From Diadema antillarum (lineage: Eukaryota), in the NCBI RefSeq assembly GCF_040938485.1, contig NW_027271445.1, positions 3,844,001 through 3,908,000 on the forward strand: a stretch of 64,000 bases of DNA, in the 5' to 3' direction. Both the position numbers and the translations under genes were made by a program. The notes under the pieces were generated by a model. That model made no database searches. It was not told where the DNA came from and was given only the letters and a program-made list of their open reading frames with translations. Each line of letters begins with the position of its first letter. Positions within the stretch are counted from its first letter, which is position 1. Shown here one piece after another: positions 1-64,000 of the stretch.

Positions 1-939
1 CAGTGTCCCACAGTCATAAGTCTTCTTCCACTATGTAGGGCAATTTGACTCCAAATTCTGAAGATCATTGTAAATGTCAGCCGGTTTGTTCTCTTGTTTG
101 ACCATTGTAAATTCACAATGAGAAGGGAATCAAAATGTTAAACAACCAACCAACCTACAAAAAAAAACAGCATGAAGAAGGTTAGCATTAGAACATGCCT
201 ACATCTGTAAACTTATGAGAAGTATCTTATTTTTTTGTCTCATAAATGTTTAATTATCATTGAAACTGCTTGATGTGCATTTTATACTACCGTTATGCTG
301 TTGCTATATTTACACTACTTTTGTCGATGACTATTATGAGAACTATTAAAGCAATGGTAGATAAAGGAATACAAAACCCCATGACAGCCAGTAATATTTT
401 CTTTACACAAGTGACATGACAACGGCCAGCGCTATGGGTCTTGTTGGCACCTTTCCATGTTGAACCAACTAAGGTCGAAGCACAGGATATGGGCCAATTA
501 GGCTTCTTCCGTTTTTGGTAGAACCAACGGTGAGAGTTCAGTTCCGCTGTGTGCCACACACAACAACAGTTACTGTAGAACACATCGCTGATAGTCTTGC
601 ACGTTACAAGTACCTGTCAAGTTACAACATTATTTGCATGGGAACAATTCTTTCGACAATGTCTGCCAACGTTAATGGATTTACGGAGCTATACTTAACC
701 TGTACGTCGAGATGAAAACGGATGACCACGCCTTTGCAAAGTACCAGCCACAGTTTTGAAACTAATGCAGTTTAATTCCGCGCGCAAGGTAGAAATGGAA
801 ATATTGGCAAGTATTACATCAGTGATCATTACAAACATTGGCATCTGGAGACCTTCTAGCGAGTTATAAAAATCATCTAATCTAATGATACAACTGTTTT
901 CGTAAACACGAAACTACTTGGGACACCGTCAACAGCATC

Positions 940-2095
940 ATGAAGAAACCTCGCGCCAAGAAGAGCCTGCCTCTTCTCGACTCCAGTATGTCTGAGAAAA
1001 AAGGGAGCACATCACGAGGCGCTCAGTCGGCTGGGGCATCCTTGGATGGCAGCAAGAATTCCTTCAAGGAAGAATCAAAGCTTTTGGAGGCATCGAAGCC
1101 TGAACGTGATATCAAGAGACAAATGCGGACATTGACATCGAAACGTCTTGAAGCGACGGAGCCCGGATCTGGAAGACAGATGAAATCCTCAATACTAGAT
1201 TCTAAGGGCAGGGAAAAGGCGACCGCTTCTGAAATGTCATCTGTACTTGCGGAGAGTGCGTCTAGCCCAAAGACACAAAGATCGCTGATGAATTTAGGTG
1301 CCAAGGTAAAGATTCGTGCAGCGACTGTAAAAGACCAGTCTGGTGCATCAAAGAATGATGACGGAGAACATAAAATGAAATCTATATCACGTGATGAGCC
1401 TGACGTGGGTCCCAGTCGGCGACCACGAAAGTTTGACGCAAAGTCAATGACGAAAGGAATATTGGCGAAGGGTTTAGACATTGCATCAAACACAATTATG
1501 CGAGGTGATCGTAGTCCATCCCGATCAACACCAACTCGAACTGACACTTCTGAAAATGCAGAAAATCCAAAAAAGACTGCAGGAGTCAACGCGGCAACCG
1601 CTAGTCCTCTTCTCAATTCCAAGAAGTCGGTTACTCGCGGTAAATCGCTCCTTATCCCAAGTAGGGAAGACAAGTTTGGTAAAATCATAGAACCTGCAGA
1701 TGATGTCGACTCCATCAGTGGAATAGTTTATTCAGAAACGGAGAAGCATAAAAGACCGTCAAAAAAGTCAAAGAAGAAAGAACGAAGTGAATATCTGAAG
1801 CCAAAGGAGGTTCGGAGAAGTCCGAGAATCAAGTCGGCAAACAAAGTGGCAGAAAGATTTGAAGCTGAAGATTCAACCTCAGAATCAGATCAGGAATCCT
1901 GGTACCCAATTAGATCCCAAATGCTTCGTGATATGTACTCTGACAGTGAAAAACGAATGGCGAACTTTGCTGACCCTCTTTATGAATTGAAGAACGTTGA
2001 AGAATTCAGCATTGCAGATTTCGACCTCTTAACCTCATACCCAGATGTTCCAAACTATGCCAGGGAGTTTTCTTCTTCCAGCTACGAGTTATTGG
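940..2095 (+). CDS. Candidate variable first coding exon A (385 codons + 1 nt; Ser/Lys/Glu-rich, disordered)
   Basis: ORF 940-2115. Donor TTG G|GTAGGT at 2096 is phase 1, and a stop follows a few codons into the putative intron. The relic paralogue at 11919 has G|GTAAGT at the same position. Confidence 0.6.
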
Positions 2096-3949
2096 GTAGG
2101 TTTTCTGTATTCTGAATAATACCAACGTTCGCATGATGCAAATAATTCACACGTTTACTCAATGTTGAAATACTCCAATGCCACCTCATGGTTTGTGATG
2201 CTATATTTACTTTGACAGTATTCTCATTTGAGCTATTTTGGTCACCTCAAGTTCAGACGGACACTCAGGTTTCATGGACATTCTATGATCATCTGGAATA
2301 CAGAAGCTCGGGCTATAACTCTAACCACAAGTGTTATGATGATGATAATAATAATAAAGGTTAGAATAGCAACGTTGATAAGATCGATCTGATTAAAAAA
2401 AATGATTTCTTTTTCAGTTACAAAACCATCGTTGACGTTCTGATTGCTGACAAGCATTGGTTCTCTTGTGTTATTGAGGATATTGTTGACTGTTCAGATT
2501 TCATTTCATCAGTTTTTCAACAATGAACAGTATTCATTTCACATTATCTTTGCCCTCTAAATTAATACCTTAAAATTTATGTTATGATCAATACACACCG
2601 CAGGCAGGAATTTACTTTACGCTTTCCCATGGGGCTGAGCGAAAAGATTTCATCTTTATGAAGTTTGATTTGGAATTAAATGATACAAGAGAGGTATCAT
2701 TATTAGCCAGGAAGAGAAACACACGTATTGACATGAGCACATCTGTATAGCCACACTCGAGCCCGTACAAAGACACACACCCTTCCATGAAAGCCTAGGG
2801 AGGTGGGTTGAGTGATTTTTCGAGAACAGTGCCCTCTGTTGGTTCAGAGATTGAAGGGTTATTGTTCTCAACACATCTACATGATAATGAAAATAGTGAA
2901 AGCTTCGACGCGAACCGCGGTAAAAAATAAAACAATGATGATTATCACAAGAGACTAATTAACATGAATACCGAAACTAATGTGACGTGTCTTATATTCA
3001 AAGGCTTTAAGATACAACTATTCCTATCGTTACTTCTTTCTCTTTGCGTTGGATGGAAGGACCCCCACTTATTGATAAGCAATACAGTATTACAATCTGG
3101 AATACTGTATAGCTACATCGCACACCGTCAGAATCCATTGGAGGATTAAACTCTGATTTCATATCTGTTTGAACACTCGTTTGGTTGTTAGGTATGTACA
3201 AGTATATTCAATCACACCGTTTAAAAACTACTTTTGAAATAACATATTCCCCACCATAACCTGTTATAAATGTGTGAAAAAGGATCAATACTATCGCTTT
3301 GTCCCAATCTTTTAATACTATAGAGAATACAGATTTTCTTTCTTTTTTTCATTTCATCATGTGATCGGGGAAAGTTTGTAAGTTATGTCCGTAGCTCTCT
3401 TCCGTCTGTGAATTTCCGCTGCTGAATTTCCGGTTGAACCCTGGCAATGGTTATTGGAGCAAGGAGGTAGTACGTACTAGGCTTGCCTGGTATCTCTGTG
3501 GTTGGAGTCAGCTACAGTTGACTGCAAAACCTTTTATGTGGTGCATTGTTCAACAGGAAAGACACTTGTGTACGCTGCTGTAAGCGAAACGGAGAACTAC
3601 TAAGCGATTATACAAGCTTCCTTTTGGATTGTTGGAGTTGCATATTCAAAGTTGAAAGAAGATTTTTATGATGAACTGATGGCTGCTCATATAACTCTCT
3701 CAGCGTCACTGCATGTTCTGCTTTACGCCACATCAAACTAAGGCAGAATGGAGAAATATACTGTTCTAATTGCGTAGACCTACGTACATTTATCGTGTTC
3801 ATACTCTGGTGTGATGTACAACTATACGTGCAATTACTTTGTGTCTTCATTGGGGATGGTGTGGTCGATTTCTAGCTGTCCTCTATTATATCACCTTGAA
3901 TCACATCGTTCTCTCTCTTCATGGACAATAAAGCCAAAAAGGAGTCAGG

Positions 3950-4184
3950 ATGTCACTAAGCGCTGAAGTTCTGAACAACCCGATGGTCCGACAGCGGTTT
4001 GGCAGATCCGAGAATCCTGTCTCCCTCAAAGAAGACGGATCTATCCAAATTCGGGAAAACCTGGGAAGGCGTCCTGCGGGGCGTCCTGCGGGGCGTCGTC
4101 CTCACCAAGGCGCCTGGATGATGGTTAAAAACTCCATCCCAACGCTCCGTAGGCTGAGAAATCTCAATCCATTTACCAGTGAGG
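3950..4184 (+). CDS. Candidate variable first coding exon B (78 codons + 1 nt)
   Basis: ORF 3950-4198. Consensus donor GAG G|GTAAGT at 4185, phase 1. Start context CAGGATGTC is identical to exon D, and the upstream block is homologous to the one before exon D. Confidence 0.5.
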
Positions 4185-4458
4185 GTAAGTCATGTTAATG
4201 GGTCAGCACATGGAAGCACGATTTTCTCTATATGGAAGAAAATGACATCAAGATTTTTTTTTCTTCTATGTAGGGCACTATATGCCTAATTCATTCCTTT
4301 TGACAACGAATGTTATTCACTTGTTGCGAACTTGGAGGGAACTGCATTTTCCATTCGTTTTCCTGGATGTATTTTGGTATGTAGATCATGCAAGACGCTT
4401 GTCACGATTGAGTGACTGTCCCAAGTGAAAGTGGCACTGAATTTGAGCTGCCGCTGGA

Positions 4459-5621
4459 TTTTTAGCTCAGCTGAGCGCTGAGCCAAAGCTCAAGTGAGCT
4501 ATTGTGATCACTCCGGCGTCCGTCGTGCGTCGTGCGAAAACTTTTTTTTTTTTTGCATTTTCTTCTTGAAAACCCCATCTAGTTTTCACCAAACTAGGCA
4601 GGTAGCATCCCTAGGAGGATAGGATCTCATTTTGTTCGAATGAGCATCCTTCCCCACCAAGGGGCCCCCAGGGGGCCTCCAACCCTACCCCTCCCCAAAT
4701 TAAGGAACCTTTAAAAATCTTCTTCTCTAGAACCAGAAGTGATAGAGCTAAGTTAGTACTATGAAGTAGTACGTTGATGACTGTAGTTACATGTTTGTTC
4801 TTGTCGTAATCAGAGGTGCCCCTTGGCACCCAGGGGAGGAGGTGTGAAGGGTCAAAATGGGGACCTGAATTGTGCATTTTCATCTTCCTTTTGAAAACAC
4901 CTTGATGGATTTTCACTCAACTTGGCACAGGTAGCATGCCCAGGGGGTTTAGATCTCGATTTATCCAACTAAGCACCTTGCTCCCTTTGGGGCCTAAACC
5001 CCCAAATTAAGGACTCAATAGAAATCTGCTTGTCTAGAACAAGATGTTATAAAGCGATATTAATACTGTAAGTTAGTACATTGAGAACAATAATTTCAGG
5101 CTTGTGCTCCCCTTATGCCCATAGAGTGGGGATGGGGGGTGGGTGGTGAGGGATCCAAATGAGGGCCTAACTTGTACATTTTCATCATCTTCTTGAAAAC
5201 ACCATGATGGATTTTCACCAGACTTGGCAGATAGCATTCGTAGAGGAGAAACGGATCTCAATTTGTTCCAATGGGCACCATGCACCCCTCGGGGGACCCA
5301 GGGAGCCAAAACCTCCCAAATTAAAGATTATTCAAAAATGTTTTTCTCTAGAATCAAAAGTGATAGGGCTTTAACTCTATTTTTTCAAACTGCACTGTCA
5401 AACCTTGTAGGTACAGTGTACTTGGCAAGCATTTTTGCCGGTGTCAAGGAATATGCAAATGGACACCATACCATCAGCTCTCAAAGCTGCCCCCCCCCCC
5501 CCAAAAAAAAAAGAAAAAAAAAGAGAAAAGCTTGCAATGTTCTCAGGTAAGAGTCTGCCAGAGTGCGTGGAAAGTGAACTTGCAATACACAGGTGAGCGC
5601 GAGACTCCCGGGTCTTTAGTT
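4459..5621 (+). mobile_element. Non-autonomous Helentron/HINE-like element with three ~310-bp internal tandem units
   Basis: Starts TTTTTAGCTCAGCTGAGC...GCTCAAGTGAGCTATTGTGATCAC followed by a CGTC microsatellite. Ends CAGGTGAGCG...CCCGGGTCTTTAGTT. Units containing TTGAAAAC...TTTTCAC...GTAGCAT start at ~4560, ~4880 and ~5180. The family assignment is from recalled resemblance. Confidence 0.5.
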
Positions 5622-7559
5622 GTCTTTATGCATGTAGTTTCTCCGACTCGAGTTGTTTATTTTCTATGCCCCTGGATTTCCTGAGGATATCTGGTGAGAA
5701 TTTTGTCCCATTTCGCCAATGTCTCGTCTCGTTTATCAATCCCTCGAATTAAGAAAGGATTCACGCGACATTGACGTAACATGACATCCAGCTTATCTGG
5801 GTTTTTTTGCAATCCCATATGAAATACGTTTAATAAATAGGTTGGTAAGTCCTAAGCATAGTCATCCGCCTTGAAAATTCGTCTGTGAATTTATTGCATT
5901 AAAATGACGTTCCCACACGAAGATTTTGTCCTATCTTTTTTCATGCTTCCCACGGCGGGTGTATATTTCTGTGTTGTTGTTTTCTAGGTATGTTAGAGTG
6001 ACCTTAAAGAAATGAATGATATCATTTCTGCATCTGATAAAATTATGAAATTATTAGATGTAGAATACTAAAATGAAAGTGCAGGGATTATCCACAACTG
6101 TGAAGACTAATAAAGCAGGATTCAAAGATCGAGTAATAAGATGAACATCATATAACTGGCGAGATTGGCAAGCAAATCCGAATGTAATGAAAAGCTTGTA
6201 TTTTCGTCGCTTTCCTGGGGGGGGGGGGGGGGCATTTCATGAAGCGTTTTGGTCGGATATTTTTCTGACAAACTGTTACAAGCTACTGAAATCCTTGCAT
6301 CTGATTGGCTGAGAGCAAATTTATCCGACAACTTTGTCGGACAAAATGCTTCATGAAATGCCCCCTCCCCCCCCCCCTGGAATGAGATTGAAATCTGTCT
6401 TGACTCTTCCAACTTTCAAACAATCATCCACAATAAATGAAAAACGCCGCTTTTGATTACAGTATGTGTTCATGACTATTGAATAACACATACAAAAACG
6501 CCAGTTATTGTCTTAGTCTTATCATCTGACAGTTAGGAAGGGGTCTCCTTGTTTAAAATTCATAGAAGCCTGAAATTTCGAATAATACTAGACAAAGTAT
6601 GTGTCAGCTTCGAGATTTAGATTTAAAATAAAGTCATTAAAAAGGGAACGAAAAAAATTCCTATATTGTTGAGATTTGTCCATGGAACGACGACAACATT
6701 GGAAATTTCACCTTTGAGCAGCCGTTTTTCTTATGACAAGTTTGCATAGCTTATTGTATATTTTTCGTCACTTCTCTGTAAATATTCTCTCCACTTGAAT
6801 ACACAGTCGCTGGACAAAGGCTGTCGGAAAGTTAGCTCACTTTGTTTGCCAATCATGGACCAGTATTGGAGTCCGAACACGGAGGTGGTAACTACATTCT
6901 AGTCAGTGCTGAGTGTCATTGTGTTATCATTTTGTTCGAAAAGTAGGTGTTGGAATACTCTGGACTTTCAGACGTGGGCGACATTATCACCGTTATTCGC
7001 CTTACTACGCTGCTAGCAACTCTAAAGTCTAGTGGAGGTTGGCTATTACAGATTCTGCCCAAACTAAAACTTGTATTCATGCCGTAGCAGACAGGCAGTC
7101 AAGATTAGACTCATGGTAATTGCTGTTGAAACCTCCTGTCGCACTTTTCTACAAGTGTTCATTGCTTTTAGTTGAACATTATATATCGAAATATCGTGTG
7201 ATCCTCAACATTTGAACTACAGTCTGCGCTGCTACCAAAATATGTTCCAATTGGCAGACAGGAAGCGACTTACGATTCCCATCAGACTGCTTGCTATATG
7301 CCAAGTGTTCGTCGTATATTTCATTCTCGTTGCTGTCTTGTATGAACTCATCAAAACTGACGTAGAGTGTTAGTTGACCGTAAGCCCATTTTGTCCACGA
7401 GCTTTTGATACAAGAAAGAGTATTTTCGCACTTCAATCGTCTTGAATATCATCCCATTCCATTACGAGTTGGCAAACAGGTTCCGTAACAAGTAAAGTGA
7501 CAATGAGCGCAGCTCAAAAAAAAAATTATCACTTCAGCAAGTCCAGTGTGAAACAACGA

Positions 7560-7941
7560 ATGGCGGAAAATGAGTCTGTCAAAGAGTCGGAATACGTCGC
7601 CAAGAGCCACATTCCAAACAGCAGAACGTCTGTCACCAGTACCTATTTAAACTTCGTTCATACTGATACTTCTGATTCCGACTACAGTGATCAGTCCGCG
7701 GACACACGCCTGGCGGAGACTCCAGTCACTGAAGATAATCTAAGTAATCCTACTCCACTCGTGGAGCGGAGCAACGAAAATCATCGTCCACACACTTTTA
7801 AGGGTACAGAAACTGGGGAGAATTCCAGCCGGAATACCCACAAAGGCATAACCACTCCGAAGGCAGATTTGCAGCTATCTAAGTTTTCCCTTTTCTTCGA
7901 TGAATGGAAAGCCAAGAGATCGACGGAAGAACAAGATAAAG
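7560..7941 (+). CDS. Candidate variable first coding exon C (MAENESVK..., 127 codons + 1 nt; in-frame ATG also at 7503)
   Basis: Paralogue of 28692-29139: shared MAENESVK start and LQLSKFS-FDEW--R-TEEQ end. Donor AAA G|GTAGCT at 7942, phase 1. Confidence 0.6.
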
Positions 7942-8805
7942 GTAGCTTTACGACGTGCACAATTATAGAATTTAAATGTACAGTTACATCATTATGAATA
8001 AATGCTTAAGAAAAAGATAAAAGAGAAATGCAATGTATGGAACTAGTGAGTATTGAGCATTGATTTTAACTGGTCTACACTATTTTACCCATTAAAAGAA
8101 AACACTTTCGACGAAAATGTCTAGACAAAATGTTTTTCCAATCTGAACTAAAACCAAAACAATAACAAAAACCCACCATTAATCTGTTTTCGTTTCATTG
8201 TGCAGCATTCATCGCCATTATGTTTTTCAAAATTATTGTACAGCACAAGGACCCATGTAAAACCGGCTATCCAGTAAATTATTTCAGAACATTGACTTCT
8301 CACTATATACACAGTGTTTCATTTCTTACCAGCTTCGTGCTCTCATATAGCTGTTAATTAAATCAGGATGATGGACATACAGTGGAGCTTATCACACTGA
8401 GTAACCTTGCTTAAAAGAAACAAGATACGGACATTCATATATTATCTCACTATCATTATCTATTATGGGTTCTGAAGGTGGGATAAGTCCTTCGATGATA
8501 TATCGAGAAAAAAAGGTAATTAAGACGTGATATCCTGATTATCACATTCGAATTGGCTGTAATCACACAAATGCAAAAATAACAGAATCGTAGAGGACTC
8601 ATTAAAATCTGGCCTTTTGTACAAAAGTTACGAAATTCACAAAGGTTTCATAAGATACTGCTTGTTGCTGAAAGTATGGGTCACCAAGTGTCGCACGGTC
8701 GATTTCCTCACGATAAGGCAATATTGTCAACAAAATAACCATTTCATTTCGTTAACGAAATTGTCATTTCGTCACGCAACGACTGCTTCCGTGACGAAAT
8801 TGTTA

Positions 8806-10930
8806 CTCTCTCTCTCTCTCTGTTCTGCCATGGACGTCACTGCCCGTTGGCGATCACTGATGCAGTATGTTTCCGCCATCTCCCTCTATCGTCGCACGAA
8901 TGCAGCAATGTAGATCCTCTCTCGCCGACTAATCCAGCCATTGCAGAAAGGAAAGTGTGTCGCTGTCGTCCACGTGATCTCTTCCCATTCACAAATCCAG
9001 ACAGGACTAGATGCTCTGTTCAGTTTGCCTCTTCCTCACGACATGGCCCAAAAACTGCATCTGGCGTTTCCTGATGGTGGAGAGCAGCTCACGTTCAGCC
9101 GACACCATTTCTAGTACTTCTGTGTTTGATTTTCTTTCCGTCCATGATATTTTCAACATTCGCCTGTAGCACCACATCTCGAAACTTTCTATTCTGTGTC
9201 TCATTGGCTTATTAACTGTCCATGTCTCGGCGCCGTATGTCATAGTTGACCATATGTATGTTTTCAAGAACCGTTTCCTTGTGGCGATGGACAATTTGCG
9301 GTTCGTCATCACCTTGCGCATGTTCTGAAACGCTGTCTTTCCAATGCCAATTCTACGCTTGATTTCTCGTTCTGAACGGCAGTCTGAAGTCAGCAGGCTA
9401 CCGAGGTAATTGAAAGATGACACCTGCTTCAGCTCTTGTCCATTTATCATTATCGAACATCGAGGTGGCTGCGCAGTTTTGCTGAAGACCATGGTTACTG
9501 ATTTCGCGATGTTAATCGATAGCCCCTTTTCCTCGCTTGCTCTGGAGACAACATCCATCAATCCCTGCAACTTCTCTGCACTGTCAGCTAGAATAACCGT
9601 GTCATCAGCGTACCTCATGTTTGTGAGTTGACTGCCTCCGATTGCAAAGCCAGGTAATTCGTCCAATTGTCGCATAATTGACTCTGTGTATAAGTTGAAC
9701 ATGTATGGCGAACCAACACATCCTTGTCGCACACCTCGCTCAATATCCTGCCAATCACCAACATCTCCATCATGCTGTACCGCAGCTGATTGCCTCCAGT
9801 ACAGGTCTGCCAACAACCTTTTATCTTCGTCATCAATGTCTAGCTTGTCGAGTGTCTTGAACAATTCTTCATGTTTAACCTTATCAAACGCCTTCGTGTA
9901 GTCGATAAAACATACATACAGATGTTGCTGCTTCTCTATAGCTCTTTCTGCCAAGCGGCGAATGACGAAGATCGCATTCCGTGTTCCTCTGTCTGGAACA
10001 AATCCATACTGCTGCTGTGAAATCTCATTGCATGTTCGACCTCTTATCCGGTTTATTAGCAAACGAACAAGAATCTTGGTTAGATGGCTCATCAAACTGA
10101 TGGTTCGGTGTTCCTCACATTTGGTAGTTCCTGCTTTCTTCGGTAGAGCAATGAAGATTGATCTACACCAGTCGTCTGGTATATGTCCTTCCCGATATAC
10201 TGCGTTCATCATCTCTGTGACCGTGTCAAGGATTTCGTCTTCTGATGCTTGTAGCATCTCTACCAGTATACCATCCGGTCCTGCAGCCTTTCCGGAAGCG
10301 CTCTTCCATATCGCATTTCTGACCTCATCTTTGGTGAATTCCAGCATCCGACGTTCTCCTGCATTGTCATCCCCATATGTAGGCTGCGGACCTCTATTGT
10401 CAGCGAATAATTGGCCTATGTACTCTCTCCATCTGTCTGATATTGCCGTTTTTTCCATCAAAATTTCACCGCTGTTATCTCGCAGGCAACCGCCGGCAGC
10501 TGACTTTTTCCGCTTTCCAGTCATTTTCTGGATGGAGCTGTGCATGTCGTTATACTTCTTCTCTTCTTCCACTTTCTGGATGTGATCACATTGTGCGTTC
10601 AAAAATTCCTCCTTTGCCCTTCGGCACTCGTATCGCACTTCCCGGTCCAGCTGTTTGTACAACACAGCATCATGGTTTTTTGCTTTTCTTCTCTGATCCA
10701 TTAGTTGAAGGATATCGACAGTCATCCATTTCTGCTTTGCCTGTCTCGGCTGCTCAGGTATTACCTCTTCCGCTGCTTGTACCAAAGCTTCTGTCAGCCT
10801 CATGTTTAATATCTCAGCCTCATCTGATGTCGACTCCCTGTTCAGCAGTTCTCCCACACGCTTTCTATATTGATCAGCTACCGCCGGGTCCGTTCTTAAT
10901 AGATCAAATCGACGTCTTGGCTTTCGTTGC
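8806..10930 (-). mobile_element. 5'-truncated RTE-clade non-LTR retrotransposon (reverse transcriptase)
   Basis: 616-aa ORF 9007-10857 with QYGF...GTRNAIF, FIDYTKAFDKV, GVRQGC, RYADD. A frameshift near 9020 leads into a C-terminal SGFVNGKRSRGRQR...W segment with a stop near 8837. The 3' tail is (GA)n at 8806-8820. No endonuclease domain is present. Confidence 0.92.
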
Positions 10931-11663
10931 TACGTTGACAAAATTGTCATTTTATGACGAAATCGACAGGGGGACACTTTGTGCCCCATGAGCAAGCACA
11001 TAAGTATACACAAATTACGTCTTGAGTTGAATGTACCACAGCCTCGTGTGCCTCATGGTAACACACACGCAACACCAGTTGCGAAACCACACAGAGGCCA
11101 CGAGGCCAACGACTGTGATGTCCCACAAAGTGGTCGCGATGCCTTCCGAAACTTGATGGGTATGAGGCCTTTACTGGAAGTGGCCGATTTCTAAAATAAG
11201 AGTAACTAATAAGCCTTTTCATAGAGCTGCATAATGCATTCGTCCAACTTGAAGGTTGACTTCAGTCCAGCTGTGAGCTAGATTTAGCTATAACTGGCTT
11301 GAATATAGTGTAGGCCTAATCCTCTCTTGGTTGAAACAGGATAGAGGAATCATGAAGTGTTGGTGTGAGTGGAGAATATAGATGGTACTGAAAATCATAG
11401 GCACAGGAAAGTTGAAAGGAATTGGGATGTATGGGCGGCTAAGTGTTAGAGGAAATGGAAAGGGGCGTGTATGAAAAATAAACTACGAAAAGCTACAAGG
11501 GACATTAAATTTATACATATTTATCAATAATCCTCTTATAATAGCATATGAATTTATAGTTGCCTATTAAAAAAATAACAATGTAATTCATGTACAGTGT
11601 CACATCTATAAAACAACAGTGGAAACTGTCGTTGACAGGCAAAGAAACACAAATCAATTTTCG

Positions 11664-11919
11664 GATAAAGTCGGCAGAGAGATTCGAAATTGAAGGGTCA
11701 ACCTCAGAATCAGACCAGGAATCCTGGTACTCAGTTACATCCCATATACTTCGTGATATGTACTCTGACAAAAGTGGATGACGAACTTAGCCGACACTCT
11801 TTATGGACTGAAGAAGTTCAAGGTATTCAGCATTGCAGATTTCGACCTCTTATCCTCATACCCAGCGGATGTTCCAAACTATGCCAGGGAGTTATCTTCT
11901 TCCAGCTACGAGTTATTGG
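11664..11919 (+). pseudogene. Relic of exon A (A'): 5'-truncated, frameshifted copy of the 3' end of exon A
   Basis: RIKSAERFEIEGSTSESDQESWY...DVPNYARELSSSSYELLG matches the end of exon A. It has a 4-nt deletion at ~11770 causing a frameshift and stop, and keeps the G|GTAAGT donor at 11920. Confidence 0.75.
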
Positions 11920-12187
11920 GTAAGTTTTCTGTATTCTTGCCAATAATGATAAGGGCCTACCATTCTCATAAAATCAAACAATCATTTCAGACAGTTGCTT
12001 GATGCGATGCGATGCTATATTAGTGTCGACTATTTTTCATTCGCTTGTAGTTATTTCAGTCCCTCCCTTCAAGCAGGACGCTGTCTTCATGTCATGGTAT
12101 TCCAGAGACATGCAAGTACACTTTGCTCGAATTATAACCCCCACAACAATAACAGAGTTACGATAATGATGAAAAAGGTTGGTTAGT

Positions 12188-12356
12188 CAGGGACGGATCC
12201 AGGAATTCCATAAAGAGAGGGCGCCTGTATAAAATCAAATGGGGAGCGTACGCCCCCCATTTTTTCTTTTTCTTCTGTTCTGGCAAAGAAGCAAAAAAAA
12301 AAAAAAAAAAAAAAGGGGGGGGGGCGCCCGGTGGGCTCCCCAATGGATCTGCCACT
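12188..12356. repeat. Short interspersed MITE-like repeat (CAGGGxCGGATCCAGG...GGATCxGCCACTG family); related copy in opposite orientation at ~43908-44058
   Basis: Imperfect terminal inverted repeats around a poly-A/poly-G core. A second copy occurs in ROCO intron 14. Confidence 0.55.
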
Positions 12357-12598
12357 GGTAGTAACAATAGTCCGATGGCTTTATGTCAAACCGAGCGTGG
12401 AAGTTCTTTTGCTGGCTACGCGTTTTTTCCCCCTTCATATTACCATAGATTCTGTTGATTGTTTACATTTCACAGGATATCAGCTTTTTAACATGAGATT
12501 TGGCTTGTTAAGATTGCATTTCGAACGTACTGCACACACTGTTCCGTAGTCCACACACAAACACGTACACCAACTCTGTTGGTTCAGAGCTATTACGG

Positions 12599-12988
12599 TT
12601 AAAAGGGATAGTACAGTATTGGTTGAGATGAGAATTGGGGCTTTTAAATTTTTGCAAGATACCAGAAAACACTTATGATATAGCACAGAGCATACCATTT
12701 TAAGAGCATTTCAAAGTTTATTTGATGAAAATCGGGTTTGTAATAACTGAAACATCCAAAGACAAAGTAAAACAAAGCGATCGTTACAAAGTGTGGGTCC
12801 CACACTTTATTAGAATCGCTCTTTTATGGATATCTCAGCCATTTCAAAACCAATTTTTATCAAATAAACATTGAATTTCTCATAGAATTGCATGCTCTTT
12901 CATATTTCGAATGAGATTTCTTATTATCTCACCAAAAATGTTAGAAACCTGAAATTAGGTCTCAACCAGTACTGTACACTCCCTTTAA
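12599..12988. mobile_element. TTAA-flanked MITE with a central palindrome
   Basis: TTAAAAGGGATAGTACAGTATTGGTTGAGA ... TCTCAACCAGTACTGTACACTCCCTTTAA. Central AAAGTGTGGGTCCCACACTTT at 12788-12808. The right half is repeated at 14819-15014. Confidence 0.7.
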
Positions 12989-14399
12989 AACACATCAGCA
13001 TGAAAAAGCAAAAAGCGTTGTTTTTAACCTAAAATATGGATGCCCAAGGCAAAACGAAATTTACTCGGTGTACATGTATTTGCCGTTTATCCCACCTAAT
13101 ATGGACAATTTTGTCAACGACACCGGCGTTACTGTTCCCATGAGATTGCGCAAGTATTCTACTTTTTTAGAAATATGGTTCACTACGTTTTAGAAATATA
13201 CATACTATGGATACGATAATGTAGTTTCCTATTCGAGTTCATTATTTTTTTTCTTACATCCCCTAAAAGAAAATATTTCACAATATAATATTCTATAGAT
13301 TTTTAACCTGTAACATTTCGAACTTTTTTTTTTCATAACGCAGAGCCAATAGGACGGCTGCAGTATTTCATTTAATCATGCGAATGTACTTTCCTTCGTC
13401 ATACAATTTTATATCTATCAAATGGCTTAATGTGACGCCTTATAAACCAGGTCCTGTTGTAAATGTGTGAGGATACATCCTTTTCTTCTCAATGCCGCTT
13501 TCACTTTATTATGTACCTTTCGAATATAGAGAATGCAGATGAAAAATTTTGTTTTTTCGTGAAATGATAGGGGAAAACGTTCTGCAAGCTAGGTCCGTAG
13601 GTCTCTTCCGTTGTTCGCTGGTAAATTTCCTGTTGTGCAGCAGTGATGGAGTCAGCTATAGCTGACAACGAAACCTAATGGTACATTGTTAAACTGGCAA
13701 GACACTCTACGCTTGTAAGCACAACGCGGAACTACAGTAGCGAAGTTGGATTTATGCTTATACTGTACTGTTATATGTAAAACGCGGATGCTTAACTTTG
13801 GATTGTTGGGAATTTTGGGCAAAGTTTGACGAAGAATTTTGTATCTGGTGTGAGCCGATGAGTGCTTGCTCTGCTTTGCGTATATATTCCACTTCACACC
13901 ACATCAAGCTAAGTGAACGTAGAATGGAGAAATTAGCTGTTGACCTATATATATTACTAAAGGACCTATCACATTCATCGTGATAATTAAGTGATGAGAC
14001 GCCTAACGTCAGTGTACGTACATTCGACGTGTGTCTGCACGAGGGAAAGTGGGGCCAATTCTGTCTGTCCTCCAGTCAACGATGTGCGCACAGCGTGGAC
14101 TTTTACAGGAGATGACATTGGAATCAATGATTTAGGTGATATTTTAAGAAACTGTGATTATGTGTGAAGCTTGTTGGTGACTAATGAAAACTCGCAGCAC
14201 ACGGTGTAATCACACTGTCTTTTCCTCTGGTGGTTTTCTTCAGACTCGTGAAACTTGAGGTTTGTCTCTGAGTTGACCTTCCGACTATAGTCATGGTCTT
14301 AAGTACTTGACCGTTCAGTAATTCGCCGAGGAAAAACACTTTTATATTCATCAATCTAGTTCTTTCTCGTCACGGAAAGGGGATTACAAAGAAGACAGG

Positions 14400-14712
14400 A
14401 TGTCTCAAGACAACAGCAAAGTTCGGAAGAACCTAAAAGTAAAAAAACGATTTAGCTTATTCAAGAAACCTATCGCCATAGAAGTCGATGCATCTCCCCC
14501 AAGTCCGAGAAAACTTGAAAAGACGTCCTCCTCACGAAGACGCCACAACACTTTAGACGGTGTCGGAAAACTTCAACCCGACGTACCCCCAGTACCGGAA
14601 AGTCCCCGTCGATTTACCCATGAAGGCACAAGTCCTCGTAAGGAGTCAGAACAAGGAAAACTATCGTTCTCTTTTGATGATGGCGACATTGTAAAAGTAG
14701 CTGTAGAATCAG
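14400..14712 (+). CDS. Candidate variable first coding exon D (MSQDNSK..., 104 codons + 1 nt)
   Basis: ORF 14400-14750. Donor TCA G|GTAAAA at 14713, phase 1. Shares a THEG..SP...SFSFD motif with class C exons. Confidence 0.55.
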
Positions 14713-17700
14713 GTAAAAGTGATAAAAATGCCCGATATATTCATCTTTAACCTATTCAGTAGATTTTCTTATTCTTTGTCTTCATCCTTATTCTTCTACT
14801 TCTAGTTCATTTTTTTTTGTGGGTCCCACACTTTATTAGAATCGCTCTTTTATGGATATCTCAGCCATTTCAAAACCAATTTTTATCAAATAAACATTGA
14901 ATTTCTCATAGAATTGCATGCTCTTTCATATTTCGAATGAGATTTCTTATCATCTCACCTAAAAATGTTAGAAACCTGAAATTAGGTCTCAACTAAAACT
15001 GTACACTCCCTTTAAAACACATCAGCATGAAAAAGCAAAAAGCGTTGTTTTTAACCTAAAATATGGATGCCCAAGGCAAAACGAAATTTACTCGGTGTAC
15101 ATGTATTTGCCGTTTATCCCACCTAATATGGACAATTTTGTCAACGACACCGGCGTTACTGTTCCCATGAGATTGCGCAAGTATTCTACTTTTTTAGAAA
15201 TATGGTTCACTACGTTTTAGAAATATACATACTATGGATACGATAATGTAGTTTCCTATTCGAGTTCATTATTTTTTTTCTTACATCCCCTAAAAGAAAA
15301 TATTTCACAATATAATATTCTATAGATTTTTAACCTGTAACATTTCGAACTTTTTTTTTCATAACGCAGAGCCAATAGGACGGCTGCAGTATTTCATTTA
15401 ATCATGCGAATGTACTTTCCTTCGTCATACAATTTTATATCTATCAAATGGCTTAATGTGACGCCTTATAAATCAGGTCCTGTTGTAAATGTGTGAGGAT
15501 ACATCCTCTTCTTCTCAATGCCGCTTTCACTTTATTATGTACCTTTCGAATATAGAGAATGCAGATGAAAAAATTTGTTTTTTCGTGAAATGATAGGGGA
15601 AAACGTTCTGCAAGCTAGGTCCGTAGGTCTCTTCCGTTGTTCGCTGGTAAATTTCCTGTTGTGCAGCAATGATGGAGTCAGCTATAGCTGACAACGAAAC
15701 CTAATGGTACATTGTTAAACTGGCAAGACACTCTACGCTTGTAAGCACAACGCGGAACTACAGTAGCGAAGTTGGATTTATGCTTATACTGTTATATGTA
15801 AACGCGGATGCTTAACTTTGGATTGTTGGGAATTTTGGGCAAAGTTTGACGAAGAATTTTGTATCTGGTGTGAGCCGATGAGTGCCTCTGCTTTGCGTAT
15901 ATATTCCACTTCACGCCACATCAAGCTAAGTGAACGTAGAATGGAGAAATTAGCTGTTGTCCTATATTACTAATAGTGGAGCGGCATAGCCGAAAAATTG
16001 TGCATTTTGTGATAAAAGCACCAAATTTCGTACACAGGTTGACAATCACGTTCAGATCAAATTTAGATATTGGGCCATCGTAAATAGCGCCCTCAACGTC
16101 CGCGGCAGCCATTTTATAAAATGGCTGCCATAAATGCCATGTTTTCGTAAAATTTACTAATTTTAGGAGAGAAAAGTCAATAAAATTTTTGTTACAAATG
16201 GGAAATTACATTCAAAATAAATCTAGATATCGGGCCGTCGGAAATAGCGCCCTCAACGGCAATAGCAGCCATTTTTCAAAATGGCCGCCATAAATGTCAT
16301 TTCTTCAAAATATTTGCTAACTTCAGAAGGGAAAGCCAGTAAGATTTTGCAAACAAGTGGGAAATTACATTCAAAATTAATCTATTTGGTCATTGTGAAT
16401 TGCGCCCTCAACGTCCATGACAGCCATTTTTCAAAATGGCTGTCTAATGTCTATGGGAAAAGTTAATAAAATTTTTCCCATAAATGTTAATTTCATTCAA
16501 AATGAATCTAGATATTTGGCCATCGGAAATTGCGCCCTCAACGGCCATGGTAGCCTTTTTTTTCAAAATGGCTGCCGCAAATGCCATTTTTTGTTAAAAA
16601 ATGCAAATTTTAGAAGGGAAAGCCAATGGACTTTTTTTTTTTGTAAACAAACTGGAAATTACATCCAAAATAAATCCAGATATTGGGCAATTGAAAATTG
16701 CGCTCTCAATGGCTATGGCAGCCATTTTTTTCCAAATGGGCACCATAAGTGCCATTTTTTCAATTAAAAAACGCTAATTTCAAAAGAAAAGTCAATGAAA
16801 TTTTGGTTATAATAGTTAGGGCATTTTAGAAAATTTCTGGACCATCTGTGAAAAAATTGCTTACCAATAGCTTTCTTCACCAGTGTGTTCATAAAGGTGT
16901 CTACTAACACCTCTCAATTAGTTCCAACCCAAATCCTTGTGGAAAATTCTGGGGAGCCAATCAAAGTTGAGCATCCGGAGGGGGGCGGGGCTAAAATTGA
17001 AAAATATATATTTTTCCCAATATAGGCGTGTGAGATGTCTAACTAGGGGTTTCTGGGGGTGCTGAATCGATTCCAACCATTAGTTTTGAGTAAAAACTAC
17101 TATTTGACAGTAAAATAGACCACGCCTCCTTTTTGCCCCCGCCGAAATACGTAAATATTGGTATTTTTATACATATCTCATTGGGTTGATATAGTGGCTT
17201 TTTAGGGCGAACTGAAAACATTTATGTGCGATGGGAAGCAGTCGTTCCCATTTCTCTTACATCCATTATACTAAATATACCAACATCCGTGTGGAAAAAA
17301 ATGGGGGGGGGGAAGGATAAACCATAGGCAACAAAGGGGGGGGGTCGAGCAATGGGAAAATTTTTTTTTTTCAGTATTAACATCTGAGATGCCTAATTAG
17401 CGTTTCTCGGGGTGCTGAATGGATTCTGAACATTAGTTTTGAGTAAAAACTACTACCTGATCATTAAAATAGGCCACGCCTACTTTTTGCACCCGCCAAA
17501 TCATGTATTATTGGTATTTTGTACGTATCTCAACGAGTTTAAAATTATAGTGAGTTCCTTAGAATGCTGAATTGAGGTCTATCATTGAATTTGAGCTATA
17601 CCCACTCTAAAAACAGTGTGCAAAACACTGCAACATAAGTGTGCAATTGGAAGTAGTCGTTCCCACTTCTCTTACTTCCATTATGCCCCATTATAATCCA

Positions 17701-17744
17701 ACAGAAATGTATCTCAATATTAAAACCTTGGTACTTTACCCAAC

Positions 17745-19290
17745 TCCCGACATCTCCCTCACTGCTCTCATCAGCTGTTTGGTTGATATTCTGGCAAGAG
17801 TTACCACGACATTTGCCGCAAGCAGAAAAATACTTGACTCCTTGCTTTTTACAACAGCACCTAAGTGTGCTACAGTCCCCTCACAGTTGCAGCTGACAAA
17901 CTTCAGAAGATAGTCCTTTGCGATGGGGTCTGTTGAAGGGACCGGTGCGTAACCTTGGTCACTGAGCTTCCATCCGTACTCCAAGATCTCCAATGATGGA
18001 GTTTGCAACATTGGCCAATTTCTGGTTTGGAGATAAGCTCGTAGAGAATGCTGCGCTGCAGCTTCTGTTGTCAGGGGCAGTTTCTCAAGTTTGATGCTAG
18101 CAGCAGCCCGCTTGCTGAAGATGTCAAATGTCAAGTGTCCCATTGCAAGTCTTTGGGTGGTTTTCCATGGAACATGAGCTTAACTAATTCACAGCCAACT
18201 TTGATGATGTCATCTTTCTTGGCTCGGATGTCCAGAAACACATCCATGGCCCTTTCCGCCTTGTCAGTCTCGCAGAGCTTGTTTATCAAAGTTGATTTGC
18301 TGAACCCAGAAATCGCCGACCGTCTGTACAGCCAGAGAAGCTGTGCAAGAAGATCAAATACTTCCTGTAACTCTCTTGGAGGGCCTCCCTGATCTTTGCG
18401 CTATCATAATATGTTTCTTTGGCTGTTTTTATGAGGAAGATGGGGTGGTCTGCAGCATGATGAATCAGCAAAACCATGATGTCGGTGTCCTCAACCCTCA
18501 CCTCAACAGGAGAATCTTTTGCCTCATCTAGAGCTGCCCGGACTATAGCAGTGTCTGCATCATCGTGGCATTGCTGTACACTGATCCCATTTCTACTGAA
18601 TGTCTCAGCAAGCAGCAGAATGAGCTGCACTGGGCCTTGTTGCTCTAAACTGTTGTCGAGGAACTTTTCTCTTGGAACGAGGCTTTTGATGTCTGGGCGA
18701 ATCAGAATGTCGCAGCATGCATTCCTTGCTCGTCTCAGGTGACGATGGTCCTTAGTGGAGCTCCCGTATCCATCAAAGACCACAGTGATTTGGAGAAACT
18801 GGCTCCCCATGGACTCCACAAACTTTAGTTAGCTCTCGACAAATGCCCTTCCAGGTGAGGTTATCCTCCTACTTGAAGTTATGCATGCGGAGCCACCCAC
18901 CATCAATCACCAGACTCGTGCAGGGGGTTTGTTTAACGGGTTCCACAAATGCCTTCAGAAATCTTGCTGGGGCAGCCTTGTCTGGCTTTCGCAACTTCTG
19001 GTCTTTGTCAAATAGAGACACTGGTGTTGGCGTCAACTCAAATCACAGAGCTTCTTTCGTCTTGAATTCACGCTCACTGATGATGATTAGACTGTTGAAG
19101 AGCTTGAGTGAGTCAATAACCAGCTTCTTTCAATTGACTTTGGGTCCACTTCTGAGGCTCTCTAATGACTTCACCTTGTGCTAAGTTTCCATTGAATCAA
19201 GAACCGTTCGTCCATTCATCTTGGCCTGCATGGCTCTGCCAACCTCCTCTGCCTGATCAGCGTTGACTGGGTCCTCTGGAGTGCTGCTGA
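17745..19290 (-). pseudogene. Academ polyprotein C-terminal remnant (XPG/FEN1-like nuclease + Cys8 finger), left arm
   Basis: VNADQAEEVG...FELTPTPVSLF...IDGGW...ITVVFDGY...DDADTAIV...EDTDI...FSGC, with multiple stops and frameshifts. Confidence 0.8.
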
Positions 19291-19297
19291 AGTGCTA

Positions 19298-20563
19298 CCA
19301 AGATGAATGGACGAACTGGTTCTGGATTTGAGTTGACGCCAACACCAGTGTCTCTATTTAACAAAGACCAGAAGTTGCGAAAGCCAGACAAGGCTGCCCT
19401 AGCAAGATTTCTGAAGGCATTTGTGGAACCCATTGAATAAACCCCCTGCACGAGTCTGGTGATTGATGGCGGGTGGCTCTTGCACAACGTCAAATGGGAG
19501 GCTAACCTCACCTGGACGGGCATTGCCAAGAGCTACCTCCAGTTTGTGAAGTCCATGGGGAGCCAGTTTCTCCAAATCACTGTGGTCTTTGATGGATACG
19601 GCAGCTCCACTGAGGACCATGATCACCTGAGACGAACAAAGAATGCATGCTGCGACATTTTGATTCGCCCAGACATCAAAAGCCTCGTTCCAAGAGAAAA
19701 GTTCCACGACAACAAGAGCAACAAGGCCCAGCTCACTCTGCTGCTTGCTGAGACATTTAGTAGAAATGGGATCAGTGTACAACAGTGTCACAATGATGCA
19801 GACACTGCTATAGTTCGGGCAGCTCTAGATGATGAGGCAAAATATTCTCCTGTTGAGGTGAGGGTTGAGGACACCGACATCATGGTTTTGCTGATTCATC
19901 ATGCTGCAAACCATCCCATCTTCCTCACAACAGCCAAAGAAACATCTTATGATATCGCAAAGATCAGGGAGGCCCTCCCAGAGAGATACCAAAAGTATCT
20001 GATCTTCTTGCACAGCTACTCTGGCTGCGATACAGTGTCAGCGATTTCTGGGTTCAGCAAATCAACTTTGATAAACAAGCTCTGCGAGACTGACAAGGCG
20101 GAAAGGGCCGTGGATGTGTTTCTGGACATCATGTTCCATGGAAACCACCCAAAGACTTGGGAGACTTGACATTTGACATCTTCAGCAAGTGGGCTGCTCC
20201 TGGGAGCATCAAAACTGAGAAACTGCCCCTGACAACAGAAGCTGCAACGCAGCATTCTCTACGAGCTTATCTCCAAACCAGAGATTGGCCAATGTTGCAA
20301 ACTCCATCATTGGATGTGTTGGAATACGGATGGAAGCTCGGTGACCAAGATTACGCACCGGTCCCTTCAACAGACCCCATCGCAAAGGACTATCTTCTGA
20401 AGTTTGTCAGGTGCAACTGTGAGGGGACTGCAGCACACTTAGGTGCTGTTGTAAAAAGCAAGGAGTCCAGTATTTTTCTGCTTGCGGCACATGTCATGGT
20501 AACTCTTGCCTGAATATCAACCAAACAGCTGATGAGAGCAGTGAGGGAGATGTCGGGGAGTAG
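19298..20563 (+). pseudogene. Academ polyprotein C-terminal remnant (XPG/FEN1-like nuclease + Cys8 finger), right arm
   Basis: IDGGWLL, VVFDGY, DADTAIV, EDTDI and SGCDTVSAISGFSK (H3TH). After a -1 shift it reads CNCEG/DCSTLRCCCKKQG...SACGTCHGNSCLN. Confidence 0.82.
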
Positions 20564-23500
20564 GGTGAAAAGTAGCATGGTTTTAATATTGAGATACATT
20601 TCTGTTGGATTATAATGGGGCATAATGGAAGTAAGAGAAGTGGGAACGACTACTTCCAATTGCACACTTATGTTGCAGTGTTTTGCACCTTGTTTTTAGA
20701 GTGGGTATAGCTCAAATTCAATGATAGACCTCAATTCAGCATTCTAAAGAACTCACTATAATTACAAACTCATTGAGATACATAAAAAATACCAATAATA
20801 CATTATTCGGCGGGTGCAAGAAGTAGGCATGGCCTATTTTAATGGTCAGGTAGTAGTTTTTACTCAAAACTAATGTTTCGAATCCATTCAGCACCTCCAG
20901 AAACCCATAATTAGACATCTCACTTACTATTAAACAATGAAAAAAATATTTTCCCATTGTTTGACCCCCCCCCCCCCCTTTGTTGCCCAGGTTAAACTGT
21001 CCCCCCCCCCCTGTTTTTTTCCACACGGATGTTGGTTCGAACTCATTGAGAATCAAACATTTAATAAGTAATTACAGCAGAAATAGGATTATATTTGGTG
21101 TAATGGATATAAGAGAAATGGGAACGACTACTTCCCATCGCACATAAATGTTTTCAGTGCACCCTAAAAACCCACTATATCAACCCAATGAGATATGTAT
21201 AAAAATACCAATATTTACGTATTTCGGCGGGGGTAAAAAGGAGGCGTGGCCTATTTTACTGTCAAATAGTAGTTTTTACTCAAAACTAAAGGTTGTAATC
21301 GATTCAGCACCCCCAGAAACCCCTAGTTAGACATCTCACACGCCTATTTTGGGAAAAATATATATGTTTCAATTTTTGCCCCGCCCCCCTCCGGATGCCC
21401 AACTTTGATTGGCTCCCCAGAATTTTCCACAAGGATTTGGGTTGGAACTAATTGAGAGGTGTTAGTAGACACCTTTATGAACACACTGGTGAAGAAAGCT
21501 ATTGGTAAGCAATTTTTTCACAGATGGTCCAGAAATTTTCTAAAATGCCCTAACTATAAATGGGAAATGAGATTTAAAATAAATATCGATATTGGGCCAT
21601 CGGAAATTGTGCCCTCAACGGTCATGACAGCCATTTTTCAAAATGGCCGCCATAAATGCTATATTTTCGAAAAGATTTACTAAAATCAGAAGGGAAAGCC
21701 AACGAGATTTTGCAAACAGGTGGGAAAGTACATTCAAAAGTAAACTTATTGGGCCATTGCAAATTGCCCCCTCAATGGCCATTCCAGCCATTTTTCAAAA
21801 TGGCCACCATGAATGTCTTTTTTTTCCCACAAAGGTGGAAAATTACATTCAAACTGAATTTGATAAAAGGCCATCCAAAGGTGCACCCTCAACAGCCATA
21901 GCAGCCAAGTTTTAAAACAGCTGCCATGGATGCCCCCCTTGTTTTGCTTTGTTTTTTGCAAAAATTTGCTGATGTCAGAAGGAAAAGTCAATAAGACTTT
22001 GCAAACAAGTTGAAAATTGTGCTCAAGAAATAAATTTAAGTGTAAAGTCTTCTTAGAAGGCGCCCTCAAGGGCCATGCTGAGCGCTATGGATGTCTGCTT
22101 CTTTCTTTTTTCTGTTCTTTTCTGGAAAGATTTGCCAATTTCATGGAGAAAACCAATGAAATTTGTACATACCTTTATGTTTAAAATCATATTCACAAGA
22201 AAATAATATATGAGTTCATTACACCGTCCATGGCAGCCATTTTCCAAATGGCCACTATAGATGCTATTTATTTCTTGAAAATATGATAATGCCACAAGAA
22301 GACAATATGATTTCTTGTGCAAATTGACAAAAGACATTCAAATAAATTCAAGTTTGAATTTGAATTTAAATTTGAAATGAAGATATTGAGCCACCATTTA
22401 AACATCGTCCTAACGACTATGGCAGCTCCTTGGCAAAATGGCTTCCACACACTCCTTATTCTTATTTGCTTATTCCAGAAGGAGAAAGCAATAGAATACT
22501 GCTAAACAGCCATTATATCTAATGCAATCTGGTGTTCAAAGAAATCTAAATGTTAAAAAAGGTTTCATTGATGGGTTAGTTCTAAATTCATGTTTTCAGT
22601 TTAGTCCTAATTGCAGTATTTCGTGTGTGACGGCTAACAGTATGGATATCAAAGGTATGTGTTTTATGGAAACATAGCAAATAGATTAACTTTTATCGTA
22701 AATGAAAGGCCATTTTTTCGTATCTGTTTTAAGAATATTTAGGAAGTTACATTTTAGAATAGATACACGTCATATATCCCATATATTCAATGATATGGTG
22801 TTACTGTCAAAGTTAACACATGGCGCCATTATCCCTGGATATTCATATTACTCTTTTTCGGAAATCTTTTATGTTTGCCACCTAAAATATGCATTCATCA
22901 TTGGTGAGATATATGCTAAGCATTTGCCTTGTTTATTTCAAATGTTCCTCAAATGATTTCCGTAGCATCATATTTCAGATTATATAATGTCTCTGTGAGT
23001 ATTCTACTGTCCTCTCCTTCTGAAGTTAAAGCAAATTTTCAAGACAAAAAAAGAAGAAGAGTGTATTGTAGCAATTTTGACAAATAGCTGAAATAGCCAT
23101 TGAGAACAAAGTTTATGATGGCCCAATGTCTAAACTTCTTTATATGTATTGTCAACTTGCGCCCAAAAAAAAAAAAAAAATGTTTACTGTCTTCTTCCGG
23201 CATTAGGACATCTTCATTAAAGAAAAATGGCATCTATGACAGCCATTTTGGAAAATGGCTGCAATTACCGTTATAAGCATTTTTTTTTCTTGAAAATTTG
23301 CGAAGGAACCATTTCTAGAGTTAATGCAATCTAGATATATTGTTTGATTTTAAACGTGATTTTCAATTTATGTACACATTTGTTGACTTTTCTTTCTGAA
23401 ATTACAATTTTTTAAAACAAAATGATTATGACAATGGCAGCAATTTTGGTATATGGCGGCCATGGCCGTTGAGGGTAGTATTATAATAATCTATTACAAA

Positions 23501-25158
23501 TATTATTTCACACATAATTTTCAAATTGTGCGCAAAATCTTATTGACTTTTCCTTTTGTGAAATCAGGAAATAAAAGAAAATGGAATCCATGGTGGCCAT
23601 TTTGAAAATGGCTGCAATGGCCATTGAGGGCGCTATTTACAATAATGTAATACATAGGCGCAAGATATATTGCAAACGAAATTTTTAAATTGAGTGCAAG
23701 ATCTCACTGTCTTTTCCTTCTGGAATTAGTAAATTCAGAGAAAAAGGTGGTATTTATGGCAGCCAATTTTAAACATGGTTGCCATTGGCGCTGAGGGCGC
23801 AATTTGAGATGACCCAACATCTAAATATATTTTGAATTTTATTTTCAACTTGTTTACAAAATCTTGATTTTCCCTTCTGAAATTTTTACTTTTTTGGGAA
23901 AAATTGCGTTTATGGCGACCATTTATGAAAAAAATGGCTGCCATGACCGTTAGGGGGCGCAATTTGCGATGGCCCAATATCTGAATTTATTTCAAATGTT
24001 ATATCCCACTCGTTTGCAATATCTTATTGATTTTCCCTTCTGAAATGTGTAAAATTTATGAAAACTGGCATTTATGGCGGCCTTTTTGAAAAATCCCTGC
24101 CATAGCCGTTGAGGGCGCAATTTGCGATGGCCCAATATCTGAACTTTTTTTATTGCTATGTCCGACACGTTTCAAAATCTTATTGATTTTCCCTTCGGAA
24201 ATTTGTAAATTTTTACTAAAAAATGGCATTTAAGGCGGCCATTTTGAAAAATGGCTGCTATGGCCATTGAGGGCGCTATTTTCGATGGCCCAATATCTTA
24301 ATTTATCTTAAATGTTATTTTCCACTTGTTTGCAAAATCTCACTGATTTTCCCTTCCGAACTTTGTAATCTTTTGCGAAAAATGGCATTAATGGCGGCCA
24401 TTTTGAAAAATGGCTGCCATTACCGTTGAGGGCGTAATTTACGGTGGCCCAATATCTAAATTTATTTTGAATGTTATTTTCCACCCGTTTGCAAAATCTT
24501 ATTGATTTTCCCTTCTGAAATTTGTAAATTTTTACGAAAATGGCATTTATGGCGGCCATTTTGAAAAATGGCTGCCATGGCCGTTGAGGGCGCTATTTTC
24601 GATGGCCCAATATCTGAATTTATTTCTAATGTAATTGTCAACATGTGTGCGAAATTTGGTGCTTTTATCATAAAATGCACAATTCCTCTCATTTTTCAAG
24701 CTATGCCGCTCTACTATAAAGGGCCTATCACGTTCATTGTGATAATTAATTGCTGTGACACCCAACGTCAGTGTACGCACGTTCGACGTGTGTCTGCATG
24801 AGGGAAAGTGTGGCCAATTTTGTCTGTCCTCCAGTCAACGATGTGCGCACAGCGTGGACTATTACAGGAAATGACATTGGAATCAATGATTTAGGTGATA
24901 TTTTAAGAAACTGTGAGTATGTGATAAGCTTGTTGGTGACTACTGAAAACTCGCAGCACACGGTGTGATCACACTGTCTTTTCCTCTGGTGGTTTTCTTC
25001 AGACTCGTGAAACTTGAGGTTTGTCTCTGAGTTGACCTTCCAACTATGGTCATGGTCTTAAGTACTTGACCGTTCAGTAATTCGCCGAGGAAAAACACTT
25101 TTATATTCATCAATCTAGTTCTTTCTCTTCACGGAAAGGGGATTACAAAGAAGACAGG

Positions 25159-25477
25159 ATGTCTCAAGACAACAGCAAAGTTCGGAAGAACCCAAAAGTA
25201 AAAAGACTTTTTAGCTTACCGGTATTCAAGAAACCTATCCCCATAGAAGTCGATGTATCTCCCCCTAGTCCGAGAAAACTTGAAAAGACGTCCTCCTCAC
25301 GAAGACGCCACAACACTTTAGACGGTGTCAGAAAACTTCAACCCGACGTACCCCCAGTACCAGAAAGTCCCCGTCGATTTACCCATGAAGGCACAAGTCC
25401 TCGTAAGGAGTCAGAACAAGGAAACCCAACGTTCTCTTTTGATGATGGCGACATTGTAAAAGTAGCTGTAGAATCAG
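25159..25477 (+). CDS. Candidate variable first coding exon D' (recent duplicate of D, 106 codons + 1 nt)
   Basis: ORF 25159-25515. In-frame 6-bp insertion relative to D. Same phase-1 donor at 25478. Confidence 0.55.
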
Positions 25478-26291
25478 GTAAAAGAGATAAAAATGCCCGA
25501 TATATTCATCTTTAACCTATTCAGTAGATTTTCTTATTCTTTGTCTTCATCCTTATTCTTCTACTTCTAGTTCATTTTTTTTTTTTGGGGGGGGGGGGGG
25601 GCTACAATGTGCCTGGCTGATGGTTTTGCGAATTCTACGGGTCACGTTTATCTAAACAATTCTAAATAAATATGTATGTGTTATGATTATTATGTACAAG
25701 TTTATAATCTTTGCTTCTTTTATTGGTATTGTCGTAATCGCATGTTCATTCAAAAATATGTTCCATATAGTACAGGCCTGTTTATTTTGGGAGGAAATTT
25801 TTAAAATATTTTTTTGATGTTACAAATGTAGTAAACTCAAACTCAATAGGTAGGGACCAACTACGAAATAATGATCGACATGTCCCCCCTCCCTTTCTGT
25901 GTATTTCAGGTGAAATTTTCGGTAAGACACAGCTGCCACTCCATAATCAGGACTGCTCGTGACAGGAGGAAAAGCTTTGTCCTGAAAAGTTAAAGTGATG
26001 TTTTATTCCAATCTGCCGTGTGGTGTACTTTCCATGACTTCTACCATCGTATTTTCTGTTTGCCTCGTGCTTAATTTTGCTGTTTATTGACGGAATAATA
26101 TTCGTCTGTTAAAACAAACTTGAGCGAAATTTTGATTTCGTACGGATATCTTGTGAAAAATATGTCCCGGTTATGATGTCTCTTTGTGCTACAATGTGCC
26201 TATAAGTATTCGCACGATATTGATGCAAAACAGCGCTCAGGTGACCGGTTTTTATTCTGTATAAATGTGTTCAGTAGAGATAAGCCGTGAG

Positions 26292-26799
26292 AATTGAGTA
26301 TATGAATATAAAAACGACCCAAGTCCAATTTTTGGCCAAATTCAGTTTGACATGGGAAATTGTAGCTTATGCATGGACTCATCTTGTGTATCAATGATAA
26401 ATCCTAATTACCCCCAGAAGTGCCTGAAATAAATGAGTTAAATCTTATATGAATGTAAGAATGAAGGACTTGGGTCATTCTTGCATTCATATAATAGCGC
26501 CCTCTCTCGTCCTTCTCTCATCTCTATAGCAGAATATCATGTATATGAATCAAAGAACGACCCAAGTCCATATGAATCAAAGAACGACCCAAGTCCATCA
26601 CACAAAATGGCCTCTCCACAATTAATGTTAATGTTAATTGTCATAATAATATATGTTCTAATTTGTATATACAATGTTGCCATCCCATCACAGTTAAATA
26701 GAATATCATTGGACAAACAAAAAAGATATGAAGTTTTTTTAGTTTACTCGAAATGGTCTTCCATGGACTTGGGTCGTTCTCATATTCATATACTCAATT
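26292..26799. repeat. MITE-like palindromic element
   Basis: AATTGAGTATATGAATATAAAAACGACCCAAGTCCA is the inverse of TGGACTTGGGTCGTTCTCATATTCATATACTCAATT. An internal 27-bp perfect tandem duplication lies at ~26544-26597. Confidence 0.65.
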
Positions 26800-28691
26800 A
26801 TTAGGCTTGGAAATACATAGATCTATGGAAGCGCTATTGTATTTGGTGATACGACATTTGCTCCTGCGACAATTAATCTTGTCCTATTTTCTCCAAGGAC
26901 TTAGAGATAGATGTAGGGATGTGTTAGGGTTTTCGTCTTAGTTTGATGTGATGATTAGAAATAACAGATAAGGCTTAAAGGGTTATGTTTGTGTGTAGGT
27001 CTTATGTTTGGCTATTACAAAGCTAATAGATATTTCATGGGAGCAATTGTTGCAGTAGCGAATGTCGTGGTAACTAAGTCTTCATCAATACAGCAACTTG
27101 ACTTGCTTCATTCATTGGCAACCATTCTCCGTCTATAGTCGTACCAAACCACAGTTTTGAGACCCGCCTGTTGTTGTTACCTGCTTTATCCTGACCCATT
27201 AGTGAGTTTTGCTTTGCTTTTTTCTCTAGTTGTACAGTAGTGATGGAATTCGCTTGAAGGAAAACGGAGGATACCACCATTTTCTTAAATGAAACAATTA
27301 AATTACTCAGTAGACAGTTCTGAGACAAAAGCAAGATTACTCTCAATAGTGAAAACAAGGAGGAAAAGATATAACAAAATGGACCTGGCTGGTTGAACTT
27401 GTGGAGCGTAATGCAAACTTGTATTTTTGCACCCTTTCCATTAATGAGATCAAAATCTGTCTTGACGCTTCTTTTGTTATCAAGATAGCCATCTACAATG
27501 AATGAGGGATTTTGCTTTTCGTTCAAAGGTCATGACTAATTGTCTTAGTCTTACTATCTGCCGGTTAGGGAGGGGTGTGCTCGTATTCCTGTTTTACATC
27601 ATAGAACCTTGTACAGTCATAAATGAGGTTGCGGTGTCATGACATTTCGGAAATATACAAACCATGTGTAAAGTAAAAAAAAAAATGTAGATTTGAAAGA
27701 ACGCCAGTGAAAATGAAAGAAAAATGCCTGATATTGATATTTGTCAACGTAACAAGGACACAGTCTGAATTTCAATTCACCTTTGCTCAGCTGCTCTGTT
27801 TATGACAAGTTTACATTATTGTGGTGTGTATTTTCGTTATTTCTCTGTCAATACTCTCCGCTTGACTACACATTCCGCCTACAGTCATTCATGCTCTGTT
27901 TATCAATGAGATAGCTCACTTTGTTCAGGAGACATGTTATGGACCAGTCGTGGTAGTCAGAACACGGAAGTGGTAAATGCATTCCGATCAGTGCTGTGTC
28001 ATTGCCTTATCACGGCGTGGAATCCCCTCAGAAATGGGCGACATGATCAACGAGACATTTTTTTGCTGTTATAGACTGCTAGCAGCTCAAAAATCTGGTG
28101 GAGAACGGCGAGTACAGATTTTGTCGTGTGAAAATTGGAGCATTACACCAAGTGTACTGTGGTCGGAGCCGGACAGGCGCAATCAGACGCGATCAGACGC
28201 GATCAGACTCGATCATGGTAACTTTTGATGGCAATTTCTGTCCCACGGTTCTACAAGTGTTCGTAAGCTTTGATTGAATGTTACATAGACATTATCGTAT
28301 CAATGACTCAACCTACAGTCCGTGCTGCTACCAATCTGTTCGGATTGGTAGACGGGAAGCGACCTGTAGCTAAGTAGCTTGTAATGATTCTCCTTAGCCT
28401 GCACGTATCTGCCAAAAGTTTCCGGCTCGGAGAAGATGTTCACAGACCCGTGTTTGCGATCATGGTCCTGCTTTTTATGAGTGCATCACAATCCACGTGA
28501 GTTTCGATTGTTTGTTGATGATATTATCAATCTTTTCAAAGAGTTTTTATACGAGAAGGAGTATTTTCGCACTTCGTGGTGAAGATTATCCAATATTTTC
28601 ATTACAAGTCCGCAAACAGTATCAACAACAGTCAGTATCAACAACAGTGACAATAATAATAATTCAACATAAGTTTCACTCCAGACAACAG

Positions 28692-29139
28692 ATGGCTGAA
28701 AATGAGTCTGTCAAAGTGTTGGAAAACACAAAGCTCAAACAGAGACACTCTTGGAATACTGACATATATATCCCAGGAACAAGGAAACTTAGAAAGCGAT
28801 CTTCCCGCTACGATATTCCTCATGATGTCGACGTTCCGGACGGTGCTCAGCCCACGGAGACTTATCGTCCAGTCACTGACGACACTTTGAGTCCATCAAA
28901 AATTAGTGATGTAAGTCCATCATCTGTGGAGCGGACCAACGAAAATTATCGTCGATATACCCACGAGGGTGTAAGATCACCAGAAACTGGTATCCACAGC
29001 CCCGATGAGGCTGGGGAGAATTTCCGCCGGAAAGCTCACACCCACGAAGGAGTAAGGAGTCCAAAGCCAGAGTTACAGCTATCTAAGTTTTCTTTTTCCT
29101 TCGATGAATGGGACGCCCAGAGAGCAACAGAAGAACAAG
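28692..29139 (+). CDS. Variable/first coding exon C' (149 codons + 1 nt), proximal first exon of the ROCO gene
   Basis: ATG at 28692. Donor CAA G|GTAGAG at 29140 is phase 1 and joins in frame to the acceptor at 32098. Confidence 0.7.
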
Positions 29140-32100
29140 GTAGAGAAAGCTAGCTGTATCACGAACAACGTGTGGCTATAGTCAGTGGAATCAAATAGCA
29201 TCACATGTCATGATAAATAACATTTATATTGGGTGCATATATATATATATATATATATATAGACCGATTCGGGTTCGTTGAGGGCAGCAGACATTTCATG
29301 GCACTGGGCGCAGCCATAGTGGGTGTCTCAGCCGACCCCCCCCCCCCCCCCCCTGCTCTCCTCCACCTCGGGCAACATGTTTATCACGCACTTGGTTAAC
29401 AAAGGTTCGCGCACTAAGCAAGCATTCGCGCACTCAGTACGAGACGCCCATTGGCTAAAGCAGTTTTTCATTCTGCGCGCGTGCTAATGTAGGGAGAGGG
29501 GTGGGGAGTGGGAAGGGGGGGTCGGCTGAGACACCTCGTTAATGGCGCTGCTCATGCCAAAAATACACATAGCGCGTCACAGAATCGGTTTATACTCTAA
29601 AAAAATCGAGTGAAAATATTCACTCTTAAAGGAGTGAATACAAACAAAAGAGTGATCCCTGAGGTCACTCCAAAACGAGTGAAAATGAATATTTTCACTC
29701 AAAATTCACCCCAATTTCACTCTAAATTCACTCTTTTTTGTATTCACTCCTTTAAGAGTGAATATTTTCACTCGATATTTTCTATAGAGTATATATATAT
29801 ACATGTTTATATATATTCTATAGAAAAAATCGAGTGAAAAAAAATATATATATTAAAGCGCATTCATAATAATGATTACTAAAATAATGGCTACTTGTAC
29901 AGCGCACAGGTCTACCTTTCAGTGCTCATGGTAGTTATAGACATACAGAACATAAAAACTGGATACAGAATAGGATTATGAACAATTTTATATGTATACA
30001 GCTATAGAAAAAAAAAGAAAACTTGCGATTGAGCTAATAAGGAAGTTTTGAGTATTGATTTAAGTTTGTCTGCACTGTACTGTCCACTGAAGTAAATACT
30101 GGCCGTGAATATGTCCATACGAAAAGTTTTGGAGTCTGAACAAAACATGAATATGTTTTTTGTTTTTGTTTCATTAAACATTCGTCTCCATTCAGTACTT
30201 CAAAATAATTGTACAGCACAAGTGCCCCTGTAAAACCCTATATACCCAGCAAACTATTTCGGGGCATTTTCATACTATATAAGAGTTTCATTTATTACCA
30301 GCCTCGTATTTTCCTTAGCATGGTTGAAAAATAAAATGAGAAAGATGGACGTATAGTGGAGTTCATGAACATTTTTTTTTGACAAGATGTGTGCATTCGC
30401 TCATGCTGACCTAACGGGAGTAATCATATAATTTTCTTAATTCTTTTTTTAACCACACCTTTATAAAGAAAATTTTGAAATCTGTGTTGCACAATTTTAC
30501 GTGGCAGCTAATCATAGAAACAGTATGCAAGCATCTACAAATAATATCGTAAGTTGATGATACCATAGCTTTACAGGTGTCAAGGTGACGTACAAAAGTA
30601 AATGTCTAATAATTTTAGTTTGGCATGAAATATTAAAAAAGGTACATTTTCCCTCAATTGTTTGCTGTGGTGCAGCGTTCAGCTGTGATGGCTTTGAAGG
30701 AATATAAAGGATTTTAGTTTCGATACGAAGAGTTTGTTTGCAAAAACCGATAAGTCCATTTTTGAAGATTTTGAAGTACGGTCTCTGTCATAAAGTACAA
30801 AATAATACCTTTGAAATGATATATTGGTCACTACATATAAAGGTACATTGTTGAAGTTATGGTCAACAGAAGCAAAATTTGCCTTATCATTCTCTTTATT
30901 TTTCTTGACCTTTAATCGCAAATATCTCAATTTGACAAATATGGACTTATCGGTTTTTGCAAACAAACTCTTCATATTATCAACCTAAAACATAACCGTA
31001 GGATCAATATGATGCTGTTTTGTGCGTGAAATCAATGAAGTGTTTTCACGATTATGCATGTGTCCACTATCACTATAATGATATTCTGGCCCGAACATAT
31101 GTAAGCAGTGATTGTCCTATTGATGTAAGTGCTCAATCATCAAGGTAGCGTTCAATAATGTCAATAATGGTCCAAAGTTAAATCATGTGAAACCATCCTC
31201 GGACTTTGAAACAGTAAGTCTCGATGCAATTAGATATATTTCATTTTGTACCTTTATTTACCGTGACAGGGCGGGCTGCGGCATTTTTCTTTCTTTCATT
31301 CTTTCTTCTTCTTTTTTTTTTTAGCTATTCTAAATCCGGGGGGGGGGGGAGCGGGTCTCCCCCCCCCCTTCCCCGATCTCACCCATCAGTGGTGCGATCA
31401 TAACGAAATTTGGCATGCCCGACACTCATCACGTCGTAATCTGCAAAATTTCTAATCATAATTAATTAATTATGCTAAATTAAGACAAAGATTTTGTTTA
31501 AGCCTAATAGCATTGACAGCCCATTTTTTGGTTTATAGGCCTATATCTGTTTAAACATGTTCAACAATTGTACATTATAAAAACTCCCCAAAGTTATTTG
31601 GAGTATAGCCACTGTTTCGACTCCACACAGAGTCTTACTGAGAAATGTTATGTGTTTTCATGCCGTCACTTCCATTTGAAGCATAACACTCTGCCTCTCG
31701 GAAAAGAATAATGACAATAATAACAATAATGATGATGATGATGATAATAACAATGATGATAATTAATAGATTGAGGTCCCGTGTATGAGAGAGTCATAAT
31801 CCCCGTGCGCGTAAAAAGATCTCACCTCAATCATTCATCGCAAAAAGCATTGCGCATTACATGGTGAAGTAGTTCGTTTAAGTATATCCCACAACTGGAC
31901 CCTATGGACCTGCAAATGCAGCTAAATGTTTGTGGGCTATGCACTTTCCCACCATCTTTCCAGACGAAAATTAGAAACATATGCTAGAAAAATCAATTTG
32001 AATAACATATGTTGAGTCAGAGAAGGCAAATTGTTGCTGTGCTTTAATCTTGGATTAAACAGATGATACTTTTTTGTCCAACATATCCCGTTCACAGATA

Positions 32101-35100
32101 CAAACGCATATACCGCTGAACCGGGGAAAGAAAAAACCGAAACCGCCGACAATGCTGACCCAGCTTTGTTATCTTCCGATGACAATACTTCTGGTCTTTT
32201 GTCGGCACCACCCGAGATTCTTGCCCGGGGGCCGAGAGCAAAACGCGCCTATGCCGAAGCAGCCCGAGACGGCACGAAGAAGGTTTACCGAACTCGACTT
32301 ATGCTCGTCGGCCAGGAACGAGTTGGGAAGACCAGTCTAAAGAAGTCACTTACAGGTCAAAGGTCGGATACCCTTCACTTCTCTTGGCTCCAAACATATA
32401 AATGCCATCAAACACATCCAGCTCATATTGCAAAAGTCAACTCAAAATATTCAAACTAGATTTTTTTTTTGCATATACAAAGTGAAACTGTAGTTTTTGA
32501 TTGCCATCAATCTGCTGTTTCTGTCCAGTTATTGTACATAGTGCTTGTTGACGATTCATATATACAAATTGTGATTTCATCCGCATTTTGCATTCTCTCC
32601 AATATAGATTCGATGAAAATGAAGCAATTACGGATGGAGTTGAGACTACAAGTGGATGTGATATCAGTATAGAACTCGCAAAGGCTGGTGGGAAGTGGTG
32701 CATTCATCAGAAAAAGGGCACCACTGATGAAGCGAATGGTGAGGAGAACTTATCAACTTTACTCTATGATTTAGTTATTTTTGTCTCGCCACCGTAGCGG
32801 AACCGAGATATAGACGTCACTTTTCAGTCGGCGTCGGCGTCTAACTTTCCACAGCTTTGCGCTATGATCACCAAACCCACACCACATGTACATAACCTAA
32901 AACTGCTGGTCAGGTTCGAATATTGTATGTTAAGTCCGCGCAAGGTCAAAGGTCAAAAGTCAATGAAACTGCTCTGATTTTTAAACAGTATGCACTGCTT
33001 GTATCCACAGAGTTGAGCTATGGCCATCACATTCACACCCCTTGTACATTACCTAAAAACGCTGGTCATAACAAATTTAAAATATAGGTAAAGTCCTATA
33101 TAGTCCTATAGGGGCTCTAGGTCAAAATGTCAATGAACTTTCCCTAATAAGCAGTCGTCTCACAATATTGTGGTGTAGGACCCGGCCCCACTCTCAATAA
33201 ATTTCCACAGCTTTTAGCTATGACCACCAAATTCACACCACAGGTACATCTCCTAATGACGCCGGTGAAGTCCGACAAGGTCAAAGGTCAAATAGTCAAT
33301 GAACTTTACCTGATAGGCAACGTAGGCCTTATACACGTATAGTGGTGTACTCTTGAGAACTTTGTGCAGATTTCAGCTATGACCACCAAATTCAAAGCAC
33401 AGGTACATTACCTGAAGATGTTAGCCAAGTTCGAATGTTCCTGATTTCTGACAAGGTCAGACATCAAAAAGTAATGAACTTTCCGTGATTTAAGCGCCAT
33501 ATGTGTGTTCTCAATAACCGTCCTCAGCTTTGAGCTATGACCACAAAACTCACACCACTTTGCCGTGTTATTTAACGAAATATTGGATAAACAAAACCTT
33601 GAAACTGCCACATGTTCAAATTCCCAGTTCTGTATGCTTTCAAAGAATAATGATATTGCATTTAATCAAAATTATGATGTCATAGTCTCACACGTGAAAC
33701 AATGATCAGTTAGTACCGTAATATACTTTGAGCTGTTTTACATTTTCTCACAGAGGACTCGTACAAGCAGGCTCTGGCTGATGCTATTGCCAAACAACTC
33801 ATCATAGGCTCACTAGAGGTAGGTTGTTTAATGAGAAAAGTATTGAACATGATTTCATAGCCAGTTTATCCAGTTTTTTTTTTTCAGGGTTATTCACCAC
33901 ATAGTAATCATACTGCAAAATTTGTGTGATTTCATTAACCATAAAACATAATTTCTTCATTCACATGCCAAATTTCATTTATATTGCACTTTTTTTCAAC
34001 TAAGATACGTTTGTTGACTCTGTTTACAGAAACAAAACCCACAACAACTGTCTAATTACATACAATCTTTTTAGGCTGCGTTTGTCTAACCTGAAAGAGA
34101 GAATCACCACCCAGTTAACATTTGGACGTTTTCTGTTCTTGAAACGTTCCAATTTCGTTATTTGGACGTTTTGTCAAAATGTTTTCAGAACGTTTTTTGT
34201 GGAAGGTTTTCGACGTATTTGAAACGTTTCAAATCTCTAAAAACGTTATAGACATCAGAAAACCTTTAAAGAATATATAAAATGTTATGAGAACGTTCTG
34301 CGGACGTCAAGAAACCTTGTGAAAACCGTCTATTACGTTCAAAAAAAGAATTTAAGAACGTCTAAAAAGTCTTATGTCCCTTTCCAGAAAATCTAGAGAA
34401 CCTGGCGGCGATGGGGGTTTTCTTGGGCGGTGGACGGGTGGTCTCGTTGTTAAGAACTGGGAACGTTGAGCTAGGGATGTTGTTGATGTGGGGGCCAGTG
34501 TCTTGAGGTGCAGTGTTGTGTCTGTGGATTTCAATGGCTTCTCGGATTCTTCTAGAGTGCCAGTGTGAAATAGATGTGATGAGGTGCCTGCGGTCCCAGT
34601 CGATGCCTTGCACCGCATTGACTGGGACCCACCGCGGTGGTCTTCTCGCTGTGCGTGTTTAACGATGGCTGATTTCTCTCAGTCGTTAAGTTGTTGGCAG
34701 GTCTTGTGTTCTTTGAGTCTCATGTCGAAGTTGCGGTCTGTTTCCCTTGTAAACTTTGTAAACTTTGTAAACTTTGCCCCACTTGCATGGTATGCTGGGT
34801 ACGTCTGGTTGCTTGTTGGATGGGTTCTTGTCCTTGTGGGAGTGAAGAATGGAGTGTAGTTTTTTGGAAGAGCTATGTCTGACTTGGATGTTGGCTGATC
34901 TCAGGATGCGTTGTAGTTGTTGGGGCTGGTGATGGGAGTTTTGTCGGTGGGGGTGCTCTTGGTGGTCTTCTTTGTTAGTGGTTGTGTGAGGATCTTCCGT
35001 TGAGGGTATTGGTTGATGGTAGTGAAAGCGTTGGTGACATGCCTGAGTATCTTGAGTAGATGGTTTTGGCCGCTGAGCTGACAGACTTGGTGTGATGGGA

Positions 35101-38100
35101 AACCGGAGGAAGTCTTCTTGTCGAGGACATGTAGGAACGGGATGGAGTAGTCTTCTTCGACCTCCATGGTGAACTTGATGAGAGGATGCTGTTGGTCGAG
35201 GTTGTTGAGGAACAGATCAGGTTCTGATTGGCTGTGGGGCCAGATGACGAAGGTGTCGTCGATGTAGCGGAGTCATAGGGAAGGACGAGAGGGAGAAGAC
35301 CGGAGAGCTTTGGTTTCGAAATGTTCCATGAAGATGCCGTTCCTTTCAGTTGCTTGTAGTAGTCAGTGCGCCATTTGAAGAAGTTGGAGTTGAGGCAGGT
35401 GAGTATGGGGTCGTGGATTTGATCATGGGTGAGTTTGGTTCGTGTTTGGAGGTTTGGGTCGGAGATGAGTCGTTGTTTGATGATCTCGATTTCTTCGTTG
35501 ACGACGACGCTGGTAAAGAGGGAGACGACATCGAAACTGACTAGTAGGTCGGAGGTTAAAGCAAGATGGCGAGATGTCTTGCTGTGTTGTAGCATGGGGA
35601 TTATCGGGTGGCGATTATGGGTCGAAGTGGAATGAGAGACATGTGTATCTTGGATTGGCCGAAGAGGATGGGGCAAGTTGCGGAGGCAGAGCGGAGTTGG
35701 AAGTAATGTGGTTTGGGTAGAGCGTCGGATCGATGGAGAGAGAGAGTTATAGTTTCTGGTTGATTCAACTTTCTGTTGTAGGGTCTCTCTTAAATTTTCG
35801 AGTAGGTCTTGGCGTTATCAAGTAGGTCTTGAATCTTGCAGTCGTAGTCTTGCTTGTCCATGACGACAGTAGCGTTGCCTTTGTCAGCTTGTAGGATGTG
35901 GATGGTCTTGTTTTGGCGGAGGTCTTTGATGGTTGTGTGTTCTTTATTGGTGCTGTTGGGCTTCGGTGGTTTGGCGTCAAAAAGGGCTTGGGATACTTTG
36001 ATTCGGATGTTGTCGGCGGTTGCCTACGTGAGGAATCGAAGTTTTGGTTCTACTTGTTGGATGATCTCCGAGAAAGGGACTTTCTTTGGAGCTACGGCGA
36101 AGTTCAAGCCCAGGGATAAGACGTTGTGTTCGGTTTCGATGAGCCGATGTTGGCTGAGGTTGATGGCCATGTCCTTGGTTAGTGGGAAGGAAGGTCAGTT
36201 GTTGGTAGGGTGGCTTCTTTGGGTATAATGTTTGTCGAATTTCCTGATCTGCTTGAGTTGGGTGGAATGATAAAGCTTGCATGCGTTGTCTGAGCTGAAT
36301 ATCTTTACTTTTCGTAAGTCGTCTAGTTTGAATTGTTGGGCGAGCTGGGATTGAGACAACGATACGGTTGAGTCGATGGTGTGTAGCTGGTTTCTGGTGT
36401 GTGCGATGCGACGGGTGAGGGCTGCTCCGGCGTGGTGTAGGATGCGCTGGGCTTTGGGGTGTCATTGGACGACTTGAGTTGAATGGGGATGATGTGAGAT
36501 GATGTGAGAGTCTCGGCAGCGTTTGGGGAAGGCGAGATGGTTGGTGAGTTTAGCGGCTTTGGCTCGGTTGCGTTGGAGAAGTCTAGCGGTGCGTTAAGTA
36601 GGCTCCGATCCCCTTAGAGCTGAAATTAGATGATCTTTGAAGGATGGGTTTGAGTGATGGTGTAGATAATGGATAGTGGGTGTGCGGTTAGCCATGTGGT
36701 AATCCTGAAATGAACCGTAGGAAGAAGAGGTAGGAGATTATGAGGACTCCTGAGGACGAACAGTCAAGCTGTCTTTGTACAGTCCTTTTCAGGACTACCA
36801 CATGGTTATCCGCAAATTCAGTATCCGTTAATGACGAAGACGTAGCAGACATAAAACGTTTTGTAACGTCAATTGATGTTTTGAAAACGTTTTCCAAAAA
36901 CCTGTGCCTTGTAACTCCCAACTTTGACGTTATAATGTACGTTTTAAAAACGTCCATTTGATATGGAGACGTATGGAAGGTCACTGAAAAAAAAAAACCA
37001 TTTAGGAAACGTGCTTAAAACGTTATGTGTTTGCTAGGTATAGGATCGTGATTCTGCCTCAGAATTTTTTTAGGTAAACGCACCCTTCGTGACTGCCTCA
37101 CTTTTTCCCCCAGCAATGGGGAAACCCCCGATATATTGATAAGAGTCTGTGGGCATTAATCTGGAGTCTAGTGGAGAGATGTAATTTTTACAGCGTAACA
37201 ATTTGTATTCCTCGCTCTTCAAAATCTCAAGATTTCATAGATTATCTAGGGTGATGAATCACAGTTTCCTCTTCCTCGCCTTTCAGAAAGACCAGCCTGA
37301 GAGCCAAGGACCAGATACTACTGACGGCATCGGTCTCAATCCATCTGAAATGGGTAGGTGTGTCATGGTAGCTTATAGGTTATCATGGTATAGTGGGTAG
37401 GTGTGTCATGGAAGTAAGTAGGTGTGTCATAGTAGTGGGTAGGTGTGCCTCGGTGATGAGTACCGGTAGTTGTGTGTCGGTAGCGGGTAGATCTTTGTCA
37501 GTAGTGGGTAGTTGTGCCTCACTAGTGAGGAGGTGTGTCACGGTAGTGGATAAGTGTGTCTGTTTATTGTGCGTATGTGTCTTGTTTGAGGATCTGGTGT
37601 CTCGTTGTTGGGTAGATGTGTCTTGGTAGTAGGTAGGTGTGTCTAGCTAAGAATATGGCTAGAATCAACGGGTCTCTTGGGACAGTGGGATCAGTATCAG
37701 ACTCATTGTACCTTGTGGGGATGTCGACCGTGGTAGTAAAACGATCATCACAAGCAAAATGAGAATTTGTTGTTTTTGGGAGGGAGTATGTATAAATATA
37801 GGACAACTAATTTGAAGTGCCTTTCACACGATGTTCCCATAGAGTCTCTTGTGGGTCCCTCCCCTTCATCGGGCGCCGCGTCACCTTCCATCGAGCCATC
37901 CATGCCACAGCAGATCGCCAGCCTGGTGGAGAGAATGCTGAAGGAACAGGTGCGGCTGAAGCAATGCGGGGCAGTGGGCGGGGCAGTGGGCGGTGCCAAT
38001 CCTGACTCTTCATCAGCTGGAGAGGTCTCTTTGAGTATATGGGACTTCGCTGGGCACGATGTCTATTACACAACCCACCAGGTTGGTTTATTGATATCGA

Positions 38101-41100
38101 TAAAATCTTTAGCAGAACTGCATGTATATGGAATTCTTGCTGATTATTGTGTCATTAGCCTTGTAACTTGTTGTGTACTATTATTTTTTTTTATTTTCTT
38201 ACCACAATGGATGATCACGAGGATTGGATAAATGTGTAAAATTGAAGAAAATGAGTCCTATGGAGGGATGTCGAATGAGTAAATGAAGTAAAGATGTGAA
38301 CACACTACCATATCTCGTAAAACAAACAGCCAAAGAAATCATTTAGATCGTTAAATTTCTAAAAGTCCGGATTCGGAAAAGGCTCCCTGCTCTTACGACT
38401 TAACAAGATTAAAAACCCGTAATGCTCCAAGTCATCCTAATAGATCAGGGCACAGCAAGAAATTATCTTAACGTTTTTTGTCAGGTTACGATTTCCATTG
38501 GACTGTTTATTTGTTTCTTCTTGGCTCCGGCAAGTGAACGATGTCTTAATTTCCTTTGATTTCCACATTGTAGTGTTTTTCTGACACACAAAACTTACAA
38601 TATCCTTTTCTGAAGATGATACCAGTGACTATAAACGGGATTTGCCTTCGATGTGGAAAGTAGAAAGTGGCACGAGTATCTTGCAACCATTAAAGCGCAG
38701 TAAGGACTTAGAAAGTGGATACTTCTTTTTGAAACTGTTGTCCTTTACAATAGCAGAATATGTAGACTATTGTTGATTTGTTTCTCTTTGTGTTTCTATC
38801 AGGTATTTTTGTCATGGCGTGCAGTCTACGTCGTGGTCTTTGATCTGAGTCACGACCTTCACTCGGTAGTCCCACCTGAGGCTAGAGACGAAATCTACGA
38901 AATGGTGGGCGATCACAATTTGAAATCTCCTGTCTCGTAAGAAATGTTTTGATTGAAATAATGAAGAAACGATATAAGGCATTGATTGACATATTGTATG
39001 AACACGAAATACGATTCTATTGATCTTTGTTTCTCAGGCCAAACAGAATTCGAAGTCTGAGCTGACATGTCTTCAATTCATCACGTTCTGGCTGAACTCC
39101 ATCTTCGCTCACGCTGTAGCACCCTCTTCGGTTACCAAAAACAGTACTTGCAAGACGCACCAGAAATCACCCCCTATATTCATCGTGGGGACACACAAAC
39201 AAAGTCTAAGCGGAGATGCCAAGGCAAGAGAGAAAAAGGTTAGAAAAAAGTTTCTATTTATATCTTGTCGTCGCCCTAAAGCGAATGTTTCATAAAAGAC
39301 CACAGATTTTTATCTCGCATTTTCTTTTTAGTAAAAACTACACATTCCTTAAACTTGTTTAAGGATGATTTCATTTCTTCTGCATTCTAAAGAAGTCATG
39401 ACGAGGGTGTTTGTTGTGTTGAAGGGTTAACCATGTTCTTCGAGTGCACGTACAGGAGAGTGAATATCAATTAGTTCCGCTCTTCTAGCGGAGCGCCCCT
39501 CCGCAGCGTCTCCGATCGTTGCCGATGGGTCGTCATCGTTCTCTGCAAGGTTGTTTGGATTTCTCGGAGACGTTACGGACAAAGTTTAGTCTCCGCGACG
39601 TGGCCATAACTGAGGACACGTCACAGAGACGTCGCAGAGACCAGCGACTGTTGGAAAGTAGAAAATGTGTCCGAAAAAAAAATAGATGTGTTCGATTCTC
39701 CCGAGACTCCCCGCAGACCAAGCTAGTCTCCAGGAAGACGTCTCCTCAACGAACGGAGACCTGACTCACCACCAGGTTGCCGCCTCGTCTCCATGCCAAT
39801 AAGTTACCCATTTGACTTTCTGCATCGTCCCATATTATGAGATTAAAATGTTATTTTGCTTCTATGTTCAAAGTGACTATGATATAAAAAGTGAACTCTA
39901 ATAAACACATTTGCAAAGTTTCTTGATTTCTTGTATATTATGTGTTGCCAGGTGGAAGCCGCCTTCAAGGATATCCGGAAGACGATACAGAAGAAGCCGT
40001 ACGAGAATCACGTGGTACCTCGCTACTACGCTGTAGACAATAGTCTCGGGGAGGATGATAAGGAGGTGGGAATAAACTCTAACCCTGACCCTAACCCTAG
40101 CACTGATAATCTATCATTAACCAACGAACGCGTTATAAAGACAGGGGGACACAGACGAGTGAATAATGCTATTAATTTGAATTCTGTCTAAAATTAGAAA
40201 GGGGCTATTGAGAGGCATTTTGGTACACATTTTTGTGTGTACTTTTGTGCTTTTAAACAGTAATGCCCTATTTTTCTGCAAGAAAAGCTGACAAGTCTAA
40301 GGCACCATTGCACATCACACATCACATATATGATATTATAAGATGGACTTTAGAATCTCTGCAATCTGATTGGTCAGATATCATGCATTGATTTTGTACT
40401 GATGCACTCTGAGCCATGCGTCCGGTAGAATCCGACCGCATGGCCGTGCGCGACCGGTAATATCCGAAAGCAGGGCTTAAGCCTTGTACAGTGTTGTAGG
40501 TGTACCGGACGCATGATGGGGGAAAAAGATTGAATTTCATGAATTTTATGGACCCATTTTATAACACAAATGACACACAGGTCTATTTCGTAGATCGGTG
40601 AGAATTGGATGCTCTCGTCTAACTTTAGAAACATTCTAATGCCCAATCTCTGCGCTCGTGGGTTTAAACAGTTCCAAAATTAAACTCTCGCATCCAGTTA
40701 TCAACGATCGACTCTGTCCTGTGCATCATTTACAACAAACACTATTAAGTCCTGAAATTGTGTTTAACAACATTTACGATTGATGGCGGCTGCGAATTTA
40801 TTGTGTTGTAGATGTACCAAGTCTTCGATCCCACAAGCCACCGGTTCTAACACAGAATGTTATCATAACATGTGAATCTTTTGTGAATTCCCAGATCGTT
40901 GCTCTGCGGGAACACATAGAGCGAGTGGCAAAGGAAGAGCCGTACATGGGTGAGAACATGCCGATTAAATATCTTCTCTTCGAAGAGGCTCTCGCGGTCA
41001 ACAAAATCAACTTCTTGTCCCTCGATCAGGTATGCTAGGGTTATGCTGCTGCTCTTCACTATCCAGTTTTCTTAAGCTCAAGAGTAGCTCTTGACTCTCA

Positions 41101-44100
41101 ACACAATCCGGTAATATTGAGTAGCCCCGGACAATCTTACCACACGTGTTTTCCTAAATTCATCGCTATCCCAAACCTCTTACTTCCATAATCCTGTACT
41201 ATCCGGAATCCCGTTGAAACCGCATCCCCGGTATACTCTCTGTAGACCCGGGAATGTCATTCCGTGTTCCCACCGTTGTGTACTTGTCCTGCGAGTTATT
41301 GAGGTGTGAGAAGTAAATTGAAGACATTTTTTTGAAATTAATATGATGTATCGGAGAAATTGATAGTTTTGCTGATATCTTGTTAACCCTTTCTGTGCCA
41401 AGGTGTTCGGACGGTTTGCACACCGCTGTGAGTTTTTTCTCTGCTACCCCGGGCACTCAGACCACACAAAGAGTTTGGGGAAAGCGATGTACCATTTTGT
41501 TTCTTCCAACAAATTACTTAGTCTTGTCAGTATTGTGCTGATAATTCTTCTTCTTTTCCCGACAGGTTAAAGATATGATGCGGAAAGTTGGTACATACAG
41601 TGACCAAGAGCTAGTCACCATGCTCCATTTCTACCACGACCTCGGCTTTATTGTCTACTTCGGTGAGGTGGAGACGGAGGACGAGGAGGAGGAGGAGAGT
41701 CACCTACGAGACATCGTCATCCTCAACCCACAGTGGCTCATCGACGTCTTCAAACAGGTCATCACTGTACTGGAACCAGCCAAGAGAGTAAGAGTTATGG
41801 GTTCCATTTTTTCCATTAAGTGCTTCCATTTAAAGGTCAAAGTGCAAAGCGATTGCAGCGTAATGGCGTGTGTCCACCCGATGAGAATAAATGATAATAC
41901 GTTCAAGATAGAATGGGTCTACTTCCAATGAAGCCGATCCAAAAACTCAACTTGTCAGGATGATCTTTGCATACACTTTGCTAACTACTGTAATTCATTC
42001 AATTTATCTTTTAAGTTACTTCTCTTTGTTGTTATTTGTTCTTTCTATTTTGATATTAAAGTGACAGATGTTCATGGCAATTGTACTCGAACTGTGCATG
42101 TTAGCCAGTGTTAGCAAGTGATGGGGTTCAGTCAGATGAATTGTGCTTTGATGCAGATTTCATAGGCATCACATCGTAATCTTAGATATTCAAATGAAAT
42201 GTATCCCTTGGTGTTGTCGGGATATTTAGGATGGCATTGTGAGCGATGCTTGGACCAAGCTCGAGCAAGACGGAGTGCTTGAAGAGCGTCTTATCCATCA
42301 CATGTGGGAGGGATTCCTGGAGCAGAAGGGCGCCCTCGTACAGCTCATGGCAAAGTTTGACCTCATCTGCGAAGCCCCGCCCCTAAAACCCGAGAGTACA
42401 ATGAGCGATGGAGAGGAAACAATGGTAAGTCATCAAGTAACAGAAATACGGCGTGCTTGTGGCAAGACTGGGGGGAGGGGGGCGTTGTAATCAAGTTGCG
42501 ATCAATATTGCAAAACCACAAAATCAAAGGTGTAAGTCTAGAGATTAATTGCAAATTGCTGATTCATTGTTTTGCAAGAAAAGGTTACGCTCGATCAAAT
42601 GCAAGTCTTGTTATCACTTGCAAATAAAGGGCAAACTTTATAAGATAAATTTAGGGTAGTGTGCAAATGTGTATATCATTTACTTTTATTTGTCTCTCAT
42701 CTTTATTTCAACGCCATATTGCCATGACGTCATAGTGAATAGACCACGGGAGTACTTTTTGGAAAATTGCGTGTTGCGTAACTTTCCTCTGGTCTCACTT
42801 ATATCGCAGACTTAGATTTACCAGGGGAGAACCGCGCCTTTATCGCAGCAAAGTGGTTTATCTTGTGCCTGTTTAAATTGTCTTTAGAAATGAGGGAATA
42901 TGTTTTTTTATTGGTTGGACAATGAGAGTTCTTTTCATCATATTTTCATCAGCGCCCTCTACGTTCACTACTGTTGTACTCACAGGAAGATCGTCCTGTC
43001 ATGAAGCAGTACTACGTCCCATCCAGACTAACACCGTCTTGCTCGCGAGAGGACATCGGGCAAATTGACAAGAAGTCGTCGTTGGAATTTTACGTGGATT
43101 TTCGTGGTTTCTTACCGGGTATGTTCCCAAATTCCCCAGGCTGAAATAACAACCGAAATAAAGATTTTAAAGAGGCCCTTTTGTTCTTTTAACTGAATTT
43201 CTCAGTTTGAGACATTCTAGTATGTGTGAAAGGGAGCTTCAAAACAAGCTCCGTGGTTATTCTTTAACATTAAAAATAGTTTAAACTCATTGAAACAGAA
43301 CAGTGGAAGGGTTCATGGAAATTGGATATAGAATTAAATATAAAGGAATTTTCAATATTTCTCTCAAAGCACTATCCTGTTACCTACTTGCATTTTCAAA
43401 TTTTAGGTCATGACGTCATAACCTCTCATATCTGTTATGTTATTACCATGTCATTTTATTGGTGATTTGAACAATTTGTAAACAAGCAATTTTGTAACTC
43501 TGTCGTCTTTTTGTGTGTCATGAAGATGGCTTGTTTCATCGTCTAATGACGCGCACTGTGCGATGGATTGACGATGAGGGCGGGGAGCCAGTTCTTTTGT
43601 TTTACCGCCAAATCAGTCTGATGCCAGACGACGTTCATCAGGTTTTACTTGAAATGCTGCCACCTCATGAAGCTGCCATCAAGGTAAATATTGTCAGAGA
43701 CTGGATGAGAGTATTAAGAATATCGCTTGCCTTAGACTAATAGTCATTCTATTTTACTGAATGAAAAATGTGTAGTAAAATAGCTGCAATCTGGAAGAGT
43801 TAAAGGGGAAATCAAGTCCGAATATAAGTTAATCTAATAAGAAACGGTAAAATATTACGAATTCAACGGTATAATTTTGATTGAAATCATATGGAAAATT
43901 AGAAAGGCAGTGGCGGATCGGGGGGGGGGGGGGCGCAACCGGGGTATGCCGGTTTGTAAAAAGAAAAGAAAAGAAAAGAAAAGAAATGAAACCTGAAGTG
44001 GGACCAGAAATATTAGTTGCACCCTCCCCCCTTTACAAAATTCCTGGATCCGCCCTTGGAAGTCATAACATTTTGAAGTTTTTCCAATTTTTCGGGAAAC

Positions 44101-46891
44101 AGTTCTTGAGCAGTCAATTTGAATATGCAAACGGCAAAATTAGAATGTCATCCCTTACAACTTGCCATACACACATAGTTTTTTACATGAAATCTTGACA
44201 TTTCTAATTTTTCATTCAAACGCAATTATGCCAAGGCTCAAATCCTTGTATATATAACTGATCACTATTCTGAAGTTATTCAACAAGGAGTAACACCATG
44301 TTTTAGATTTCAATGAAAGAAACATTGAATTTTGCCTTTTTTTTTTTTGGTACACGATCAATGACCAAAATTGGTTATGATTGGTTATGGTTAGATGTTA
44401 TGACATGGTAAGCTCACTCATGTGCATATTAATAACCACTGTACAAGAACTCTTTTGTAGAAATTAGCAAAACTTCAAAATGTCATAACTTCCTGATTTC
44501 TTATCCGAATCCAGTCAAATTTCTACTGTTAAGATTTTACCCTATTAATCAGACTAACTTATATTTTGACAGGATCTCCTTTTTTGAATTCTCTCTAGGA
44601 ATCTCGGGTCTTTAAGTGTATCAGACTTGGCAGTATGAACATAGTAATCAAACCCACATAATATAAGGAGCCCAGTCCCGGTAGCACTACGTAACATGAC
44701 ACACTGTGCAACTTCCCTACAGATCATTGTCTTTAGAGCTGACATTGCAGACCCGGAAGACGATGCAGGCGTGAGTCACGTGACTGATCCTCCCAAACCC
44801 GATGTTGTGAAAAGGGTAAGTTAAGGTGATATCACTGATTATAGTAAAGATAATAATGACATCAAAATAATAATGCTGCTGAAAAAATTAGTTAAAACGC
44901 TCTTTCTTGGAAATAGAGTTTATTAGCCTTCTTCAGATAGGGGATAGCTACAACATGTCATATATTGATAACCTCCTTAGTTATACAGTTCGTTTTTTTC
45001 TCAAGAAAGAGACGCCACCACATAGGTTATATTACGTTAAACATTGAGTCAACATTATACGATTACAACTGAATGCGATGCTATCTGCTCTTCCAATAAG
45101 TTTGAATGATAAGTTCACTTCAATTGTTTGGGTCAATTCTTCACGTTGATTTGACTGGTTCCACCTCAACCGTATTACACACGCACAAAACTCACCTTAA
45201 ACGAACGTTTCGAGTTCACCGTCACTGAACACTTCTCTCGTACAGGTCATGACCTTTCTAACCGACACACTGGCCAGTATCCGTCGTCAGATGGCTAAGA
45301 GAATCCAGTATGATGTATGTTTTGCCTGCCCAAAGTGCGGCAAGAAGAAGACGTTTAAAGAGGGAAGTAAGAAGCGGAGTTTGAGATGTGGTATGCACGT
45401 CATTCCAGTAGCCTCCGTCTGGTCCAAGTTCGGTGAGAAAAATGTGACTCATTCACTCCATGAGCTAGTTGACTTGAATACGATTAATGTGTGTAGCCAA
45501 ACAAACCAAAATGAAATATTACCCTGTATAGAGATTTTATCGACTTATGGATTTTCATATGACCATGCTTTGGAATGTTTCCATTGCATTTCCCTCCTCT
45601 TCTACCTTGAAGTAATCTGTGAGAGAGGACTATGTTAAAGTTGAAATCACCTTTTTTGTTCTTTCTTCATTTCAACATTTTTACTGCGCTTGTGGCTTTC
45701 ATTATTGGTACTGTTGCTATAACTGCTTTACTGCTGTTTAAAAATATTCAGTCTGAGATTTCAACAGACGGGAGAGAAGCATATCGTTTGATTAACCATC
45801 TTGATAACCACGTTTCACTCACTCCCAAATTCCCTACGTAACAATGTTTGTACTTCATGTCTTCTAGGTATGGAACACTCTGGGGCGGTCGTAGGGAGTG
45901 AGAGCCCTCTCGTCTGCAGGAAGAAGAAAGGTACGTTACCTTCACATTATTAGTTGCTATGGTAACGTTTACTTCACTATCTTCTTGTGGAAATGAATGA
46001 TGACGAGAAAGTTCCAGTCATTTACGTATTGACAAAATGTCATGTTTGATAACCAGCTCGATCCAACTGAATATTGAGGTAGAATAAAACTATATAGTGC
46101 TGGAAATGAAATCAACAAACCAATCCCTTACATTTTGTATCTTTAATTCAAATGACTTTATTGTGTCATTACAGCAGCACTGTATCATTGACGGAAAAGT
46201 GTTATGCAATGAATCAGGTTTGAATAGTTTAGCTAATAGGACAGAGACAACTTCTTCCAGAGAAATTGCTACAATGTGAGAAGTGAATCATGCTTTGGTA
46301 CGAAGGACGCATTTCTTCTATGCCAAAATTTTGCAAAGAGATAGCAAGGCTCTGGGATGCGTCACCTGACTAGATGACTTAATTGATTTATGGAAAGTAC
46401 CAAACACATGGAAACACCATAAGAGCAGATCCTACTCTGTGTTTTTTTAATTCTTGTCTTACATGCAATCTGGGAATATTGCAGTCTTCGACCACTTCCA
46501 ACCAATATCAGTCTTTTGTGATTGTTTGCAAATAATGTTACGCCGTGACATCTTCAATCTATTCACAACTGAATCTTTTCTCTTCGCTCGCTTTCCTCCT
46601 GCCTTCCTAGACGTTCTCTGTGAGATGTACTTCAGTGACCTTGCGGAGAAGATTGGCTCTGAGTGGAAGACCCTTGCCTTGAAGTTGGGCCTCAAGAAGG
46701 CTGATCTTGACCACATTACCGAGGAGCATCACGTACCCGTCGATCGCATATTCACTGTGCTGCACACCTGGCGCGAGAGGGCGTCGTGTAGTAACAAGAA
46801 GGAACGGATCGCTGAGCTATGCAAGGGACTTTGTGATTGTGGGCGAACGGACTTATCGGATCGTGTCAAGGAGGATGCAGGAATCAGCTAA
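28692..46891 (+). CDS. ROCO-family protein (disordered N-terminus - Roc GTPase - COR - death domain), 18-exon model, ~1032 aa using the most proximal first exon
   Basis: Hand-spliced join(28692-29139,32098-32362,32608-32738,33754-33818,37287-37353,37843-38081,38803-38904,39038-39238,39952-40065,40895-41029,41566-41787,42230-42424,42986-43118,43526-43683,44723-44815,45246-45432,45868-45930,46611-46891) = 3099 nt. All introns are GT-AG, phases are consistent and there is no internal stop. Roc motifs: GQERVGKTS, ITDGV, WDFAGHDVYYTTHQ, PPIFIVGTHK. COR motifs: LHFYHDLGFIVYF, VILNPQWLIDVF, YYVPSRL. The last exon encodes a death-domain pattern. Confidence 0.88.
29261..29591. mobile_element. MITE inserted in a (TA)n tract
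   Basis: Ends AGACCGATTC / GAATCGGTTT. Internal inverted repeat GGTGTCTCAGCCGACCCCCC / GGGGGGTCGGCTGAGACACC. Confidence 0.65.
29593..29792. mobile_element. Palindromic MITE
   Basis: ATACTCTA...CGAGTGAAAATATTCACTCTTAAAGGAGTGAATAC, with the inverse copy ending ...TAGAGTAT. Confidence 0.7.
30703..30990. mobile_element. MITE
   Basis: 33-bp perfect inverted repeat GAAGAGTTTGTTTGCAAAAACCGATAAGTCCAT at 30727-30759 and 30941-30973. Confidence 0.65.
32098..32362 (+). CDS. ROCO constant exon 2: Roc N-terminus and P-loop (APPEILARG...RLMLVGQERVGKTSLKKSLTG)
   Basis: TTCACAG| acceptor (phase 1), AG|GTCGG donor, GxxxxGKT P-loop. Confidence 0.9.
32608..32738 (+). CDS. ROCO exon 3: Roc switch I (FDENEAITDGVE)
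   Basis: AATATAG| acceptor and |GTGAGG donor, phase 2 to 1. Confidence 0.85.
32778..33620 (+). repeat. HINE-like/tandem-unit interspersed repeat in ROCO intron 3
   Basis: Starts TTTTTGTCTCGCC...CGGCGTCGGCGTC. About five ~150-bp units contain AGCTATGACCACCAAA...GTACAT...AAGGTCAAAGGTCAA. Confidence 0.45.
33754..33818 (+). CDS. ROCO exon 4 (EDSYKQALADAIAKQLIIGSLE)
   Basis: TTTTCTCACAG| acceptor and |GTAGGT donor, phase 1 to 0. Confidence 0.75.
34110..37038. repeat. AAACGTT-rich MITE-like host element interrupted by the Penelope-like element
   Basis: AACGTT-rich sequence on both sides (34110-34369 and 36830-37038). Imperfect TIR CCCAGTTAACA / TGTTTGCTAGG. Confidence 0.45.
34370..36830 (-). mobile_element. 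Decayed Penelope-like retroelement (RT + GIY-YIG) in ROCO intron 4
   Basis: Minus-strand frames give LTNHLAF..RCR (N-terminus, ATG at ~36695), LVSFDVVSLFTSV, LRYIDDTFVIWPH, IKFTMEVE...IPFL, a GIY-YIG remnant (IPCKWGKVY...RLKEHK) and RRIREAIEI. There are many frameshifts. Confidence 0.88.
37287..37353 (+). CDS. ROCO exon 5 (KDQPESQGPDTTDGIGLNPSEM)
   Basis: Pyrimidine tract plus TTTCAG| acceptor, |GTAGGT donor, phase 0 to 1. Confidence 0.7.
37350..37640 (+). repeat. ~21-bp GT-rich minisatellite starting at the exon 5 donor
   Basis: Repeated GTAGTGGGTAGGTGTGTCATG-like units. Confidence 0.8.
37843..38081 (+). CDS. ROCO exon 6: Roc G3 (LSIWDFAGHDVYYTTHQ)
   Basis: CCCATAG| acceptor, CAG|GTTGGT donor, Roc signature WDFAG..YY.THQ. 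Confidence 0.9.
38803..38904 (+). CDS. ROCO exon 7 (VFLSWRAVYVVVFDLS)
   Basis: CTATCAG| acceptor, ATG|GTGGGC donor, typical Roc beta strand. Confidence 0.85.
39038..39238 (+). CDS. ROCO exon 8: Roc G4 (FWLNSI...PPIFIVGTHK)
   Basis: TTCTCAG| acceptor, AAG|GTTAG donor. Confidence 0.88.
39952..40065 (+). CDS. ROCO exon 9 (...YYAVDNS, Roc G5 region)
   Basis: GCCAG| acceptor, GAG|GTGGGA donor, phase 0 to 0. Confidence 0.85.
40895..41029 (+). CDS. ROCO exon 10: Roc-COR junction (IVALREHI...YMGENMPIKYLLFEEAL)
   Basis: TCCCAG| acceptor, CAG|GTATG donor. Confidence 0.85.
41566..41787 (+). CDS. ROCO exon 11: COR-A (LHFYHDLGFIVYF...VILNPQWLIDVF)
   Basis: Strong pyrimidine tract acceptor, AGA|GTAAGA donor, COR signature. 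Confidence 0.9.
42230..42424 (+). CDS. ROCO exon 12: COR (GVLEERLIHHMW...LMAKFDLIC)
   Basis: ATTTAG| acceptor, ATG|GTAAGT donor. Confidence 0.85.
42986..43118 (+). CDS. ROCO exon 13: COR (YYVPSRL...FYVDFRGFLP)
   Basis: CTCACAG| acceptor, G|GTATG donor, phase 0 to 1. Confidence 0.85.
43526..43683 (+). CDS. ROCO exon 14: COR-B (DGLFHRLMTRTVRW)
   Basis: GAAG| acceptor (phase 1), AAG|GTAAAT donor. FLP/DGLFHRL is continuous across the junction. Confidence 0.82.
44723..44815 (+). CDS. ROCO exon 15
   Basis: CCCTACAG| acceptor, AGG|GTAAGT donor, 31 open codons. Confidence 0.72.
45246..45432 (+). CDS. ROCO exon 16: end of COR with CxCxxC...CxxH knuckle
   Basis: GTACAG| acceptor, G|GTGAG donor, sequence VCFACPKC...LRCGMH. 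Confidence 0.8.
45868..45930 (+). CDS. ROCO exon 17 (linker)
   Basis: TTCTAG| acceptor, AAG|GTACG donor, phase 1 to 1. Confidence 0.68.
46611..46891 (+). CDS. ROCO terminal exon 18: death domain, stop at 46889-46891
   Basis: Long pyrimidine tract TTCCTAG|. LAEKIGSEWKTLALKLGL...IFTVLHTWRER...LCDCGRTDL matches the death-fold pattern. Confidence 0.88.
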
Positions 46892-49800
46892 CAGCACGGA
46901 GAACTCCTCACATGACATTATAGGAAGTGCTGCTTCAGATATACTCCACCACAAGCAGCTCTTAATGGTACGGGAGACTTACCCGCCTGGAATTATCGCG
47001 CGTACATATACACATCAGGACCGCGAAGTGGACGTCTTGTCCAGCAGGGGCCCATTGCCCACGTACTAACGGGCTGGAAGAAGTAGGGCTATAAGTCCTG
47101 TCTTGTGCTATCTTAGCCTTATTTGTTTATTACATATTATATTTTTAATGTTGTGTAGCAGAGCGCGTTATTTGGCGCAGGAGACACACAACTAGAGCAA
47201 GAGAAATTCAAATTCAAGCGGATGAGCGGGAGATTTTGAGCAACTGGTCGCAAATCTCACGCCGATCATCCGCTGGAAACAGGAGAGTTTTAGAAATTCT
47301 GCTTCTTTTTGAACCGGCTTTCCCATTATTAGCAAAACTGATACCAACATACCGATGTATCCGTCATGTTTGGCAAGAATTTACATCAACATTTATATTA
47401 CTGAATATAGAGCCATATTTCACCTATCAGTGATATACAGTACATACATTATGTAGTAATTCACCTTGTGTTCTAATACAAACACTGTGGTTAGTCTTTG
47501 ATCAATACATTACTCATGATCAGAAATGCATGTAAAGTAACCTTGAAAAAAGCAAAACAAAACAAACACAGACGTCATGTAAAGCATTGATAACAGACTT
47601 GTCTCTGTAGAACTACATCTGATGGCCTAGCTGCCGTAATGATTTCAATACACATTTGACGATAAGTGTTTAGGAAGGTGATAGTCTTGGCATAGAAAAG
47701 TGTGGAAATTCTACAGTGCACCTTGACTTGGTTGCAAAAAGAGCAATACCCATTCATTGGTCGGTGTGACAGCTTGTCTCACTTGAAGATATAGGTCTTT
47801 TCCTGTATTTATATGTTGGAACTTTACAATAATATGATAATACAGTTGGTTAGCTGAATTATAAGAAATGCAACCCATTAAAAAAAATGATGAAGTTGTT
47901 AGAGATCAAGACCGTCAGACTCGCGCCACAGTGACAGTCACCCGGCCTTGCATTCCTTGAAGATCGTACGTTTCATTGTGACCATTCAGAGACCATAACT
48001 CTGGCGCTTTCGACAGGAGATCTCCCGCCGAAAGGCCATTTTTTTTTTCAAAATCTCCAGTTCTCCGCTTGAGAGATAATTTCTCCCGCCCTGACTCTTT
48101 GTCTCCCGCTTGAAATGATTTCTTACTAGTTGCTATCGTTATGTTAAAAAAAAAGATAAGATAACTTCGCGCTTCGGGCACATCAAGTTGGAGTGTCCCG
48201 TTTGCTAGGGGTTTCAGGCGGGAGAATCTCTAGATCAGAAGGTACGTGGGGTTAGAGTCTCTGCCATTTTACGAGACCAATTTCCTACTATTTCCTACGT
48301 TTAAACACGCCCTAATCAGAGAGGATATCCATAGTATCCTAATGACCTAGATTACCATAATTCAGTCCAATGATAACATAGAAAATCATAAAAAGAAAAT
48401 GAAATGTTTCAGACCCTAAGGACACATGCTATAAAATATGGGACCATTAATATTTCACACCTTTCTTACAGGCATGAGTTCAAGATTGAAAATAAACAAT
48501 TTCTATGAAATACACAAAACATTCAAACTCTCTCCAGATCGTTCTGCAAGTAAATATCCTTGTGTCAATTCGGTCATCAGATTTACACAGGGGATTTTTC
48601 TACTCAACACTCTGCTAAGAGGACCTTAAAGCTAGACAACGTATACTCAAGTACAGTGTTTCATTCAGATATTACCCATATTTAGTGCTAAAACACAAAA
48701 AGCCCCTCTGAATGTTGAGATGAGAACTTCTGACATCCATTTTGGGTGCATTTGAATTTCAAAATTCTACCTCATCAGCCGCAATCATAACGTCTGCCCA
48801 TAACACCGATAAGCCCGATTATTTGTGAATTACCTTTCTTGTTAACATACTTTAGTTTTCTTGGTACAGATATGAGGTAAAGGTTCCAGGGAAAGTTCAC
48901 AGGAGTGATTTTTTGAAGGACTTCATTATTTCAATTTTTCTGCTGTTGGAATTTACTTCAGCTGATATTCGTTCCGATTACTATTCTGATCGGTCTCTTG
49001 TGTGGCACATCTTAAGCAGATTCTAAGGTTGTCATTGACGTAGAAAAAGCGTGTTTAGTTTCTATGCACAACTACGACAATGCATAAATCTTCATTGATA
49101 AAAATGATTCGTATATTATATCAACATACTTCGTACAAAAGTATGCCTTATTGCCATCAGAGAAATTGTATAACTCATGTAAACAGGCTCAAGTATCACA
49201 GTCGATTTGGCCTCATATACAGGCTTTAATAGCCAGACCTGCTGGAATCACGGGGTCAAATTGGTAACATCAGTTAGTGCCGAACAGTACCCCGAACACT
49301 GCCACAGTTTCACTTACCCACAGCACTCCATCAAATGCCAACATTCCATCGTGTGAATGCATTGTACGCGAGTCTCATATAGCTGTGAGATACACCAGAA
49401 TGGTGTCAAGGTAATAAAGAAATCTATGAATGTGATTTTGTTATGTTTCGCATTATTTCAGTAATTAGTGTCATGCTTGAAAAGCGTGAGAGTGAAGGTC
49501 ATGTGTGAGAGAAAGAGAGAGAGACAGAGATAGATGGGGGGGGGGGATGAGAGTGGGAGAGCCAACTAGCTGGAGATAGTGCAGAGTAACAGCTGTGTTT
49601 GATGGGAGGAAGCGGTGATAAACTCGTTTGGAACGACCTACATTCACTACTGGCACCGTGATTGAACGTTTCATTGAAGGGAAAATTCAGTCCAAAAGTT
49701 AGTCTGATAAAGATAAGAAGTGAAATCTTACGAGTTCAAGGGGAAAATTTTGATTGAAATCACATGAAAAATAAGGAAATTAGGAAATTTTGAAGTTTGT

Positions 49801-50870
49801 TGATTTCTGTAAAACAATTCTTGCACAGTGGATATAAATATGCAAATGAGTGAGCTGACCATAAATAACCTCACAATTTTCCATGCATCGTTACGTGTAC
49901 AAAGAAATGACGAAAATTCAATGTTTCTGTCATTGAAGTCTGAAACACGATGTTATTCCTGGACCCCGTTTTATCAAAAGATAAAATCGATTTTAAATGT
50001 CCTTACCACACAGGTTGCCATAGACTTAGAGTTGAAATCAACTTTATAATCAATCTTAACTCTTCATAAAACAGGGCCCAGGTTGACTAACTTCAGAAGA
50101 GTGATCAATTAGATATATCAGGATTTTGAGCCTCGGGCATAATTGCGTTTGGATTAAAAACTGGAAATTTCACAATTTTATGTACAAACTATGTGGCAAG
50201 CTGTGAGGGTTGACATTCTGACTTAGCCATTTGCATATTCATATTGACCGTTCAAGAACTGTTTCCTCAAAAATAATCGAAACTTCAAACTGTCATAATT
50301 TCCTTATTTTTTATCCCATTTCGATTAAAAATTTACTGTTGAACTCATTATATTTGACTCTTTCCCATCAGACATACTCATGTTTGGACTGGATTTCTCC
50401 TATTTAATGGAGGGCAGGATTTGAACCCGGGGTGGGGAAAGGGTCAATAAAACCCCAATCTCCCCCTCTTTATCCTCCCTCCGTTCCATGAGTTGTGATG
50501 AATGTGTGAGTCGTTCCCAATTGTGTCGGTGAACTGTGATTCTAAGCCATATATTGGGAGTATACATGTGTAGATAGTTGAAAAAAAAATATACATATTT
50601 ATAAATATTCATAAAAATTTAAAAGTTTTGTTGCAGTGGCCATAGTCTGATTTATCAATAATGTACAAAATTCTTACAAATTTTCTTTCAATCTTTCCTC
50701 CTTTCTCCCTCTCTCTCTGTTTCATCAATCCTGTATTTTTTTTTTTAAAATGACCCCATATTCTATCCGTGCATTATGTTTCAACACACAATTATTCAGT
50801 CACATTTACTTTCTTGTCTAAGCGCACTGGTCATTGTCTGTAAATCCACTGCAAATTGAACTGTTATTTT

Positions 50871-50873
<3 letters not shown>

Positions 50874-50919
<46 letters not shown>

Positions 50920-50954
50920 ATATACATACATACACTGCACCTCATACATATACA

Positions 50955-50997
<43 letters not shown>

Positions 50998-51062
50998 TGT
51001 ATACCTATAGATACATTTTATACATAAACGTTAATAATGTGTGTGTGTGTGTGTTTGTGTAT
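50874..51062. repeat. (TA)n/(CA)n/(TG)n microsatellite cluster
   Basis: Seen directly. Similar tracts at 58087-58132, 59095-59186 and 63085-63170. Confidence 0.95.
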
Positions 51063-54000
51063 ACGCACACTGTGTAAGCTCTGGAAAGCCCTATTTTGTA
51101 AGATTCCCTAGTACATAGATATCAGGTAAAACACGGAAACACCTGTACAACAAATAAGATAAACAAATATTTCTGTTGACTAACATCCCGTCTAACTATG
51201 CTACTCAACAAACAGCACACGAAACACCACGTGTTAAAAACATGTTCGAATTACTGATAGCCAGCAAAAGAAAAATTCTTGATCATCGCTTTGTGTTCAC
51301 CAGTTCGTCATTTTATTACCAGAAGGAGAGAACAACACGAATTTGAGTATTATTTAGGAGTGGAGGCATTGCTGGACTGTTGGCTGTTCCAGAAGTAGCA
51401 TCGGGTAGTAACGCTCTCGATGCTTGAGTACAGAACAGGTGAGCTGGTGGAGACGTGTACTGGAGATTAGACGCGCGGAACATGTTGAGTGTGCAGCTTT
51501 AGTCTACCGTGAAGCTACAAGTTTGCCTGTAGCTTCATGATTCAACTACCTTTTCCACAGTTTCCTCCTAATCGAAAAAGAAATGGAAAGAAGAAAATAC
51601 AGTTAACGAAGTCAGTTGTCATGGCTGCTAAATTTTGACAAGTAGTCATAAAATGTAAACAAAAGAAATCAATTTTACTCATCGTACTCTCTTGTCTATA
51701 GTAATCACATAATTCGTGGATATTTCAATGTAATTAAGGTTTGTTTCTATTGTTGAAGAAAATTTCTTACGATAATTTCAACCACCGCCTCTCCAACTGT
51801 CTCCACTACGTCGGCTGCGATCTCTAACAGAAACTGTTACAAAAGAGAGAAGATACGTTGTGTTATTAATTATTTTTATTGCATCAATCGTCGAATAAGC
51901 CAGTTGGGAGTTAACTCATGGGCACATTGGTCCGAATGACCCTCCTTTTTTTTTTCTCAGTCGGTTAGGGACACTTCACTCCTTTTAGAGTGACGTAATG
52001 AGTAAGCTTTACGCAACAATCTATGGTATTCATTGATCCTGTTCAAACAAAGAATGAACATGCGTAGACCAGATGGCCAGAATGATCCGTCAATTAACAC
52101 TTAGAAAAGCATCCATTTCATTATTTTGCATTGAATGTATTAACAATCTATTTCTATTGATGTTGCGAAATACTACTTTTGCTGTCAAATGAATGGTGGA
52201 TTTGGTTACAAGCAGCATTTATAAGGATTGCATGAATAATCATTACATCACAGATGCTTAACGCAGTGAACTTAAAAACCAGCATGCCTGTTGGTACAAT
52301 TGATCTTTCTTCTTCTCATGCGCAAAGTGGAAATGCTACGCATCGTTTTGATTCTCATTCCGTTTTCATGTATGTGTATACAATATAAATAAATAAATAA
52401 ATAAATGAATAAATATATATATATATATAGGCCTACACTACGATTTATTCATTTATTTCATTTATTGCAAGTCTTTATACAGATTGGCCTGGTAAGCAGA
52501 AAATATATAAACCGCATAAAATGGACAAACAAATTTCAAAACGATATAAAGTAGACACATATATCAAGAATTTGAATACAATAACTTCATACAGGCATAC
52601 AGATGATGTTACATTATGTATATATGCCGGTATTGCTAGAGGTCTTGGGTCACTATAATAAGAGTTGATATTGAGCTGCCGATATATAAAATTTAATGAA
52701 TTTAGTTGCTCAAAGGGGCCACCTTATAAAGAGGTTAGTGTTGAACCTCAAATATATGCGTATCTGTACAGATATAATGATCATAATATTGGATACTTAC
52801 CCCAATGATGCCCATCCTTCTTATTATCAGTCTGACTTCAAGACCTGTACAAAATAACGGCGCCTGATTTTTGTAGAGACATTATGCATCATGCATAAGC
52901 GCACTAATTGATTTTTTACCTGTGCACTAATGACAACTTTGTACTTCTATATTATTTACAATCTAATTGTCGTAACATGTAAAGATAATAAATACTCTGA
53001 CATTGAATTATCATTGTAACGAAATTGCGAGAAAAAATGACTTTATAATAGCTCACATGGGCTGTTTAGCGAAAGTAAAACATTTTAGTTTTTAAATCGA
53101 ATTTCACATCTTTAGACAGTAAAACCAATCAGAAATAATCACAAATAAACAGCAGGAAATAAATGTTAACAAGAAAAGAAAAACTGTGAGAGAAGGTGTC
53201 TGAAAAACATAACGAATGAGTAAATTGAAAATGCATTGATTGTTTTGTCCCCATCGGAGGGTGCTGAATTCGAATTTGGCTGATGCAACGCTTTCCTTCA
53301 TGAGGATTTTGAGAAATTCAACTTTTGGTGGCCATTTTAGCTGCTATTTTGAAGAGTTGCAGGAGTTGTCTCATCCTTATTCGGATTCAGCATCCTCGAA
53401 ATAGCTTCAAACCATCATATTTTTCTTCAAAATCTATAAGGATTGAAGGATATAATTTATATTCTTGGCAGCTATCTTGAATATCTCAGCGTCCTATAGC
53501 AGAAGCCCAAGTTGCATCATCTAGATTAAAATTCAACTACCTCGATACCATAAGCTTAACCATCGAGAACATATCGACGGACAGAGAAAACTGGGTTCAG
53601 GCTCTGGCACTGAGATGAGGCATAATTCTTCAGAAGTTAAAGTATCGTTAATAAAAAGAACATGGTATCTATAGTTGCAGGCTACAAATGAAACCAGACA
53701 ATCTTTAAGTTTAATTGAACCCTCCTCATTTTAACATGATTTTTCAGTCATTACTTTATTATTTTAATTCTATTTTTATTTATTTATTCATTTTTATTTT
53801 TTTACTTTTGTAGCAATTTCACCTCTATACGGTATAGTCACACACAATTTCCCACAGGCACTATAAATTAGGGGTACTATGATATAGTAAACACGTTTTA
53901 ATCGTAAGGAGAAGTACAGAACACATGTATGATAGCTCAAGAGATGATACGCAAAACGGGTCTTGAAGAAAATGTGCTTACTTACTGAAGAGTTCTGTGA

Positions 54001-64000: not shown

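Follow-up and report, generated by a model that had tools for sequence, protein, structure and literature searches.

A Roc-COR-death-domain gene of Diadema antillarum with an array of candidate alternative first exons

ROCO-death-domain genes are expanded in echinoderms, and the sea urchin Diadema antillarum has a locus of this kind. The locus lies on contig JBFRCO010000557.1 of assembly GCA_040938485.1, and the stretch of DNA analysed here (the window) comprises 64,000 nucleotides without any N. A preliminary description proposed that six ATG-initiated exons at the left side of the window are alternatives feeding one Roc-COR-death-domain constant region, in the manner of clustered protocadherin and UGT1 loci. 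With a probability of roughly 0.7, we read the locus as one ROCO-death-domain gene with a duplicated array of alternative first exons, of which some are used and others are decaying. The features discussed below are collected in Table 1.

Table 1. Features of the D. antillarum locus and of its sea urchin orthologues. Positions are those of the window unless a locus is named; negative positions lie upstream of the window, and window position equals L001 position minus 11319, L001 being the extended 68-kb D. antillarum locus. L003 and L004 are the S. purpuratus and L. variegatus loci. Slashes mark splice sites.
Feature	Position	Strand	Description
Distal ORF	-8988..-8526 (L001 2331-2793; exon -8880..-8526)	+	donor CTG/GTAAGT, phase 1
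A0	about -4710..-3878		dead A-type copy
D''	L001 8627-8947		dead D-type copy, upstream of window; frameshift, donor lost
X3 exon	-1318..-1213 (L001 10001-10106)	+	106 nt, 3n+1; donor CAG/GTGAGT, phase 1
Exon A	940..2095	+	intact, 385 codons + 1 nt, K/S/E-rich; donor TGG/GTAGGT
Exon B	3950..4184	+	decayed D-type copy; donor AGG/GTAAGT
Exon C	7560..7941	+	intact, 127 codons; old paralogue of C'
LINE-type insertion	8807..10926	-	between unit 2 and unit 3
A-relic	11664..11919	+	dead A-type 3' fragment; donor TGG/GTAAGT still present
Tandem duplication R-D-R	12792..15967	+	repeat 12792-13950 = 14818-15967, 1.16 kb, 98%, around D block
Exon D	14400..14712	+	intact, 104 codons; donor CAG/GTAAAA
8.7-kb insert	15973..24717	.	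between second R and D'; missing from D. setosum locus
Exon D'	25159..25477	+	95% copy of D
Exon C'	28518..29139	+	first coding exon of X1/X2; conserved start MAENESVK at 28692
Constant exon 1	32098..32362	+	acceptor cag/AT; junction codon G/AT = Asp
Constant exons 2-6	32608-32738, 33754-33818, 37287-37353, 37843-38081, 38803-38904	+
Constant exons 7-11	39038-39238, 39952-40065, 40895-41029, 41566-41787, 42230-42424	+
Constant exons 12-17	42986-43118, 43526-43683, 44723-44815, 45246-45432, 45868-45930, 46611-46891	+
RefSeq isoform X1			1090 aa; XP_071500460.1 (P0269); 100% match to window
RefSeq isoform X2			1056 aa (P0151); 100% match to window
RefSeq isoform X3			918 aa (P0270)
RefSeq 815-aa product			two further D. 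antillarum records
S. purpuratus X1	L003 21151-22288		long exon
S. purpuratus X2	L003 10001-10381, 14481-14756, 15128-15295		three exons
L. variegatus X1	L004 21992-about 23371		exon
L. variegatus X2-X4	L004 10001-10423 and 18641-18937		distal module

The constant body and its gene models

The window contains a multi-exon, rightwards-transcribed gene whose exons match the Roc, COR-A and Death families of Pfam, and no second gene is called in the 68-kb locus. Spliced reconstruction of RefSeq isoform X1 is exact, with 18 exons (the first at 28518-29139) and GT-AG boundaries at all introns. The constant part accounts for 17 of these exons (32098 to 46891; 2651 nt); constant exon 1 terminates in the Roc P-loop GQERVGKTS and exons 2-17 (32608..46891) encode Roc, COR-A, COR-B and the Death domain. 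In X1 the Roc match (PF08477, E 5.9e-15) is split by an insert; both the P-loop and the switch II motif WDFAG can be read in the sequence; COR-A (PF16095, E 7.4e-17) follows directly C-terminal of Roc, COR-B (PF25497) is weak (E 2.5e-4, under the gathering score), and the Death domain (PF00531, E 1.5e-12) occupies residues 1003-1085, encoded by the last exon. Pfam searches of X1 give no kinase, LRR, ankyrin or TIR domain. With Roc, COR and Death all present, the predicted product is a ROCO protein with a death domain.

The canonical G4 motif for guanine specificity is N/T-K-x-D, with THxD at this position in LRRK2. The G4 position of the urchin Roc domain, in the exon at 39038-39238 (given as constant exon 8), reads VGTHKQS and has no Asp; other urchins have THRE or THRA. 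Guanine specificity may be altered in this urchin subfamily.

Two junctions onto the constant part are annotated. The first, from 29139 to 32098, is present in both X1 and X2. The second joins the X3 exon, which lies upstream of the window, to 32098; this exon and the 17 constant exons reproduce the 918-aa X3 product exactly in a spliced reconstruction. The annotated X3 intron is ~33 kb long and skips all six of the exons first described, which is the expected behaviour if those exons lack an acceptor. Because two RefSeq variants encode the same 815-aa product, some 5' exons are non-coding. The RefSeq start of X1 and X2 lies 58 codons 5' of the MAENESVK start, and the resulting extension (MILSIFSKSFYTRR...; window 28518-28691) has a non-coding appearance; it may be 5' UTR that was annotated as CDS.

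Upstream exons and the shared acceptor

The six exons (A, B, C, D, D' and C') are present where they were first placed, with lengths of 1156, 235, 382, 313, 319 and 448 nt, all 3n+1, and each terminates G/GT in phase 1 as read from the sequence. The acceptor at 32098 is cag/AT and is the one used in the RefSeq models. Joined in silico to the 17 constant exons, the six give open proteins of 1268, 961, 1010, 987, 989 and 1032 aa, and with X1 mapped to the window there are no Roc, COR or DD exons 5' of 32098. The array moreover reaches past the window, upstream of which lie at least two further exons in phase 1. Direct splicing to the first constant exon is compatible with phase and open frame in all, and is annotated only for C' and the X3 exon. 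The proposal of a variable/constant locus stands in its core, several phase-matched ATG first exons preceding one Roc-COR-DD acceptor, and is supported by the two modelled junctions (C' and the X3 exon), by the two-start isoforms of two other urchin genera and by the signs of coding constraint on C as well as C'. It is weakened in three respects: A, B, C, D and D' are used by no gene model in either Diadema species and by no RNA-derived sequence found; B is decayed, and D' is a near-identical recent copy of D that D. setosum lacks; and the common phase is inherited.

The six exon donors score 5.0-10.2 bits, compared with 4.3-10.5 bits for 16 annotated constant-exon donors; the C' donor, known to be in use, is the weakest of the six (~5.0 bits) and that of B is the strongest (10.2 bits). 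A phase-1 donor of at least 5 bits near the ORF end is found in 7 of 18 upstream plus-strand ATG-ORFs of at least 75 codons (8 of 18 if C', just below the 5-bit cut-off, is counted), against 2 of 24 ORFs on control strands and in control regions. However, two of the seven donor-bearing ORFs (at 22702 and 27977) are plain chance ORFs, and phase alone is for this reason weak evidence for any one exon.

The orthologous genes of two other urchins account for the common phase in another way. S. purpuratus LOC752124 (XP_001176471.3, X1; XP_030845158.1, X2) and L. variegatus LOC121420992 (XP_041471493-96, X1-X4) encode the same Roc-COR-DD body with 59-62% identity, and each has two alternative 5' modules. 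In S. purpuratus both modules terminate G/GT in phase 1 and join ag/AT to give Asp; in L. variegatus the last exon of the distal module ends G/GT, the constant acceptor is ag/AT, and Asp follows both modules. The junction G/AT is the same in S. purpuratus, L. variegatus and Diadema, which makes the phase they have in common ancestral. Every gene that has alternative first exons needs such a phase, which is no independent evidence for each copy. The preliminary description had argued that the shared phase was not simply inherited from one recent copy, the exons falling into four largely unrelated classes. The phase was, however, inherited from an ancestral gene with two first exons and then multiplied by tandem duplication, and the classes reduce to an A-type and related C and D types, B being a degraded D-type copy and C/C' and D/D' having the common motif R-x-T-H-E-G..SP[KR]..SFSFD[DE].

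In both orthologues one of the modules consists of a long exon, rich in K and S, that carries DEPDxGPTR motifs in the manner of exon A. They differ from the Diadema gene in that the modules are single copies, the distal module has several exons, and there are no A/D/C triplet units. Exon A resembles the X1 long exon in length, composition and position, although the only sequence in common is DEPDxGP[ST]R (E 0.007 for S. purpuratus and 0.037 for L. variegatus); uncorrected tblastn E-values overstated the match, and after correction this one motif is left. The RefSeq models of both Diadema species have probably overlooked an A-type isoform like the one that is annotated in Strongylocentrotus and Lytechinus. 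Judged by eye, the X3 exon is similar to S. purpuratus X1 where the exon ends in ...KPSKLPSVVRQLST..., and it is tentatively read as a further, truncated A-type copy of which the 3' part is left.

The distal ORF upstream of the window contains the motif PLFVLD[DE]VR of the first exon of S. purpuratus X2 (here PLFVLDEVR; E 3e-5, composition-corrected), a motif also present in the distal first exon of L. variegatus, and its exon, joined in silico, would read through into the constant part. The ORF is unannotated, precedes constant exon 1 by ~41 kb and probably represents the distal first exon of the ancestral gene. The C- and D-type tails give no significant match to the X2 module of S. purpuratus or L. 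variegatus (PRFKSEGYRPRP motif) once composition is corrected for.

The distal module of L. variegatus varies in a manner of its own. At L004 10001-13010 the distal first exon exists in two partial tandem copies of 1.29 kb, and what distinguishes X2, X3 and X4 is a 37-aa unit with PRFKSEGYRPRP, of which there are one, two or three. The number of 37-aa units reads as a different way to vary the same N-terminal tail.

The variable tails consist of 72-78% disorder-promoting residues, are of low complexity and evolve fast, with only short motifs kept; no Pfam domain is found in the variable exons. Searches for small-protein homologues of the upstream ORFs, with exon D as query, gave none. Searches for RNA-derived protein fragments over the junctions, with exon D and constant exons 1-3 as queries, yielded no Diadema fragment, visibility in these searches being limited by the length window and database content. 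No 9-mer in the 800 nt upstream is common to three or more exon classes, and no common promoter element was found across classes.

Duplication and decay of the array

Self-comparison of the extended locus reveals about three colinear tandem units of A-, D- and C-type exons. Unit 1 lies upstream of the window and holds A0 (dead), D'' (dead) and the X3 exon; unit 2 holds A, B and C; and in unit 3 are the A-relic, D together with D', and C'. The colinear pairings are A0/D'' with A/B, A/C with A-relic/C', and D'' with D/D'. The amplification is placed on the Diadema side, because S. purpuratus has single copies of each module.

Synteny in a related species, proposed earlier as a check, is found in D. 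setosum for most of the array: C, the A-relic, D and C' are colinear, in the same order and 96-98% identical, with the C, D and C' ORFs intact, but D' is missing. Divergence between the two species is 1-4%, and the exons, including C', which is in use, change as fast as their flanks, so that a constraint test between D. antillarum and D. setosum has no power. Downstream of the array the relationship is different. Past the C' intron (window 29261-47400) identity to the D. setosum gene (L002) is 75-90%, and two further tandem paralogues on the same D. setosum chromosome (L005 and L006) show a mosaic of 76-93%. No strict orthologue of the constant body, above ~93%, is found among these three tandem paralogues (L002, L005, L006). 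The difference between 96-98% identity in the array and a mosaic 75-93% in the body suggests that the body was exchanged or gene-converted among paralogues in one lineage.

The relic noted in the preliminary description is a copy of the 3' end of exon A (87% identical to 1843-2113) and is interrupted by in-frame stops in D. antillarum and D. setosum alike. Exon A is intact while its sisters A0 and the A-relic have decayed; neutral survival of its ORF is estimated at 4.5% at d=0.065 and 0.25% at d=0.13, both upper bounds.

The C-type exons are an old pair. The blocks around C (6615-8387) and C' (27685-30361) run colinear with an identity of 66-77%, and flank distance is ~0.26-0.38 substitutions per site. 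At a divergence of ~0.36 per site the MAENESVK start, the open frame and the donor have been retained in C and in C'. There are six gaps between these exons, each a multiple of 3 (6, 18, 9, 18, 33, 6), against 6 of 18 in the flanks; six in-frame indels by chance have P of about (1/3)^6. The dN/dS ratio is ~0.49, and neutral survival of the exon C ORF is ~10% at half the C/C' distance, counting substitutions only. Low neutral survival together with in-frame indels argues that C as well as C' stayed coding, as far as can be read from the sequence, although exon C has lost the Glu of the HEG motif.

Exon B aligns over its full length with D, D' and D'', with indels of -1, -2 and -2; its middle is out of the D-family frame, and the ancestral donor is gone. 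Its present donor arose by a 2-bp deletion in conserved FT[HS]EG codons, and the same deletion creates a stop 4 codons on. Exon B is most plausibly a pseudo-exon whose strong donor arose by chance, although this donor may conceivably be in use. Exon D has a single orthologous copy in D. setosum, with an intact ORF there. The D block (13958-14818) and the D' block (24717-25583) are 95% identical, with a dN/dS of ~0.9 between D and D'. Heterozygosity in urchins is of the same order as the difference between D and D', and D' is for this reason possibly a haplotype assembled in tandem, or else a recent D. antillarum-specific duplicate of D. The possibility that D-type exons are transposon ORFs within LTR-like repeats was considered and rejected: D. 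setosum has R-D without the second R, flanking sequence is colinear from one unit to the next, and multicopy matches to proteins were not found.

Several inserts interrupt the array. The LINE-type insertion carries an intact minus-strand reverse-transcriptase ORF of 616 codons (9007-10857; RVT_1, Pfam E 3.6e-38) and is judged recent because it is missing from the orthologous D. setosum site. The 8.7-kb insert contains arrays of 158-160-bp satellites in opposite orientations (16025-16805, 21558-21925 and 23347-24655) and a fold-back element (16812-21557, with 16812-19049 inverted relative to 19321-21557) that has satellite arrays on both sides. Within the constant region, intron 4 includes a 3.7-kb block (window 34000-37700) with a positive GC skew of +0.29 to +0.35 and long ORFs on both strands. 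The other long ORFs of introns and inserts, those of the intron 4 block included, have no Pfam match.

How many first exons are used, and comparison with known systems

On the reading preferred here, the upstream ATG exons would lack a usable 3' splice site and end in a phase-1 G/GT, so that whichever exon starts the transcript would be joined to the first downstream acceptor, ag/AT at 32098, with formation of an Asp codon. Transcription would begin from separate promoters; with no acceptor in between, 32098 would be the partner of whichever donor belongs to the starting exon. The ancestral echinoid design was two alternative 5' modules spliced onto the same junction, and in the Diadema lineage the 5' region was tandemly duplicated into its units of A-, D- and C-type exons. 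At present C' and the truncated A-type exon of X3 are in use in the gene models, and B, the A-relic and the two upstream copies are dead; A, C and D are intact and probably or possibly in use. The predicted products would be identical in their GTPase-COR-DD body and vary in the N-terminal tail alone, which is short, of low complexity and probably disordered; such tails may be regulatory or targeting segments. The basic R-R-x-[ST] sites in the tails hint, speculatively, at phosphorylation.

A larger role for the array can be put forward only tentatively: out of an ancestral two-promoter gene Diadema would have made a growing birth-and-death locus in the style of protocadherin and UGT1, in which at least four coding first exons are functional (A, C, D and C', and in addition the distal and X3 exons). 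Each of them would give the same GTPase-DD signalling body another short-motif tail, in an invertebrate gene family that is a candidate for immune or cell-death roles. Somewhat doubtful too is that only C' and the upstream X3 exon are functional, and that A, C, D and D' are silent by-products of duplication that have yet to acquire a stop. This would fit an array in which half of the copies (B, A-relic, A0, D'') are demonstrably dead, no model uses A, C, D or D' and no RNA-derived fragment is found by a search of limited reach; it would also fit exons that evolve like their flanks between Diadema species, the high dN/dS of D/D', and the missing Glu in exon C. It leaves unexplained, however, that C and C' have kept ATG, ORF and donor and 6 of 6 indels in frame over ~0.36 substitutions per site, that a 385-codon ORF in exon A has a neutral survival since the duplications of at most 0.25-4.5%, and that one intact A-type and one intact D-type exon have each outlasted two dead sisters.

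It is improbable that all six exons, B included, form a regulated protocadherin/UGT1-like set with their own promoters, providing a repertoire of immune or cell-death N-termini. The six open in-frame proteins, the acceptable donors (strongest in B) and the long-range splicing across the array annotated in X3 are what such a set would give, but B is frameshifted relative to its family and owes its donor to a deletion, D and D' are 95% identical with D' missing in D. setosum, and the short tails evolve fast, are of low complexity and contain no recognisable domain, nor was a common promoter element found. That the upstream ORFs belong instead to other transcription units, as small genes or exons spliced elsewhere, is very improbable, since no other gene is called in the locus, they have no Pfam domain or small-protein homologue, they are paralogues of the annotated C' and X3 exons, and the first in-phase acceptor downstream of them is 32098.

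Use of several of the first exons would make the locus a compact natural case of alternative-promoter arrays born by duplication and pruned by decay, with live, dying and dead copies side by side. It would also suggest that the regulation or targeting of these GTPases resides in the N-terminal tail and acts through motifs such as RRxTHEG, SFSFD[DE] and DEPDxGPxR. Should use be confined to the annotated exons, the gene is an ordinary one with two promoters, amid duplication debris.

Alternative promoters are commonplace, and tandem coding first exons with shared constant exons are a known architecture. In clustered protocadherins (alpha/gamma) and UGT1A, tandem ATG first exons with a 5' splice site only are spliced, past the variable exons that follow, to shared constant exons; the variable exons encode a large folded functional domain and have a defined promoter element, and their usage has been shown experimentally. 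The urchin locus is similar in its tandem paralogous ATG first exons and its history of duplication and pseudogenisation. It differs in that the variable parts are low-complexity tails of 35-385 aa without a folded domain, and the array is small and half decayed, with 2 of ~8 copies annotated as used. Human DAPK1 is a kinase-ankyrin-Roc-COR-DD protein; the urchin protein shares with it Roc-COR followed by a C-terminal death domain, but has no kinase, ankyrin or LRR domain.

The preliminary description knew of no such arrangement in a ROCO gene. This holds for the animal literature, in which no paper on an alternative-first-exon array in a ROCO gene was found, although a layout with two starts is already present in RefSeq for this gene and its orthologues. 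The nearest system is that of the brown-algal LRR-ROC-COR genes, proposed immune receptors with exon shuffling and alternative splicing (PMC11378527). As in the urchin gene, variation of the N-terminal part comes from exon duplication together with alternative transcripts, whereas the variable units there are internal LRR cassette exons and the proteins have no death domain (PMC11378527). New in Diadema is an amplification specific to this lineage, in which live, dying and dead copies coexist, together with A-, C- and D-type isoforms that are likely to exist unannotated.

What the first reader, a model, noticed from the sequence alone, without database searches (positions are those of the whole stretch)
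16813..21556. A 4.7-kb fold-back Academ made of two 3' halves that transposed as a unit
Seen: left arm 16813-~19224 is the inverse of right arm 19298-21556, with a ~73-bp loop. Both arms encode the XPG nuclease and Cys8 finger end of the protein reading outward, and the DDE transposase half is absent. The termini are the same end used twice (TAGTTAGGGCATTTTAG). A 3-bp TAA duplication flanks the element, and the host repeat reads through seamlessly when it is removed (TTTTGGTTA-TAA-ATGGGAAAT, compare 16186-16206). Known: AcademX elements encode transposase, XPG and a Cys8 finger, have YR..YR termini and make 3-4-bp TSDs. Inference: one end duplicated in inverted orientation was enough for mobilisation in trans. 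If transcribed it would form ~2 kb of dsRNA, a possible small-RNA source inside an immune-type locus.
Basis: partly seen in the sequence, partly recalled or inferred. Interest (0 to 1): 0.75.

Follow-up and report, generated by a model that had tools for sequence, protein, structure and literature searches.

The report
Fold-back copy of an Academ-type transposon
This is a real 4.7-kb mobile element built from two mirror-image copies of the tail end of a transposase-nuclease gene. It has recently spread to at least 14 places in this genome, and similar structures are already known from other transposon families.

Summary
Window 16813-21556 is a 4744-bp fold-back with arms about 94% complementary. 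It is flanked by a 3-bp TAA duplication and sits inside a ~160-bp satellite unit that reads straight through once the element is removed.

It is not an assembly artefact. The same central junction occurs at 15 or more other loci (about 14 independent insertions), each with different flanks and its own 3-bp duplication. One copy at another locus is 99.9% identical.

The source family is a 7.27-kb element present in two copies that are 99.6% identical. It has ~750-bp terminal inverted repeats and one spliced gene. That gene fuses a transposase (weak RNase H-like signal) to a well-supported FEN/XPG-type nuclease and a Cys-rich tail. This architecture and the 3-bp duplications match what is described for AcademX. 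Homology to Repbase Academ transposases could not be tested.

Both arms carry only frameshifted remnants of the nuclease half.

- Both ends of the autonomous element are already identical over the first 100 nt, so "same end used twice" explains nothing special.
- The arm-specific mutations are shared by all copies, so the arms diverged before the family amplified.
- The right arm carries a 157-bp deletion.

The double-stranded-RNA idea remains untested. Interest is modest.

The parts
16810..16812 (.). Left target-site duplication, TAA
   Evidence: Read directly. It matches 21557-21559.
16813..21556 (.). Whole fold-back non-autonomous element, 4744 bp
   Evidence: In coordinates of the 7268-bp autonomous relative it reads [7268->4837] + 6 nt + [~4902->4927] + [5079->7268].
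16813..17279 (+). Outer terminal inverted repeat, left. It is the best conserved part of the region that matches the ~750-bp repeat of the autonomous relative.
   Evidence: 97% complementary to 21090-21556. The first 100 nt are 98% identical to both ends of L031 and the first 60 nt are 100% identical.
16813..19291 (-). Long arm: 3' 2.4 kb of the parental element, with the gene remnant reading leftward
   Evidence: 87% identical to L031 parent 7268->4837.
17746..19291 (-). Pseudogene remnant of residues 211-720 of the last exon (linker, FEN/XPG-like nuclease, start of the Cys-rich tail)
   Evidence: tblastn finds five frame segments with 5 stops. ORFs are listed.
19049..19206 (.). Part of the long arm with no partner in the short arm (157-bp deletion in the short arm, bounded by a GATT microhomology)
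19227..19297 (.). Loop of the fold-back: parental sequence to 19291, then 6 nt (GTGCTA) of uncertain origin
   Evidence: The junction is identical in 12 other copies.
19298..19320 (+). Short inverted patch, the inverse of 19203-19226. It is the innermost piece of the short arm.
19321..21556 (+). Short arm: parental 5079->7268, with the gene remnant reading rightward
   Evidence: 85% identical to L031.
19327..20560 (+). Pseudogene remnant of residues 294-721 of the last exon
   Evidence: tblastn finds three frame segments with 1 stop.
21090..21556 (-). Outer terminal inverted repeat, right
21557..21559 (.). Right target-site duplication, TAA
16059..16809 (.). Host ~160-bp satellite array that received the insertion. 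It continues after 21560.
   Evidence: Tandem Repeats Finder. The reconstituted empty site aligns across the joint to 10 other units.

Best explanation
Window 16813-21556 is one copy of a non-autonomous fold-back DNA transposon.

Origin. It arose once, when the 3' 2.4 kb of an autonomous transposase-XPG-nuclease transposon (AcademX-type by architecture) was duplicated in inverted orientation in place of the 5' 4.8 kb. The most likely route is snap-back or template switching during repair of a break, but that step is inferred. The two arms then diverged by about 6%.

Amplification. The element later spread by cut-and-paste transposition to at least 14 loci. Each insertion made a 3-bp target duplication.

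Mobilisation. The element encodes nothing itself. It is presumably moved in trans by the protein of the 7.27-kb relatives on contigs C666 and C561, whose termini it shares. This step is also inferred.

This copy landed in a unit of a 160-bp satellite.
For: - Same junction elsewhere. The 251-nt junction is found whole at 15 or more other places at 95-100% identity. Twelve copies show the identical junction string.
- Full-length copies. They are 96-98.4% identical to the window copy, and L011 is 99.9% identical with unrelated flanks.
- Target duplications. All are 3 bp and varied in sequence: TAA, ATA, CTA, AAA, AGG, TCA, TGA, GAC, CAC, TTT, GTT, TAC.
- Simple insertion. The empty site is reconstituted within the satellite.
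- Autonomous relative. L031 1056-8323 and L032 are 99.6% identical to each other and have different flanks and duplications. Their terminal inverted repeats are ~750 bp with two ~400-bp subrepeats. ORFs of 578 and 721 aa are joined by a ~110-nt GT-AG intron, because homologues from other organisms align without a gap across it.
- Nuclease. A profile of homologues hits human EXO1 with the catalytic acidic motifs aligned (E 0.04). In the AlphaFold model, residues 300-655 have pLDDT ~90, and all top Foldseek hits are T5 FEN, Rad2, EXO1, FEN1 and XPG (E ~1e-6, probability 1.0).
- Shared termini. The first 60 nt are 100% identical and the first 100 nt 98% identical to L031.
- Single origin. The long arms and the short arms of six copies form two sister clades with 100/97 support.
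- Literature. AcademX makes 3-4-bp duplications and carries a nuclease (PMC10045372). Academ RNase H domains have no Pfam match (PMC5751038), which fits the blank Pfam scans.
Against: - Homology to curated Academ transposases was not tested, because Repbase and the Yuan-Wessler alignments are not available here.
- The RNase H-like fold of the transposase part is only weakly supported. Foldseek found nothing below E 0.1. VIA-align gave Z 6-7.5 to retroviral integrase cores, which is within the background range.
- L031 is only 85-87% identical to the arms, so it is a relative and not the direct parent.
- Trans-mobilisation is inferred from shared termini alone.
- No long read was available to span this particular copy.
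- The mechanism of the inverted duplication is inferred from junction anatomy only.
Confidence: 0.85

Rival explanations
1. Assembly artefact: a chimeric palindrome created by fold-back long reads or a mis-join, not present in the genome.
For: One sister copy (L011, C1301) ends at a contig end inside the element, so the assembler does struggle with these structures. No long read spanning this copy could be examined, since only short Logan contigs were available.
Against: - The arms are only ~94% alike, whereas artefactual palindromes are near-perfect.
- The same complex junction and the same 157-bp arm deletion are assembled at 15 or more loci on different contigs.
- A 3-bp duplication flanks the whole unit here and in the other copies.
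- A 108-nt contig from a public run crosses the left flank/element boundary without a mismatch.
Confidence: 0.02
2. Two independent 5'-truncated copies inserted or recombined head-to-head at this locus, rather than one composite element that moves as a unit.
For: Arm divergence of ~6% could suggest two different source copies.
Against: - The junction is identical in at least 12 other copies with unrelated flanks.
- Duplications flank the outer ends only.
- The two arm types are sister clades, closer to each other than to any other family member sampled.
Confidence: 0.03
3. Same structure and history, but the family belongs to a cut-and-paste superfamily other than Academ that also makes 3-bp duplications (PIF/Harbinger or CACTA-like), or to an undescribed one that has captured an XPG-like nuclease.
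For: - Superfamily membership by transposase homology was not tested.
- The transposase fold signal is weak.
- Pfam gives nothing except one distant homologue that hits DUF6589.
Against: - There is no hit to the Pfam families of Harbinger or CACTA transposases.
- Duplications are not restricted to TWA, and the termini are not CACTA.
- A transposase-plus-nuclease element with 3-4-bp duplications is what is described for AcademX (PMC10045372).
- Feature similarity to a Basidiomycota DUF6589 cluster fits the reported abundance of Academ in Pucciniomycotina (PMC5751038). This is only a lead.
Confidence: 0.1
4. Beyond being a transposon copy, the fold-back is a functional hairpin-RNA locus that feeds a small-RNA pathway.
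For: An RNA crossing the centre would fold into a near-perfect long hairpin: -494 kcal/mol for 851 nt, z = -30 against shuffles. With ~14 or more similar copies, any such RNA would target the autonomous element's nuclease exon.
Against: - There is no evidence of transcription. No listed holder among the public runs is on record as RNA.
- The element sits in a satellite array with no identified promoter.
- The folding potential follows trivially from the structure.
Confidence: 0.15

Closest known systems
AcademX lineage of the Academ superfamily (Kapitonov & Jurka 2010, Repbase Reports; Kojima 2020, Mob DNA 11:15, as cited in PMC10045372)
   Same: - Duplications are 3 bp, within the 3-4 bp described for AcademX.
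- The autonomous relative encodes a transposase fused to an XPG/FEN-type nuclease.
- The transposase has no Pfam model, as reported for Academ (PMC5751038).
- At 7.3 kb it is in the size range of curated Academ elements (mean 5.6 kb in bivalves, PMC10294476).
   Different: The window copy is a non-coding fold-back lacking the transposase half. I found no published description of such Academ derivatives, though the two primary Academ papers were not readable here. Homology to curated Academ transposases was not tested.
Galileo (P superfamily) '2RT' copies with extended or recombinant terminal inverted repeats in Drosophila mojavensis (PMC3573991)
   Same: [quoted passage not shown]
- Non-autonomous copies have lengthened their inverted repeats by recruiting internal sequence.
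- Recombination or break repair is proposed as the cause.
   Different: - The superfamily differs (P, with a THAP transposase).
- Galileo makes 7-bp target duplications (from my own knowledge, not checked here).
- Here the recruited sequence is 1.5 kb of coding sequence, and almost nothing unique remains in the centre.
Classical Foldback elements and Tetris of Drosophila (PMC4079207)
   Same: Near-palindromic mobile elements with a very small unique centre. Insertion here is in, or next to, satellite DNA.
   Different: Their arms are built of short tandem subrepeats, not gene remnants, and their autonomous partners are poorly defined. This element's arms are traceable base by base to a coding parent.
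Another palindromic Academ-like element noted by this scan in the same genome (s1-215072)
   Same: Two head-to-head remnants of the nuclease end around a short loop. It is multi-copy and non-coding.
   Different: It is a different locus, its size differs (1.9 kb noted) and its loop is 16 nt. I did not compare sequences, so I cannot say whether it is the same family.

Membership tests
AcademX (Academ superfamily) | Target-site duplication of 3 or 4 bp | tested here: met
   A 3-bp duplication flanks the window copy and 16 other copies of the family, including both autonomous ones. The criterion comes from PMC10045372.
AcademX (Academ superfamily) | Autonomous element encodes a nuclease of the XPG/FEN type together with the transposase | tested here: met
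   Tested on relative L031. The profile hits EXO1 with the catalytic motifs aligned. Foldseek top hits are all FEN, Rad2, EXO1 and XPG at E ~1e-6. The nuclease lies in the same spliced gene as the transposase exon. The window copy keeps only broken remnants.
AcademX (Academ superfamily) | Transposase core homologous to the Academ DDE/RNase H domain (Yuan & Wessler 2011; Repbase) | not testable with these tools
   No Repbase or Academ alignment is available, and both primary papers are not held. Indirect evidence only: Pfam is blank, as expected for Academ (PMC5751038). Asp291, Asp294 and Asp459 are invariant in 23 homologues.
AcademX (Academ superfamily) | RNase H-like catalytic fold of the transposase | tested here: inconclusive
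   Model pLDDT is 75. Foldseek found nothing below E 0.1. VIA-align placed residues 284-482 on retroviral integrase cores, the TerL nuclease and Cas12 RuvC at Z 6-7.5, which is within background for this tool.
   L031 ends with a stretch of 10 Cys and 1 His within 33 residues. Teleost homologues are labelled Tesmin/TSO1-like CXC. The termini are TA...TA. Whether these features define the family could not be checked in the literature. In the window copy the motif is frameshifted in both arms.
Drosophila-type Foldback elements | Arms composed of arrays of short tandem subrepeats, unrelated to coding sequence | tested here: not met
   About 1.5 kb of each arm is a remnant of the nuclease exon. 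Only the outer ~750 bp has two ~400-bp subrepeats. The resemblance is structural only.
PIF/Harbinger (another superfamily with 3-bp duplications) | TWA target preference and a DDE_Tnp_4-type transposase | tested here: not met
   The duplications include AGG, GAC, CAC and GTT. There are no Pfam transposase hits.

The most novel reading that the evidence does not exclude
Transposase-XPG (AcademX-type) elements may be intrinsically prone to producing 3'-end fold-backs.

In this one family, the 5' 4.4 kb survives only in the two autonomous copies. The 3' nuclease part is present in 40 or more arms. At least two, and probably three or four, separate inverted-duplication events all copied the 3' end. 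Another family in the same genome is reported to do the same.

This could reflect a directional step in transposition or repair that involves the element's own flap/hairpin nuclease. The resulting hairpin loci would be matched exactly to the nuclease exon and could act as self-generated small-RNA repressors.
Probability: 0.12. Interest if true: 0.55.

Novelty: new member of a known kind. Interest (0 to 1): 0.3.

Why it matters
Academ is among the least studied cut-and-paste superfamilies. This family offers a clean, datable example: two near-identical autonomous copies, and fold-back derivatives whose origin, junction and amplification can be traced base by base. That makes it usable for asking what the fused XPG-type nuclease does in transposition, and whether fold-back derivatives silence their parents.

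For genome annotation the practical points are these:
- Such 4.7-kb near-palindromes are genuine. They break contigs, since one sister copy ends a contig.
- They should be masked as transposons, not read as genes.

Nothing here suggests a host function, and the phenomenon itself (inverted repeats lengthened by recruiting internal sequence) is already documented for Galileo.

Tried and rejected
- Pfam scans of all arm ORFs, of the four L031 ORFs and of 40 homologues gave no meaningful family. The only hit was one distant homologue matching DUF6589.
- PDB sequence searches: the single sequence gave nothing and the transposase profile gave nothing.
- Foldseek on the transposase model gave no significant match. 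VIA-align gave only background-level RNase H-like hits.
- The primary Academ papers (Kojima 2020; Yuan & Wessler 2011) are not held. The first literature search was swamped by the word 'academic'.
- Reads: all runs are short Logan contigs, so they cannot span the palindrome or show expression.
- Contigs that join 16807/16809 to 21555/21558, and a loose end at 16812, look like the empty site. They have only 21-26 nt on the shorter side and lie in a highly repeated satellite, so I do not count them as evidence of insertion polymorphism.
- L011 was considered as an allelic haplotig of the window. This was rejected because its 881-nt flank has no match in the window.
- L031 was considered as the direct parent. 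This was rejected because it is only 85-87% identical to the arms.
- I tried to derive the window-type junction from the second fold-back lineage (junctions at parent 4457/4584) by simple deletions. It does not work, and the tree shows the L033 arms are sisters of each other, so it is a separate event.
- The spliced full-length protein was not joined.
Full report
**1. The observation**

The inverted-repeat search over 16000-22500 returns a collinear series of arm pairs. They run from 16812-17279/21090-21557 (468 nt, 97% complementary) inward to 18890-19044/19325-19479 (96%). A global arm-to-arm alignment gives 93.9% identity over 2215 nt.

The element begins TAGTTAGGGCATTTTAG at 16813 and ends with the exact reverse complement at 21556. 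TAA stands at 16810-16812 and again at 21557-21559.

The flanks belong to a ~160-bp satellite. I joined 100 nt of left flank (with one TAA) to 100 nt of right flank. This reconstructed empty site aligns straight across the joint to ten other satellite units in the window.

**2. It is real and it moved as a unit**

The 251-nt central junction (19150-19400) occurs whole at 15 or more other places in the 1.75-Gb assembly, at 95-100% identity. After fetching these loci:

- Five are full-length copies collinear with the window element, and several more carry secondary deletions or duplications.
- Twelve show the same junction string.
- Pairwise identity among copies is 96-98.4%.
- The copy on C1301 differs from the window copy at about 5 positions in 3730 nt (99.87%). 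Its 881-nt flank has no match in the window, so it is a separate and very recent insertion.
- Every copy with both ends has its own 3-bp duplication: ATA, CTA, AAA, AGG, TCA, TAC and others.
- Two pairs of loci share flanks (L021/L022 and L033/L034). I count each pair as one insertion.

An assembly chimera or a local head-to-head accident cannot produce this pattern. Public runs gave only short contigs. One 108-nt contig crosses the left boundary (16733-16840) without a mismatch.

**3. Where it comes from**

About 25 further places match the junction query only up to window position 19291. Two of them (C666 = L031, C561 = L032) are 7.27-kb elements. They are 99.6% identical to each other, have different flanks, and have duplications TGA and GAC. 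Their features are:

- Terminal inverted repeats of ~750 bp. The outer 322 bp are 96% complementary, and each repeat holds two ~400-bp subrepeats.
- Four same-strand ORFs, the last two of 578 and 721 aa.
- Homologues from other organisms align across the gap between these two ORFs without losing residues. The gap begins GT and ends AG, so it is a ~110-nt intron and the gene is a single spliced unit. Each was searched by reference.

In the coordinates of this 7268-bp relative, the window element reads [7268->4837], then 6 nt, then [~4902->4927], then [5079->7268]. The long arm therefore stops at residue ~210 of the last exon. The loop is about 65 nt of parental sequence plus 6 nt of uncertain origin. 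The short arm carries a 157-bp deletion bounded by a 4-nt GATT microhomology.

The transposase exon and the 5' 1.5 kb occur only in the two autonomous copies. The nuclease part occurs in 40 or more arms, which is a lower bound.

**4. What the gene is**

Pfam recognises nothing in any ORF. This matches the published statement that Academ RNase H-like domains have no Pfam similarity (PMC5751038).

*The last exon.*
- A 17-sequence profile finds human EXO1 in the PDB (E 0.04). The alignment covers 227 columns and lines up the conserved acidic motifs.
- The AlphaFold model is confident over residues 300-655 (pLDDT ~90).
- Its Foldseek hits are uniformly flap-endonuclease superfamily: T5 FEN, yeast Rad2, EXO1, FEN1 and human XPG (E ~1e-6, probability 1.0).
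- The protein ends in a stretch with 10 Cys and 1 His. Some teleost homologues are labelled Tesmin/TSO1-like CXC.

*The 578-aa exon.*
- The model has pLDDT 75.
- Foldseek finds nothing significant.
- VIA-align puts residues 1-80 on winged-helix domains, and residues 284-482 on retroviral integrase cores, the TerL nuclease and Cas12 RuvC, at Z 6-7.5. This is suggestive of an RNase H-like fold but within the tool's background.
- Asp291, Asp294 and Asp459 are invariant in 23 homologues. A nearly invariant Glu lies at residue 114 of the next exon. A DDE triad is my inference.
- One distant homologue hits DUF6589, and the Atlas feature search also lists a Basidiomycota DUF6589 cluster. This is a lead only.

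The genome holds several other families with 31-39% identical transposase parts in long open frames.

**5. Classification**

A transposase combined with an XPG-type nuclease, plus 3-bp duplications, is what PMC10045372 (citing Kojima 2020) gives for AcademX. The defining homology to curated Academ transposases could not be tested. I therefore file the family as AcademX-type by architecture, with about 10% left for another or an undescribed superfamily.

**6. History**

I built a tree of a 1.2-kb segment present in both arms.

- All long arms of six window-type copies fall in one clade, and all short arms fall in another. The two clades are sisters (100/97), excluding the autonomous copies and the other fold-backs.
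- So the inverted duplication happened once. The arms then diverged (about 4% in this segment, 6% overall). Only afterwards did the composite element amplify, since copies differ by 2-4%.
- The two arms of L033, which has a different centre (junctions at parent 4584/4457), are sisters of each other. That is a separate fold-back event.
- L030/L038 and L036 have further junction types.

All events duplicated the 3' end.

**7. How it works**

*Shown:*
- The composite structure.
- The shared junction.
- Per-copy 3-bp duplications.
- Loss of all coding capacity: 5 and 3 frame segments with stops, and the Cys-rich motif cut by the same frameshift in both arms.
- Termini identical to the autonomous relatives: first 60 nt 100%, first 100 nt 98%.

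*Inferred:*
- Mobilisation in trans by the protein of the two autonomous copies.
- Origin by snap-back or template switching during double-strand-break repair, suggested by the short loop, the few filler nucleotides and a microhomology-bounded deletion.

The two ends of the autonomous element are themselves 100% identical over the first 100 nt and about 90-94% over the next 300.

**8. The double-stranded-RNA idea**

An RNA crossing the centre would fold into a near-perfect hairpin: -494 kcal/mol for 851 nt, z = -30. That follows from the structure and says nothing about expression. No listed holder among the public runs is on record as RNA, so the idea is untested.

The 'immune-type locus' context amounts to a Death-domain ORF at 46454-46891 and a weak Roc-like ORF at 37767-38231. 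The element itself lies in satellite DNA.

**9. Comparison and verdict**

Lengthening of terminal inverted repeats by recruiting internal sequence, in a family whose autonomous copies already have long, internally repetitive repeats, is documented for Galileo of the P superfamily (PMC3573991). Fold-back transposons next to satellites are known from Drosophila (PMC4079207).

Earlier notes of this scan report Academ-type elements as common in this genome, and another palindromic derivative. I did not test those notes.

The finding is correct and well described, but it is a new member of a known kind. Its main value is as a clean, young system for studying Academ transposition and the role of the fused nuclease.

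Noticed in passing
window 16059-16812, 21560-~21950 and 23434-24655: A ~160-bp satellite flanks the element. The same satellite lies in inverted orientation about 2 kb downstream (5.8 units of 158 bp at 23712-24636), so the host region is itself an inverted pair of arrays.
   Followed up: partly
window 9007-10857 (-): A 616-aa ORF with a reverse-transcriptase domain (PF00078, E 4e-38). It is a retrotransposon copy unrelated to the finding.
   Followed up: no
window 46454-46891 (+) and 37767-38231 (+): A Death-domain ORF (PF00531, E 6e-14) and a weak Roc-GTPase-like ORF (E 8e-4). The region 34-38 kb has a strong GC skew (+0.3).
   Followed up: no
L014 (G000:C614) 562-760: This sister copy carries a tandem duplication of its terminal ~199 bp. 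The 3-bp duplication (AGG) fits the outer copy, so the duplication of the end either preceded the insertion or occurred within the element.
   Followed up: partly
L021/L022 (C1034 vs C4) and L033/L034 (C616 vs C41): Pairs of copies on different contigs share the same flanking sequence. They are segmental duplications or uncollapsed haplotigs in the assembly.
   Followed up: no
L011 (G000:C1301:254182-257908): A copy 99.87% identical to the window copy but with unrelated flanks ends exactly at a contig end. This shows very recent transposition, and it shows that these near-palindromes break contigs.
   Followed up: partly
L031 about 2775-2855: An ~80-nt stretch in the 5' part of the autonomous element is 80-85% identical to a 42-bp-period minisatellite found in long arrays on many contigs (394 matches).
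   Followed up: no
L031 5262-7424 (protein): The closest named protein is an uncharacterised Myxine glutinosa protein at 88% identity. Other hits are in teleosts, a coral, a rotifer and a priapulid. Either the host is close to hagfish or the family spreads horizontally. Runs holding the element are labelled with four coded organisms and 'marine metagenome'.
   Followed up: no
G000: C425:580125-581555, C149:346261-347691, C1671:132437-141668, C492:3700295-3701752 and others: Several other families have transposase parts 31-39% identical to this one, inside open frames of 1000-1500 aa. These are further, possibly intact, Academ-type elements in the genome.
   Followed up: no
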